Shown: piece by piece, positions 1 to 54,566 of the stretch
Numbering within the stretch: position 1 is the first letter of the stretch
Layout: every line of letters starts with the position of its first letter
DNA from: a virus
Taxonomy: Duplodnaviria > Caudoviricetes
DNA: 54,566 bases
Virus record (IMG/VR): IMGVR_UViG_3300025168_000112
Coordinates: 1 to 54,566 of that record
Strand: one strand, 5' to 3'
Notes under the pieces: model-generated
The model's input: only the letters and a program-made list of their open reading frames with translations
Database searches by the model: none
What the model was told of the DNA's origin: nothing
Translations under genes and position numbers: made by a program

Positions 1-1
1 A

Positions 2-2503
2 CATTGTAATAAGCTTTAATCCAAAAGGAGTTTCCCTTATAAATAGATCATACACATCTCTTATAGGCATTGACCCCGCCCAAGATTTTAATCCATCGTC
101 TAAAGCTTTCCATTTTTTATAATGCTCTCTATATAAAGCATCTTTTCTGCTTCTTCCCTCAGTTATTCTAAAGTATCCTTCTTTAAATAAAGCATTGTCA
201 ACCATATTCATAGCTAACATTTGATCCATAGCTTCTGTGGGTTTAGAAACTATTTTCCCATACCTTTTCATTTGCTCTCCTAATTTATAAGGAGAATCTA
301 TGTCTAACCTTTCAATAAGCTTTTCTTGTATTTGAAACGTAATGCTAGATACTGCTTCTGCAGCTTTTTCTAATTTATTTCTTAACGTTGCTTTTTCTTT
401 TTCAGATTCTTTTGAGAGTTTTATTTTTTTAGCAACAATTGTTTGCAGATTTTTAAATGTTCCTAAAAGGTCATATATTTCCCAGAGCTCGTCAAACTCT
501 AAATACCCAGTTTCTGTAGAGTCATTTATTTTCATTCCAGTTTCTGCATACTTCATAACTTCTAAAAGTTCTTCAAAAGTATGCTGCATGTCAGACTCAT
601 TTAAAAGCTCTCTTATAGCTGTAGTAATAAGAGCAACTTGTCTTTTAATGCTAGGAGACTTAGGTCTGTTTTTTATAGCGTCGTACTTATCATACAATAC
701 TTTTAATTTAGCATCTATATCTTTATCTCCTGATTTTTCTTTAGCCATTGGCATTTCAGCTAAAAATTTGTCGTGAGAATCTCCTACTGCAAGGTATGTG
801 ATGCTTGTAAGATCTTTATTAAATCTTAAATGTACAGGTATAAGCCGGGACTCTTTAATTTTAGTAATACCGTACTGCTCTCTTAAAGTTGTTACATAAA
901 ACCCCATTTGATGTTGATAGCCTTCTCCTTTGGCTCCTCTAAATGGATCAAGTAACATATAATAATCATCTTCTTTTTTAGTTACATCTTCAAACTTTGG
1001 ACTCATAAACTTCCAGTCATATATAGAGGCTGCACCTTCAGAGTCAATAAACATAAGGTCTACAGTACCACCAGTGTCCATCTTTTTATTAAAGAGTCGG
1101 ACTTCTGTGTACATGTCTGCTTTTTTATCTTTTTCAGTTTTTTTATTAATAACTTTTTGACGTGCTATTTGCTTATCTAATACACCTTTTACTACGCTTT
1201 TTAAATCTAAAAACATTTGTTTATTTAAACCAGAGTCTTCTTTTAGTTTAGAATAACTTCTTGGTTTAACGGCGTCTTTAAGCTCTACAACATTTATGTA
1301 TTTATGATATTCAAGTTCAGAATCTTGAACCATATTTATAATAATCTCGTGCTGTATGCTGTGCATATTTGTACCCGTATCTCTAAGGAGCTTAGATCTC
1401 TCTCTGTTAGAAATACTTTTATACTCATCTATATTACCAACACTCTTAAAAAAAGATATTGATGATTGGTCTGTTGCTCTTTTAGCTACAATCTTTCCAT
1501 CTACCTTGTATCTAGCTATAACGCCATCTTCATCTGAAAGAATTTCAAACGTTCCTTCATCTATTTTTCCTTTCACCATATCAAACGTAAGATCTTTTAC
1601 GTTTTCCATGCTATCATGAGTTTTAACAATATTTTCCCTCATAATATCTTGCGTCGTAGCATCTCCTAATGACCGGAATATTGTTTCTCTTTTTGATCTA
1701 GATAATGCGTCTGCATACTTAGAGATATCTTCGCTTAATACTTTTTTGACTGCTTTTTTTACAGGGTCAGATTCAAAATTAAATACCTCCTTAAGTTTTC
1801 TTAGCAGTCTTTGCCACCATCTAGCATTTCTGTCTTTTGCTCTTTCTTTAGCATCCAACTTCATTCTATTTAGAATAACTCTTGTGATTGCTTCATCTTT
1901 TATATCTTGCTCGGTCCAATCCGCAAGCCTCCCATACTCTTCTTGTACTTCTAAGTACTCAGGTTCTTGAGCTATCCTTTCATATATAGATGTATATATA
2001 GGATCTTTTAACTCGTTCATTGCAACCACAAACATGTGAATAACCTCTTCTGGTATTTCACTTTCATTCCCTTCTACATACGTAATTGCTTTACTTATTA
2101 TATCTGCTGCTGCTATTCCAGCAATAACATTTCCTTTTCTATCTCTTAACCTGCTTACAGCTTTTTCTGTAACTCCTAATTTTTTCATTGCAGAACGCAT
2201 AGATGCAAGTACTTCTGCCTCTGCTTCTTGCACATATTTTGGAGTAACAACTACCTCTCCTTTTTCTTCGTTTTTATTGTCTATAACATTAAATAAAGGA
2301 TCATTTAAAGCAATAGTTTTTCCAACAGCCCTAAAAGGCAATCCTGGTACATCATATTTAGAAAGTATTAAGGCTGATAGCTTCCTGCTTTCTTGCATAA
2401 CAGTTGCAATAGGAGCAGTTCTTGTTATACCTTCTGCTTCAGACCTACCTAATTTTTCAAGTTCAATGTGGTCTATTATATTTTGTTTTACACTGCAAGC
2501 CAT
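2..2503 (-). CDS. Large virion/ejection protein, N-terminal part (runs off the window start), with a degenerate zincin-like domain and a PD-(D/E)xK RecB-like nuclease domain
   Basis: Absent from the ORF track, consistent with having no stop inside the window. Manual translation from ATG at 2503 (10 nt after the vRNAP stop): MACSVKQNIIDHIELEKLG...IPEEVIHMF...DEAIT...RWWQRLLRKLKEVF...RDTGTNMH...YTEVRLFNKKMDTGGTVDLMFIDSEGAASIYDWKF...YQHQMGFY. Segments were spot-checked in frame, not every codon. Confidence 0.88.
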   Translation of the reverse strand, partial: MACSVKQNIIDHIELEKLGRSEAEGITRTAPIATVMQESRKLSALILSKYDVPGLPFRAVGKTIALNDPLFNVIDNKNEEKGEVVVTPKYVQEAEAEVLASMRSAMKKLGVTEKAVSRLRDRKGNVIAGIAAADIISKAITYVEGNESEIPEEVIHMFVVAMNELKDPIYTSIYERIAQEPEYLEVQEEYGRLADWTEQDIKDEAITRVILNRMKLDAKERAKDRNARWWQRLLRKLKEVFNFESDPVKKAVKKVLSEDISKYADALSRSKRETIFRSLGDATTQDIMRENIVKTHDSMENVKDLTFDMVKGKIDEGTFEILSDEDGVIARYKVDGKIVAKRATDQSSISFFKSVGNIDEYKSISNRERSKLLRDTGTNMHSIQHEIIINMVQDSELEYHKYINVVELKDAVKPRSYSKLKEDSGLNKQMFLDLKSVVKGVLDKQIARQKVINKKTEKDKKADMYTEVRLFNKKMDTGGTVDLMFIDSEGAASIYDWKFMSPKFEDVTKKEDDYYMLLDPFRGAKGEGYQHQMGFYVTTLREQYGITKIKESRLIPVHLRFNKDLTSITYLAVGDSHDKFLAEMPMAKEKSGDKDIDAKLKVLYDKYDAIKNRPKSPSIKRQVALITTAIRELLNESDMQHTFEELLEVMKYAETGMKINDSTETGYLEFDELWEIYDLLGTFKNLQTIVAKKIKLSKESEKEKATLRNKLEKAAEAVSSITFQIQEKLIERLDIDSPYKLGEQMKRYGKIVSKPTEAMDQMLAMNMVDNALFKEGYFRITEGRSRKDALYREHYKKWKALDDGLKSWAGSMPIRDVYDLFIRETPFGLKLITM

Positions 2504-2513
2504 GTGTTATTTT

Positions 2514-5500
2514 TTAAGGGCATTCTGTAGGATCAATTGGATCTGTTTCTGAAGATTCAACTTTTTTGTTATACACTATAAAGTCAGATTTAGTATTTAA
2601 ATAAGACATTGAATCGTATCCCGTAGTTTCAATCTTTACTACACCAGTGCTTTCACCGGAATTAATTTCTCCTGTAATTAAATCTCGTGTAAAGATAAGA
2701 TTTTGATAGAGTGCTATATCTCTTTGTTTTCTAGCCATTCCAAACTCTCTGTCTTGTTGAAAGTCTGAATATCTTTTAGCATACATTAAACGCATGTTCT
2801 TAGGAGATTTAGGCTTAGTAAATTCTACCATGTTTGGAAATTTTAACATGTTTGCATGGAATAAACTTAACAGAAGCTCAGAAGAGAATTTTAAAGCGTC
2901 AGGAGTTTTAAGGTATCTACTATACAACTTAGAGGAAATTTCTGCAAATTGATCTCCAGGAAGTTTGTCTAAGAAGGAAAACGGAGTATTCATAGTACCT
3001 GCTTGTAAAATAGCTACATCAAAAAGATCTTTTGCTAAAGTGGTGTTCTTTTTAGCATCGTATGCTACAATCTCTTGGTATGAATCATACATTGCAGCCA
3101 TATCATAAATGTTTACAGCTTTAAACTCAGGTTGTATAAAATCATTTTCTACTATTTTTCCTTTTACAGACTTTCTTTCTTCCTGTACTACAGGTAAAAG
3201 AGAGTTTAAGAATACATTATTTCGTAATGGGTGCTTAGGAGAGTTTATAATCTTTGAAACAGTTACAGCTGCACTTTTTTCTCCAAACAATAAAGTTTGA
3301 GATCTATCATTTATAGCTATACCATCTTCGTTTGGAACTCTTTGAAGTATAAGAGATGTAAAAAACTGCTCTAATCTTTCTAAAGATTTTACTTTTAGAT
3401 CTAAAGGCTGCCTATTCTCTGTGTGTGTAAGCTCTTCAACTTTCATTGCATAAGCATTATTGAAGCTTTTTATTTGATTGTTGTTTACAAACAAATCTCC
3501 AAATACTTCAGATGCTACTAAAGTGTAGTTACGCATTTCTTTAAGGAAACTATTGTCTCCCTCTGTTATTTTTTCTGCGTTAGGAAAGATACCCTCAGCC
3601 ATTACTTTTTCGTAAGCCCTGTTAGTTAGTGCCATTGCAGCACGAGTCTTAGGAAGTTTGGTGTCATAAGACTGCGCAGCAATAACAGTTGTCATTCTAT
3701 CTCCAAGCTCTAAGTACATTAACAAATCATCTAGTATATGCAATTGATATGCATTTTGATCTTCTATACTTAAGTCACCTTCCTTAGTAGGAGTTTCTAT
3801 ACCTCCAATCATTTGCTTAAGTTCTGTATCAGATAAATAAGGTTTGTTTTCTGGAGATGAAATATCACTGTCAGTTTTGTATGCTCTTCTAAGTTTAGTA
3901 ATTGTGTCAGCCGGATACTCTTCCATTCCAAGTGCTTGGTATACTCTACTTGATGCTGTTTTTCTGTTCTCTATGTAATCTCTTACAATAGGCTGATTCA
4001 TAAAATAAACTATGCTTTCTAAAGGAACACCTGCTCTTAATAATACAAGTGCGGCTGGAGCTAATTCTGGACCAAGGTTTAAAATATGTATAATAGGAGT
4101 GTTTACTGTATCTACTGCTAAGTTTACAAACTGAGATATACTATCTGTAACTCTTCTATTATTTAAAACATCTGATATTCTAGATAAAGAAATTGTAGAA
4201 TCTCCTATAAACTCTCCTTCAGAATTTTTTTCTTTTTTAAACTCATCGTAATTAAAATATATTCCTAAAGAGTTTAAAAAGTTTCCGTTTACAAGTTTTA
4301 TTGATTTATTAAGATCTAACCTTAAACCAGCTTTTTGTCCTTTTACTTGATGTGTAGATGCAAGTGCGGATATACCCACATCTTTTGCTCCAGAATAAAA
4401 AGCATCTGTAATTTTAAAAATATGCGGGAGTGTAGTTTCTTCATGGTAGTCCTTTACAACTTGCAAATCTGGAAGTTCTTCGTTGTCTTTATTTTCATAC
4501 AGACTTTGAATTTCTTCAGCTAGACTTTCATAACTGTTTGTATTTACAGGACGAAGAAACTCTTTTTCTCTTCCTTTCATACTTAGTAGATCCGCTACTA
4601 CGTCTAAAGTTTTATTATGAACAGCTTGCTTGGTATTAATATCATATTTAGTAAGAGTTGGATTTTCAATTCTCCAATCTGCAAATAATTTAGGAGTTAC
4701 AAAATCTTTTCCTAGGTTAAAAAACTCTTCTGCTGAATCAAGAACATCTCCCCACATTTCTAAAGCCTCTTCTTTACTAAGATTTCTTTCTAAAGAAAGA
4801 CTTTCCATGTCCATTTCTAAATCTCTTTCTAAAAAGTCTGTAAATTCTTTTGCAAGAAGAGGGTCTTCTTTAAATTGAGCAAGAAAGTCATTAAGTTCTT
4901 TTTCATCTTTTAAATTTCTTTCTAGACCCCTTTCAAATATTTCTTCAAAGTCTTTAAGCTTTTTTCCTATTCTTTGTTGGGTTGAGCTAAACCATTTTTC
5001 TACTGTATCATAAAACTCATCGGGTCTTAAAATTACACCACCAGTTTGTTCATCTGTATAAGCCCTGTAATTTTTAAACAGTGCAGTTAACTTATCAATA
5101 TCAAAATCAGAACCTGCTTTAGTTACAAGACCTGCCGGTACATTAATCCTTGGCCCTGCAGATTGTGGTAAGAAATCTACAACTTCTATTACTTCTATAG
5201 AGTGTATACCGTCTGTAGGAATACGTATACCAATCATTTTTAAAAGTTCCTCTGAACCTTCTACAGTTATACCTCTACCTACTATTTTTCCGTTTATAAT
5301 TTTTACATTTTTACCTAACAGCTCTTTAAACCGGTGAGCTACTCTTACTTGCATTGCCCATCTACCATCAGAGTTTTCGTAAAACTTTAACTCGTTACTA
5401 GCAACTACATCTCCTATTTTTTTTACTTCATAAAATAAATCAGGTGTGTTTACAAGCATTTCACCAGCTACTTTAGGCTTGATGATTTGTGAACCTATAC

Positions 5501-8500
5501 CACTAAGGAACATAGATTCCATTCTATGTCTATCTACAAAGAAATCAAACTTAAAAGCTCCACCTTTTTCTTTCAAATAAGTCACACCTGATAAGATTGA
5601 TTTACCAAGGTCTTTTTCTATTCCCTGGTTTTCTAGTTTATCAAGTATAAGCTCATAAGATTGTTCAGATAGCATATAACCTCTAACGCCATCTTCTATA
5701 GTTGGCTGTATATCTAGCTCTGCTAGCATGTCTGTAAAAGCATTTTTAGTTGCTGCAGACATAAGACTTTGATACTCGGATTCTTTTTCTAAAGCCTCCT
5801 CACTAACAGCAACACCATCTTCATATAAGTCGGAAGATATATGAACTGCTTGCTGTGTAGGTCGTGTGGCTTTATTCTTAAATGATGGTGATATTTCTAA
5901 TTGAGACCCCATAAATCTAAGATCAAAAGTCATTCTTGAACCTTTTACAGGATCCTCAAACTCCATTTCTTCATACGCTCCATTCTCAATACCATAAGAT
6001 ACTTGAGATGTTTCTACAGCTCCTCCCACTTTCATTCCTGTTGGTATAACAAACCCACCAACCCCATTCTCTTCCATATAATCAAGAGCCTTTTTTATGT
6101 TAGGGTATTCAACCCCATTAAAGCGCTCCATATCTCTAGATATAGGAATAATAGCCATTTTAAGGAATCCCATTGCTGGACCAAGGTCTGTTAAAAAGGG
6201 ACCCATATACTGAAACTTATCCGGTGGGAATGTAGCCCCTTCTACTTCCTCATATGAAGAAGATATACCCCCCATAGATTTAGAGAATTGGCTCTCTCTA
6301 TTATTATCCCACTGATCAGAAGTTATTTTTAATAGTCTGTACGTAGGAAGGTCCACATACAAAGCTCCGTCAGCTTTCTCTATAGGTTTCTTCCACTGCT
6401 CAAGTACATCTGGAGTTACCTGCTCACTGTACATCTCTATAATTTCCTCAGACATTCTAGCCATAGGTTCTTTTATAGCTAACAAATCAATCTTTCCATC
6501 TGCCCTGTGAAGGCCTGGAGTATCATCTATCCATTTTAATATTTCTGGACTAAGATCCATAAGAGTTTTTGTACCTACAGCACCTTTAATTCTTTTAAAC
6601 ATATCAGAATAAAAGGCAGGATCACCTAAGAACATTTTAAATATCTCAGTCTTACCTATAAACTGCTTTACTACAATCTCTTCTAAAACATCATTAATGT
6701 TTTTATCAGAGAAGTCTGGATCTTCATTAGCATTTTCTTGAAATAACTCACTGCTTAAAGCATACGGTACTCGAGTACCAGATTCATTTTCTTTTTGTAA
6801 AAGACCTTTTTCAACTAAGAATGAGTCTAATTTTGCAATGTCAACATTCAGTCTTGCAGTTATATCTTTTGCAAAAGCAGCTTCGTTTTCAATCATAAAT
6901 GCCTCTAAGTAATCACTCTCTCCAGGTACTTCTGAAGTGGATTTTTTACTTGAAAACATGATTTCTTTACGAATCTGTTTTAATAGCCTTGGAGTACTTA
7001 ATAAATCTTGAACTATTCCTCTAGAATCTGTAAGGATACTGTCAAAAAATCTTAACTTCTTAATATTGTCTTTGTATTTTGAAGTGTTTTTACCTGCCTC
7101 AATTCCAATTGCAGTTGCGGCAATTTCATCTTTAAGATAGTTTAAGAAAATGCTCATCCCTTGATTTACTTTGGTAGGCATTTCTATAGGTAAACGAACT
7201 CCAAACTCTGTTACCTGGTCTGCTGCTCTTGGGAGGATAGATATACCATCTAAGATTGCATTTAAATGCATTGTAACTACGTCGTTTGAAGATAGTCTAG
7301 ATATTTTTTGACCAGTTTCACCCAGTATGTCGGCTCTTAAACCACCCATATTTATAATATCTATCTTATTTCCACCTCTCCAAGCTTCGATCGCTAAAGA
7401 ATTAGAAGCAAAAGGATTTGAAACAGGATTAAAGTACTCTATAAGGTCAGTGTATTCAAAGTTTGTAAGTGCAGATATGTAGTGATTTCTTATAATAGAA
7501 TACTCCATATTACCCTCACTATTCAAGTACTGGAACTCTACTTCACTATTTCCTGTCCTTAACTCTATATCTGCAAGTGCTCTTGCTCTAGTAACAGCTC
7601 CAGACTTATCCCTTGAAAATATTGTAGCAAAAGATTCTTTTCTAGATATTATATCATCAATAATCCACTCTTGATCTTTTTTAAATCCTAAGAAGGCTTG
7701 GTTTATTTCTTCTTCTTTTTCTTCAAGCATGTAAACAATCTCTTCTTCAAATGCATTTGGAAAAGATTTTTCTAAAGCTGCTCTCTCTAGATCTTCATTA
7801 AAAGTAAATATTTTCTCTACTTCCTTTGGATCTGTAAATTCTATTCCTAAAGGCTTATATAAAGCTATTATAGTAGCTACATCATTAGATTTTTTTGCTC
7901 TGTTAAAAAGGCCTGTCATAGTAGTTTCTATGAGTGTTCCTTTTGGAGATACAAAATTGAATTTTGCGCTTTTATTTATTAAAATTTTACCGTCTTTGTC
8001 TAAGGTTACATGGTTAGACTTTTTATTTGTCTGAGCCCCAAAGTTTTTAAGTCTAGAAGTCCAGTTATAAGAAATCTTTTTTAGAGCCCCTTCTTTTGCG
8101 GGATCCATTGTATATATACGACCATTAGGTTCTACTGACGCAATAGATACATCTAATTTTACTTGTGCCATGTGTACAGCAAAAGCAATTCTAGGTGCTA
8201 TTTGAGAATAAGTTTTACCCTCAGGGTTTATATCTATTCTTTTTACAAGATCTGCTGCCCAAGGAAACTTGTCTTTATTTTGCTTAAGCTTTTTAATTTG
8301 ATTTGCAAAGCTTGTACTTCCTGCAAGAAGATTCTGTGCAGATTTTAAGGTGGTAGACATATTATATGCTCCGTTAAGACCTGTACTGTTAACAGTATTA
8401 GGATCTTCAAACATGCTAAAAATCAGTTTGATTAATCCTGAAGCGCTTTTAGAAGGAGATATAGTTAAAGCATCTAACTCATCCACCCAGTCTTTTGATG

Positions 8501-11500
8501 TAAGAGTCTCTTCATCTATCTCTACACCTTCTTCCTTTACTAATCCAATATCAGTTAAGTATCCATAATGAGCACGTATAGCTTGTTTTACAGTTTCTTT
8601 TTTCTCATTAGAAGATCTACCTATTCTATCTAAAGTTTCAGTTATTGCAGGCTTCCTTTCACTAAATCTGTCAAGTTCGTTTTCTAACGTTATTAGCTTT
8701 TCCCGCAAATTTGAAATGCCTTTTAAATACAAAGCATTTAAACTCTTTTTGCCCAATGGAGTATTGAAAATATCTCCTGTATACAATTCACCAAGCTCTA
8801 CCTTATAAGCTTTTCCACCGTATCTAAAAGTTTTATCTATAAGCCCACCTAACTCTACTGATATACTAGATATCATATCATTAGTATAAACATCATTCCA
8901 CCCTTCTATGCTTTGAAGCATGTTGTATACTCCGGCGTCGGATCTTCCTTGGTGCCTTTTTGCTTTAGCAAACTTACCTTTGTCTATAGATTCAAAAAGA
9001 CCTTCTATAGATGTTATAGAGGAATCAAATTCAAAGTTTTCATTTAATCTAAACAGTCTTCTAAGTACAGATTTAATAACATCAAAGAACTTTTGAATTA
9101 TATTACGTGTATCTGTAACTGTTCCTTCTCCAAACTTGTAGTCTTTACCCATAAGAATATACTTACGGAACTCTTCAGCCGCCCATTCTTCTGCCTCCTT
9201 GTTTGTAAGGTCAGACATTTTCTTTGTCTCTCCTTTATAAGTTACAGTCTCTCCAGGTATCTCTCGTATCTTCTTATAGAGTGTTTTAGAGTCTTTAGGG
9301 GACAACACATATAGAGATACATTATGAAAAGCCTCGTGAAATATAGCTCCAGAAGGCGCTAATTCACTTAATACAACTTTACCAAAAGACACTAATTGAG
9401 CTACTGCTTTACCGTCTAATGAATCAAGGGCTGCCTCAGAAGTTGCTATTTCTAAAGAGGTCATTTTAAGAGCTCTTTGTATTTCTGTCTGAGTGTCTTT
9501 AGAGTAACTTGAAAGAAGCTCTTCTAATGCTTTAGCTTGATCTTCAAGTAAATTAAAAAGATCTTTATCAGTGTCTTCAGATTCATCTAGTGTTTGATTC
9601 AACCAATTTTCAACAATGTCAGAATCAAAATTAAAGCTAGAATTAGCTAGAAAGTTTTTATCTGCTGAGTCATAATACCCTAAAGTATCTCCTCCTTTAA
9701 CAGTTACTTTAAACCATATTTCATCATCCTGCTTTTCTGCCCAAATATCTTCTGGTTTAATTGTGTCAGTGTATCCCAACTTCTTGTGAGTTGCCTCTAG
9801 AGTACCTGAACCAGAAAGACCTTCAAAAAACCCTTCTATTTCTTCGTTTGGATCTACAGGAGGATCTTCTGCTTCTTCTTCAGCTTTCTTTTCAGAAGCT
9901 TCCTTCTTTTTTTTATTTTTTCTATGCTTTTCATAAAAGTCTTTATCTGCAAAAGGCGCGTTTGGGTCTGGATCTACACCCAGCTCTACTGTGTCTCCTA
10001 CTTCTGGATCTTCTCCTGGATCTTCTTCTGGATCAATACCTGAAAGTGCGTTTTCTAAATCGTCTAATTCAGAAGAACTTCCTGCAGTAGGATCGTCTCC
10101 TATATCGTCGCTAGTGTCTTCAGGGTCAAATTCATCTTCACCCTCTATATCTGAAAAAACAGCTTGTCCTCCAGGAGCAGCTTGATCTTCTATATCAAAG
10201 GTTGCAGTAGACATAAGAGTTTTGCCATACACAAGATAACCTCCACCTGCTCTAGGATTTGTAAAAGAAACTTCTTTTAAAGGTCTAGCTTCTGTATATA
10301 AAGGAGCCTCTCCAGACGTGTCTTTGCTAAGTAAGAAATGATTGTAATTAGGATGCTCTGAAGACTTGGTTTGAGAAATAGTTAAATCTTTATTAAGTAC
10401 TACGTTTATATACTTTGATTTAGCGTTGTTTTTATACCTGTTACCGTAGCCCTTAGTTGTTTTTTTAGTCTTTGAATTTTTATTTGAAAACTGGGTTCTT
10501 TTAACACTGTCTTTTAAAAGAGTCCCTCGAACATTATGTCTTTTAGTTTTAAGAAACTCTAAAAGCTCTTCTCCTTTTTCAGTATTCTCCTCCATGTCTT
10601 CAAGAGTAGCATACTCATCCATTTCTTTAAAGTAAACTACAAGATCATTATCTTTTAGCCTGTAAGCTAATCGAAATTTAGAATCTTCTGCATTTAAAAT
10701 ATGCACCATAGATCTAATCTGGGCTCTTAACGTTACGCTTTCGTTACCGTACTCAAGAGAAAATCTTTCTGCCTTTTTTAAAGCATCTACGTTTGATAGA
10801 CCACTTTCTTTAGCTGCAGCAAATTCTTTTAGTAGTAGTTTAAAAAGTCTTTGTACTTGAACAGCTTTTGTCTCTCCCAACTCTGATCTCCTCATAAATA
10901 TAGGCATGTGCCTAACGTGGTCATAAGCAACTATCTGACCGGGGCGTACCATAACAGAGTTTGCCTTTTTAATAAACTTGATAGTATCATATTTATACTC
11001 ACCCTCTGCATTTGGGTCTGTGTTCTTAATTACTTTTCCTACTGCTATTTTTACATTTTCAAGATTAGTACTCATTATAGAATCAGATGCGTAGTTTTCT
11101 TCGCCTCTATCAAGTAGTATAGTACCAGGAGATTTACCAGTTATTGGAGCTATAAGGAGTTGATTCGTATCATTTATTTTTTTCCTTATGTCATTATTAT
11201 ACTCTTTTTGTATGTCTTCTATTTCACTCTTAGATAAATTATCAATTTTGTTTGTGAACTTGTTTTCTCCTCTTTTATTTTTTACAGTTGGATCTTCAAT
11301 AGAAGTAAAGACGGCTCCTTTTGTTTCTCCGTCCCTTACAAACTGAATTGATATTTTACCAGTAGTTGCATTTCTAACTTTTCTTACAAGAGCTACTTTT
11401 ATATCCTTGTACTTAGCATCTTTATTATTTTGATGGTACCAAGTTCCTTCTAGATCTGCAGCAACATCTTCAGGTACAACTGTATCTTCAGATATAAATG

Positions 11501-14500
11501 CTAGAAAATATTGTGAACTTATATTTTTGTTCTTGTTATCTATACTTGTTCCTAGTAGATTCTTATTATCTTTTTGTATATACTGAAACCAATTGAGTTG
11601 GCTAGTAGCAGTCTTAAGCTCATTAAGTTGCTTTTTATTAAGCTCTTTTCCTTCTTTCTTTTTCTTTTCTTGTAGGTCTATTAATCTTTCATATATTTCT
11701 AAACTTCTTTCATAGACAGTTTGGTCTATTTTAAATCCTATGTGAGCCCCCGCAGTTTTATGTAAGCCTGGCATAGAAATATCTGGCTTATATAAACCTT
11801 CTTCTGATTCCATAGAAGTAAAATCGTTCTCTAAAGAATCGTAATCTACCTCTTCTGTTTTTTTCCATTCTTCGGCTAGTGGAACTCTTACTAAAAGATC
11901 TCTAAATACCTGTATCTGTCTTAACCCAGAATAGGTTTTTTGGACATCTTTTATATTCTTTTTAAGCGCTTTTATATCTTTATTGACCTCTTTAAGTTCT
12001 GCAACCTGCTTGTCTATTGCCATTTGAATAGCCTCAACAGGTACCTTATTTACTTGAGAAGATTTGTCTTTCCACTTGCCCTCTACATCAAACACTTCTA
12101 CACCAGGATTGGACTTTACAATATCTTCTGCTATGTTTATTAATTTTTTAAGAGAGCCTATATGAGCTTTAAGATCTTTCTTATAAGCTTCAAGATCCTC
12201 TATAGCTTTCTCATGATCCTTAATAAGGTTTGCAGCTACTGATTGTACACCAAAATCTGTTGCTGTAAATCCTTCTTTTTCTGCTCTTTTTAAAAGTACT
12301 TCGTGTATAGCTTCAAACTCGGCAGGCATAAGTTCTGGATCAAGCTCATTTTTCATGAACATATCTAGAATCTGGATATTCTCACTTATTGTTCTATGCT
12401 GCTCAGGATAAGTCTCTTTTACAAACGTAGTATATTCGCTCTCTGCTACATCTACAAGCTCTTTTGCAGTTGCTATTTCTTTAATTAGCTGCTCTCTTGT
12501 AATAAACTTGTCGTTGTATTTAAACTTTTTTTGTTGAGGCTTCTTCTTAAGCTTTTCTACATAAGATTTCATACCTGTTAAAATCTCAATAGCCTCTTGA
12601 AGAGTTTCTTGCTTTTCAGTTAACTGATTATTTAGCTCTTGCATTTTTTCTAAGAGCTCTTGCTTGTAATAATCAATTACTTTTTTAAACTTTTTTACTC
12701 TTTTTTCAGATTTAGTTTTTTCTGTGTCAAACTTCTCTGTCTCCTCTTTTATCTTTTTTCTAAGATCATTTGCAGAGGCCTCCATTTGCTTATTATACTT
12801 CTCTCTTAAAGAAGGGTCTATAAGCGTTTGATATTTTTGAGCAAAATCAATTCTATCCGCCCTGAGTGCACGGATATCTTTCATCATTTTGCGAACTTCT
12901 TTTTTATGTTTAGCTGCTTTTTCTGGAAACTCTTTTTCCCAAGCAGTTACTTGCTCATCATTAGTTATGCTACCTGCTTCTTGTAAAAGATTGTATACCG
13001 GCTTAGATTGGTCTTCTATTTTTTCAAGTTCTGTTGTATAGCTTTTAAGATCTTTTAGCTGCTCATTTTCTACTTGTGTACGACTCCCTCCTTTAGCTTC
13101 TAGGTCTTCAATTCTTCTTCTAGACTCAACTATGTGCTCAAATACAGTGCTACCTACATTCATAGCACCTATTTGAAGAACTCTTTTAGTACCGTCACTG
13201 TTTTGGTATTCAATACTGCTTATTTCATTACTTATAGATACTACTTTACCTCCAGTAAGTTCAGCAAGTTTTGATATCATTGCCTCTTCTCTACGAACAT
13301 TCTCGTCCATCTTAGAAGCATAGTGTATAAGTTCTCTACGGACAGCTGCCATAGAGCCTGGTTTACCAAGCCCTATAACTTTATCCATATCATTTAATCT
13401 TAATCCTGAATCTACAAGCTCTTGGCTTTCTTTTATTGTTTTAAGCTTTTGTTTAATAGTGGTAGCTAAGTAAGCTCTCCTTTCAGCGAGATCTTCTTTT
13501 GTCATACCATCTTCATAATTATACATTTCTTTTAAAGCTTCATCAGATATTTCTGATAAGTCCTGCTCTATTTTAGTTTCTAAAGATTCAAAATCGTTAC
13601 TATCTATAGCTAGCATTGCAGCCTCCCAGAACTCGTCGTACTCAAAGTCTTTAGCTTTTTTTGTATCTCCGTTTTCAATTGCTGCATTAAGAGCTTCTTT
13701 AGTTTTAGCTATCTGCATCATCATCCATGCAGTTTGCTCCATTTTAGCCCCAAGAGAAGGATTTGCTTTTTTTATTCTTGCGTATTCATCTGCAAACTTT
13801 TTATTTACAGCTTCAAACTCTTGAATACCTTCCATCTGAGTAGATTGAGATGCAAGATCTCCTGTCCACCCTATACCTTTGTACCAGCCTGCTTTACCTC
13901 CTTGACCAGGCATACCAAGTGCAGCTGCTAAAGCACCGATAAGAATTTCTGTTTGGCCTTCTTTAGAACCATAAGACTCATCAAAACCTCTAGCAAAAGC
14001 ATCATGCCACTCACCTACAAGTTGTAAAGTTCCATTATCTCCTATACGACTCCTAAGAGCGTAGTCTTCTGATGCCCTAGCCATTACTCCTTGACCACCT
14101 TCCTCTACAAAACCTTCATAAAGAGATCTTTTTACCCAAGACCCAAGTCCTCTAGCGACTGTAATACCTTTATCTCCAAGTCCCGCTTTACCTAAAGCTT
14201 TGTGAATCATATCTCTTTTAGGTACTCCAGAAAATCCAAGAGCATCTTTAGCTTTTGTGTACAAGCTACTTTTTGCTGCAGATTTATTCATACGACTCAG
14301 CACTCCAGCCCCGTAAAGCCCTGGTAAGGTTATCATATTACCCACCCCTACAAGAAGTAAGTTACCTGCAAATTGAAAGTTTGATATAGAGGCCGCAGTT
14401 TCAAATATCTCTGCTCTCTCTTGAGGTGTTAAAAGGTTTCCTTTTTCTTCTATAGTTAAAGCTCTTCCTGCATCTTGTTCTCCTAGAGCTATTCTATCTC

Positions 14501-15494
14501 CAAAATTTTCTGTTAATAGTGTATTTAAAGCTACATCATATCCGTGTTTAGCTTCAATAGATGCTTCGTACCCTGCACCGGTCATTAACTGTCTACTTAT
14601 TTTTAAAGCATCAAGAGACTTTCTACTTTGAGCAACTTTCTTTCCTGCCTCTATTACTTTTCTAGGTACAGTTGCCCTTCCTACGCCTTTAAATACTTTA
14701 GTTGCTAGACGTGTTAAACGCATAGCATTACCTGTTGCGGCAGCACCTCCTACTGCAACAGTACCTGCTCCTGGTAAAGCACTACCTATAAGACCACCAA
14801 GACCTACTGCTGCAAGCTCAGTTAAAACTGCACCTGCAATAAAAGTAATTCCGTTTGCAAACTTATCTGCCCAAAAATTACCGTAGGCCATTTGACCAAA
14901 CAGGCTTGCTTCTTTTTCTTGTTGTGTATAATAGAAAGGAAGTTTTTCAGATAATTCATCATTAAGATAATCTAGCCCATCAAAGAGCTCATTATCCCAA
15001 ATGTTTCTTATTACTTCTGCCGCAGAATCGTCTTTATCTGTAAAAGGAGCTTCAGCTGCTTTGTATATGGTTTTTAATACACCATACCCTACACCACCTA
15101 TACCTCCTACTACATTTGTACCTACACCCCCAATAAATCTTGGTACAAAATTTCCGAACTTATCCCATCCAGTTTGATTCCTACCTCTTAATTCTTCAAG
15201 GTTATTAAGTTGATATGCACGGCTAGCGTTTTTATCATATTGAGACGATCCAAATTCTTCAGGTACATTTATTATCGGAGTTTCTACAGGAGAGGTTGCA
15301 TCTGCTTGAGACTGTATGTTTAAAATATCTAAAGGATTTTGTTCTAAAACAACCTCATCTTCTGAATATAAATTAGATATTACAGGGTCTGTCCCATTCT
15401 TTTTTTCAGGATCTGTATAAGGTAATGCAGAGTCATTAAATGTCTCATCTGCATATAAATTATTCAAGATATTATCGGAATTGCTATCTGACAT
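2514..15494 (-). CDS. Virion-packaged RNA polymerase polyprotein (crAss-type vRNAP) with N-terminal hydrophobic ejection-protein-like region and central zincin metalloprotease domain
   Basis: 4326 aa. Catalytic AGSDFDIDKL (DFDID at 5094-5108) preceded by GIRIPTDGIHS; other conserved-looking blocks KADGALYV, PPDKFQYMG, FLKMAIIP, GMKVG. HEAFH (9324-9338) plus downstream EEWAAEEF. Gly/Ala-rich hydrophobic stretches in the first ~550 aa. Confidence 0.93.
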   Translation of the reverse strand: MSDSNSDNILNNLYADETFNDSALPYTDPEKKNGTDPVISNLYSEDEVVLEQNPLDILNIQSQADATSPVETPIINVPEEFGSSQYDKNASRAYQLNNLEELRGRNQTGWDKFGNFVPRFIGGVGTNVVGGIGGVGYGVLKTIYKAAEAPFTDKDDSAAEVIRNIWDNELFDGLDYLNDELSEKLPFYYTQQEKEASLFGQMAYGNFWADKFANGITFIAGAVLTELAAVGLGGLIGSALPGAGTVAVGGAAATGNAMRLTRLATKVFKGVGRATVPRKVIEAGKKVAQSRKSLDALKISRQLMTGAGYEASIEAKHGYDVALNTLLTENFGDRIALGEQDAGRALTIEEKGNLLTPQERAEIFETAASISNFQFAGNLLLVGVGNMITLPGLYGAGVLSRMNKSAAKSSLYTKAKDALGFSGVPKRDMIHKALGKAGLGDKGITVARGLGSWVKRSLYEGFVEEGGQGVMARASEDYALRSRIGDNGTLQLVGEWHDAFARGFDESYGSKEGQTEILIGALAAALGMPGQGGKAGWYKGIGWTGDLASQSTQMEGIQEFEAVNKKFADEYARIKKANPSLGAKMEQTAWMMMQIAKTKEALNAAIENGDTKKAKDFEYDEFWEAAMLAIDSNDFESLETKIEQDLSEISDEALKEMYNYEDGMTKEDLAERRAYLATTIKQKLKTIKESQELVDSGLRLNDMDKVIGLGKPGSMAAVRRELIHYASKMDENVRREEAMISKLAELTGGKVVSISNEISSIEYQNSDGTKRVLQIGAMNVGSTVFEHIVESRRRIEDLEAKGGSRTQVENEQLKDLKSYTTELEKIEDQSKPVYNLLQEAGSITNDEQVTAWEKEFPEKAAKHKKEVRKMMKDIRALRADRIDFAQKYQTLIDPSLREKYNKQMEASANDLRKKIKEETEKFDTEKTKSEKRVKKFKKVIDYYKQELLEKMQELNNQLTEKQETLQEAIEILTGMKSYVEKLKKKPQQKKFKYNDKFITREQLIKEIATAKELVDVAESEYTTFVKETYPEQHRTISENIQILDMFMKNELDPELMPAEFEAIHEVLLKRAEKEGFTATDFGVQSVAANLIKDHEKAIEDLEAYKKDLKAHIGSLKKLINIAEDIVKSNPGVEVFDVEGKWKDKSSQVNKVPVEAIQMAIDKQVAELKEVNKDIKALKKNIKDVQKTYSGLRQIQVFRDLLVRVPLAEEWKKTEEVDYDSLENDFTSMESEEGLYKPDISMPGLHKTAGAHIGFKIDQTVYERSLEIYERLIDLQEKKKKEGKELNKKQLNELKTATSQLNWFQYIQKDNKNLLGTSIDNKNKNISSQYFLAFISEDTVVPEDVAADLEGTWYHQNNKDAKYKDIKVALVRKVRNATTGKISIQFVRDGETKGAVFTSIEDPTVKNKRGENKFTNKIDNLSKSEIEDIQKEYNNDIRKKINDTNQLLIAPITGKSPGTILLDRGEENYASDSIMSTNLENVKIAVGKVIKNTDPNAEGEYKYDTIKFIKKANSVMVRPGQIVAYDHVRHMPIFMRRSELGETKAVQVQRLFKLLLKEFAAAKESGLSNVDALKKAERFSLEYGNESVTLRAQIRSMVHILNAEDSKFRLAYRLKDNDLVVYFKEMDEYATLEDMEENTEKGEELLEFLKTKRHNVRGTLLKDSVKRTQFSNKNSKTKKTTKGYGNRYKNNAKSKYINVVLNKDLTISQTKSSEHPNYNHFLLSKDTSGEAPLYTEARPLKEVSFTNPRAGGGYLVYGKTLMSTATFDIEDQAAPGGQAVFSDIEGEDEFDPEDTSDDIGDDPTAGSSSELDDLENALSGIDPEEDPGEDPEVGDTVELGVDPDPNAPFADKDFYEKHRKNKKKKEASEKKAEEEAEDPPVDPNEEIEGFFEGLSGSGTLEATHKKLGYTDTIKPEDIWAEKQDDEIWFKVTVKGGDTLGYYDSADKNFLANSSFNFDSDIVENWLNQTLDESEDTDKDLFNLLEDQAKALEELLSSYSKDTQTEIQRALKMTSLEIATSEAALDSLDGKAVAQLVSFGKVVLSELAPSGAIFHEAFHNVSLYVLSPKDSKTLYKKIREIPGETVTYKGETKKMSDLTNKEAEEWAAEEFRKYILMGKDYKFGEGTVTDTRNIIQKFFDVIKSVLRRLFRLNENFEFDSSITSIEGLFESIDKGKFAKAKRHQGRSDAGVYNMLQSIEGWNDVYTNDMISSISVELGGLIDKTFRYGGKAYKVELGELYTGDIFNTPLGKKSLNALYLKGISNLREKLITLENELDRFSERKPAITETLDRIGRSSNEKKETVKQAIRAHYGYLTDIGLVKEEGVEIDEETLTSKDWVDELDALTISPSKSASGLIKLIFSMFEDPNTVNSTGLNGAYNMSTTLKSAQNLLAGSTSFANQIKKLKQNKDKFPWAADLVKRIDINPEGKTYSQIAPRIAFAVHMAQVKLDVSIASVEPNGRIYTMDPAKEGALKKISYNWTSRLKNFGAQTNKKSNHVTLDKDGKILINKSAKFNFVSPKGTLIETTMTGLFNRAKKSNDVATIIALYKPLGIEFTDPKEVEKIFTFNEDLERAALEKSFPNAFEEEIVYMLEEKEEEINQAFLGFKKDQEWIIDDIISRKESFATIFSRDKSGAVTRARALADIELRTGNSEVEFQYLNSEGNMEYSIIRNHYISALTNFEYTDLIEYFNPVSNPFASNSLAIEAWRGGNKIDIINMGGLRADILGETGQKISRLSSNDVVTMHLNAILDGISILPRAADQVTEFGVRLPIEMPTKVNQGMSIFLNYLKDEIAATAIGIEAGKNTSKYKDNIKKLRFFDSILTDSRGIVQDLLSTPRLLKQIRKEIMFSSKKSTSEVPGESDYLEAFMIENEAAFAKDITARLNVDIAKLDSFLVEKGLLQKENESGTRVPYALSSELFQENANEDPDFSDKNINDVLEEIVVKQFIGKTEIFKMFLGDPAFYSDMFKRIKGAVGTKTLMDLSPEILKWIDDTPGLHRADGKIDLLAIKEPMARMSEEIIEMYSEQVTPDVLEQWKKPIEKADGALYVDLPTYRLLKITSDQWDNNRESQFSKSMGGISSSYEEVEGATFPPDKFQYMGPFLTDLGPAMGFLKMAIIPISRDMERFNGVEYPNIKKALDYMEENGVGGFVIPTGMKVGGAVETSQVSYGIENGAYEEMEFEDPVKGSRMTFDLRFMGSQLEISPSFKNKATRPTQQAVHISSDLYEDGVAVSEEALEKESEYQSLMSAATKNAFTDMLAELDIQPTIEDGVRGYMLSEQSYELILDKLENQGIEKDLGKSILSGVTYLKEKGGAFKFDFFVDRHRMESMFLSGIGSQIIKPKVAGEMLVNTPDLFYEVKKIGDVVASNELKFYENSDGRWAMQVRVAHRFKELLGKNVKIINGKIVGRGITVEGSEELLKMIGIRIPTDGIHSIEVIEVVDFLPQSAGPRINVPAGLVTKAGSDFDIDKLTALFKNYRAYTDEQTGGVILRPDEFYDTVEKWFSSTQQRIGKKLKDFEEIFERGLERNLKDEKELNDFLAQFKEDPLLAKEFTDFLERDLEMDMESLSLERNLSKEEALEMWGDVLDSAEEFFNLGKDFVTPKLFADWRIENPTLTKYDINTKQAVHNKTLDVVADLLSMKGREKEFLRPVNTNSYESLAEEIQSLYENKDNEELPDLQVVKDYHEETTLPHIFKITDAFYSGAKDVGISALASTHQVKGQKAGLRLDLNKSIKLVNGNFLNSLGIYFNYDEFKKEKNSEGEFIGDSTISLSRISDVLNNRRVTDSISQFVNLAVDTVNTPIIHILNLGPELAPAALVLLRAGVPLESIVYFMNQPIVRDYIENRKTASSRVYQALGMEEYPADTITKLRRAYKTDSDISSPENKPYLSDTELKQMIGGIETPTKEGDLSIEDQNAYQLHILDDLLMYLELGDRMTTVIAAQSYDTKLPKTRAAMALTNRAYEKVMAEGIFPNAEKITEGDNSFLKEMRNYTLVASEVFGDLFVNNNQIKSFNNAYAMKVEELTHTENRQPLDLKVKSLERLEQFFTSLILQRVPNEDGIAINDRSQTLLFGEKSAAVTVSKIINSPKHPLRNNVFLNSLLPVVQEERKSVKGKIVENDFIQPEFKAVNIYDMAAMYDSYQEIVAYDAKKNTTLAKDLFDVAILQAGTMNTPFSFLDKLPGDQFAEISSKLYSRYLKTPDALKFSSELLLSLFHANMLKFPNMVEFTKPKSPKNMRLMYAKRYSDFQQDREFGMARKQRDIALYQNLIFTRDLITGEINSGESTGVVKIETTGYDSMSYLNTKSDFIVYNKKVESSETDPIDPTECP

Positions 15495-15514
15495 ACTACT
15501 TGCAATTAAAGATT

Positions 15515-17617
15515 TTAATTAAATACTGTACTTCTTACCGGCTTTTGTTCATCAAACAATGACCCTAAAGTAGTGCCTCTATTAGCATTTACCATATTAT
15601 AAGTTGCCGATTTAGATAAGAAGTCTACCCAAAACATTCCTTCAAGTTTTCTAGTGTTTCCTGCACCATCAGAAATTGAAATTACTTTTCCAGTCTCATC
15701 TGTAAGAGCTGGTACAATTTGATATTCACATGCAGGACATGCTTTCATCATTTTATTTCTAACCCAATAACTCTTAGGAGCTTTTGCAGGATCCATTCCT
15801 ACTAAAGTATTTAAAAACTCAGATGCTTCTCTACCAGTTAATTCTGTACCACCGCCTGCTTGAAGGTCTTTATTTGAAAGCTGTTTGTAAATACTTTGTA
15901 CAATATTAAACCCTTTGGTCTGCTGTACATAAGGTGCAGCATATAAAGTGTGACTCCCCTCTCCTGGTATTGGTAAATCTACTCTAAATGCTCCTGCATC
16001 TTTACCAGCTTTGTTAAAAGTATAATTAGGTATAAAATCGTTTGACCCATCATTGTATTTTCCAGAGGTAAGCATAGCCATTATTTCATTTTTTATAGCA
16101 CCTTCTCCATGAAACGGCGTCGTAACCTCTTCGTCTATAGCGTTGGCTAATGCATCAAGTTCACTACTTTTTCCTAAATCATATCTTTTACCCTTGTAAG
16201 TTACAGGGCCTGCAAAAATTTCTTTTCCTACTTTATTAAGCATCAATTCTTCTTGAGCAGCATTAAATGCATATGTAAAGTCACCAGGAGAACTTCGTAA
16301 AGCCTGCCAGTAAGCTTCTGCATACGCTCTATCGGTCATACCTGCAAAAGCAGGCGCTGTCCTCGTATCCTGTGTCATCATCCAATTAGTTATAAGGCCT
16401 CTATTATTACCTATTTGCTCTTTAGACAGATTACCAATACCTCCTGAATCTTTAAGAATTTTATCTATTCTTATTTTATCAGCATCTGTAATATCTTTTA
16501 CTTCTGAGTTAGGTCCGTAATCAAAGATATAATTACCCGCGCTAGACTGCTTTTTGTTAAATCTAGATTTATTATTTGATGCCCCAGCTGTATCAAACAT
16601 GTCATCTAAGAACTCAAACTTATCTCCTACAGCTAATTGTATATCAGATGGTACAAATCCCCAATCTCTTTCTAAAGGTGGAGCTGCAGGTGGGGGTGGT
16701 GGATCTTGTTTAAGTGCATGAAGTCTTCTTTGGTTAGAAATATAATTAAGCTTTTCTCCTATCTGAGGTGCTGCTGATTGTGCAAGTAATCTTTCAATTT
16801 CAGATTCAGCCATATCAGGTGTATATAACTCGTTAGTTCCTGGAAAAAGAGTATGCTCTGTAAGAAGATCCATATGCTGCATTCCCTCTGGAGTATTTAA
16901 GTATACATCTTTAATTGCTTCTGCAACTAATGCAACTTTTTTATCTGATACAGCATCCCCTTCCATTAAATACATTTTAATATCAGCTATAGTTGCACCG
17001 CTTAATCCTGGTAATTGCCTTACTTTTTGTAGTAATACAGCATTAGTTTCGATATTAGACATTAAGGTTTGCATCTTTGCACCGTAATCCATTACAGGCT
17101 GTACATTAGGTATTAGAGCTCCTTGCTGTTCATATGACCATGTATCAAAAAGATGTTCTGTTTCAGGAACTATACGACCATCAGGAAGTGTTTTTGTAAT
17201 TACTTCATTTGTAATAGGATCTCTAGCAACTATTTCATTACCGTCTATTACTTCTTTACCATTTGCACGAGAGGTAGCTTTATCAGACCTCATTTTTTTA
17301 TAAATTTCGGCATTTTCTAAAGCACCGGCAAGATTAGTATCTCCTGCTAATCTGTTACTCATTTGAAATATAGTATCATTTAATCCTTCAAAACTAAGAT
17401 CCCCTTGGAACATATCTTCTATGTCTTGTTGAGCGTTATATTTTAAATACTCATCTCCTGGGTTTACTCTTATACTATCTAAAAGATTTTTTTGATCATA
17501 GTATTTCTGTTGATTAGCATCGTACCTATCCCTCCTAAGAGTAGCTGCATTCTTTAAAGGGCTAAGATCAAACTCCATACCCTCATAAGGTTTAAAAAAA
17601 TCGTATTGCTCTGCCAT
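15515..17617 (-). CDS. Putative internal virion (cargo/ejection) protein
   Basis: 700 aa ORF between the cargo gene and vRNAP, the position of ejection proteins in crAss-like phages. No catalytic motif recognised. Confidence 0.6.
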   Translation of the reverse strand: MAEQYDFFKPYEGMEFDLSPLKNAATLRRDRYDANQQKYYDQKNLLDSIRVNPGDEYLKYNAQQDIEDMFQGDLSFEGLNDTIFQMSNRLAGDTNLAGALENAEIYKKMRSDKATSRANGKEVIDGNEIVARDPITNEVITKTLPDGRIVPETEHLFDTWSYEQQGALIPNVQPVMDYGAKMQTLMSNIETNAVLLQKVRQLPGLSGATIADIKMYLMEGDAVSDKKVALVAEAIKDVYLNTPEGMQHMDLLTEHTLFPGTNELYTPDMAESEIERLLAQSAAPQIGEKLNYISNQRRLHALKQDPPPPPAAPPLERDWGFVPSDIQLAVGDKFEFLDDMFDTAGASNNKSRFNKKQSSAGNYIFDYGPNSEVKDITDADKIRIDKILKDSGGIGNLSKEQIGNNRGLITNWMMTQDTRTAPAFAGMTDRAYAEAYWQALRSSPGDFTYAFNAAQEELMLNKVGKEIFAGPVTYKGKRYDLGKSSELDALANAIDEEVTTPFHGEGAIKNEIMAMLTSGKYNDGSNDFIPNYTFNKAGKDAGAFRVDLPIPGEGSHTLYAAPYVQQTKGFNIVQSIYKQLSNKDLQAGGGTELTGREASEFLNTLVGMDPAKAPKSYWVRNKMMKACPACEYQIVPALTDETGKVISISDGAGNTRKLEGMFWVDFLSKSATYNMVNANRGTTLGSLFDEQKPVRSTVFN

Positions 17618-17630
17618 AAGTTCTATCTAT

Positions 17631-20600
17631 TTATAACCCGTGCTTTTCATTATAATCTGCTCGAGCTTTATTTACCGCTTTATCTTCATCTTCTTTCGAA
17701 ATAGTAGGATTTTTAGCTTTTATTTGCTGTCTAGCTAAAACTTCACTAAATCCAGCGCCTCTTTCATTAGTTCCGGCTCCCTCTCCAATAGCTCTTATTT
17801 CTTGTTTATTTATACCTGTCTGAATTATATTTTTTACTCCTGTAAGTATAGGGTCTATTGTAGCTTGTCTACGCTGTCTTAAGAATGCGTCTTGTGCTCT
17901 ATCTTCGTTTTCAAGTCTTACGTTATACCTGTCAATAACAGCTGCATTTTCTCTATCTGCAGAAAATTTGTTTTTAGCATTTTCAGTATTTTCACTAATA
18001 GATGCAGCTAAATTAACTCTATTTGCTTCTGCCCGTACTTTATTATCTGCGGATATTTTATCGTTATATGCTAGCTGTGCAGAAGCTTCAAGTCCTGTAC
18101 CATAACCTTTTTGTTCGCTTTCTTTAAACCTTTTTACATAGTTCCTTTGGTTTTCAGCTAACCCTTCTCTAGGACTAACACGATCGTTTCTAATTCTATC
18201 TGCTTTTATTATTTGAGGTTTTCTAATTTCAACATCTTCTCTTTCAGTTAAGCCTGCTGTTATAGATGCCCCTATAGCTGCTGCTCCTTGTATCCATGGT
18301 ATATGTCCACCTGAATTTGTCCAACGTTTAAACCCAGATACCTCTCCTGTCCCTCTTTTATATTTAGGAAGAGACCCTCCGTATTTTGCTATATTCAAAG
18401 TTTTAGGATACTCTTTGTCTCCGGGTTTTGCAGGACTTTCTCCCCTAGCTCTTTTAGCATGTATATTAGCCCACAGCCCTGGTCGTCCTCCTTTTCCATA
18501 TTCCATCATTCCCCCATACTTTCCCATTGGCACATCAGGTGGTGCCATCATATCTTTTGACTCTTGAGGATTACCAGCACGTCCTGCTAGTTTTTCTTGT
18601 AGCATCTTAAGTTGGTCTATTTCCTGTGGAGTAGCACCGTTTTTTACAGCTGTTGCATATAGTTGAGCCATTGATCTTCCTTTATAAGTAAGATGATCAG
18701 ACCATACATAATCTCCTTCATTTAAAACTTCTGGTACACCACCTTTTTCATGTGTAGCTCCTACAACAAGTTCATCTGGTCCACCGTCTCGCATAATAAT
18801 TTCATCCTTCTCAACCTCTGCATTAGCTCTAGGTCTAGTAACTCCTTTTGTTACAGACATTCCCCCGTATCTATATTGAGGTAGGTATCCTCCTTTTCTA
18901 TATAAGTCTTTCATAGTTCCTCCATATTTTGCCTCACCCATATTGTATTCAGCCTTTTCTTGAAGACCTCTTGGAGTTGCAATTCCACCTTCAACACTCC
19001 TAAGAGACTGTTCTTTACGTCCCATAAAGTTTTTAGCTGAAGTCCCACCTTTTGAAGTGGCTCTTTCTCTTGCAAGTTGTTTTTGTTCGCTTTTGTATTG
19101 TTCTGAGTCAGCTGCGGCATCTGCTGCATCGAAAAATTTTCCAACTCCAATCATACTTAATGCTGCCCTACCGTAATCTCCTTTAGCTGCATGATCAGCT
19201 ACACTCTCATAAAATGGAGTTGTTAAAGAACCTACAGCTGCTGCTGCTTCACTATCATAAACACTTACTTTTTCACCGCTTTTTAATCTTCTTTCTTCTT
19301 CTCCCAGAAGAGATCGAACTCCGCCCAGTGCCTGGTCAATTACACCAAAAACAGGAACAGCAGCTCCAATTGCAGCACCTACACCTTCTGATACACCTTC
19401 TGCTACTTGCTCTGATTTAAGCTGATTAGCGTCAAGATTATTTGCTCCTTGACTATAACTGTAAGGATTTTCTTGTTGAACTGCGTTCATCTCAGGAGCA
19501 TAAGACATTTCTCCTCCTGTTTGTTTTTTAGGTAAACCCGTTGTATTTCTCATATACTCATACAGATTATATTTGCTCACCCCTCCATTTGGGTTTAGTG
19601 CATTTGCACGTCCAGCTTCTATTTGAGGATTCCCACTTGGCACGTATTTAGGCTGAGTAGGATCTTGTGTAATAGCAATTTTTTCGTTTTCTGTAAAAAA
19701 TCCTGTCTTATCAAAAGCATTTGTTTTTTTCCAAGGCATTTCTCTATTTATAGAGGGGCTTGTATCATATGGGTTAGGCGTACCTTGTTGATATTTTGGT
19801 AATTCACCTCCCATTTCATATGTAGGAGCACCATATGTATAACCACTACTGTATCTTGAGTTTTCTAGTCCAGCTGCTTTATTTTTTGCATTAAGAAGAT
19901 CATAACTAAAGTTGTTTTGTTTTGCGTTTTTAAACGCTTTCATTTCATCATTTGCATTTTTAATGTTGCCTGCTACTTCCATACCAAAACCCACTGCTTG
20001 TAGAGCCGCGTTTCCAAAAGATTTACCTGCCCCTTTACCTGCCCCTTTATCGGCTCCACCAAATAAAGATGTTGAATTTTCTGTAACTACATTATCAGAT
20101 CTTAAGCCGTGTAAATACGTTGGTTTTTCTCCTGGAGGACCTTGCCAGGAGCCATAACCGTATTTAGGCAAACCGTCTTCTCTAGTCCCTCCGTATCTAT
20201 TTAAACTTACTGGAAATGTTTTTGAAGGTTGATACATTTTTTTTTCAAACTTAAAATCAAAAGAAGGGTTACCGGCCATTTCATTATTATATATAGCATC
20301 CTTTAGTTCGATTACATTTGGACTCATGCTAGTAGATGTATAAGGTCTAAATACATCTTTACTAGCTTGAACTGCACCTCTAGGATTTAATTCATTTACC
20401 CGTCTTTGATAGTCTTCTATATTAGCTTCATTCTTTGCTATTTCTCTACTAATGCGTTCTTCTGGAAATTCTTTTCTTACCTCTCTTTCAATGTATTCGG
20501 ATGCCATTTCATCTGACAAGCCTTCCATACCTGAAGCCCTCCATGCAGCCCTGTCTTTAGAGTCTAGTACCTCTCTAAGATTTTTATCTGGTAAATTATA

Positions 20601-21221
20601 AGAGCCAAGTGTAGATTGTTTTCTACCTGTTTCTAAAAAATGTTTTTCAGAGGCACTAAGTGGAGATGTACCATATTTACCGTAAACGTCAGTTACCATC
20701 TGCTCACGCTTTTTAGTAAAGTCTCCTACTCCTAATTCTTTTAAGTTTTTACCTTCATTTTCTAAAGCATTTAGAATTTTAGGATCTACAAATTTACTTA
20801 GCTGCTCTTTATAAGCAGCAGCAGTTTTTGCAGTTCTAGCTGCTCTTATACCTTGAGCTATACCCGCTGCACCTGCACCTAATAATTCTTCTGCAATAAG
20901 TTGATTGTGAAAATCTTGACTCATACGATCCCCCATAAACTGTGCATTAGGCGCACCTGGACTGTTTTTAGATAAAAAACTGGTTGGTGGATAATCTACT
21001 GTTCCTGATGTATAAGGATTTTGAGATTGAACTTCTCCAGACTGTATTCGTCTTTGTAAGTCTGCGGTATTTATCTCATTCTGACGCATAGCTGCATCTT
21101 GAGCTATAATATTTTCTACGTTTATAGGTGAAATATTAGATGCTGTAGTAGAAGCTGCTGCAGTTGTTGTTCTAGGGTCAGTACCATTACGATACATTTG
21201 TAAGAGTCGTTTCTTTTTCAT
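17631..21221 (-). CDS. Modular internal virion cargo protein with repeated KYGG / LPKYxxG motifs
   Basis: 1196 aa. ATG overlaps the upstream TGA (ATGA). Seven motif clusters, an AEVEKDE...GATHEKGGVP...LNEGDYVWSDHL domain, Gly/Ala hydrophobic helices and a C-terminal coiled coil. Confidence 0.7.
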   Translation of the reverse strand: MKKKRLLQMYRNGTDPRTTTAAASTTASNISPINVENIIAQDAAMRQNEINTADLQRRIQSGEVQSQNPYTSGTVDYPPTSFLSKNSPGAPNAQFMGDRMSQDFHNQLIAEELLGAGAAGIAQGIRAARTAKTAAAYKEQLSKFVDPKILNALENEGKNLKELGVGDFTKKREQMVTDVYGKYGTSPLSASEKHFLETGRKQSTLGSYNLPDKNLREVLDSKDRAAWRASGMEGLSDEMASEYIEREVRKEFPEERISREIAKNEANIEDYQRRVNELNPRGAVQASKDVFRPYTSTSMSPNVIELKDAIYNNEMAGNPSFDFKFEKKMYQPSKTFPVSLNRYGGTREDGLPKYGYGSWQGPPGEKPTYLHGLRSDNVVTENSTSLFGGADKGAGKGAGKSFGNAALQAVGFGMEVAGNIKNANDEMKAFKNAKQNNFSYDLLNAKNKAAGLENSRYSSGYTYGAPTYEMGGELPKYQQGTPNPYDTSPSINREMPWKKTNAFDKTGFFTENEKIAITQDPTQPKYVPSGNPQIEAGRANALNPNGGVSKYNLYEYMRNTTGLPKKQTGGEMSYAPEMNAVQQENPYSYSQGANNLDANQLKSEQVAEGVSEGVGAAIGAAVPVFGVIDQALGGVRSLLGEEERRLKSGEKVSVYDSEAAAAVGSLTTPFYESVADHAAKGDYGRAALSMIGVGKFFDAADAAADSEQYKSEQKQLARERATSKGGTSAKNFMGRKEQSLRSVEGGIATPRGLQEKAEYNMGEAKYGGTMKDLYRKGGYLPQYRYGGMSVTKGVTRPRANAEVEKDEIIMRDGGPDELVVGATHEKGGVPEVLNEGDYVWSDHLTYKGRSMAQLYATAVKNGATPQEIDQLKMLQEKLAGRAGNPQESKDMMAPPDVPMGKYGGMMEYGKGGRPGLWANIHAKRARGESPAKPGDKEYPKTLNIAKYGGSLPKYKRGTGEVSGFKRWTNSGGHIPWIQGAAAIGASITAGLTEREDVEIRKPQIIKADRIRNDRVSPREGLAENQRNYVKRFKESEQKGYGTGLEASAQLAYNDKISADNKVRAEANRVNLAASISENTENAKNKFSADRENAAVIDRYNVRLENEDRAQDAFLRQRRQATIDPILTGVKNIIQTGINKQEIRAIGEGAGTNERGAGFSEVLARQQIKAKNPTISKEDEDKAVNKARADYNEKHGL

Positions 21222-24200
21222 CGTTTATAAGTTCTAAAGTCTGCGAGCACTGTATACAAATTTACCAAATTGTTTGCTTCGTTATTACATGAGAGTCTTA
21301 TACCCATGTATTTGTCTATGAATTTGCTTTGCTTATACCACTCTTTATTAAAGTCTATGTAGTTAATATTCATTGGTTCATTGTAAGCTTCTGTTGTTGA
21401 TGCAGAAAACATACGATCCGTTATTGCAGTTATAGTTCCTGCGTTAGAGCCACCAAAAAGGTTTTGTCCTTGTGTTATATAGTTTGTACCAGTGAATGGT
21501 GTTGTTATGCCTGTGTAGTAATTACTTGTATCAGTAATTTCTTTAGACATATCTCTAAACTGGTTTACTTTCCAGTCTGTACCTATTCTTCTAGTGTTTA
21601 TTAGATACTCTAACGGATGCTCACCCGAAAGCATATCTGAATTATATGTAATATAAGAAGTAAATCCAGAGTTTAAGTCATTATTGTAGAGTTTATTACT
21701 AGAGCTATACTCTTTTGTATCTACAAAAAAACTAAAACTGTTGAACACCTTATCGATATTCGGAACCATATTAGATATTACTTCTATTTCGAATGGGTAA
21801 ATGGTTCCATAAAAATTACCCATATTATTGTAGTCGTTGTGCCTCCATATACTTCTTTGAATATCTGAGTCCGTGCTTTCAGTAAAAGAAAACACATCTA
21901 TTCCGGAATAAGAATACATATAAGGAACATAGTCATGGAAGCTTTCCCAAGAACCTAGTTTGTTTTGAACCAAATTAGAAAAAACAAAAGAAATAGTCCA
22001 AGACTTCCTTTCAAATAAATCATCTCTTGACCCTGTTATTTGTGTGCTATCAAGATTTATAGGTTCCCAACTACTTAAGTTTTGGCCTATTGTTGTCCAT
22101 CTGTAGTAAGTCCCATTAATATATACTATACCATATGCTCCTGCTTGTGCTGCAGCATTTAAAGACGTATAAGCTCCACTCCATTCTCCTATAAAAGCAG
22201 CTGTTGGTGCAAGATCTCTTTTTGTTATTATAATTCTTGAGAATCTTTCATCATATACTGCATGGAATCCCATGCCTGTAATAAAACTATCTGTTTTACC
22301 ATGAAACCCATAGTCTTCTAAAGCATATGGCATGTTGTCTTGCAACCAATTTGACATACCATATTTTTCACCCGAAATCTCTTCTGCTCCTTTACCTAAA
22401 AGAAACATTTTTCTATCAATATTATCAACAAAAAAGTACCCTTGCGGTGTAACAATATTTGCAAATTGAGACCTTGTACCTAAATATCCAGAATCTGTGT
22501 GTTGTACTAAGTCCGGTTCTTGAGTAAAAATATCTCCTTGACCAATAAAAGCTTCATTGCCTTCAGAGACTTTCATTTTTTGCTTACCCTTTGTTTGATA
22601 CAAAGCGTCTTCCATATGGAATAATAAAAGATTACCTACAGCGGTTATCTTCCATAATTCTCCATATCTATTATTAAGTTCTCTTAATTCACCAAATGAA
22701 TACTTTCTGTAGTTATCTGATAATTTAGAAGATGTTGTCTTAGCAGAACGTATAATTCTTACAGGGTGGTTTTCTGGTTGCTCAAGTACAAAAGGAAAAG
22801 GCAATACAACTTTAATATTATTTATAGATGAGTAATCTTCGTTGTATCTTATTTTTCCTGTAGTAAGATCGGGGTTATAATGAAGGTCTATTCTTGCATC
22901 TGCGTTTAATACAGCCTTTAAAGATGCTCCAGGAAAGTAAGGCTCATCGTCATTATCTATGTGTCTGTAGTTTATATTTTCTGTGCTTTCAGTAATACAA
23001 GCTATAACAGACTTCATATCTTTAGCTTGGTTTCCATCTGGAGTTAAACTAACCTCTTCTCTAGAGGTCATCCTGTAACCATACCTACTTATATAAGTAT
23101 CGCCTCCATATACATCATCAGTACAAAATTGATCGGGCCCACTGTATATAGGAGAGTTATTTTCATCTAAAATAAATTTATTAAGATCATCTCCTACTAC
23201 TTCATATCCTGTCCACACTAAATTTTGTGAGTCTACTGCATTATAAACATCAGATTTAAATGCTTTAAGGTTTGCTAAATATAGTTGAAGACCATCAAAA
23301 GCTTCAGGAGATCCAGGAAGTTGTCCTCCATCGTCATCTAATTCTATAGTGTTTGTAGTATAAGATACAAACTCAGTTCTTGCACCTTCACTCCTTTGAT
23401 TTCTCCAACTAGAAGATGGATTAGAAACTAAATGCGGTAAATATCTTAATGGCTTTAAAGCTATGTGAGTTTGTCCCCCTTGATTATATATGTCATGCTC
23501 AAATCCTTGGTGTGTTCCTTCATAAATACTATCTCCTAAAATATAAGCTTTTGACTTATCTGAAAGAAGATAATTTAATCTTGTATTTATTCCTTGTATT
23601 CTAAACTGCTCTCCTGCTATATGAAAAGAAGTTATAGTATCTGGTTTCCTGCAACTATAAAAAGGTTCATCTGTAGAACTTTCAGTATCAGTGTACTTAC
23701 CATCTACATTGAATTTTACAGGTCCTTTAAAATTTGCCATACACAAAACATACTGAAGTTTTATATGTGTAGCAGCAGCTAATGATGGGTGCCTGTTTAA
23801 TAAATAAAAATCATGAAAAGAATAAACTGAAGATAGCTCAGGCTTTGTAGCATTTTTAGAAGAAGGCTGTCCAGTTTGTAACCAATAATCAAATTTACCT
23901 ATACCAAGACCTCCCGTATCACACCGGGATGGATCCATTTCTTCTCTAAACTGCATAGGATGCATGGGAGCTTGACCTAATACAGTTCTTTGCTCGTGAG
24001 TCCTATCTGCGTAATAAATTCTAAATCCCTGTACTTTATCTGCAATAGACTTAGGTATTTTAATGTCTGAAAATTTAATTCCTAAAGGTTGAACATGATG
24101 TGTTAAAGGAATATTTTCATTTGAATTTGATACAGGTGTATCTGGTTCTACCCAAGCTGCCCATCCTGGCCTGTTGTTTCCAATAATTTCATCAAGATCT

Positions 24201-26515
24201 CTTAATAAAATATCGTCTCCAGAATATCCAGAAACACTTGCAAAAGACACACCCCCTGCGCAATGTCCAATTAAACTTGGTTGAAGGTCAATGCCAGGAG
24301 CTCTGTCATATGCTATAACTAACTGCATTCCTTCTGGAGGCTGGGAGTCATACATAAATGTTAAATCTGAGTATTCAGTTATATCTGTTCCCCAAATAGT
24401 ATTTAAAGGCTGGTTCGGGTTTACATCCGTAGGCCAATTATAAAAATACTCATGTGAAGGAGGGTAACAAGATTTTGTAGTATCAGTTTGTCCGTTTGGA
24501 GCTTCAGCAGTAATATCATTAGGAGTACCACCTAAACCTGCAGGAGAGCTTGGTAATGAACCAGTACCTGGATATGGTCCATTAGGAGGTGCGTTATTAA
24601 AATAGAAAGCTCTGTACCAAGTGTTGTCATCATGGGCATCAGTACCATGTCCCGTGCTAGTTCCTCCCATAGGGGTTCCATAATTATCGTTTTGCCACTC
24701 CTGTGCGGCATTAGGGTCTTCATTAGTATAACGACCTCTTATTAAACTTTCACTATCATCAAGTTGCCCAAACCAAAACCAGTGTACACTTGCTTTTTTA
24801 TCATTATCTAAAGTGGTAAAAACTTGATCATCAACACTTTTTACAGTGGTAAACTCTTCATTTCTGTTAGAAGGAAATCTATGATGTCTTACATTTTCTC
24901 CCTGTAAAGAAGGTATACTTAAAGTAGGGTCTTGAGCATTTACTACTTCAAAATTTTCATTATTGGGATAAAACTCATGTAGGTTATGCCAATAATTCAT
25001 ATTTCTAGAACCTTTAAACGTTAAATGAGAAAAGTCATAAAAATGAAATAAGTATCCTTGAGGATTGTCTGTGCTTGTAAGATTAATAATTTGCCAATCA
25101 CCTACAAGTCCATATCCATTTTGATATAAAGACCACCCTTCATTAACAAAAGGTGGGTTAGTATCTCCCATTAACTCATTAACAAGATTTGGATCTAGAT
25201 TTGATATAGGCTCTCTTCCAGGAATATGATAAGCATATGACATTTTTCCTGACTTGAGAATAAAAGCTATATAAAATGCATATACTTCTTCTCTTGTATA
25301 CCCTTTATAGCTATAAATATTTTTTGGGTATCTATATCCTTTTTTTATAGAATTATTAGTAGACCTTTTTAATTCAAAAAAATCATCTGTAATAACCATA
25401 GGGTCAAAAGGATCAAACTTGTGTTCCGGATCTTTTAATACTACAGCCTCAGACTTAATAAAGTTTGCATATTTTTGATATCCTATGTCTATATCAGAAG
25501 TAAGATTTCCTAAATAAAGAACACTATCTAACTGCTCTATTGTTTTAGCAGTTAGATACTCTGGCATATCTATAGTAACAGCATCTATAGAAGATGTAGC
25601 TTGAGATTCTTCTCCACTATATGTTATTTGAAAAGTATCCCTGTCATATATTTCTATATTATGAAGTCTAACAGCGGTTATTACTCCGTTTATTTTTTGA
25701 AGTATCTGAACTGATAAATATTTCATATCAGTATTTATATTTGATACCTCCCAAACAATAGATTTACCTGTTAATACACCCCCTTCACCTCCATCATAAC
25801 TTTCTATAGGAGATACTCCTTCTGGGTCATCTACAATTGAAACCGGATTAGCTACAGTTAAATAGTTTGTTGTATTTATATCTTCATCTGTGTAAGCAAG
25901 AGTTATATAGTATACACCTGTAAGACATCCTCCACCTGTAAATACATTTACTAACTCTACGTGTGGAACTGGTCCAGCATGTGGAAATAAATTTAAGATG
26001 TTTACAAAAAAAGAATCAGGGGAGCTTACAGCAAACTTACCATATATACTATTGTTAGAAACAGGGAGCTGCCTAGTTATATTAAGAACTCTAGGAGGGT
26101 TTAAATCATCTGTCCAATACACTATAAGATCGCCATCTCCCTGCTCTTTAAAGGTTCCTTGTATAGGGTTAGAAGCTTGAAAGTTTAAATCTGTAGCATG
26201 ACCGTTAAGAGCTGGTTGCAGATTTAGTATAGTTTGATACGCATCGTTTTTATAAACACCTATTATAGAATCATCTCCTACTTTTAAAAACAAAACTATA
26301 TCATTATTTGTAAGAGGAATAGTTCCTATTACAATAGCACCTACAGGCAACGATTCTACTTTTACATTACCAGGTTCGTTAGATACAGCCGCAGTAGTGT
26401 TGTTTATACTCGCATTACGTGCGAATCTTAACGAACCTGGGGGCTGATCTACGTGGGACGTATCTTTAAATAGACCCCTTATAAATCTTAATACTCTGTT
26501 TCCTTCTTCAGCCAT
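21218..26515 (-). CDS. Tail stabilization protein (crAss Tstab/muzzle-like)
   Basis: 1765 aa, beta-rich. Motifs GLFKD, VYWTDDLNPPRVLNI, GGDTYI, WTISF...WESFHDYVP. Directly follows the tail tubular gene, as in crAss-like gene order. Confidence 0.8.
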   Translation of the reverse strand: MAEEGNRVLRFIRGLFKDTSHVDQPPGSLRFARNASINNTTAAVSNEPGNVKVESLPVGAIVIGTIPLTNNDIVLFLKVGDDSIIGVYKNDAYQTILNLQPALNGHATDLNFQASNPIQGTFKEQGDGDLIVYWTDDLNPPRVLNITRQLPVSNNSIYGKFAVSSPDSFFVNILNLFPHAGPVPHVELVNVFTGGGCLTGVYYITLAYTDEDINTTNYLTVANPVSIVDDPEGVSPIESYDGGEGGVLTGKSIVWEVSNINTDMKYLSVQILQKINGVITAVRLHNIEIYDRDTFQITYSGEESQATSSIDAVTIDMPEYLTAKTIEQLDSVLYLGNLTSDIDIGYQKYANFIKSEAVVLKDPEHKFDPFDPMVITDDFFELKRSTNNSIKKGYRYPKNIYSYKGYTREEVYAFYIAFILKSGKMSYAYHIPGREPISNLDPNLVNELMGDTNPPFVNEGWSLYQNGYGLVGDWQIINLTSTDNPQGYLFHFYDFSHLTFKGSRNMNYWHNLHEFYPNNENFEVVNAQDPTLSIPSLQGENVRHHRFPSNRNEEFTTVKSVDDQVFTTLDNDKKASVHWFWFGQLDDSESLIRGRYTNEDPNAAQEWQNDNYGTPMGGTSTGHGTDAHDDNTWYRAFYFNNAPPNGPYPGTGSLPSSPAGLGGTPNDITAEAPNGQTDTTKSCYPPSHEYFYNWPTDVNPNQPLNTIWGTDITEYSDLTFMYDSQPPEGMQLVIAYDRAPGIDLQPSLIGHCAGGVSFASVSGYSGDDILLRDLDEIIGNNRPGWAAWVEPDTPVSNSNENIPLTHHVQPLGIKFSDIKIPKSIADKVQGFRIYYADRTHEQRTVLGQAPMHPMQFREEMDPSRCDTGGLGIGKFDYWLQTGQPSSKNATKPELSSVYSFHDFYLLNRHPSLAAATHIKLQYVLCMANFKGPVKFNVDGKYTDTESSTDEPFYSCRKPDTITSFHIAGEQFRIQGINTRLNYLLSDKSKAYILGDSIYEGTHQGFEHDIYNQGGQTHIALKPLRYLPHLVSNPSSSWRNQRSEGARTEFVSYTTNTIELDDDGGQLPGSPEAFDGLQLYLANLKAFKSDVYNAVDSQNLVWTGYEVVGDDLNKFILDENNSPIYSGPDQFCTDDVYGGDTYISRYGYRMTSREEVSLTPDGNQAKDMKSVIACITESTENINYRHIDNDDEPYFPGASLKAVLNADARIDLHYNPDLTTGKIRYNEDYSSINNIKVVLPFPFVLEQPENHPVRIIRSAKTTSSKLSDNYRKYSFGELRELNNRYGELWKITAVGNLLLFHMEDALYQTKGKQKMKVSEGNEAFIGQGDIFTQEPDLVQHTDSGYLGTRSQFANIVTPQGYFFVDNIDRKMFLLGKGAEEISGEKYGMSNWLQDNMPYALEDYGFHGKTDSFITGMGFHAVYDERFSRIIITKRDLAPTAAFIGEWSGAYTSLNAAAQAGAYGIVYINGTYYRWTTIGQNLSSWEPINLDSTQITGSRDDLFERKSWTISFVFSNLVQNKLGSWESFHDYVPYMYSYSGIDVFSFTESTDSDIQRSIWRHNDYNNMGNFYGTIYPFEIEVISNMVPNIDKVFNSFSFFVDTKEYSSSNKLYNNDLNSGFTSYITYNSDMLSGEHPLEYLINTRRIGTDWKVNQFRDMSKEITDTSNYYTGITTPFTGTNYITQGQNLFGGSNAGTITAITDRMFSASTTEAYNEPMNINYIDFNKEWYKQSKFIDKYMGIRLSCNNEANNLVNLYTVLADFRTYKR

Positions 26516-26517
26516 AT

Positions 26518-27486
26518 TTAGAAGTTTTCGGATTGAAGCATTTCCCTACTATTAAGATCCTCAAAGAAATTAAGGTCTCTGTTTATATTAGGTAAAAGCC
26601 TCACCCATTGATCCATGAACGATTGATATCTATCTATATCAGGATAATTTGCAGCATTACGTGCTTGTGTACAATACTTTTGCCACATCATTTCTGCAAA
26701 CTGATATTCTATTTTAGTGTTCTTGAATGTTTCCCCCTGAAGAAGGAGCTTTTTAAGAATGTACCAAAACATAGCTTCTCTATAGCTTATGTCATCTGGT
26801 ACCATTGGGTAGCACTCTTCATCTACTGGAAATGCCATATAACTCAAACATATTTGTCCTTGTGCAAATGATGTTTGAATGTTACCACAATTAATTATGT
26901 AAGTCTCTTTATAACTTACTTGAGAGTTTACACACCCATCGCAGTGTATGCTTGAATGAAACGTCGATGTTCCATACTGCAAAGGCTGTAAACAACTTCC
27001 GTTTACACTAAAATAAATGTTTTCTAAAACACTCATTCTAGAATTAAGAACGTTTAATTGATTAAGTGTCGTTTTATGATAGCTATCAAATTCATTTAAA
27101 TCTGTAGTAGTTAACGACGATATATATTGTCCACTTTCGTTTTTAGCAACTGTAGAATTTACATTACTGTAGTAAGTAGAAAGGTTTGCATTTAACTCGT
27201 TTATTTGCTTAGATATTTCTGCAGTTTCATTTGACACAGATGATTGTACACATGTGTTTACTGCTACTTGATTAATATAATATAGGTCAGCAGGCAAACA
27301 TCCTTTGTGGTCCTCTATATCTATCAAACATTGTTTTCTGCAAAGCTGTGTACTTGCTCCAATATGCTCAAGAGCCTCTCCCATCCACTCTACAGCATCA
27401 TGAATAAAGTTAGCATTAGAAGGCCGTATGTCTCTAAATACTTTTCTTATAATTTCTTTTCCGGATACGTGCTTATAGATTGCCAT
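26518..27486 (-). CDS. Tail tubular / ring protein (crAss Ttub-like)
   Basis: 322 aa. EWMGEALEHIG, LPADL, IQTSF..GQICLSY.AFPVDEECYPMVPD, WQKYCTQA pattern, plus position. Confidence 0.78.
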   Translation of the reverse strand: MAIYKHVSGKEIIRKVFRDIRPSNANFIHDAVEWMGEALEHIGASTQLCRKQCLIDIEDHKGCLPADLYYINQVAVNTCVQSSVSNETAEISKQINELNANLSTYYSNVNSTVAKNESGQYISSLTTTDLNEFDSYHKTTLNQLNVLNSRMSVLENIYFSVNGSCLQPLQYGTSTFHSSIHCDGCVNSQVSYKETYIINCGNIQTSFAQGQICLSYMAFPVDEECYPMVPDDISYREAMFWYILKKLLLQGETFKNTKIEYQFAEMMWQKYCTQARNAANYPDIDRYQSFMDQWVRLLPNINRDLNFFEDLNSREMLQSENF

Positions 27487-27958
27487 GGCGTTTAAATCTT
27501 AGATATGCAAGATCGTCATTATTGATCAGATCTTTTAATTTCTGTTTATTTCCTTTTTTGCCACGAGTAGCATCAAATCTATAGACACTTGAATTTTTTA
27601 CTCTGCAGAACATCTTAGACCAGTAAAATTTAAAATATTGTTTAGATGTATGATAAATAAACCACTTCTCTCCTTTCCCGGTTTCTTTATCAAAAAGTAC
27701 AATTCCTTTTTTTAAAAGCTCCTCTTTAAATTTCATAGACGTGTTCCAATCTATCCTAGCTGTGTTTGGATTTACATTTGCTCTTATAATTGAAAGATTA
27801 GATAAGTTATAACCCATGTTAAACTCTGCCCCTGCTACAAGAGCTTCCATTATCATAATATTAAACTCTTGAAGAATCTCTTTATACTTTTTAAAAAGCA
27901 CTGGAGAGCCACTCATAGTTAAATATGTATTGTAAAGATCTTTACTTTGCTTTGGCAT
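27473..27958 (-). CDS. IHF/HU-like protein of the crAss tail gene block
   Basis: Likely start MPKQSKDLY at 27958 (shorter overlap than 28000). KEILQEFN...GAEFNMGYNLSNLSII...IDWNTS...YFKFYWSK...YRF pattern and position upstream of Ttub. Confidence 0.65.
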   Translation of the reverse strand: MPKQSKDLYNTYLTMSGSPVLFKKYKEILQEFNIMIMEALVAGAEFNMGYNLSNLSIIRANVNPNTARIDWNTSMKFKEELLKKGIVLFDKETGKGEKWFIYHTSKQYFKFYWSKMFCRVKNSSVYRFDATRGKKGNKQKLKDLINNDDLAYLRFKRHGNL

Positions 27959-28640
27959 TTCCTTGTTGTCTTGGTACTGCACCGCTTTGCATTGTATCAT
28001 TTTCAGTGTCTGACGTAGTCATAGCTATCATTTGGAATGTACCTTTGATAAGACCATCAGTTATAGCTGATACAAGATCTGCAGATAATGGGTAATCCAT
28101 GTTATTGTCGTAGCAATCTCCCCCGTCACAATCGAATTTAGCTAGCTCTTCTGGATCTTCAAATATTCCTCTGATATTTACTGTATCCATTCCATCTGGA
28201 TTATAGATATACAATCTATCTTCTATCATATAAGCTTTACGAGTATTTTTTGTAAACCTATCATATGGTAAAGTTTGTACTGCAATTGTATCTATCATAG
28301 GTATAGTATGTATACCGCTTGGGTCAGCTACATTTGTTATCCCCTCCATATGATTCATACGAATAGTTCTTGGAATATCTACATTAGTTCTAGATACCAC
28401 ACAATCTATAGGGAGATTACAACACCTTGATGCATCTACTATTTCTAGTTCTATGCATTTAAGATCTTGCTCGTGGTGCCTAGAGACAAAAGAATTACGT
28501 GCAAAGTCTCTGCGTAACAGCATTGCACGATAATGTTTAATATTGAACTTTATCTGTCTAAGAGATATATGTTCATTATGATTTGAACGACCACCTCTAT
28601 AGATGTTAAGGATGTTATATGCTATTTCATCTAATGTCAT
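27942..28640 (-). CDS. Tail ring / head-tail connector protein
   Basis: 232 aa. MTLDEIAYNI...RQIKF.I..YRAML...LYIYN...IRGIFEDP...YPLS resembles crAss ring proteins. Confidence 0.7.
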   Translation of the reverse strand: MTLDEIAYNILNIYRGGRSNHNEHISLRQIKFNIKHYRAMLLRRDFARNSFVSRHHEQDLKCIELEIVDASRCCNLPIDCVVSRTNVDIPRTIRMNHMEGITNVADPSGIHTIPMIDTIAVQTLPYDRFTKNTRKAYMIEDRLYIYNPDGMDTVNIRGIFEDPEELAKFDCDGGDCYDNNMDYPLSADLVSAITDGLIKGTFQMIAMTTSDTENDTMQSGAVPRQQGNAKAK

Positions 28641-28647
28641 TTCAAAT

Positions 28648-29385
28648 CTATTGTTTAATTAATTTACCTATAATATGTACTAATACATCTCCATTAGCAT
28701 TTAATTGAGAAACCCTCATTTTTAGTGTCTTTCTTGCTCCAATGGTTATAGGTCTATGAAGTTTTTGTGTGCTTTCAAATTGAGTTGCTCTATACATAGA
28801 AGTATAGATAACTTGATCTACTTCTATTCCTTTTACTATGCTTGCTTTAAGTAACTCCCAGTGTAGAGATGTAGTAGCTATAGTTTTAGGTACTACTGAT
28901 ATAGATTCTATTTCTAGCATATGACCATTAGGCACTGTAAAACATAAAGTTTCAGATACAGAAATACCTTGATCTATTACTGAATATGATGTTGCTGGTA
29001 CTCCAGTAGTAATAGCTCCTGATCCTATGTATATTATTCCTTTATTAGTACCATCTACACCAGAAGAAATAACTTTTGCAGAGTTTATTGCTCTATAAGC
29101 TTTTTCACTTAAAACTCCTGTTCTACCATTTAAATCAATATACTCTGATTGAAATTCAAAGCCTCTGTTTAGTCCCTCTAGAAAAACTTTGTGTGCACCA
29201 TCGTTAGTAGCTACATCTGTAGTTACACTGCTAGATACTGTTACCTGTCTTAATATTTCAGGCATAGCTATAGAAGCAGTAGTAGCCGATATAGGCCATA
29301 CCTCTTTATAGCCGGACGTAGCACCTGTTACATACCCGCTTAAATGCACTGCACTCTCAGTGCTATTTATCGGGGTAATTATCAT
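28648..29385 (-). CDS. Putative structural protein (beta-rich)
   Basis: 245 aa ORF, ATGA-coupled to the upstream gene, in the tail cluster. Confidence 0.5.
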   Translation of the reverse strand: MIITPINSTESAVHLSGYVTGATSGYKEVWPISATTASIAMPEILRQVTVSSSVTTDVATNDGAHKVFLEGLNRGFEFQSEYIDLNGRTGVLSEKAYRAINSAKVISSGVDGTNKGIIYIGSGAITTGVPATSYSVIDQGISVSETLCFTVPNGHMLEIESISVVPKTIATTSLHWELLKASIVKGIEVDQVIYTSMYRATQFESTQKLHRPITIGARKTLKMRVSQLNANGDVLVHIIGKLIKQ

Positions 29386-29744
29386 GCTACTGCCCAGTAT
29401 CCATATTCAACAATACATGCAGCTGTATCTGCTCTTAGCTCTACGCCGGCAGAAGCCGCAACAGGAAACACTGCAAATTCTCCAGCTCTAATTATAGATA
29501 GAGTGTTACCTGCAGCATTTTTAACTGTAACAAAATTTGTTGTATCTATATTTCTTACATATAGATAAGATTGTACATTAGTATTTGCAAGAACTACAGT
29601 GTCTGAACCTGTAGCCACAGAAACCTTTGCCATGTTTGACAAAGGTTCTGTAACTGATACAAGTTTTTCTACACTAAAGTCCATTTTATCTGCTCCTACA
29701 GAAGAACTTACTGCGCTTAGTTTAAATTTTACGGATGATGCCAT
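29382..29744 (-). CDS. Small beta-rich putative structural protein
   Basis: 120 aa, Ala/Val/Thr-rich, YLYVRNID...IRAGEFAVFP; tightly packed in the operon. Confidence 0.5.
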   Translation of the reverse strand: MASSVKFKLSAVSSSVGADKMDFSVEKLVSVTEPLSNMAKVSVATGSDTVVLANTNVQSYLYVRNIDTTNFVTVKNAAGNTLSIIRAGEFAVFPVAASAGVELRADTAACIVEYGYWAVA

Positions 29745-29746
29745 GA

Positions 29747-30175
29747 TTATTTTAAGATTGATTTAAGAGCTTTAATCTGCTTGGCAGAAATATTATTAGG
29801 GAGCTCTCCTTCATAAATAGTTCGAAGGGTTATACTCATATCTTCTTTTAACATTTCTTCCGCAGTCTCTAACTGTGATTTTCTATGATCTACTAACTCT
29901 TTGTTTTCTTCTTCTAAGAGTTTTATTTTTTCTGCATCGGTTCCAGCTTCCTCTCTAATTCTTTCTGCAAACTCTTCAAACTCTTTAGTAGGCTGTAGAA
30001 TTTCATTAAGAGGAGCAAGGCGTCCTTCCATTGCATCAATATTGTCTGCAATCTTTTTTGCAAACTTTAGTCCTGGAAGATCTACTACACTATAATGTCC
30101 TGATAGTAGGTCTACATAATTTTGAACTGTTTTTTGATCAGTCCCTTCCCCTGTTACTTTTGTTAATGTCTCCAT
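29747..30175 (-). CDS. Hypothetical helical acidic protein, possible tail-fibre chaperone
   Basis: 142 aa directly downstream of the tail fibre gene, with its own candidate promoter. Function inferred from position only. Confidence 0.5.
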   Translation of the reverse strand: METLTKVTGEGTDQKTVQNYVDLLSGHYSVVDLPGLKFAKKIADNIDAMEGRLAPLNEILQPTKEFEEFAERIREEAGTDAEKIKLLEEENKELVDHRKSQLETAEEMLKEDMSITLRTIYEGELPNNISAKQIKALKSILK

Positions 30176-30219
30176 CTGATTTTAATAATTTATTTAGGTT
30201 AGATATATAATTAAGATAA

Positions 30220-30227
30220 CAAATGTA
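30220..30227 (-). promoter_or_regulatory. Bacteroidota sigma70-type -7 element TACATTTG
   Basis: Matches TAnnTTTG in the 70-bp gap upstream of the 142-aa gene; sits within the inverted repeat AGATAAC/GTTATCT. Confidence 0.6.
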
Positions 30228-30245
30228 CGTTATCTGGTTAAATTC

Positions 30246-31646
30246 TTAAGCAATAGCATAACCACGACCTCCCATGACATGCCATGCAGCATTTGTAAAT
30301 AACAAAGACACGCTATCTCCTACAGCATCAAATGCAATACTTGTTCCTTGTGCAAAATTAGCTGGTGTAAGTGTTCCATCACCCCCGTCTGTTTTCATTA
30401 CAATCATTTTTGTTTGACCTTCTACACCATCTGCAAGAGTAAGTGCGTTAGTTCCTGTTGTAACAATCCATGTAATTGCACTTGTTATATCTACAGCTCC
30501 AGCCCCTGTAAGAGTTTGTGGAGTTTGACTAAGTCTTAAAAATCCTCCCGAAATAAGTACATTTTGATTGTTATCAAGTTCAAGGGCAGTTCCAAGAGAA
30601 CCTGATCCAGATCCTGAATAAGTTTGAAATTTAATAGTTCCTCCTGCACCAGAAGCACCACCAGCACCCCCTTTTATAGCTGTAGTTCCTCCGTTACCAC
30701 TACCATTTCCTGTGCCTGCTATCACTGATATATTTCCACCACTAGTATTGCCGCTTGTAGTTCCTGCACCCTCTATGTTTAATGCTGCACCATTTACTCC
30801 CCCGGCTGCAGTTTTTACATTAACAGTATAATCTTTATAAGTATTAGTATTACCTATTTCTATTGCTGTACCTGTAGTTCCTTGTAAAGAAAGCTGTGCT
30901 CCAGCTGTAGTTGTTGTAGGTGTACTGTCTCCTATTGTAACTTTTCCACTTGCATCTACTGTAATACCCTCGTCCGCACCATCTCCAGATACCCAAGATT
31001 CTCCTGCAGCCCTATCTAAATTAATGTTATGCGTATTCATATCTAAAGGAGCTCCTGCACTTGTTAGGTCTGCTTCTATAGAAATAGAACCTGCTCCATT
31101 AGTGATAGTAATGTTACTTCCTGCAGTTAATGTAGCTAAAGTAGGTATGCCTGAAGTAGCATTACCTATAAGAACCTGTCCGTTTGTATTCATAGCAGAA
31201 GTTGCTGCTATAGTACTGTCCGCAGATGCATAAAGCATTGCTCCTTTAGATATTGTAGATAATCCAGTACCCCCATTTACTACAGACAATTGTCCTGTAA
31301 CATTAGATGCTAGAGCTACTGTTTTAAGAAATTGTGCTGTAGTATTGTCACAAGAATTTAAATCTATACCTGCTTCTAAAACTGTAAGTACAACATTAGT
31401 TCCTTCTGAGTCTGATGTAACAGAAGCAGCAGTAAGTAATCCGGTGTCTCCAGATTTAATTCCTTTAAAGTTCAATTGATTACCATTGGTAACCCCTGTA
31501 TAAATACTAATACTTCCAGAACCTGCTGCAGCTAATGTTGGGAGTAGAGAAGACACTTGAAGTCTGCTTTTACCAGTAACTGGTATATAGTGTGCGGAAG
31601 TTAAAGATGTCTTACTTATTACATTCCATTTTGATACGTCTGACAT
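30246..31646 (-). CDS. Tail fibre protein
   Basis: 466 aa, Gly/Thr/Ala/Ser-rich. LNFKGIKSG, LSVVNGGTG, LTAGSNITITNGAGSISI shaft motifs, GGNISVIAGTG-type repeats and a beta-rich C-terminal tip domain. Confidence 0.78.
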   Translation of the reverse strand: MSDVSKWNVISKTSLTSAHYIPVTGKSRLQVSSLLPTLAAAGSGSISIYTGVTNGNQLNFKGIKSGDTGLLTAASVTSDSEGTNVVLTVLEAGIDLNSCDNTTAQFLKTVALASNVTGQLSVVNGGTGLSTISKGAMLYASADSTIAATSAMNTNGQVLIGNATSGIPTLATLTAGSNITITNGAGSISIEADLTSAGAPLDMNTHNINLDRAAGESWVSGDGADEGITVDASGKVTIGDSTPTTTTAGAQLSLQGTTGTAIEIGNTNTYKDYTVNVKTAAGGVNGAALNIEGAGTTSGNTSGGNISVIAGTGNGSGNGGTTAIKGGAGGASGAGGTIKFQTYSGSGSGSLGTALELDNNQNVLISGGFLRLSQTPQTLTGAGAVDITSAITWIVTTGTNALTLADGVEGQTKMIVMKTDGGDGTLTPANFAQGTSIAFDAVGDSVSLLFTNAAWHVMGGRGYAIA

Positions 31647-31664
31647 TTTTTTAATATTAAAAAG

Positions 31665-34600
31665 TTACGGTAGAGATATGTCTCCTCCCTCTATTTCTAT
31701 TATTTCACCATCTATAGTTGTAGGTGAATCGCTTGTTGTAATTGGTTCTGAATCTGTAGACGTTACATCTTTAAGATTGCAGTCTTTACAGTTTTCATTT
31801 ATATAAGCCATGTATTTATCTAGCCTATTTGTATTGTCTGAAGGTGCATTAACAGACCTGCATAGCTCCCATACTACAGAACCTTCTAGAGTTTCTGGAT
31901 CAGGAGTATATTGAGATGAAGGTGATTGTGTGTAAGTGTATATATAATACTCTTCACTTGTAGGATGCTGTACTATGTCTCCCCAAACATATACAGTATT
32001 CACCGTATAAATTAAAGATTCTCCTGATGGACCTCCTTCAGACCATTTTGAAGTACAAGATGTTCCTTGTGGGGTTTCATTAAATGCAGGAGATAAAGAA
32101 TCTGCGCAGTTATAAACGCATTCTAAATCTCTTTGTGCAAGAAGATATTTTATAAGTGCAAGTCTTCTTATAACCGCCTCATTACAAGGAGTTAATCTTC
32201 CTGACTTTAATAATGTTAAATACTTATTGCTTTTATCGCTAAAACATATATCTAAATTGCTTTGTATAATTCCTAAACTAGAAGGCACACAAGGAGAAGG
32301 TTCTAGCCTATAAATACAATTACGAGAAAAAAGATCTCCAGTTTCTCCTGAAGTACCGTAAGGAACATTAACTGCAGGGTTAAAATTTTCTGCATCAGGA
32401 TCCATACATCCATATATAAGAGAAGTATTTACCCCAAAAGAATATGTTTGAGTGCAACCATTCGCATCGGTTACAGTGACGGTATAAGCTCCATCTGCTA
32501 AATACGGACCTGTTAAAGTATTTTCAGTTTCTGTTACAGTTCCTGTTGAAATACTTTCCCAAGAGACTTCATATACAGCCGGCGCTGTCCCAAACCAATT
32601 TAAAGTGGGTATGTTAGATGTAACTGTAACCCCTGTTATAAGTTGGTCTGCACAATAATAACAACAGTTTTCACAAGACACACTTGCACTACTATCGTAG
32701 TTTAAAGCCGAAACATCTGTACATCCTACAGTTTCGTATATGCATTGCCCACTGCTTATTACTGCACTTGGGTCAAAGTTAATTGCTGTAGGATCCATAC
32801 ACCCAATAGGGTATCCCTCTAAAGTACTGCAGTTTCTATCTGCATCTGTAACTACATGTGTTACCTCTGCATCATTACAGTTAGAAGGATTGTTATTATA
32901 AAAGTCTATATGAATAATAAAAGTGTCTCCTATATTTACAATAGGATTGCTTACAGGAAAAAGAACAGAGGTCCCATTAGGGCTTATTACCTCTGTATAA
33001 ACCGTATAGTTTATACCTAATCCTGACTGGCCTTCTATTTCAAGATAAATTGTTTCTACAGATATGCTTGTCTGTCCTGAGCACGGGTCTATTGAAAAAT
33101 TTGCTGAAGTAACACATTCTTGTGGAGATTCGTCATATGCAATTTGAAAATAAAACTTTGTTGGACAATTCCATCCTGCAGGAGAAGCTTCAACTACATA
33201 CCATCCATCTGCTAAATTATCAAATGTATAACTAGGAGAACTTAATCCTGTCATACCATTGATAAAAGTATTAGATGGTCCAGATACTCCTGTGGTGGTA
33301 TATAAGTTTACATCAAACCCATTAGTAAAATACTGACCTAAATTAGGATCTAAATCAGTATTATAATTAGCATTAAATATAATAGAGCCATCATTAGCTC
33401 CATTAGAAGTTTCATTTACAAAATTACTTCCTGTATTTATTAATATTGGTTGGACAGTTGGATTATTTCCTATAGTATACTCATAAGTACCGTCGGCATC
33501 TTTATCTGTACACTCTATACAAAGCTCTCCAGGATCTTGATCATCAGCAAATGGATTAGGGTATCCTATATAATTTATAGCCGTTGGCTTATGGCAAAAA
33601 TACTCTCCTCCTCCCCTAGCAGCTGAAGTTGTAGAAGTTGTAGTTGTTTCTTGTATACTTACAGGTATAATTATTTTTCCTCCTGAATCTGTATGAACTA
33701 CCTCTACAGTATATGGTCTTTCACTGGCTTTAATTCCTGTAAAAGTTTGTATTCCTGACCCGTAGATTGTACTGTCTATAATTGATCCACTTGGTAATTT
33801 TACTCCATTAGGTCCTTTTAATTCATAAGAAAAGGATTGTTTACTTATAGAAGTTGCATTTCGAACAGGAGCTTTGTCTTGTAAATAAAGACTTTGTTTT
33901 TCCCATTCACTTTGGGCAGGATCATCTGTAGTTCCTAAAACAGTAACAGTAATAATACCGTCTTCATCTTTATAAGGGTCTGTAACATCAACTGATATTT
34001 CAAAACCTGAAGTATCTGTTGCACAGGCTCCACTTGTAAATAATGCCGGAATTAAACCTTTTAGATATTTATCATCAATAGTAGCTCCTGATGTATCTTG
34101 CTTTGTAGTTTTATAGTAACTTGGAGATGTAGGATCCGCACAAACCTCAAATACTTTTTTAACAGTGGATGGTTTTTCAGGTATATCTTTTGTCCAAATA
34201 AAAGATGTTATTGTAGGTACGGTGCTACTAGCATCAAGTACTTCTCCCCAAACATCTCCTGCCTCTAAATAATCTTTAGAATCATCAAGTACAGCAGCAA
34301 ACATTACAAATTGAGGTAAAGGACCTACAAAAGGTTTACCCATGTGTGTAACTTCTAAATCAAGTGTATTTAGTATTGATCCGTTAAAAGTTGCTAAAGA
34401 ACCTGGTTCAGTATGAGACCATGCTTTATTGTAAGAAAATTTACTATAAGGGTCACTAATAGGAAGCATAGCATAATTTCCAGTCATGCTTTTTCCTTCT
34501 CCGTATGCAATTTCTAAATTGTAATTTAAAAACTCCGAAGAATTAAAAAGTTTAGAGCTAGAATAATCTTCTCCTGCATTGTCTACTTTTTTATTACTTG

Positions 34601-34874
34601 TAGGAACAAATACAGATATCTGCTCTATATCTCCTGATTCAAAATAAATTTTAAGTTTTCTAGAATCTATAGAGTTATCAAAGTCTTTGTAAAATATATA
34701 AACTCTGTCTTTGTAATATTTATTAGTTACTGTTCCTACCCCATAACTATCTTCGGATGTATCTTCTACTCGAACAATTTTATCATACCCATCCTCTAAA
34801 GAATGAGATATTCCTATCCAAAGATTGCCGTCGTTATTTACAGCAATTCCACCTATGTATTTTGGTTTTCCCAT
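31665..34874 (-). CDS. Cys-rich adhesin-like tail appendage protein with GCxDP.A.N[FY] repeats, SprB-like repeats and a CBM5/12-like module
   Basis: 1069 aa. IGCMDPTAINFD, VGCTDVSALNYD, YGCMDPDAENFN; NDGSI...FDNLADGWYVV and LADGAYTVTVTDANGCT; YVWGDIVQH...YYIY...PDP...VWE. Confidence 0.72.
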   Translation of the reverse strand: MGKPKYIGGIAVNNDGNLWIGISHSLEDGYDKIVRVEDTSEDSYGVGTVTNKYYKDRVYIFYKDFDNSIDSRKLKIYFESGDIEQISVFVPTSNKKVDNAGEDYSSSKLFNSSEFLNYNLEIAYGEGKSMTGNYAMLPISDPYSKFSYNKAWSHTEPGSLATFNGSILNTLDLEVTHMGKPFVGPLPQFVMFAAVLDDSKDYLEAGDVWGEVLDASSTVPTITSFIWTKDIPEKPSTVKKVFEVCADPTSPSYYKTTKQDTSGATIDDKYLKGLIPALFTSGACATDTSGFEISVDVTDPYKDEDGIITVTVLGTTDDPAQSEWEKQSLYLQDKAPVRNATSISKQSFSYELKGPNGVKLPSGSIIDSTIYGSGIQTFTGIKASERPYTVEVVHTDSGGKIIIPVSIQETTTTSTTSAARGGGEYFCHKPTAINYIGYPNPFADDQDPGELCIECTDKDADGTYEYTIGNNPTVQPILINTGSNFVNETSNGANDGSIIFNANYNTDLDPNLGQYFTNGFDVNLYTTTGVSGPSNTFINGMTGLSSPSYTFDNLADGWYVVEASPAGWNCPTKFYFQIAYDESPQECVTSANFSIDPCSGQTSISVETIYLEIEGQSGLGINYTVYTEVISPNGTSVLFPVSNPIVNIGDTFIIHIDFYNNNPSNCNDAEVTHVVTDADRNCSTLEGYPIGCMDPTAINFDPSAVISSGQCIYETVGCTDVSALNYDSSASVSCENCCYYCADQLITGVTVTSNIPTLNWFGTAPAVYEVSWESISTGTVTETENTLTGPYLADGAYTVTVTDANGCTQTYSFGVNTSLIYGCMDPDAENFNPAVNVPYGTSGETGDLFSRNCIYRLEPSPCVPSSLGIIQSNLDICFSDKSNKYLTLLKSGRLTPCNEAVIRRLALIKYLLAQRDLECVYNCADSLSPAFNETPQGTSCTSKWSEGGPSGESLIYTVNTVYVWGDIVQHPTSEEYYIYTYTQSPSSQYTPDPETLEGSVVWELCRSVNAPSDNTNRLDKYMAYINENCKDCNLKDVTSTDSEPITTSDSPTTIDGEIIEIEGGDISLP

Positions 34875-35374
34875 TAGCAGCTACATCCACAGCATTCTGA
34901 ACAAAGTTCTAATGCCTTATTGTATTTTTTCTTTGCGTTCTCAAAAAGCCCTGTATTAACAGAGCTGTCTTCTCCTAATTGAGCCATATCTGTTTCTATA
35001 CCAGTAACTAAAAGTAAAACCCTTTCTGCGGTTATAAGTGTTTTATCACATTTCTTACAATCGCAATCACAGTCTAAAAGACTGTCTACTTTTTTAGCTA
35101 TACAACAGTTAAGAGAGCATTTTCCAAATGTGCCTGTTTCATGAACTGTACCGGCGCTGTCAGTCACTTTTATTTCAAAAATGCCGTCAGAAGATAGTTG
35201 TGTAGCCCCTAAGTTTACTACAGTATGGTATGCTGCTTCGTATGGGGGTAAAGACACATTAAAACTGTGGGAGACTTCTCCGTTTGATATTAAAACTGAA
35301 GCCGAACCTTGAGCTCCGCTAAGAACAAGGCTTATGTATTTACAGTCCCCTGTAATAGTTGCATTTGCACTCAT
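34874..35374 (-). CDS. Cys-rich putative tail hub/adaptor protein
   Basis: 166 aa with CSLNCC, DCDCDCKKC and LCSECCGCSC; its stop overlaps the next start (TAATG). Confidence 0.55.
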   Translation of the reverse strand: MSANATITGDCKYISLVLSGAQGSASVLISNGEVSHSFNVSLPPYEAAYHTVVNLGATQLSSDGIFEIKVTDSAGTVHETGTFGKCSLNCCIAKKVDSLLDCDCDCKKCDKTLITAERVLLLVTGIETDMAQLGEDSSVNTGLFENAKKKYNKALELCSECCGCSC

Positions 35375-35389
35375 ACCGTTTATTTTAAA

Positions 35390-35423
35390 TAAAAAACCGG
35401 AGGAGGATACTTCCCCCTCCGGT
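35390..35423 (-). terminator. Rho-independent terminator ending the capsid-accessory transcript
   Basis: Minus strand ACCGGAGG-GGGAAGTATCCT-CCTCCGGT followed by TTTTT. Confidence 0.85.
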
Positions 35424-35449
35424 CTCTAAAGTTAATCAATTACTGTGAC

Positions 35450-35941
35450 TTATGCTAAGTCGCCAGTTTGAACATATTCTACAAACAAGTGAAATTTACC
35501 AGCATCGATAGCGTGGTCATTTGCTTTTGTAAGAAGAAGTTCTTTACGATCTGTAAGTGCAACCATAGTAGCCGCATTCAAAGCAATAACTTCAAGTGCA
35601 GTATCATGAGCTGCATCAGCACCAAGTGCTGCGCCCATTCCTACTAGAGTACCGTGACTACCTGCATCATATACATTAGAAGCATCACTGATAGCAATTG
35701 CAGCAACGAATGCTCCTGTAGCACCAGTGTAACCTAGAGCTAGAGTTGTAGAATCGTCACCATCATCTCCCACAGTAGTTTCTACATGGTAGTATGCTTT
35801 AGTAATAAGTGCTCCGTCAGGAATGTAAACAGACCCTGAAGATGCAGAGTGGGAAGCGGCTCCAGCAGTTAGTGTGCCAGATACACCTATATCCCATGTA
35901 GCTTTTGCTACGAATTTATTATAACGTGGATTTTTAGACAT
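35450..35941 (-). CDS. Putative capsid decoration/spike protein
   Basis: 163 aa, Ala/Gly-rich beta-sandwich pattern (IPDGALITKAY...GKFHLFVEY); last gene before the terminator. Confidence 0.55.
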   Translation of the reverse strand: MSKNPRYNKFVAKATWDIGVSGTLTAGAASHSASSGSVYIPDGALITKAYYHVETTVGDDGDDSTTLALGYTGATGAFVAAIAISDASNVYDAGSHGTLVGMGAALGADAAHDTALEVIALNAATMVALTDRKELLLTKANDHAIDAGKFHLFVEYVQTGDLA

Positions 35942-35966
35942 AGTTTCTAATTTTTGTCAATTAATA

Positions 35967-36929
35967 TTAAAGTGCAACTGGTCCAAAAGCCCCTGGAGTA
36001 GTAGACATCCAGTCGTTAATCAAGCCTTCAAAAACAGCTCCTTGAGCTTGTCCTTGCTTGAATGCAATAGTTATGTGTCGCAAGTTATCTACTCCGTTAA
36101 TTTGGCCAGTAGCTCCGTTTCTATAAACAAGGCTATAAACATCATACTCAGTTGGAGTAGCTCTGTCAATAAAAGCAGCTGGCGTATTTGGCTGTCGTAC
36201 TCGGTTGTAAAAAGAAACGTTTCCTTGAAGACTTTCTTCATACTGAGCAAGTAGCTCTGCGTTTCCGTATCCTACAACTGGATCAACTGGGCTAGTTGCA
36301 GGGAAAGTAGTTCCGTTAGATCCATCCATTCCTTCAACAGAAACTGTGAATCTTGCCATATCAGTGTTGTTAGTAATAGAGAATGTCTTACCTCTGAAAG
36401 TGATAGCAGCACCAGCATACTGAAGTTCCATATTTCGCATTCCTGGAATAGCATGGTATGTAGATGCAGCAGGATTTCCTGAGCCTACCCAAGAAATAAG
36501 ATCTTTTACAAGTCTTAGAGCTACAGTAGCAGCAGCTTCATTAGCTGAAACTTTTAAAGTTGCTCCTTTTCTTTCAAACTGCGCTTTTCCTGGTGCAGTA
36601 TCTGTAAGTTTTACAGAGACTTCTCCAGCCGCTGTAGGATTTGTTGTTACAGTGTGAACTACAGACTGAGGTACTTGATCTACAAAGCTTTCGCCTTTCC
36701 AAGCAACTATGTTTCTGCCTTCAATCCATGGGCTTACAATATTTTTTGAAGATGTACCTTGTACAAAACGAATTTTTGGTGCATCTGGGTAAAATTCTCC
36801 TGCCGCTAGAGCAGTAGAGTTTTGAGCTGGATTACTAAGATCCATCTTTTCAATGGCTAAAGAGCCTGCCGCATATACTCCATTTGATATACTTGGAGCT
36901 GTTGCGTCTGTTACTAATAGTTGTCGCAT
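35967..36929 (-). CDS. Putative auxiliary capsid protein
   Basis: 320 aa; size and position downstream of MCP match crAss-like auxiliary capsid genes; PVVGYG...YDVYSLVY...ITIAF. Confidence 0.6.
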   Translation of the reverse strand: MRQLLVTDATAPSISNGVYAAGSLAIEKMDLSNPAQNSTALAAGEFYPDAPKIRFVQGTSSKNIVSPWIEGRNIVAWKGESFVDQVPQSVVHTVTTNPTAAGEVSVKLTDTAPGKAQFERKGATLKVSANEAAATVALRLVKDLISWVGSGNPAASTYHAIPGMRNMELQYAGAAITFRGKTFSITNNTDMARFTVSVEGMDGSNGTTFPATSPVDPVVGYGNAELLAQYEESLQGNVSFYNRVRQPNTPAAFIDRATPTEYDVYSLVYRNGATGQINGVDNLRHITIAFKQGQAQGAVFEGLINDWMSTTPGAFGPVAL

Positions 36930-36944
36930 GACTTTTGTTTTTTA

Positions 36945-38096
36945 TTATTCACGATTCATAAGCTCTCCTATCTGTGTTTTATATCTAGGATCACTAAGTT
37001 GTTCTAATATTGAGGATACTGCCATTGCAACTATTTCTTGATGTGTGTGCTCAGGTAGCTCGCAATTATATCCCAAAGGTAATGATATAGAGAGAGGTTT
37101 TCTAATGTAGGTAATTTTTACACTATCTATTATAAATATAGCACTTGTGTAAATATCTATATAGTTATCTCTAATTGTTGTAAGAGGAGAACTCTCTGTA
37201 GTAGTGTTAAAAGGATCTTCTAAAAGACGATATACATCATCTAATTGTGAGAACTTATTAAACACTTGAGTTTTTGTAGTATCTACTGTAGGTATTCTTC
37301 TTACTTGACCACTCCTATCATCTACCCTAGGTATAGATTCGTTTATTATAACTTGAGTAGAATCATAAGCATATAGAGGAGTTATAGTTTCACCGTTTGA
37401 CCCATCCCATTGGAACCAAGGGTGTGCCTCTGTGTCTACAACTACTATGAACTGACTTGGAAATGTTAAAGGCCCGTATGATTGCCAGTGTATAGAAAAA
37501 CCTGGTTGAACATGCTCAAACATGTCATTTACTACAGCATTAACATTTTGAGGGTAAGAATTTGGAGTATATCCTGAAGCAATAAGCTCTGGAGATGGAC
37601 TCCACACTAATTCACTTTGATTCGTAACTGGATTAACAAGTCTTATTTCATTAAGAAACTCATTGTTTTGTACAAAGAATTGTTCAAGACTAAATACAAA
37701 ATAGTATATGCTTGGTAAAGTTTCTTGTGTAACTGAATTTGGTTCTAAAGGTTTACAGTTATTTAAATGGATAGTAGACCTTTGATTTACTAGGTACATA
37801 TAATCTGAAGGAAACTCAAAAGAGTCTGCCCAAATTTTACCATTTGTAACTTCTTCTTTAAAGTTTACTGTATCAGAGTATTCTACAATAAGGGACCGAA
37901 GTTCATCAATTCTTTTTTGACTTTCTTCGAATCCCTTTTTATAGATGTTGTTTTTACCGTATCTCTGATTTATAAAACGCATCATAGCTTTGTTGAGCTC
38001 AATATCAATTTCCTCTGTTCGAAGTTGATCACTTCTTTCAGAGTGCATCTTATCTACGCCCTGTTTTAAGGCTATGTGCATTTCAAGTACGTTCAT
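36945..38096 (-). CDS. Head-tail ring protein with internal insertion
   Basis: 383 aa. MHIALKQGVDK...EEIDIELNKA...GFEESQKRIDELRSL...YIRKP...CELPEHTHQEIVAMAV is a crAss ring-protein pattern. Confidence 0.75.
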   Translation of the reverse strand: MNVLEMHIALKQGVDKMHSERSDQLRTEEIDIELNKAMMRFINQRYGKNNIYKKGFEESQKRIDELRSLIVEYSDTVNFKEEVTNGKIWADSFEFPSDYMYLVNQRSTIHLNNCKPLEPNSVTQETLPSIYYFVFSLEQFFVQNNEFLNEIRLVNPVTNQSELVWSPSPELIASGYTPNSYPQNVNAVVNDMFEHVQPGFSIHWQSYGPLTFPSQFIVVVDTEAHPWFQWDGSNGETITPLYAYDSTQVIINESIPRVDDRSGQVRRIPTVDTTKTQVFNKFSQLDDVYRLLEDPFNTTTESSPLTTIRDNYIDIYTSAIFIIDSVKITYIRKPLSISLPLGYNCELPEHTHQEIVAMAVSSILEQLSDPRYKTQIGELMNRE

Positions 38097-38992
38097 CGAA
38101 TAGCTTCACGGTGTTTGGACCTTAAAATATTTAAGAGACCTGAATTTTTTGGATTCTTAAAGAATATAATAGCTTCTTCTTCACTGTTTGAAATAGTATC
38201 ATTCATGTGAACTAAAGTTGTCCCCATTTTTTGAATAGTATCTGAAGAAAGAAAAGATGCTATTTCTGCTCTTATATCTAAATTTTCATCTAAAGAAGCC
38301 TCTAAGAATTTTTTAGGAGTAGACTGTTTGATGTCATAAAGCATGTTTTCAATGCTTTCTGTGTCAAAATTTTCTACTTTAACCGTACCTAAAACCTGTA
38401 AAAGATTTTTCATACGTTCAATATCTTCTGTTGCTTTTATAAACTCTCTATCTGCGCGTTTAGCTATTTGAACAGAGTTGTTTTTAGTTTTAACTTCCTT
38501 TCTAGGATCCATGATAAAAAACCTTTTTCTAGGATCTTTTAGCATTTCTGCTTCGGAGTCTGCTACTAAAGAATGTTTTTTTGCAAAGTTATAATGTATA
38601 AAGTCAAGAAGATTTAATGGAGATCCGTCTTGATTTGCTCCTATTTCTAATTCTTTACCAGAAAATCCTACTGAAATTCGTAGTTCTGCCCAGAATCGTC
38701 GAACATATTTAGACCAATCTCTATCATCAGGGTCTACATCTAAAACCTCTGCTAAATATTTTTTTTCATCTGAAACCGACAAACCTTTTAAAGGCTGTCT
38801 ATTTACAAAAATGCTAGAGAGTTTTGACACTGCTTCAGCTCTTACTTCTTTTGGTAAATGGTTTAAGATAGGACGTCTACGAAGATAAACTTTATGAGTT
38901 CCGTATTCTACTTCCTTTATCAGTGAGTTTTTTTCGGTTACTGATTCTTCCGATGTTTTTGTGGCAAAATGTGCCTTTACTTTTGTTTTCAT
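38093..38992 (-). CDS. Conserved crAss-like protein downstream of major capsid (function uncertain)
   Basis: 299 aa. FWAELRI...PLNLLDFIHYNFAKKHSLVA...RFFIMDP...FFKNPKN; position. Confidence 0.62.
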   Translation of the reverse strand: MKTKVKAHFATKTSEESVTEKNSLIKEVEYGTHKVYLRRRPILNHLPKEVRAEAVSKLSSIFVNRQPLKGLSVSDEKKYLAEVLDVDPDDRDWSKYVRRFWAELRISVGFSGKELEIGANQDGSPLNLLDFIHYNFAKKHSLVADSEAEMLKDPRKRFFIMDPRKEVKTKNNSVQIAKRADREFIKATEDIERMKNLLQVLGTVKVENFDTESIENMLYDIKQSTPKKFLEASLDENLDIRAEIASFLSSDTIQKMGTTLVHMNDTISNSEEEAIIFFKNPKNSGLLNILRSKHREAIR

Positions 38993-39019
38993 AGGTTCTT
39001 TCCAGATTTATAATTAAAA

Positions 39020-39092
39020 TTCCCACGGGTTAAAAAGAATAACTACCCCCGGGAAGGGGCAGAGTGAGCCCGAAAGCCCACCCTGCGGAGTT
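39020..39092 (-). terminator. GC-rich structured element (terminator/attenuator-like) after the major capsid gene
   Basis: 12-bp stem GCAGGGTGGGCT-TTCG-GGCTCACTCTGC, a second C/G hairpin, then TTATTCTTTTT. Confidence 0.65.
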
Positions 39093-39102
39093 TTATATGC
39101 TA

Positions 39103-40560
39103 TTAGCTAGCAGTACACTGAAGATCCAAGCTAGTGTCGAATCGTCCAAGTGAAATACCTGCTGTCTTAAGCATGTGAACTGAAGCACCATCTACATCAG
39201 ATGCTCTGCTCATATTAGCGTCAAATCCTCGTGGAACTACTGATCCGGCTACACACCATCTCAAGTATTCACGATTTTTCTTGTTGATCATTCGAAGGTT
39301 TGATACACCGTCATAAGAAGACTGGTCTACAAATACCATTCTGTAAGACTCAAGAGAGTATCCAGTTACTGGGTGAAGTGCACGTGCACGAGCAACAGGA
39401 CCGTGATCAAACAATGGCAACTTGATAACATTTACAGAATGTCCATCAATATGCTCGTAAGATTTAAAGTATCCTGTAAGACCTAGAGAACGACCTGATC
39501 CAGTAATGAATCGAGTTTCTCCGCTTACCTGCCAAGAGTTAGCAGCAGAACCAAAATGATTCTTAAGAGCCTCATCAAATTCTCGCATACCACCTGTACC
39601 AGTGTAAAGGTTTACTTGCTTCTTGTTAGCATCGGTCATACCATAGAAAAGGTCACCAATGATGTTTTTCAAGTGAGTCTCTGTAAGACTGGAATAAGTC
39701 TCTTGGTTGATAATTTGCTCAAGCAATCCTGGGCCGATAACAACTGGCTGACCGTTTTCGTCTTTCATGTTTACTACACCATCAGCACCATAAGTACGCT
39801 GACCATACCAGTAATACATTTCACACTCTTCTTTAAAAGAAAGCATGTGCTGATACTCTTCGTAATCCATCCAAAGTTTAGTAGTAGAACCACCTTTCTT
39901 TGGTAGAGTAAACTCAGCTACATAATCCTTAGCATTACCAGACATGTGGTAAGACTTACGAATTGTAGTAAGCTTGTTACGAACTTTACCAGGTGCTTGC
40001 CAGTTAGAAGCATTTCCACGAGAGAAATCAACTCCTACAGGAGCAAACAATTGAGCCCAAAGGTCTCCTGCTGTAAATCCAGAAGTAAGAACTGCTGCAC
40101 TGTCAGGGTTTACAAGTTGTACTCTGTATGTATAAGAACCGCCACCAATAGATTCAACTGGCTCTTCCATAATACGAACTTGCTCTCCTACTCCGTTCAC
40201 AAGAACGTAAGGAAATACAAACCATTTGTCTGGGAATACCAACTCAAAAGTAGCTCCTCCTTGACCTAGGTTAGACCCAGCGTTAGTTGTGTGCACAGGG
40301 CGAGTCATTAACTTACGAGTTTGAATACGATATTCGAACTCTAAATTGTCGATAGACTTTGCGTTACCCATCCCTTCAGAAAGAAAAGATAGTGGGAACC
40401 GCATGTCGTCCTTACCAGCCAAGTGTGTAATAATAGGTGAAAGCTCTGTTGGTGTATTTAACATAGCATTAGACAGACTATTCATGTCTGTCATTTGGGA
40501 ATCATTATAGATCGTCCTCTGTACTGAGATATTCGATCCTCCGATAGTAGATGAAATCAT
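39103..40560 (-). CDS. Major capsid protein (crAss-type)
   Basis: 485 aa. FPDKWF, RIMEEP...YTYRVQL, RNKLTTIRKSY.MSG, ECEMYYWYG, IGPGLLEQI, YTGTGGMREFD, IDGHSVNVIKLPLFD; position after scaffold-like gene; tandem TAA TAG stops. Confidence 0.9.
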   Translation of the reverse strand: MISSTIGGSNISVQRTIYNDSQMTDMNSLSNAMLNTPTELSPIITHLAGKDDMRFPLSFLSEGMGNAKSIDNLEFEYRIQTRKLMTRPVHTTNAGSNLGQGGATFELVFPDKWFVFPYVLVNGVGEQVRIMEEPVESIGGGSYTYRVQLVNPDSAAVLTSGFTAGDLWAQLFAPVGVDFSRGNASNWQAPGKVRNKLTTIRKSYHMSGNAKDYVAEFTLPKKGGSTTKLWMDYEEYQHMLSFKEECEMYYWYGQRTYGADGVVNMKDENGQPVVIGPGLLEQIINQETYSSLTETHLKNIIGDLFYGMTDANKKQVNLYTGTGGMREFDEALKNHFGSAANSWQVSGETRFITGSGRSLGLTGYFKSYEHIDGHSVNVIKLPLFDHGPVARARALHPVTGYSLESYRMVFVDQSSYDGVSNLRMINKKNREYLRWCVAGSVVPRGFDANMSRASDVDGASVHMLKTAGISLGRFDTSLDLQCTAS

Positions 40561-40587
40561 TTGTTATTAATTTATAGTTTTTACTTA

Positions 40588-41676
40588 TTAAAATAGTCCG
40601 CCAACATCCAAGTCATCAAACTGAGAGTTTCCTCCCCCTTTATAATTTGGATTTGACTTTCCCCCTTTCACCTTCCCTGTGCTATTGGATTTAAGACGAT
40701 TTTTTAATGATTTAGCCGCCTCAGTTTTACCTTTAGTATTAATAAATTTTGCAAAGTCTTTCTTATATAAGAAATAGTCTGCAGCAAGTTTTTGATCTAA
40801 ACTCATTTTTTCTGTATCTAAATCCCTTTGTGTTCTACCATCTTTGGTAACTGGATCTGATATATAAGAAATGAATTTAGATTTGTCTCTTTCTGAAATA
40901 GGTAATCCAGAAAGATTAGAAGAAGACTTAACAGTTTCTTTTACGTTATTCCAAACTTGTTCAGATTCTTCTCTTTGTTTCTCTGCAAAAGAACGTTGCT
41001 CTTCAAGCATTCTATCTTGCTTTTGTTTTTGTGCTCCGGCAAGCGCTTCTTTAGCTTGATTTGCTTTTTGAAAAAGTGCATTTTTATCTTCATATGCTTC
41101 TATCATATCTCCAATAAAAGCTTTATCGTCTCCTCGTGCTACAAAGTAATCTGTAAGAATCTTTTTTTGAGACTCTTTATCATCTTCTCTCACTTCTACA
41201 GATTCATAATCTGTTTCTTTTTGAGAGTCTATAAATTGATTGGCGTTTCCACCATTCATTACAAAATCAAGATGTCTTTTTACAGATGGATGTGCATTAA
41301 AAATAGAATCTAAAGTTTCTTCAGCCATTTTTTCACTTACGTTTTTAGTAAGCTCTACAATGCCTTCAGTAGAATCTTCAAAGTCCCCGTCTATTTCATA
41401 ACCTAGTTTTGAAATTATTTCAGACACTACAGAGGAATCTTCTTCTTTAGCTTCCTCTGTAATAGGTTCTTCTACTGTAGGCTCTGGCTCTGAAGCTTCT
41501 AAAGTTTCGGGTTTATCTATGTCTTTTAGATCTTCCTTAGCCTCTGTTGTTTCTACAGTTTCTTTTGTTTCTTCTGTTTCCTCAATCTTTTCTGGAGCTT
41601 CTACAGTATCTTCAATAGATGCTATATCAAACTCAATGTCTAGACCGTCGTTATCAGATGTTTCTTTCCCTTCCAT
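40588..41676 (-). CDS. Acidic scaffold-like protein
   Basis: 362 aa, very Glu/Asp-rich N-terminus and coiled coil, directly upstream of MCP. Confidence 0.68.
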   Translation of the reverse strand: MEGKETSDNDGLDIEFDIASIEDTVEAPEKIEETEETKETVETTEAKEDLKDIDKPETLEASEPEPTVEEPITEEAKEEDSSVVSEIISKLGYEIDGDFEDSTEGIVELTKNVSEKMAEETLDSIFNAHPSVKRHLDFVMNGGNANQFIDSQKETDYESVEVREDDKESQKKILTDYFVARGDDKAFIGDMIEAYEDKNALFQKANQAKEALAGAQKQKQDRMLEEQRSFAEKQREESEQVWNNVKETVKSSSNLSGLPISERDKSKFISYISDPVTKDGRTQRDLDTEKMSLDQKLAADYFLYKKDFAKFINTKGKTEAAKSLKNRLKSNSTGKVKGGKSNPNYKGGGNSQFDDLDVGGLF

Positions 41677-41681
41677 GGATA

Positions 41682-41689
41682 CAAATTTA
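41682..41689 (-). promoter_or_regulatory. Bacteroidota -7 promoter element TAAATTTG upstream of scaffold/MCP
   Basis: TAnnTTTG match ending 5 nt before the ATG at 41676; no -33 TTTG at canonical spacing. Confidence 0.62.
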
Positions 41690-41758
41690 AAGTGTGTAAT
41701 TGAATATATAATATGTTGATATGATTTCGAGTGATGCTTTTATATTATGTCACTTATT

Positions 41759-44700
41759 TTATTTAGGATTGTAAACAATATTATAACCAGACCCTATTTC
41801 ATTTTCAAAACTTCCTGAACTATAGTCTATAAAGTCTTTTTCAGTAAGACCTTCTTTGTTTACAGCTATCATATTAAATCTTCCTGTATCAAGAGTTATG
41901 TACTTAGCGTCTTTATACTGTTTTTTAAATTTTTGAGATTCTTCACGCATTCCGTCTTTGTCATAGCCAAATAAAAATCGTTTTTGACCTGTAGAAGGAG
42001 AGTAAATTATCATTTTTCCACTAGCAGAATTAGTATATGCCGCTTCACCCTCTTTAGTTAACATTGGTGTAACTTCTTTAGAAGTCCGTTGTGTTCTACC
42101 GGCTGCAGAAACTTGCTTATTATAATACATAGTTTCTGATTTAGGTAGCTTTCCTTCTTTGTATAAATCGTAATCACCTCCCCACCTAATAGGCACAATA
42201 ACATCTTTATCAGAAAACTCATTTATTTTACCCACTTTAAATTCATTATTTACTATTCCGTAGTACTCTTGCTTTTCTGGATTAATATTTATTTTTTTTC
42301 CTTGACCCTCAAATCTTTGTGCCCCAGGTTTTTTATACTCAGACGCAAGTAATGCTGTAGGCTCATCCTCTAAAAAGTCTCCACCTAATATAGCTTTTCC
42401 TTCTACCTGCTCTCCTGCCCTTGCAAAAGATAAGTTTGGACCAGATATATCAAGAGTAAAAGGCTTTTTTGTAGTAGTGCCTCGATATATATTATTATGT
42501 TGAGCATTTCTTTTTGCTTCTTGTCTATTTTGATACAAGATCATACTAGGATCAAAATTACCTAGTTTTCTTTTTATAGTGGCAGTTGGAAGCGCATCTA
42601 ACCCTGTTCTATCAAATGTTTTTATTAAATCTGGATTTTGAGAGTGTATTTTATATTCATCTACATACCTTTTTACTGCAGGCGATGTTGAAATATATCC
42701 TGGATTATCTATATATTTTTGAACTTTTCCTTTTAAAGTATCTGGTTTTTTACCTGTTACAACCATTTCTGGTTGAGAATAAAGAGTTTCAAATACTTGC
42801 TCTCCTTCTGCAGTAAGATTTTTAGGATTTGTTTCTAATACAGTTCCTTTTTTTGGGCCCGCATCTTGATATTTTGGTAAATAACCCCCCATCCTAAGTT
42901 CTGGTAACGGTGCTAAAGCATTGTCTGTATTAGCAGGAATTTCTTCAAAGTCTCCTATAGGAGGTGGGGGTGTAAGAACACTGTCTGCAGGGGCAATTGT
43001 CCCAGATAGATACTCCTCTGCAAGTTCTTCAAGTGTTTTTGTTCCACCATTCTCTATAAGCTCTTCACTTAAAAGAAGTTCTGACATTACTTCATCAGGG
43101 ATTTGAGCTGCTATTTCAGGATTTACATCTGCCCATTGTCTAGCTACCTGTAAAGAGTCAGCTATATTAGGAGCTATCTGGCTACCTAATCCTTCTAACT
43201 CTGTCCCACTTAAAAGTTCTTTTATTTCTCTTCTGTTTATTGAAGGTATACTGTCTTCAGGTAAGTTAAATGTTTCGGAGAGATCTACAGTATCTGATAT
43301 TGCTTTACCGCTTTTTGCAATTGCCTTTCTTATTTCTTCTGGTGTAGAATTTATTACATCTATATCTTTGGATTCAGGCATTTCTATTTTAACATCTCCT
43401 ATAGTGCCTATTCTAAACATCTCATGCAGCTGTCTATTTGCTTCTGCTCCTCTAGCTGATACTAAAGGCGTAGTGTCTATTTCAGGTGTTTGAATAGATG
43501 CTGTAGGGAAACTCATATCAGGAGCAGAAACTCCAATGTTTGATATGGGAGAGGTTATAGGTTGTCTAGGCATACTTACACTTGGAGAAGATGGAATACT
43601 CATACCAGTGCTTGGGCTTGGCATACTTACACCTCTTTCAGGCATATTCATATTTGGTGCAGACATATCTACTCCTCTAGTAGGCATTCTAGACATTCCT
43701 GGTGCAGAAGGCGCAGGAGACAGTGATGGTCTTGAAGGTGAACTGATATTAGGTGTAGGCACACTAACACCACTTGATCTACTACTACTTGAGCTGCTTC
43801 TACCTCCACTAGATCCAGATGATTTAAAAAAATCTTGAACCTCTTGCCCAAACTCTTTTCTAGATTGAGCTCGCTCTTCACCTGCAGTTTTAGGTATTTG
43901 AGCAGTGTACCCAATTCTTTCTGCTTCTGTGTGATCTTTCTTTATTCCCTCATAATCTATTTCAAGAGCTAAAGCAAAGTCCTGTGCTAAATTAGTGTAA
44001 GAGCCTCTATCTAAATGTAAGTTTCTATAAATCTCAATTCCACCATCTATATCTGCTTTACCGTCTTTTACAAACTCATTTTCAAAAATTGCATCTATAC
44101 CTTTGTTGTGAGCTTTAAATATTAAATTTCTTTTAGTAAGAGTATCTAATGTATTCCATCTGCCCTCTCCCATACCAGCCTTAAGTAGCTGTATGTTTTT
44201 AGCTGTTAAAAGCATTGTTGCAGGAGCAGCGATAGAAGGATCATATATTGTTTCTGGATTTATACCATATCTTTTTTGGTAAGCTTTTCCTTCTTTACTA
44301 GCATACCATGATTTTGTTATAGAGCCTGACTCCATTTTAATTTGGGAGGGACCTTCACTTAAAGGATCAAAATTAAATATTTCATCTGCCAATTCTTTTC
44401 CAACTAACCACCTAGGAATATGTTCAAAGTCTTTAAATGTGTTTTTATAAGACCTGTACATTTTTCTTTTGACTACTCTTTCTTTGTATGCATCTATATC
44501 CATATCTGCAAAAGAACTTTCTTTTCCAAAAATGGCAAACGCAGAAGGCAATATAAGATTTTGCATATCTTCATCTGAGATATTAAAATCTTTCTGCACG
44601 TTAGGAGCATAAAATTCTAAACCTTTTAAAAACCCCCTACTATTCTTAACATATTTTCCTTTTATATTTTGCCACCTATTTAGAGTTTCTGGTGACATAT

Positions 44701-45745
44701 CTTGAGGAGTTCTAATGCCTGTAACTGATTTTATCTGTTGAGGGGCATCTGAAATTCTAATATTCCTAGTTACCTCCGTAAAAGCCGGCCTTACAATACC
44801 AGATACAAAATACCTTGGGTCTGTTCCTTTCCCAGTGCCATTTGCTTTTAAAATATCTTCAAATGGTTCAGTTTGCCAAGTACCGTAAATATTATGAGTT
44901 ATAAATTTATCTCCGTCTTCATCTTCTGTTACTTGACCTACATGCGTAGTATGAACATCTCCTGTACCCATTTTATTAGCTTCAGCTTGATATTTTGATC
45001 CGTGGTAGTACATTTCTACAACATCTCCTACCATTATATTATTTAACACTAAATCTAGGTCTTCTAACTTTCTTCTCTCTGTCATATTTCTTCTAAGATT
45101 GCTAGTATTTTTTCCGTGCAATCCATAAATTCTTTGTCCTCCAGAGTCTATTATATTTTGTCCTATAGTCCAACCATTTCCGTTAATACCTAAAATTGTT
45201 TTTTCAGCACCTGAGATGTAATTTTCAATAGTAGGATCCATAAAATTCCACTGTGTTCCTGCAGAACATTGAATTACATTTTTACCCCCGTACATACACT
45301 GAGTCTTGTGTTCTTTAAAGCCGTTAGGAAGTTCTTCTTGTATTACTTTATCTATATATTGTTGATAAGGTATTTGCTCCTCTGACACATTAGCTTGAGA
45401 CTCTAAAAAAATAGATTGTCCGGTTGGAAATTTACCATGCTTAGAAAAATACTCTACAGGATTTAAATGTCTATCCGCCTCTTGATCAAAAAGAACACTT
45501 GCAGCATCTACTATAGGGGTGTCTACATTAGTAGTTTCAACAGCGGTAGTTTGCGTAAGAGCATTAAGATCTACCCCTTCAAAATCATAAGAAGTTTCTG
45601 GTTTCTGAGGAGCAGGTTCTGTTTCTAATTCAGAAAGTGATTCTGTATTTATAGATGCAAGCTCTTCGTTCGTATATCCATCTGGAGATGCAAGAGGAGC
45701 AAGTGTTCCTAATTGATATTTTGGTAAGAGCTTTTTGTATTTCAT
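41759..45745 (-). CDS. Multidomain virion-associated peptidoglycan hydrolase: NlpC/P60-CHAP-like peptidase, lytic transglycosylase-like domain, Ser/Pro linker and unknown C-terminal module
   Basis: 1328 aa. QCSAG...GNGWT...VGDVV...THVGQV...ITHN (Cys-His papain-like); FGKESSF...GPSQIK...IYDPSIAAPAT...AHNKG (SLT motifs I-III); two LPKY motifs. Confidence 0.72.
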   Translation of the reverse strand: MKYKKLLPKYQLGTLAPLASPDGYTNEELASINTESLSELETEPAPQKPETSYDFEGVDLNALTQTTAVETTNVDTPIVDAASVLFDQEADRHLNPVEYFSKHGKFPTGQSIFLESQANVSEEQIPYQQYIDKVIQEELPNGFKEHKTQCMYGGKNVIQCSAGTQWNFMDPTIENYISGAEKTILGINGNGWTIGQNIIDSGGQRIYGLHGKNTSNLRRNMTERRKLEDLDLVLNNIMVGDVVEMYYHGSKYQAEANKMGTGDVHTTHVGQVTEDEDGDKFITHNIYGTWQTEPFEDILKANGTGKGTDPRYFVSGIVRPAFTEVTRNIRISDAPQQIKSVTGIRTPQDMSPETLNRWQNIKGKYVKNSRGFLKGLEFYAPNVQKDFNISDEDMQNLILPSAFAIFGKESSFADMDIDAYKERVVKRKMYRSYKNTFKDFEHIPRWLVGKELADEIFNFDPLSEGPSQIKMESGSITKSWYASKEGKAYQKRYGINPETIYDPSIAAPATMLLTAKNIQLLKAGMGEGRWNTLDTLTKRNLIFKAHNKGIDAIFENEFVKDGKADIDGGIEIYRNLHLDRGSYTNLAQDFALALEIDYEGIKKDHTEAERIGYTAQIPKTAGEERAQSRKEFGQEVQDFFKSSGSSGGRSSSSSSRSSGVSVPTPNISSPSRPSLSPAPSAPGMSRMPTRGVDMSAPNMNMPERGVSMPSPSTGMSIPSSPSVSMPRQPITSPISNIGVSAPDMSFPTASIQTPEIDTTPLVSARGAEANRQLHEMFRIGTIGDVKIEMPESKDIDVINSTPEEIRKAIAKSGKAISDTVDLSETFNLPEDSIPSINRREIKELLSGTELEGLGSQIAPNIADSLQVARQWADVNPEIAAQIPDEVMSELLLSEELIENGGTKTLEELAEEYLSGTIAPADSVLTPPPPIGDFEEIPANTDNALAPLPELRMGGYLPKYQDAGPKKGTVLETNPKNLTAEGEQVFETLYSQPEMVVTGKKPDTLKGKVQKYIDNPGYISTSPAVKRYVDEYKIHSQNPDLIKTFDRTGLDALPTATIKRKLGNFDPSMILYQNRQEAKRNAQHNNIYRGTTTKKPFTLDISGPNLSFARAGEQVEGKAILGGDFLEDEPTALLASEYKKPGAQRFEGQGKKININPEKQEYYGIVNNEFKVGKINEFSDKDVIVPIRWGGDYDLYKEGKLPKSETMYYNKQVSAAGRTQRTSKEVTPMLTKEGEAAYTNSASGKMIIYSPSTGQKRFLFGYDKDGMREESQKFKKQYKDAKYITLDTGRFNMIAVNKEGLTEKDFIDYSSGSFENEIGSGYNIVYNPK

Positions 45746-46155
45746 CGCTTTCTTTTATAATTTCTCATATTCTCTGCTATAATAGACTTGTAACTTCCTC
45801 CAAAGTCTGCCATAGGTAATGAAGGAGTTTCTAAAACATCTACACCTTCTCCAGTATTTACTAATTCTCCTGGCTGTACATTAGGTATGTGAGAGGCTAC
45901 TAATCCAGTTTGTTGATCTATAGTAGTAAGATCTATAGGACCATCTTGAGCTCCCCGTATACTTTCAGCTCCAGGTATAATCATAGGTCTAAGACCTTGT
46001 CCGTCGTCTAAACCTACCTCTGCCTCTTGCTGCGTTCCCGCTACTTCTGCTTGAGCCATTTGCTGCTCTGCAATCATTTGCTTTTCAATTTCAGGTCCCA
46101 TAGGCCCTCTATGATGATTTGCATAGAGTTGCTTCATTACGTCAATAGCTTCCAT
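45742..46155 (-). CDS. Small putative virion protein downstream of portal
   Basis: 137 aa, translationally coupled on both sides (TAATG, ATGA); ends ...VLETPSLPMADFGGSYK. Confidence 0.6.
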   Translation of the reverse strand: MEAIDVMKQLYANHHRGPMGPEIEKQMIAEQQMAQAEVAGTQQEAEVGLDDGQGLRPMIIPGAESIRGAQDGPIDLTTIDQQTGLVASHIPNVQPGELVNTGEGVDVLETPSLPMADFGGSYKSIIAENMRNYKRKR

Positions 46156-48401
46156 TATTTCTCAGATTTTTTATCAGAGGCTTTTTTAGCAGTTACTGCT
46201 CTGTTTTTAATTACCTCGTCAGATTTATTACTTCTTTCAGATTCTGATTGAGCTCTTTCTTTTAAAGCCATTTCTCTTGGATCTGTAAGCGGTGTATTAT
46301 TACTAGCCATGTTTATGTCCATCTCTTTAAGTCGAACTTTTAACATCCTTTCTTTTTCTCCTTCAGATGCTGTAAGCATTCTTTCTTTTTCGCTAGACAT
46401 CATAAGATCTTCATGCTTTTGCTGTTCCATTTCAGCTTGAGCTTGTTCAGCTTGTTGTTGTGCTTCAGACTGAGCTGCTTGAAGTTCTTGCATTGAAGCC
46501 TCAGCTGCTTTTACTTTACCTTTTAATTCTACAAAATTTTCTCCTTCTAAAGTTTCTAGTATAGTAGAAAAAGGAACACCATTCTGCGCAAGAGCCTGTG
46601 TCATTTCTCTTGCAGCATTCATTTTCTCTACATCTTTTGTAGCATCAGATACAAATATTCCTAAATCAGAATTTATCCATGTATCAGGGTCAACAGTAAA
46701 ATACTCTATTGCACCATCAGGTAAAAAGTTAGATGCTTTTTTACCATCCATCCAAGCATATTTAGAAAGGTCTATAAAAGTTTGAAGATCTCTTTTTTCT
46801 AATCCTGCAAACTTTCTGTAAAGGTCTTCTGTAGTATGAGAGGATTGTACAATAGCTTGTTGACCCATTGCCTTACCTTGGTACTGACCAACCTCCCCTC
46901 TACGCTGTCTGTTTACACCTGAAACATTTTCCCACTCCATTTGTATATGCTCCAAAAGTGTAATATACAATTGAATTGTTTTCACACTAAGATCCATTAC
47001 AGTCTGGTGCTGTGGGGAAAGTTTTACTCCTTCTTTGTCATAATCTACCCAGGCAATACCAGTTCCTTCTACAAAGTACATGAACTTATCCATATCCCAC
47101 TTCTTAGGAATAAGGTTTATATCTAACTGTGCTATAATATCTTTAGATCGTGCAATAGACGTTTCTAATCTGTATTTATAGATGTTATAGTTAAGTTGAA
47201 AAGGTATTCCTAGCATAACTAGAGATATATTACTTGTATTTATATCAGAATACTTGCGACCATTTATAGGTAGCTTTATTTTTGAAGGATTATCTATAGA
47301 AGATTTAAACTCCTCTATAGGTTTTACATCTACATCAAAATCTTCATTTATTCTTATTCCTTGCCAAGGTTCGTTGTGCCATTCCCATTCTACTTTAGCA
47401 CCAATTTCTTTTAACTCTGGAGGCATCACAAAGCCGTCTTCTACCTCCATCATTTCTTCTGACATTGTATTAGGGTCTAAATAGCTTAAGAATCCTATAC
47501 GTTTTAAAGACTGCCAGTATACATGCTGTACTTTAATAAGTCTACTCTCTACATCCTCTCTTCTATCTTCAAAAAATAATAAGTTAGTATCAAAAGAACT
47601 GTCCGTGTACAAGGCTTCCATTTGTTCTTTACTTAAAAACCTACCAAAGTTTTTAATTATTTGTGAAGGACCCATGTATTTAGTTACAATTGCCCAGTCT
47701 GAGTCTTCTACGTAATCTAAGTCCGGATCTAAATCATAGTCTACATCTAACGGGTTTAATATTTCGTAAGAAACATCATTGTTTACTACAGATCTAAGTG
47801 TGTAAGCTTCTCCTGCAACTAAAAAGTGAAACCAAGCTTTTTGTAGTTTTTCATGTACGTCTTGCTGGGCCATTATGTAGTTAAGACTTTTTTGACCTAT
47901 AACAGCAAAGTTGTCTACATAAGACCTTTCAAACATTGCTTGTAAATTTTCAGATGTAGGAATAGGCTCAGACTGTTGTCCTGTTTCCATGCCCATTTCG
48001 TTCATCTCATTTGCAAGTCCTTGTTGAATTGTCTTAGCTATAAACTCATGTTTAGATTTTTCTTTTCTATCTACAGCATCCCCATTTACTGCAACTACAC
48101 TATAATTAAAAGGCCTTTTAGCCTTTTCTCCAAGCAGGAGATCTATAGTTGGTTTTATAAGTGGGTAATTTCTTAGTTTAGAAGGAAAGTTTTTCCTAGA
48201 CTTTCCATAAGGGCGCAATATGTAATCATAATCTTCATCATGAATTACACCGTTATAATAGTCGTAAAGTCTCCTTATACTTCTTTTTCTCTCGCTATAA
48301 TTAGCGTCAGATAATGAGATATAGCCATCTATGCAGTCTTTCTGCCACTTTTTGTTCTTTTGCGAACGGGCTATTCTTTGGTTTGGTATGTTACTATACA
48401 T
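46155..48401 (-). CDS. Portal protein
   Basis: 748 aa. YDYYNG, NYPLIKPTIDLLLGE, VYWQSLKRIG, PFQLNYNI, SGVNRQRRG, C-terminal Gln/Glu coiled coil; follows TerL. Confidence 0.9.
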   Translation of the reverse strand: MYSNIPNQRIARSQKNKKWQKDCIDGYISLSDANYSERKRSIRRLYDYYNGVIHDEDYDYILRPYGKSRKNFPSKLRNYPLIKPTIDLLLGEKAKRPFNYSVVAVNGDAVDRKEKSKHEFIAKTIQQGLANEMNEMGMETGQQSEPIPTSENLQAMFERSYVDNFAVIGQKSLNYIMAQQDVHEKLQKAWFHFLVAGEAYTLRSVVNNDVSYEILNPLDVDYDLDPDLDYVEDSDWAIVTKYMGPSQIIKNFGRFLSKEQMEALYTDSSFDTNLLFFEDRREDVESRLIKVQHVYWQSLKRIGFLSYLDPNTMSEEMMEVEDGFVMPPELKEIGAKVEWEWHNEPWQGIRINEDFDVDVKPIEEFKSSIDNPSKIKLPINGRKYSDINTSNISLVMLGIPFQLNYNIYKYRLETSIARSKDIIAQLDINLIPKKWDMDKFMYFVEGTGIAWVDYDKEGVKLSPQHQTVMDLSVKTIQLYITLLEHIQMEWENVSGVNRQRRGEVGQYQGKAMGQQAIVQSSHTTEDLYRKFAGLEKRDLQTFIDLSKYAWMDGKKASNFLPDGAIEYFTVDPDTWINSDLGIFVSDATKDVEKMNAAREMTQALAQNGVPFSTILETLEGENFVELKGKVKAAEASMQELQAAQSEAQQQAEQAQAEMEQQKHEDLMMSSEKERMLTASEGEKERMLKVRLKEMDINMASNNTPLTDPREMALKERAQSESERSNKSDEVIKNRAVTAKKASDKKSEK

Positions 48402-48421
48402 GTTCTTAGGTCAAAGTCATT

Positions 48422-48453
48422 CAAAGATACCATTTCTCCTTAATGATATCAAA
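48422..48453 (-). promoter_or_regulatory. Complete Bacteroidota sigma70 promoter (TTTG-N20-TATCTTTG) upstream of portal
   Basis: -33 TTTG at 48453-48450, 20-nt spacer, -7 TATCTTTG at 48429-48422. Confidence 0.78.
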
Positions 48454-50470
48454 GTGCTGTGACCCCTCCCGGCGTACCTAAGTCTCCTAAAGGAGTTTTA
48501 TTTCCTTCATAAAGACCGTCAAACCAGTCTTGGTGCGGTACTTTTATTTTTTCTTTAACTGTAGAATTAAACATTTCTTGCATCATAAACATACCTACAA
48601 TTAAAGACATTGCACGGTCAAAGTTACCCTGATGGTTAAATTTTAACAGCTCTTGTAGTAGTGCTACATCATAAATTTTATTTACATTTAATGTAAATGT
48701 ATCATCTGAATGCCTACCACGCTGAGATTCTAACCAATCTCTCAGGTATAACTCACCTTGCCTTTTCCTAGTTTCGGTCATATGCATACCGAATCCCCTC
48801 TTTACAGTTTTAGATTGAAGCTCTTTATTTTGGAGCATTTCAAACTCTGGCTGTAATCTATGCAAAAGTCGGAATCTTTTTGCATATCCAATAACATCTC
48901 CTCGATCATTTTCAAATCCTATTTTTGCATTGTACAAAATAGACAATCTAAATAGATTGCTATTGTACTCATCTTGCGTATTTGGTCTACCTACATACGA
49001 CGCTACAATCATATCATCAGGTTGTGATATTCTATTAGGTCTTTTTATAACATAAGCGGATCCTAATGAGCTAGACGAAGATTTATCATGTGCGTAGGGG
49101 TCATGACATATATAATACAAAAAATCTGGAACTTCACCTTTTGTTTTAAAAGGAGTTTCATACATTACTACACACCCTGCTAAATCATCTTCTGTTCTAT
49201 GTGGGTATCTTACTACGGGTCTTAAATCCCAATTTGCTTTAAAAGAAACTTTGCTGTCTTCTTGTATAAGCTCTCCAGGCACACCCATTGTATGAAGATT
49301 TTTTGCTTTTACTCTATCTAACTGTGCTTTTATATTTGCTTGGTTAAATAGGTTTGCAGTACTCTGCAATGTAGCTTCTTCCGGTGTAAATGGATGTTCA
49401 GCTAAGTATTTGTCATAAGACTTAGGATCATTACCTTGTCTTTTCTTCTCTCTTTCTCCAAGCTCAAATGCTTTAGCTTTTTCTATAAGAGAGTTTCCGT
49501 GCTCATCTATAAAACCATCTAGTATATCGTAGATAGGAACAAAGAACCCGCATTTAGTTCCAAACCCTGAATCACTCCAAATATTATCAAATTCAAGACA
49601 ATCATAGGATTCAGGATGGTAAAATAATTCATCTAAAGATTCAAAACCCGTTCCCTCAGTACCGCCTGTACCAAAAGCTATCATTGTACCTAGAGTTTTA
49701 GAACCTTGACGCATAGTAGGCATTGCTACGTTCCAAGCATCTAAAAGTTCAGGGAATGCACCAGCTTCTTCAAAAAACACTAACTCACCTGCTTTACCCC
49801 TTACTTTATCTGAGTCATCTTTAAGGGATACACCGGCGATAGAGCTTAATAAACCTTTTTGTATAAACTGTCCGTTCACACGTTTTTTATACCCAGAAGT
49901 TTTCTCCATAGGTCTGTCTAACAGCCTTGGTTGTGTCCAAGCTGTATTGTCATCTATGAAGTTCATCATCTCCCAGGCCTTTGTAAGAATAGCATCTACA
50001 CCCGTCAAGTATTCCTTCATACCAGCAAACACAAAGTTTTTAGAACCTCGTATATGAAAATAATTTCTATTAAGCATAGAAGCTGACTTATAAGAGTAAC
50101 CTTTACGTCGTCCTTTAAGTACAGTTAAATGTTTATTAGTTCTACGGCACTCGTCTACAGCAGTAAAGTATTCATGGTCTTTATCATAAAACTTTGGAAA
50201 ATGTTGCTTACGCTCTGCAATAATGGTCCCGTCTGGGAGTTCTTTATCTACAGCAATCTGTATAGGGCAATAATTGAGATAAAAATAATGATATCCTGTA
50301 ACTGTTATATCTCCTTCTTCAGTAGTATAACCTTCTAAACACCTCTTTTTTTCTTTATCCCAAAACTCGTAGTAAGGCTGTGTATTTGGTGGGAATGGAC
50401 AATATCTACCGTTTTTATCAAAGTAGTTTGCCGCAGGAGATACTCTATGTACGTCCTTAAATTTATTCAT
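48449..50470 (-). CDS. terL: Terminase large subunit
   Basis: 673 aa. TGYHYFYLNYCPI, Walker A-like LKGRRKGYSYK, Walker B VFFEEAG, FGTGG, nuclease CHDPY...ENDRG...GNFDRAMS. Confidence 0.95.
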   Translation of the reverse strand: MNKFKDVHRVSPAANYFDKNGRYCPFPPNTQPYYEFWDKEKKRCLEGYTTEEGDITVTGYHYFYLNYCPIQIAVDKELPDGTIIAERKQHFPKFYDKDHEYFTAVDECRRTNKHLTVLKGRRKGYSYKSASMLNRNYFHIRGSKNFVFAGMKEYLTGVDAILTKAWEMMNFIDDNTAWTQPRLLDRPMEKTSGYKKRVNGQFIQKGLLSSIAGVSLKDDSDKVRGKAGELVFFEEAGAFPELLDAWNVAMPTMRQGSKTLGTMIAFGTGGTEGTGFESLDELFYHPESYDCLEFDNIWSDSGFGTKCGFFVPIYDILDGFIDEHGNSLIEKAKAFELGEREKKRQGNDPKSYDKYLAEHPFTPEEATLQSTANLFNQANIKAQLDRVKAKNLHTMGVPGELIQEDSKVSFKANWDLRPVVRYPHRTEDDLAGCVVMYETPFKTKGEVPDFLYYICHDPYAHDKSSSSSLGSAYVIKRPNRISQPDDMIVASYVGRPNTQDEYNSNLFRLSILYNAKIGFENDRGDVIGYAKRFRLLHRLQPEFEMLQNKELQSKTVKRGFGMHMTETRKRQGELYLRDWLESQRGRHSDDTFTLNVNKIYDVALLQELLKFNHQGNFDRAMSLIVGMFMMQEMFNSTVKEKIKVPHQDWFDGLYEGNKTPLGDLGTPGGVTAL

Positions 50471-50978
50471 TGTACTTGCTTACTACTACTCCACCGAAGG
50501 TGTCATTGACTTCAGACTCTTTTTTAACTGCATCTTCTAAGTCTTTAAGTCCGTTTATAGTCTTACCCATATCCCCTAAAACTTTCATATGTTTTGCGGG
50601 GTCGTAGTCATCATCTTCAGGGTCTACCATTTCAAGCCATTTCTTAAGAGTTTTAATACTTTCTTTTGCAGACTCTAATAGTAGCATTGCTGCAGAGCTT
50701 GTTTTTACATACTCTTCCATTGCAGCTTTAGCAAGCTTACAAGGCTTAAAGTTTTTTCCAAATACAGATGTACATACTTCTTCGTGCCTCTTTTTTTCTT
50801 CGTATGCAGAATAAGAAGACCTTGGGTCTTTCATAAAGTATATGTATCCAAGAATTTTACTCGATTCTTCTGAGCCATATTTGTCTACAAGCTTTTTAAA
50901 AGCATCTATAGACATGGTGTAAGAGGATGGAATTATATTCAACTCATGATTTAGTTCCAGTAGACTTTCTCTTAGCAT
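50463..50978 (-). CDS. Putative terminase small subunit
   Basis: 171 aa helical protein overlapping the TerL start; YIYFMKDPRSSY...LKDLEDAVKKE...GG. Confidence 0.55.
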   Translation of the reverse strand: MLRESLLELNHELNIIPSSYTMSIDAFKKLVDKYGSEESSKILGYIYFMKDPRSSYSAYEEKKRHEEVCTSVFGKNFKPCKLAKAAMEEYVKTSSAAMLLLESAKESIKTLKKWLEMVDPEDDDYDPAKHMKVLGDMGKTINGLKDLEDAVKKESEVNDTFGGVVVSKYNE

Positions 50979-51171
50979 TGTTAATGTGTTTTAACCTGCC
51001 CGGTTTTACACGGAATATGCCAAACTTTGGTAGTCTTACGGATTCAAATTTTCCATCTGCCATAGTTTGAGACACACATTTAAATTGAGATTTTACAATC
51101 TTTTTAACCTCTTTTAAAGGTAATCCATGTTTTGTTGCAAGTAAGTGTATAATCTTATCAGCTTCCGTCAT
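50944..51171 (-). CDS. HU/IHF-like DNA-binding protein
   Basis: 75 aa, basic; IIHLLATKHGL...VRLPKFGIFRVK matches the HU/IHF signature. Confidence 0.8.
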   Translation of the reverse strand: MTEADKIIHLLATKHGLPLKEVKKIVKSQFKCVSQTMADGKFESVRLPKFGIFRVKPGRLKHINNAKRKSTGTKS

Positions 51172-51409
51172 CCTCTCTTTCCCATTTAGGAGGGTTCATA
51201 GCGCACCTAGATGTTTTCCATTTTGTTTTTACTTTCATATTACATCCGCATAACACGCACAGTCCATTTAAGTATTTATCGCATTCCATGCAAGTTGAAA
51301 GTCTTTTTTTAAAAGTTGCAGGATCTACAGTTTTCATACCACCTTTAACATGTGTAGTAAGCTCTGTAGCAAATTGCCAAACTAATTTACCTAACTCCTT
51401 CTTCTTCAT
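51158..51409 (-). CDS. Small Cys-rich (probable metal-binding) protein
   Basis: 83 aa; RLSTCMEC...CVLCGC.MKVK.....RC....KW. Confidence 0.65.
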   Translation of the reverse strand: MKKKELGKLVWQFATELTTHVKGGMKTVDPATFKKRLSTCMECDKYLNGLCVLCGCNMKVKTKWKTSRCAMNPPKWEREDDGS

Positions 51410-51578
51410 TTATTTCGATATGTAATAAACTTCCTTTTGTAGAATACACTACTAATATAAATACATCGCTGTCTGCAGCCCAAAATAATTGATTAACTAA
51501 TGTTTCATTATCCGACAAGCATAACGACCTCCACACGTGATCTTTCTTCAAAGATTTTAGATAGTTTGTAAATTCCAT
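51387..51578 (-). CDS. Possible small hypothetical protein (start uncertain)
   Basis: Fills a 98-bp gap but overlaps both neighbours (71 and 23 nt). Confidence 0.3.
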   Translation of the reverse strand: MEFTNYLKSLKKDHVWRSLCLSDNETLVNQLFWAADSDVFILVVYSTKGSLLHIEINEEEGVR

Positions 51579-51828
51579 TTACGTATAGGATTGCCTTTTT
51601 TGTTTTTAACCTTTTAATATAGGTATTTATTACTTCTTTAGACATTCCAATTGATGCAGCAGCCTCTCTTCTATTAAGAGTACCGCATAAATCTCCTTTT
51701 GCATCTATTAAAGCACCTAAAGTAAGAATCTCTTTTGGAGACAATCCAACAGGGCCGTTCCAGAATCTAAGTCGATCTGATGTTTTTTTAAACTTTACTT
51801 TTATGATTTCCTTTTCATTAAGCGCCAT
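51508..51828 (-). CDS. Winged helix-turn-helix DNA-binding protein
   Basis: 106 aa; LSPKEILTL...RREAAASIGMSKEVINTYIKRLKTKKAI...GIYKL. Confidence 0.72.
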   Translation of the reverse strand: MALNEKEIIKVKFKKTSDRLRFWNGPVGLSPKEILTLGALIDAKGDLCGTLNRREAAASIGMSKEVINTYIKRLKTKKAILYVNGIYKLSKIFEERSRVEVVMLVG

Positions 51829-52040
51829 CCTTCAGGTTTTAAAGTTATAATTGTTGACCTATCAAGATTATTGTAAGCCGCTGAAACCTTATCTATATCT
51901 GAGATTTTATTTACAGTATCTAGTATAGTGTAAATATCATCTTCTACAGATCTTAAAGCTGGTATGTATTCTTTTAGCTTGTCATCTGCTTTTTTTAAAG
52001 ACTCAAAGTCTTCTAAAGATATTGTAACAGTTCCGGTCAC
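51801..52040 (-). CDS. Hypothetical protein
   Basis: 79 aa starting MTGTVTISLEDFESLK; start overlaps the upstream stop. Confidence 0.55.
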   Translation of the reverse strand: MTGTVTISLEDFESLKKADDKLKEYIPALRSVEDDIYTILDTVNKISDIDKVSAAYNNLDRSTIITLKPEGWRLMKRKS

Positions 52041-52330
52041 AGCACTCCCATTATTTGATTTTCTTGTGCAACTAAAACAAATTCTTCTTCCAAATCGTCT
52101 ATAGCTAAAATAGCTACTGGCATCCTTGGATCTAAAAGTGCTTTTTTCCCTTCTACAATCTTAGAATCTAGTACTCTTTCTCCTACGCTTAGTATAGTTA
52201 GTACGTTCCTCTCTATATTATCTGCATCTTGTCTCATAGCATCTTTTGTTCCATCTAATAATTCAATTTTGCTTTCTGGTAGTTTTTCTCTGGGGTCTTC
52301 TAGTACAACCCATGTTCCTGTTGCTTTCAT
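52037..52330 (-). CDS. GroES-like co-chaperonin
   Basis: 97 aa; MKATGTWVVL...SKIEL...TILSVGERV...VEGKKALL...LVAQENQIMGVL parallels the GroES/Cpn10 pattern. Confidence 0.68.
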   Translation of the reverse strand: MKATGTWVVLEDPREKLPESKIELLDGTKDAMRQDADNIERNVLTILSVGERVLDSKIVEGKKALLDPRMPVAILAIDDLEEEFVLVAQENQIMGVL

Positions 52331-52361
52331 TATAACAAGTTTATATTTAAATAATTATGTG

Positions 52362-52369
52362 CAAATATA
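52362..52369 (-). promoter_or_regulatory. Bacteroidota -7 promoter element TATATTTG(CA) heading the GroES-to-TerL operon
   Basis: TAnnTTTG match in the AT-rich divergent intergenic region, 31 nt upstream of the ATG. Confidence 0.7.
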
Positions 52370-52431
52370 AATAATTGATATGATAATAATTTGCTGTATT
52401 AAAAAAATTTTTATAATTCGTTGAAAATCAG

Positions 52432-52439
52432 TAGTTTTG
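52432..52439 (+). promoter_or_regulatory. Possible -7 element TAGTTTTG for the inverted exonuclease gene
   Basis: TAnnTTTG match 23 nt before ATG 52463; no -33 box seen. Confidence 0.4.
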
Positions 52440-52462
52440 ATTAATAACTATGCCTCCAATCA

Positions 52463-53329
52463 ATGGAACTTAAATTCCTTACTCCGCCATCGGGGTTCAA
52501 AAGGCTATTCTACGACATCGAAACCAGCTACGAAGTTGGTAAGTTTTGGAGGCCATCTTTTAAAGCTGTAATTCGCCACACAGATGTATTTATAGAGTCT
52601 GCTATTATTTGTATTAGTTACAAGTGGGAGGGACAAAAAGGTATAAATACTTTTGTCTGGGATGAAGGCGACGATAAGTTAGTAGTTAAAAGATTCATTG
52701 ATATTGCTATACAAGCAGATGAGATCATTGGACATAACGGGGACAACTTTGATGAAAAAATTATTAGGACCCGTGCACTCTTTCATAAAATACCCTGCCC
52801 TTCTAAGTTTCCTAGCCTAGATACATTAAAGAAAGCCCGCCGGCACTTTAGAATGGATAGCAACACTCTTGAGCATATAGCTAAGAGATTAACAGGCTCT
52901 GGAAAAGATAAGATGGAGTATGCTGATTGGGATTATATCTGCAAGCCTCTTATACCTAAGTTCTTTGGATTTAAAGTAGAATTACCAGATAGCTACAATG
53001 AGGCTATAAATAAAATGGTAAAATACTGTGAACTAGATGTAATAAAGCTAGAAGAAGTATTTAAAGAGCTTTTACCTTACATTGATCACAACCATCATGT
53101 AGGTGCTTTTGAAGGTCACGGTAGATACTCTTGTCCTTCTTGTGGATCCGAAAATGTTTATCACAATAAGAAAAGAATTACTAAAGCCGGTATGGTTAAA
53201 CATACTTTAAAGTGCCCTCCTTGTAAGAGATACTATACAGTTAGTAATAAAGTCTATATGATTAAGCTAGAAGATGACTGGAAAGCGGCGATGGCAAAGC
53301 AGGAAGAAGAAGCTAAACGTTTATCGTGA
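52463..53329 (+). CDS. RNase H-fold (DEDD-type) 3'-5' exonuclease with C-terminal zinc ribbon
   Basis: 288 aa; ExoI YDIETS, ExoII GHNGDNFD, LDTLK, ExoIII YCELDV; CPSCGS...CPPC. Confidence 0.88.
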   Translation: MELKFLTPPSGFKRLFYDIETSYEVGKFWRPSFKAVIRHTDVFIESAIICISYKWEGQKGINTFVWDEGDDKLVVKRFIDIAIQADEIIGHNGDNFDEKIIRTRALFHKIPCPSKFPSLDTLKKARRHFRMDSNTLEHIAKRLTGSGKDKMEYADWDYICKPLIPKFFGFKVELPDSYNEAINKMVKYCELDVIKLEEVFKELLPYIDHNHHVGAFEGHGRYSCPSCGSENVYHNKKRITKAGMVKHTLKCPPCKRYYTVSNKVYMIKLEDDWKAAMAKQEEEAKRLS

Positions 53330-53929
53330 AATAAAGTTTCTACCAATACTTACTCCTAGAAAGTGATTTCCATTGTACCCGTAGTCAGCTGCATAATACA
53401 TTCTATTGGATGTAACTTGTAACCCTACTCCCATAAGTGGAGTATACTTATCTTTAAAGTCGGATATTAATCCTACATTTCCATGCACACCTAGTGCAAA
53501 CTTACTAGGTTTAACCTTTTTATAGTTGTGCGTTACAAAAAGATTTTCACTTCTATTCTGGTAGTTATTCCATTTCAGAGATACAGATACATTTTCAAAA
53601 GATATTAGTGTATCGTACTTATTTACTTCTGTTAGCCAAGTTTCTACTATAGATACTGTGTCCACTGTAAATACAGTGTCTCTTTTTAAAATTTCGTTTG
53701 TTACAGTGTCGTAATGCGTTACGATCTGCTTTTCTACAAACCTAACGGTATCTACTCTCCATCTATCTACGTATTCTGTTACAAATACAGGAGTTTTTAC
53801 TTCAATAGTTTCTGTTACAGGTTTACCGCTAGTTGTTCCACACCCCTTCCAGGCTACTACCACTCCTAGCAGGAATGCTATCAGATAAGGTAGGTATTCT
53901 TTTAACAGATTTACAACGATCAAGTTCAT
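53321..53929 (-). CDS. Membrane-anchored lysis protein, spanin-like
   Basis: 202 aa; N-terminal hydrophobic helix ending WKGC, DTV-type repeats, C-terminal amphipathic beta strands; downstream of the endolysin. Confidence 0.6.
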   Translation of the reverse strand: MNLIVVNLLKEYLPYLIAFLLGVVVAWKGCGTTSGKPVTETIEVKTPVFVTEYVDRWRVDTVRFVEKQIVTHYDTVTNEILKRDTVFTVDTVSIVETWLTEVNKYDTLISFENVSVSLKWNNYQNRSENLFVTHNYKKVKPSKFALGVHGNVGLISDFKDKYTPLMGVGLQVTSNRMYYAADYGYNGNHFLGVSIGRNFISR

Positions 53930-54023
53930 TTTCTAATTTTTCTACTTTGATAGACAAAGCCACAACTATAAACAAAAAAACCCCACTTAAAATATAGAAA
54001 ACTTTTGATTCAACTTCTTTCAT
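53829..54023 (-). CDS. Small single-TM membrane protein (holin- or i-spanin-like)
   Basis: 64 aa; TM segment FYILSGVFLFIVVALSI, ATGA-coupled to the amidase, short coiled coil. Confidence 0.5.
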   Translation of the reverse strand: MKEVESKVFYILSGVFLFIVVALSIKVEKLENELDRCKSVKRIPTLSDSIPARSGSSLEGVWNN

Positions 54024-54433
54024 AAGTCTTTATACTCTTCTCTAGCATCAAACGATGGGCAAGCTTTTTTAGCAACGTCCCTATGCCCAATTATTTGTGC
54101 TTGAGGGTATCTATCTTTAAGATCTTCTAAAATACACTTTAAAGTTTCTTTTTGCCCTTCTGTTCTAGTGTCTTTAGGTTCTAGGTTCTCATCTACTCCT
54201 CCTACATAGCACACACCCACAGAGTTTTTATTAAATCCTTTGGCATGCGCTCCTTGCATATACTCTTTCCGGCCTTCTTCTAAAGTTCCGTTCAAAGTTA
54301 CAATCCAATGATAGCCTATATCATTCCATTTTCTTTCATCTACGTGCCATCTTCTTATTTCTTCAACACCCACATCTCTACCTTCAGGTGTAGCAGTACA
54401 ATGTATTATAATCTTATTAATCTGTCTTGACAT
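54020..54433 (-). CDS. Endolysin, N-acetylmuramoyl-L-alanine amidase (T7 lysozyme-like)
   Basis: IIIHCTAT, DIGYHW, GAHAKGFN..SVGVCYVGG, GHRD...KACPSFD. Likely start MSRQINK (ATG 54433), just after the upstream stop. Confidence 0.93.
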   Translation of the reverse strand: MSRQINKIIIHCTATPEGRDVGVEEIRRWHVDERKWNDIGYHWIVTLNGTLEEGRKEYMQGAHAKGFNKNSVGVCYVGGVDENLEPKDTRTEGQKETLKCILEDLKDRYPQAQIIGHRDVAKKACPSFDAREEYKDL

Positions 54434-54443
54434 TGTATTTATT

Positions 54444-54566
54444 TTATTCAAATCCAAAAAACTTCTTTATACGAGTCCACCTACTATCTGCAGGTGCATC
54501 AGGGTCCCATTCTGCACTGTTTAAAATCTTTCTCATCTCTGCATGCGTGTAGGGACCAGTCTTACT
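54444..54566 (-). CDS. C-terminus of a hypothetical protein (starts beyond the window)
   Basis: Manual translation SKTGPYTHAEMRKILNSAEWDPDAPADSRWTRIKKFFGFE*, stop 10 nt before the amidase ATG. Confidence 0.6.
   Translation of the reverse strand, partial: SKTGPYTHAEMRKILNSAEWDPDAPADSRWTRIKKFFGFE

Follow-up and report, generated by a model that had tools for sequence, protein, structure and literature searches.

The crAss-like Bacteroides phage crAss001 encodes, directly after its muzzle gene, the cargo protein C1 (gp45; PDB 7QOG, 7QOI, 7QOJ, 7QOL, 8CKB; Pfam PF25725). Residues 425-552 of gp45 have been modelled on the portal wing (Bayfield et al. 2023, PMC10172136, accessible text), and the same text describes T7 gp14/gp15/gp16 and P22 gp7/gp16/gp20 as ejection proteins that are stored in the capsid and leave it first. 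In phages and conjugative elements, another class of large modular proteins, the polyvalent proteins, has been described (Iyer, Burroughs, Anand, de Souza, Aravind 2017, PMC5512222, accessible text).

We analyzed the virion module of a divergent marine crAss-like phage, a stretch of 54,566 nucleotides (IMG/VR record IMGVR_UViG_3300025168_000112; hereafter the window), on whose minus strand all features below are located. It encodes a portal protein (46155..48401; PHROG 6547, E 9e-107; 494 relatives in IMG/VR), a muzzle protein (21218..26515; Pfam PF25731, E 3e-48) and, upstream of the capsid gene, a scaffold-like protein (40588..41676). The latter, assigned by position and composition only, has an acidic N terminus, a coiled-coil-like middle and an acidic C-terminal motif, which reads ..D[IL]DDLDL.. 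at the C termini of 21 relatives. Immediately downstream of the muzzle gene, and overlapping it by 4 bases, lies the gene of the 1196-residue P0001 (17631..21221), which is cargo-protein-1-like (C1-like) by the position of crAss001 gp45. Following the portal gene are the genes of P0003 (137 residues; 45742..46155) and, overlapping by 4 bases, of P0002 (1328 residues; 41759-45745). P0001 and P0002/P0003 probably sit in the virion and are injected.

P0001 and P0002 are strings of swappable modules in which a short conserved Tyr/Gly-Gly peptide is found at every seam and also at several protein ends. The full unit of this tag, [KR][YM]GG-x-LPKY-x-x-G[G/T], is made up of two halves, an A-part ([KR]-[YM]-G-G) and a B-part (L-P-K-Y-x-x-G-[G/T]). 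In a logo of 92 tags, G is followed by a final G in 57 and a final T in 35, and the residue after the tag varies, Pro being the commonest (16/92). Our literature search found no paper that describes this tag. P0001 starts with KKRLLQMYRNGT (residues 3-14, 21180-21215), a basic-plus-tag start common to 18 of 25 C1-like relatives. Its internal tags comprise the cluster LNRYGGTREDGLPKYGYGS (RYGG...LPKYGYGS; residues 340-358, 20148-20204), which lies in coil and is conserved in the relatives P0005 and P0006; EMGGELPKYQQGTP / EMGGELPKYQQGT (residues 469-482, 19776-19817) and TGLPKKQTGGE (residues 561-571, 19509-19541), the left and right edges of one swappable cassette; the double tag AKYGGTMKDLYRKGGYLPQYRYGGM (AKYGG..YRKGGYLPQYRYGG; residues 764-788, 18858-18932), just upstream of a portal-binding-like domain; GKYGGMMEYGKGGR / GKYGGMMEYGKGG (residues 900-913, 18483-18524), at the downstream edge of that folded domain; and AKYGGSLPKYKRGTG / AKYGGSLPKYKRGT (residues 945-959, 18345-18389). 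P0002 has an N-terminal tag, KYKKLLPKYQLGT (residues 2-14, 45704-45742), with an identical start in loci L011 and L012 and a related one in L013 and L017, and an internal tag, LRMGGYLPKYQDAGP / LRMGGYLPKYQDAG (residues 950-964, 42854-42898). P0003 ends in ...PMADFGGSYKSIIAENMRNYKRKR, a degenerate A-part (ADFGG) followed by a basic tail. All the clusters listed in the original prediction for the three proteins were thus found, within a few bases of where it had placed them.

The tag is restricted to these presumed cargo proteins. LPKY occurs three times in P0001 and twice in P0002, but not once in the other 27 ORFs of the window (15,044 aa), in line with the prediction, which saw no LPKY in capsid, portal or tail proteins; shuffling gave means of 0.012 and 0.019, and none of 5000 shuffles reached the observed count for either protein. 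The 8-residue pattern LP[KQ][YK]..[GA][GT] was found four and two times, respectively, and nowhere in the other ORFs. In P0002 the looser patterns give a weaker signal: Y..G[GT] is present twice against a shuffled mean of 0.62 (636/5000 shuffles reaching 2), and [KRM][YM]GG twice against a mean of 0.088 (18/5000 shuffles); of the latter two, MYGG at residue 151, within an enzyme-like domain, is probably no tag. The rest of the window proteome contains Y..G[GT] four times and [KRM][YM]GG once. Scanning a relative genome, G001 (91% complete, 62 ORFs, 25,598 aa), with three patterns likewise singled out the two orthologues (5/5/3 and 3/7/5 matches), every other ORF having at most two matches in total. 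Tags are near-absent from its replication genes and from its giant proteins at the RNA-polymerase position. The DNA differs between copies, in agreement with the prediction that conservation is at the peptide level: LPKYxxGx cores share 11-20 of 24 bases and make use of four Leu codons. Because codons vary between copies, the constraint must act on the peptide.

The internal tags lie between predicted folded domains. AlphaFold2 (AF2) modelled six of six internal P0001 clusters as coil (pLDDT <50) flanked by confident blocks, which bears out the claim that the motifs fall between distinct segments. Cassettes are exchanged at these sites, as also proposed. Similarity blocks between relatives stop at tags far more often than expected: at 97 of 164 internal HSP ends (3.3 expected), both partners carry a tag no more than 12 residues away. 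The pairs in this statistic are related and non-independent, and tags, as conserved islands, tend to end alignments nearby. The HSPs of P0001 with P0005 and with P0006 both stop at P0001 residue 563; the P0001 cassette after the tag at residues 469-482 matches part of P0011 with 97% identity; in P0005 a different cassette takes its place. P0005, which is C1-like, shares a cassette (68% identity) with P0014, which is post-portal, and in both it has a tag at either end. P0006 lacks the 45 residues that separate the KYGG of the tag at residues 900-913 from the next KYGG in P0001. In this stretch P0001 has a mini-module, GLWANIHAKRARGE.PAKPGDKEYPKTLN (residues ~913-947, 18381..18485), that is flanked by tags, is absent from P0006 and has PHROG matches and 60-83% identity to ORFs of T4-like cyanophages (>100 matches). 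The internal tag of P0002 marks the site at which P0014 has ~460 additional residues, two cassettes, between two tag copies (HSPs 1-1032/1-1062 and 950-1328/1424-1809).

Such a pattern could arise if the tag were a passive hinge and recombination seam, a flexible turn, rich in Gly and containing Tyr/Pro, that allows each module to unfold and thread on its own and persists through recombination between copies, the terminal copies being leftovers of fission and fusion. The predicted coil and the tag-to-tag indels in P0006 and between P0002 and P0014 agree with this, and some copies share up to 15-20 of 24 bases, sufficient for microhomology. However, ordinary linkers do not keep a consensus of 13-14 residues among proteins from phages with a portal identity of only ~50%, and the free codon choice points to selection on the peptide. 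N-terminal tags are moreover retained in those 18 relatives and in crAss001, and a hinge would be superfluous at extreme protein ends. We regard a purely passive role as doubtful.

The terminal tags have forms of their own. N-terminal tags, present in 18/25 C1-like relatives against 14/763 ORFs generally, consist of a lone B-part after a few Lys/Arg, whereas C termini are capped by a lone A-part and a basic tail (..YGGYRKKFRKKKRK in relatives). A C terminus of the "GG + basic tail" type was found in 30/763 ORFs, about 24 of them from the post-portal family; the C terminus of P0001, unlike its N terminus, has no tag. Short basic extensions past GG at both ends look like removable propeptides, a point against an uncut chain. 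An HMM of the P0003 "head" retrieved 49 distinct ORFs directly after portal genes, 22 fused, 13 separate and 14 open-ended, with an aromatic-x(0-2)-GG close to the head end in 32 of the 49. P0003 is the detached head of the post-portal gene, which is split into P0003 and P0002 here and fused in 22/49 relatives; there are hence two loci rather than the three unlinked cargo proteins first proposed. The border between the two genes falls inside a tag, i.e., gene fission took place at a tag.

The half-tags at the P0003 C terminus and the P0002 N terminus are complementary exactly where relatives are fused. This would suit multivalent Tyr/Lys/Gly "stickers" through which cargo self-associates into a condensed body in the cargo zone or, in a variant, A-parts at one C terminus pair with B-parts at the next N terminus to form a continuous string; the many copies per protein and the Y-G-G/K composition would suit it too. 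Against this, the giant proteins at the RNA-polymerase position, expected in the same zone, are without tags, and P0001 is tagged at its N terminus but not at its C terminus. Self-association of this kind seems very improbable.

Between its N-terminal and internal tags, P0002 comprises an acidic stretch, a Cys/His papain-like region (possibly CHAP/NlpC-like), a transglycosylase-like region recognized by eye and a Ser/Pro-rich stretch; a C-terminal module follows. No Pfam or PHROG family matched P0002. Only weak leads speak for the original designation as a hydrolase, among them ESM Atlas clusters of the CHAP/NlpC-P60 type (0.87-0.88). Its relatives P0018 and P0019 have a Phage_lysozyme module, and HExxH modules were seen by eye in P0019.

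The structure of gp45 bears on whether the tags are cut. The P0001 domain at residues ~787-897 (..EIIM..GATHEKGGVP..GDYVWSDHL.. plus helices; 18531..18863; AF2 pLDDT 84-94), bracketed (taken as 790-890) by the tags at 764-788 and 900-913, had as its top match among 48,161 solved chains 7qog_M, which is gp45 (Z 3.8, next Z 2.6; rmsd 2.9 A over 68 residues, 21% identity). With hhalign, the C-terminal part of P0001 alone matched gp45 (probability 78%); PF25725 (crAss_CARG1) did not match P0001, nor did PDB sequence and profile searches return a match. The homology between this domain and gp45 is accordingly weak. The gp45 protein, which starts MAKKKIKRRGKMPPNIFDTGG and ends ..EYTGGTKKAKGGKVRTKKKKGLTYG, carries [AF][YF]GG tags at its N terminus, at seven or so internal sites and before its basic C-terminal tail. 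The double tag of P0001 forms the conserved columns KYGG.M..Y..GG in alignment A1 (the 25-member family of P0001 relatives) and in A2, and by eye it aligns with AFGGWLNTQGG (residues 425-435) of gp45. Residue 425 begins AFGGWLNTQGGDF, and 7qog_M has 126 modelled residues, so the first of them is 425-427 and the chain continues past GG427-428 and GG434-435. The gp45 tag is thus ordered on the portal, whereas AF2, modelling the free protein, leaves its P0001 counterpart disordered. This continuity would extend to the present tag insofar as one [AF][YF]GG, not LPKY, tag of a distant relative, equated by eye, is its equivalent. A second resolved piece of gp45, residues 214-245 in the tail barrel, starts 4 residues past GG209-210 and ends ahead of the tag at 260-265; both resolved pieces thus begin at a tag or just past one, and the start at 214 also fits a cut.

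Maturation cleavage by a phage or host protease, which would trim basic leaders and tails and free modules such as cell-wall enzymes and channel formers, in the manner of adenovirus core proteins and T4 internal proteins, would explain why tags lie precisely where one module meets the next and only a few residues away from either protein end. It would yield the same mature products from split and fused genes and, if gp45 is cut at its tags, explain why a single protein is observed in two compartments. The papain-like region of P0002, itself a lead, and the HExxH modules of P0019 could be sources of such activity. However, the single gp45 chain runs through AFGGWLNTQGG; the final T in 35/92 tags and Pro as the commonest residue after the tag are unlike a Gly-Gly protease site, and the adenain preference for M/I/L at P4 is not followed. 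No peptidase family was found among 28 (PHROGs) or 18 (Pfam) window ORFs or, for G001, among the ORFs covered by the Pfam scan (53 of 62); a novel or host protease could escape both collections. Gels of crAss001 virions show bands at 85 and 100 kDa, sizes near the 90.8 kDa of full-length gp45, and the accessible text of the structure paper mentions neither cleavage, a protease nor the tag motif (PMC10172136). Precedents are the cut P1 proteins DdrB/DarA and the processing by embedded peptidases proposed for polyvalent virion proteins (PMC5512222, accessible text). On balance we consider cleavage unlikely.

Three observations make us lean toward an uncut chain: the gp45 model runs through a tag, we found no protease gene, and the tag ends in either G or T. 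In this tentatively preferred reading, the tag is a seam-and-end handle of two modular cargo proteins, held by the particle; docking handle and cutting site are both candidate, unproven functions. These two, the C1-like and the split post-portal protein, would be packed in the virion and ejected first. The tag would be an extended, recognizable element in the flexible coil that connects modules folding on their own and would presumably bind a virion component, candidates being the portal wing, the tail lumen and the scaffold. Holding by tags may keep these proteins, built like beads on a string, in order both when they are loaded and when they thread N-to-C out of the tail. With the same tag flanking every module, in-frame recombination or deletion between tags would swap cassettes and leave the rest unharmed.

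Several known systems share parts of this arrangement. Adenovirus protease acts at defined sites and has the pVIc tail, and ASFV and poxviruses process polyproteins at Gly-Gly/Ala-Gly. As there, short Gly-Gly motifs recur here in several internal virion proteins and, as in adenovirus, relatives have a short basic tail past the last site. In contrast, we found no clan-CE or other protease, the hydrophobic P4 rule does not hold, Thr often replaces the second Gly with Pro often next, and the equivalent gp45 site is uncut in the solved virion. The capsid-targeting sequences of T4 internal proteins, which gp21 removes after Glu, and the cargo-loading peptides of encapsulins are short terminal peptides common to unrelated cargo that let foreign modules load into an HK97-fold shell. 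Those are single and terminal, whereas the present tag is also internal, at every seam, with a putative receptor. The tagged proteins may also be compared with the ejection proteins of T7 and P22, which breach the wall and build a conduit, T7 gp16 including a transglycosylase part; we know of no description of a recurring junction peptide or of cassette exchange in them. Polyvalent proteins are likewise large, virion-delivered and composed of many shuffled unrelated modules, including peptidoglycan-cutting enzymes, and are likewise encoded among late/virion genes, with processing into units proposed; the accessible text uses neither "linker" nor "crAss" and describes no conserved junction peptide (PMC5512222). 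In the window's proteins we did not detect the zincin peptidase that is their hallmark, and the domain assignments in P0002 are leads. In gp45 as in P0001, the N-terminal region is hydrophobic and rich in Gly, the C-terminal part is long and helical, and there is a small beta-plus-helix domain (GGSHEE..DDYVFSD in gp45, GATHEKGG..GDYVWSD in P0001), but the tag of P0001 is longer and more sharply defined (GG-x-LPKY-xx-G[GT]) and P0001 has additional cassettes.

All large ORFs of the window except one lie on the minus strand and constitute the virion module of a divergent crAss-like phage. In gene order, these are the large terminase (48449-50470), the portal (46155-48401), P0003 (137 aa, 45742-46155) and P0002 (1328 aa, 41759-45745), a scaffold-like acidic protein (40588-41676), a crass-type major capsid protein (39103-40560), tail ring proteins, the muzzle protein (21218-26515), the cargo-protein-1 (C1)-like P0001 (1196 aa, 17631-21221), a 700-aa ORF, a 4326-aa ORF and the beginning of another giant ORF. 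The terminase shares at most ~40% identity with any catalogued Crassvirales, and the portal has 494 relatives in IMG/VR. As the genome record is the window itself, non-virion genes were checked instead in a relative genome, G001, which is 91% complete (78.8 kb) and has its gene order in common with the window. The 4-base overlaps of the muzzle gene with P0001 (21218-21221) and of P0003 with P0002 (45742-45745) suggest that each cargo gene may be translationally coupled to the gene before it. Cysteines were also found at the facing ends of two consecutive cargo genes, the 4326-aa protein ending in DPTECP (2514-2540) and the next giant ORF beginning with MACSVKQ (2480-2503).

The motif clusters claimed by the original prediction were all found in place. 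LPKY occurs three times in P0001, twice in P0002 and nowhere in the other 27 ORFs (15,044 aa), a count reached by none of 5000 composition-preserving shuffles of P0001 or of P0002. Looser half-patterns were significant in P0001 and, on their own, not significant in P0002. Codon usage varies freely between tag copies, so the peptide is the conserved entity, as had been supposed. The consensus of 92 distinct instances from 32 related proteins, K-x-G-G-x-[L/M]-[P/K]-K-Y-Q-x-G-[G/T], indicates a bipartite tag with [KR][YM]GG as its A-part and LPKYxxG[GT] as its B-part; both are present at internal seams. The sortase-like LPXTG motif, the double-glycine bacteriocin leader and the N-glycosylation sequon do not fit this consensus. 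The predicted restriction of the tag to presumed virion cargo was upheld in G001: rather than being equally frequent in non-virion proteins, tags are abundant in only 2 of its 62 ORFs, the orthologues of P0001 and P0002, and neither the replication genes nor the giant RNA-polymerase-position proteins are tag-rich.

Tags also occupy the ends of these proteins. The N-terminal form consists of a few Lys/Arg residues followed by the B-part (MKKKRLLQMYRNGT in P0001, MKYKKLLPKYQLGT in P0002). It is found in 18 of the 25 C1-like relatives, compared with 14 of 763 ORFs in general for the same pattern, and the C1-like relatives devoid of it look like 5′-truncated gene calls. At the C terminus, the post-portal family carries a cap made of the A-part and then a basic tail, e.g., ..NRYGGYRKKFRKKKRK; this arrangement ends 30 of the 763 ORFs, ~24 of which belong to that family. 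That the tag acts as a multivalent sticker, or pairs such proteins end to end, is a reading to which we give very little credence. Two relatives have an additional ORF with a tag-like N terminus, located after the portal gene and before the gene that bears the P0003-type head described below (locus L023, 10277-10981, starting MSSAKKIVEKYRTGG..; locus L078, 10293-11534, starting MCKPCQAELAKYKSGG..). The scaffold-like protein was considered as a fourth tag bearer on account of an NYKGGG sequence near its end and was set aside, as the motif is missing from most C termini of the 21 relatives listed. Most of these 21 scaffold-like ORFs, located upstream of the capsid gene (loci L016-L090), have a conserved acidic C-terminal motif, ..[VF]D[IL]DDLDL[SN]I, which reads ..FDDLDVGGLF in the window (40588-40640). 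This acidic C terminus might be a partner for the basic caps at either end of the tag-bearing cargo.

The motif had been described as common to three unlinked proteins; our analysis reduces these to two loci. With an HMM of P0003, we identified a P0003-type "head" at the start of the OR­F downstream of the portal gene in 49 distinct relatives. As in the window, 13 of these have a free-standing head ORF (119 to 161 aa), and 22 have the head fused to a modular protein of 368 to 2257 aa; in the remaining 14 the head-bearing ORF runs off the contig. Its C-terminal sequence is ..GTVIE[T/S]P..Y[K/Q].GG, with an aromatic-GG near the end in 32 of 49 cases, and in the fused forms the head is followed by ..KYQ.GG and then by the modules. 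In the window, P0003 ends in ...PMADFGG and a basic tail, and after the 4-base overlap P0002 starts with its N-terminal tag. Together, these features identify the P0003/P0002 border as a gene split inside a tag. The MADFGG motif of P0003, the weakest item of the original prediction, is validated by homology, but P0003 is one half of a gene and not an independent third protein.

Comparison of orthologues bore out the idea that modules are exchanged at motif boundaries. P0002 has one tag at a site where its 80%-identical post-portal relative P0014 has two, with ~460 additional residues between them. P0018 and P0019, two further relatives of P0002, align collinearly as far as one tag and resume at a later one, and the intervening segments are unrelated. 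Relative P0006 is devoid of precisely the 45-residue segment that separates two KYGG copies in P0001. A cassette of ~185 residues, delimited by a tag at either end, occurs in both the C1-like P0005 and the post-portal P0014 at 68% identity, showing that cassettes move between the two cargo genes. In BLASTP comparisons of 25 proteins, 97 of 164 internal block ends had a tag within 12 residues in both partners, compared with 3.3 expected at random positions; this represents a strong tendency and not a probability, because the pairs are related and non-independent and conserved tags tend to anchor the alignment ends. The tag could be simply a passive hinge and recombination seam, yet it is kept at the very ends of proteins, where a mere hinge would be needless, and we consider this explanation quite unlikely.

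Some exchanged modules have recognizable features. A module bearing an HExxH signature (..AAIHEVSHSSD.., ..TMAHEGSHSAD..) was seen by eye in P0019, in two copies located between tags at residues ~1040-1500, where P0018 has an unrelated module; from this signature, the two copies are possible zincin peptidases. A 35-residue mini-module, GLWANIHAKRxRGExPAKPGDKxYPKTLN, is found between tags at residues ~913-947 of P0001 (18381-18485). It is 60 to 83% identical to ORFs of T4-like cyanophages (S-ShM2, S-RIM14, P-SSM7 and others) and is the source of most of the 430 library-search hits, which come from proteins of widely differing length; in some of these, such as P0039, it occurs twice. It also provides the only match of P0001 in a tblastn search of 50,697 phage records.

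No Pfam or PHROG family was found in P0002, and tblastn against the same 50,697 records gave no match. Visual inspection of its sequence suggests a papain-like region with Cys...His and another that is transglycosylase-like, and ESM Atlas returned CHAP/NlpC-P60 clusters at only 0.87-0.88, which we treat as a lead. Its relatives P0018 and P0019 match Phage_lysozyme at 26.2 and 25.3 bits, just above the Pfam cut-off of 22.3. From this putative CHAP/NlpC-like lead and the lysozyme matches, the tag would be a mark of proteins expected to breach the cell envelope; RNA-polymerase-position proteins are not marked by it. Between the enzyme-like half of P0002 and its next module lies a long Ser/Pro/Met-rich low-complexity stretch (..SSGSSGGRSSSSSSRSSGVSVPTPNISSPSRPSLSPAPS.., residues ~640-760, window ~43460-43830), kept in kind and not in sequence in P0014.

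The original prediction placed the motifs between distinct segments, and structure prediction agrees. An AlphaFold2 model of P0001 built with 25 relatives has a mean pLDDT of 52, with confident blocks at ~630-720, 790-890 (pLDDT 84-94), 1000-1120 and 1160-1196, and all six internal tag clusters fall in predicted coil with pLDDT < 50. The 790-890 domain is flanked by tags at 764-788 and 900-913. When this domain was modeled alone, a wide VIA-align search ranked 7QOG chain M, the portal-bound piece of gp45 (cargo protein 1, C1, of Bacteroides phage crAss001), first among 48,161 chains; by absolute standards the match is weak (Z 3.8; 68 residues aligned at an rmsd of 2.9 A; 21% identity), the next one having a Z of 2.6. 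The same search with the full-length model returned just long-helix look-alikes (Z <= 8.1) and was uninformative. The P0001 gene is directly downstream of the muzzle gene and is followed by the C2 and giant RNA-polymerase-position genes; the order muzzle, P0001, 700 aa, 4326 aa is the same in G001 and in crAss001 gp44-gp47. Foldseek found nothing at E <= 0.001 with the full-length or domain models, PF25725 (crAss_CARG1) matched neither P0001 nor four relatives even at E <= 10 while gp45 scores 222 bits, and profile comparison of P0001 and gp45 linked only the C-terminal helices. Accordingly, the C1-like label of P0001 is based on its position, its architecture and a weak match in fold, and does not make it a proven family member. 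A domain HMM from the 25-member alignment gave only 2 to 4 bits on gp45, aligning DYVWSD with DYVFSD at residue 480, and PDB sequence and profile searches with P0001, P0002 and that alignment found nothing at E <= 1. Complex prediction with the portal and P0001 756-915, using the portal and domain alignments, scored 0.00 in two control-free runs and has no weight on the question of binding, in either direction.

The layout of gp45 matches that of P0001, with the tag spelled differently. It starts with MAKKKIKRRGKMPPNIFDTGG, has internal tag-like sites at AYGG (209), AFAEGGG (263), KAFGG (332), AYCGG (391), NAFGG (427), NTQGG (434) and FAYGG (562), and ends with EYTGG followed by a basic tail. 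According to the crAss001 structure paper (Bayfield et al., PMC10172136), it is resolved as two pieces, one within the tail barrel (214-245) and one bound to the portal wing (425-552), and is read as one chain threaded through the portal. The former begins four residues after GG209-210, and the latter begins with AFGGWLNTQGGDF and stops seven residues before FAYGG. Since the portal-bound piece begins with a tag, the chain is modeled through two Gly-Gly pairs, and the tag is ordered when the domain is on the portal. In that paper, the words cleavage, protease and scaffold have 0 occurrences. The gel of crAss001 virions, as described in the isolation paper (Shkoporov 2018), has thirteen bands, including one of 85 kDa and one of 100 kDa. 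The quoted gp45 tryptic peptides (79-101, 181-190, 275-300, 307-320) were discarded as cutting evidence: their ends are ordinary K/R sites and thus silent on cutting at tags.

These data bear on whether the tag is cut. If it were a protease site, the copies a few residues from both protein ends would resemble propeptides that are trimmed off, the split and fused gene forms would give identical mature products, and tag-delimited pieces would explain why gp45 is seen in two compartments; processing of virion polyproteins is reported for other phages (PMC5512222). However, gp45 425-552 was modeled through its tag. Moreover, the last tag residue is T in 35 of the 92 instances (G in the other 57), and the next residue, without preference, is P in 16 (M 13, Y 11, G 8...). 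Family searches found no peptidase by PHROGs in 28 window ORFs or by Pfam in 18 window ORFs and 53 of the 62 G001 ORFs, although a novel or host enzyme is possible. Gly-Gly protease sites of the adenain/ASFV type have an invariant G-G and a hydrophobic P4 (M/I/L). In contrast, the tag ends in G or T with a Y/Q-type P4, counted from its end in the 92 instances, and does not fit that consensus; adenain/ASFV substrates also have a cognate protease gene, and none was detected by family search in the window or G001. Altogether, we regard cutting at the tag as unlikely, while giving it real weight.

We favor the interpretation that the tag is an uncut handle at seams and ends, a preference held tentatively and a little short of an even chance. 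It is favored by the continuity of the gp45 chain through the tag in the solved virion, the persistence of tags at the very ends of proteins, the alternation of G and T at the final position with Pro often next, and the lack of a detectable peptidase gene. According to such a mechanism, the portal wing, the tail lumen or the scaffold would recognize the tag, and recognition would load cargo organized as beads on a string and hold it in order for N-to-C ejection. Uniform tag seams would also make cassette exchange and gene fission harmless. A broader proposal is that the tag represents a general address code of crAss-like virions: tag-flanked or half-capped modules would be loaded via a portal, scaffold or tail-lumen receptor, held in ejection order and injected, with cassettes traded freely between the two cargo genes and a cargo gene even split at a tag with delivery intact. 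We deem this generalization doubtful; if true, it would offer a portable handle to load chosen proteins into the most abundant gut and ocean phages.

Crassvirales are among the most abundant phages known. The crAss001 structure raised the question of the mechanism by which ~5 MDa of protein is loaded as cargo and ejected, and a conserved peptide at seams and ends offers a concrete target for mutation with which to address it. The tag is found only on cargo expected to breach the envelope, brackets the one domain known on the portal and delimits the units exchanged between genes and phages. It also gives a second reading of the presence of gp45 in both capsid and tail, as one threaded chain or as tag-delimited pieces, and, if the tag is a loading signal, it could serve to package foreign proteins. 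A literature search of main texts returned no prior account of a junction peptide of this kind. The polyvalent proteins of Iyer et al. (2017) unite at least two different effector or enzyme domains in a polypeptide encoded among virion genes, an architecture for which P0002, with its CHAP/NlpC-like lead, is at most a candidate. They also have an embedded processing zincin as their hallmark, a metallopeptidase family that family searches did not detect in the window ORFs or in G001. A short peptide common to the termini of otherwise unrelated cargo is a feature that the tag has in common with known terminal cargo-loading tags, the CTS of T4 and the CLP of encapsulins.
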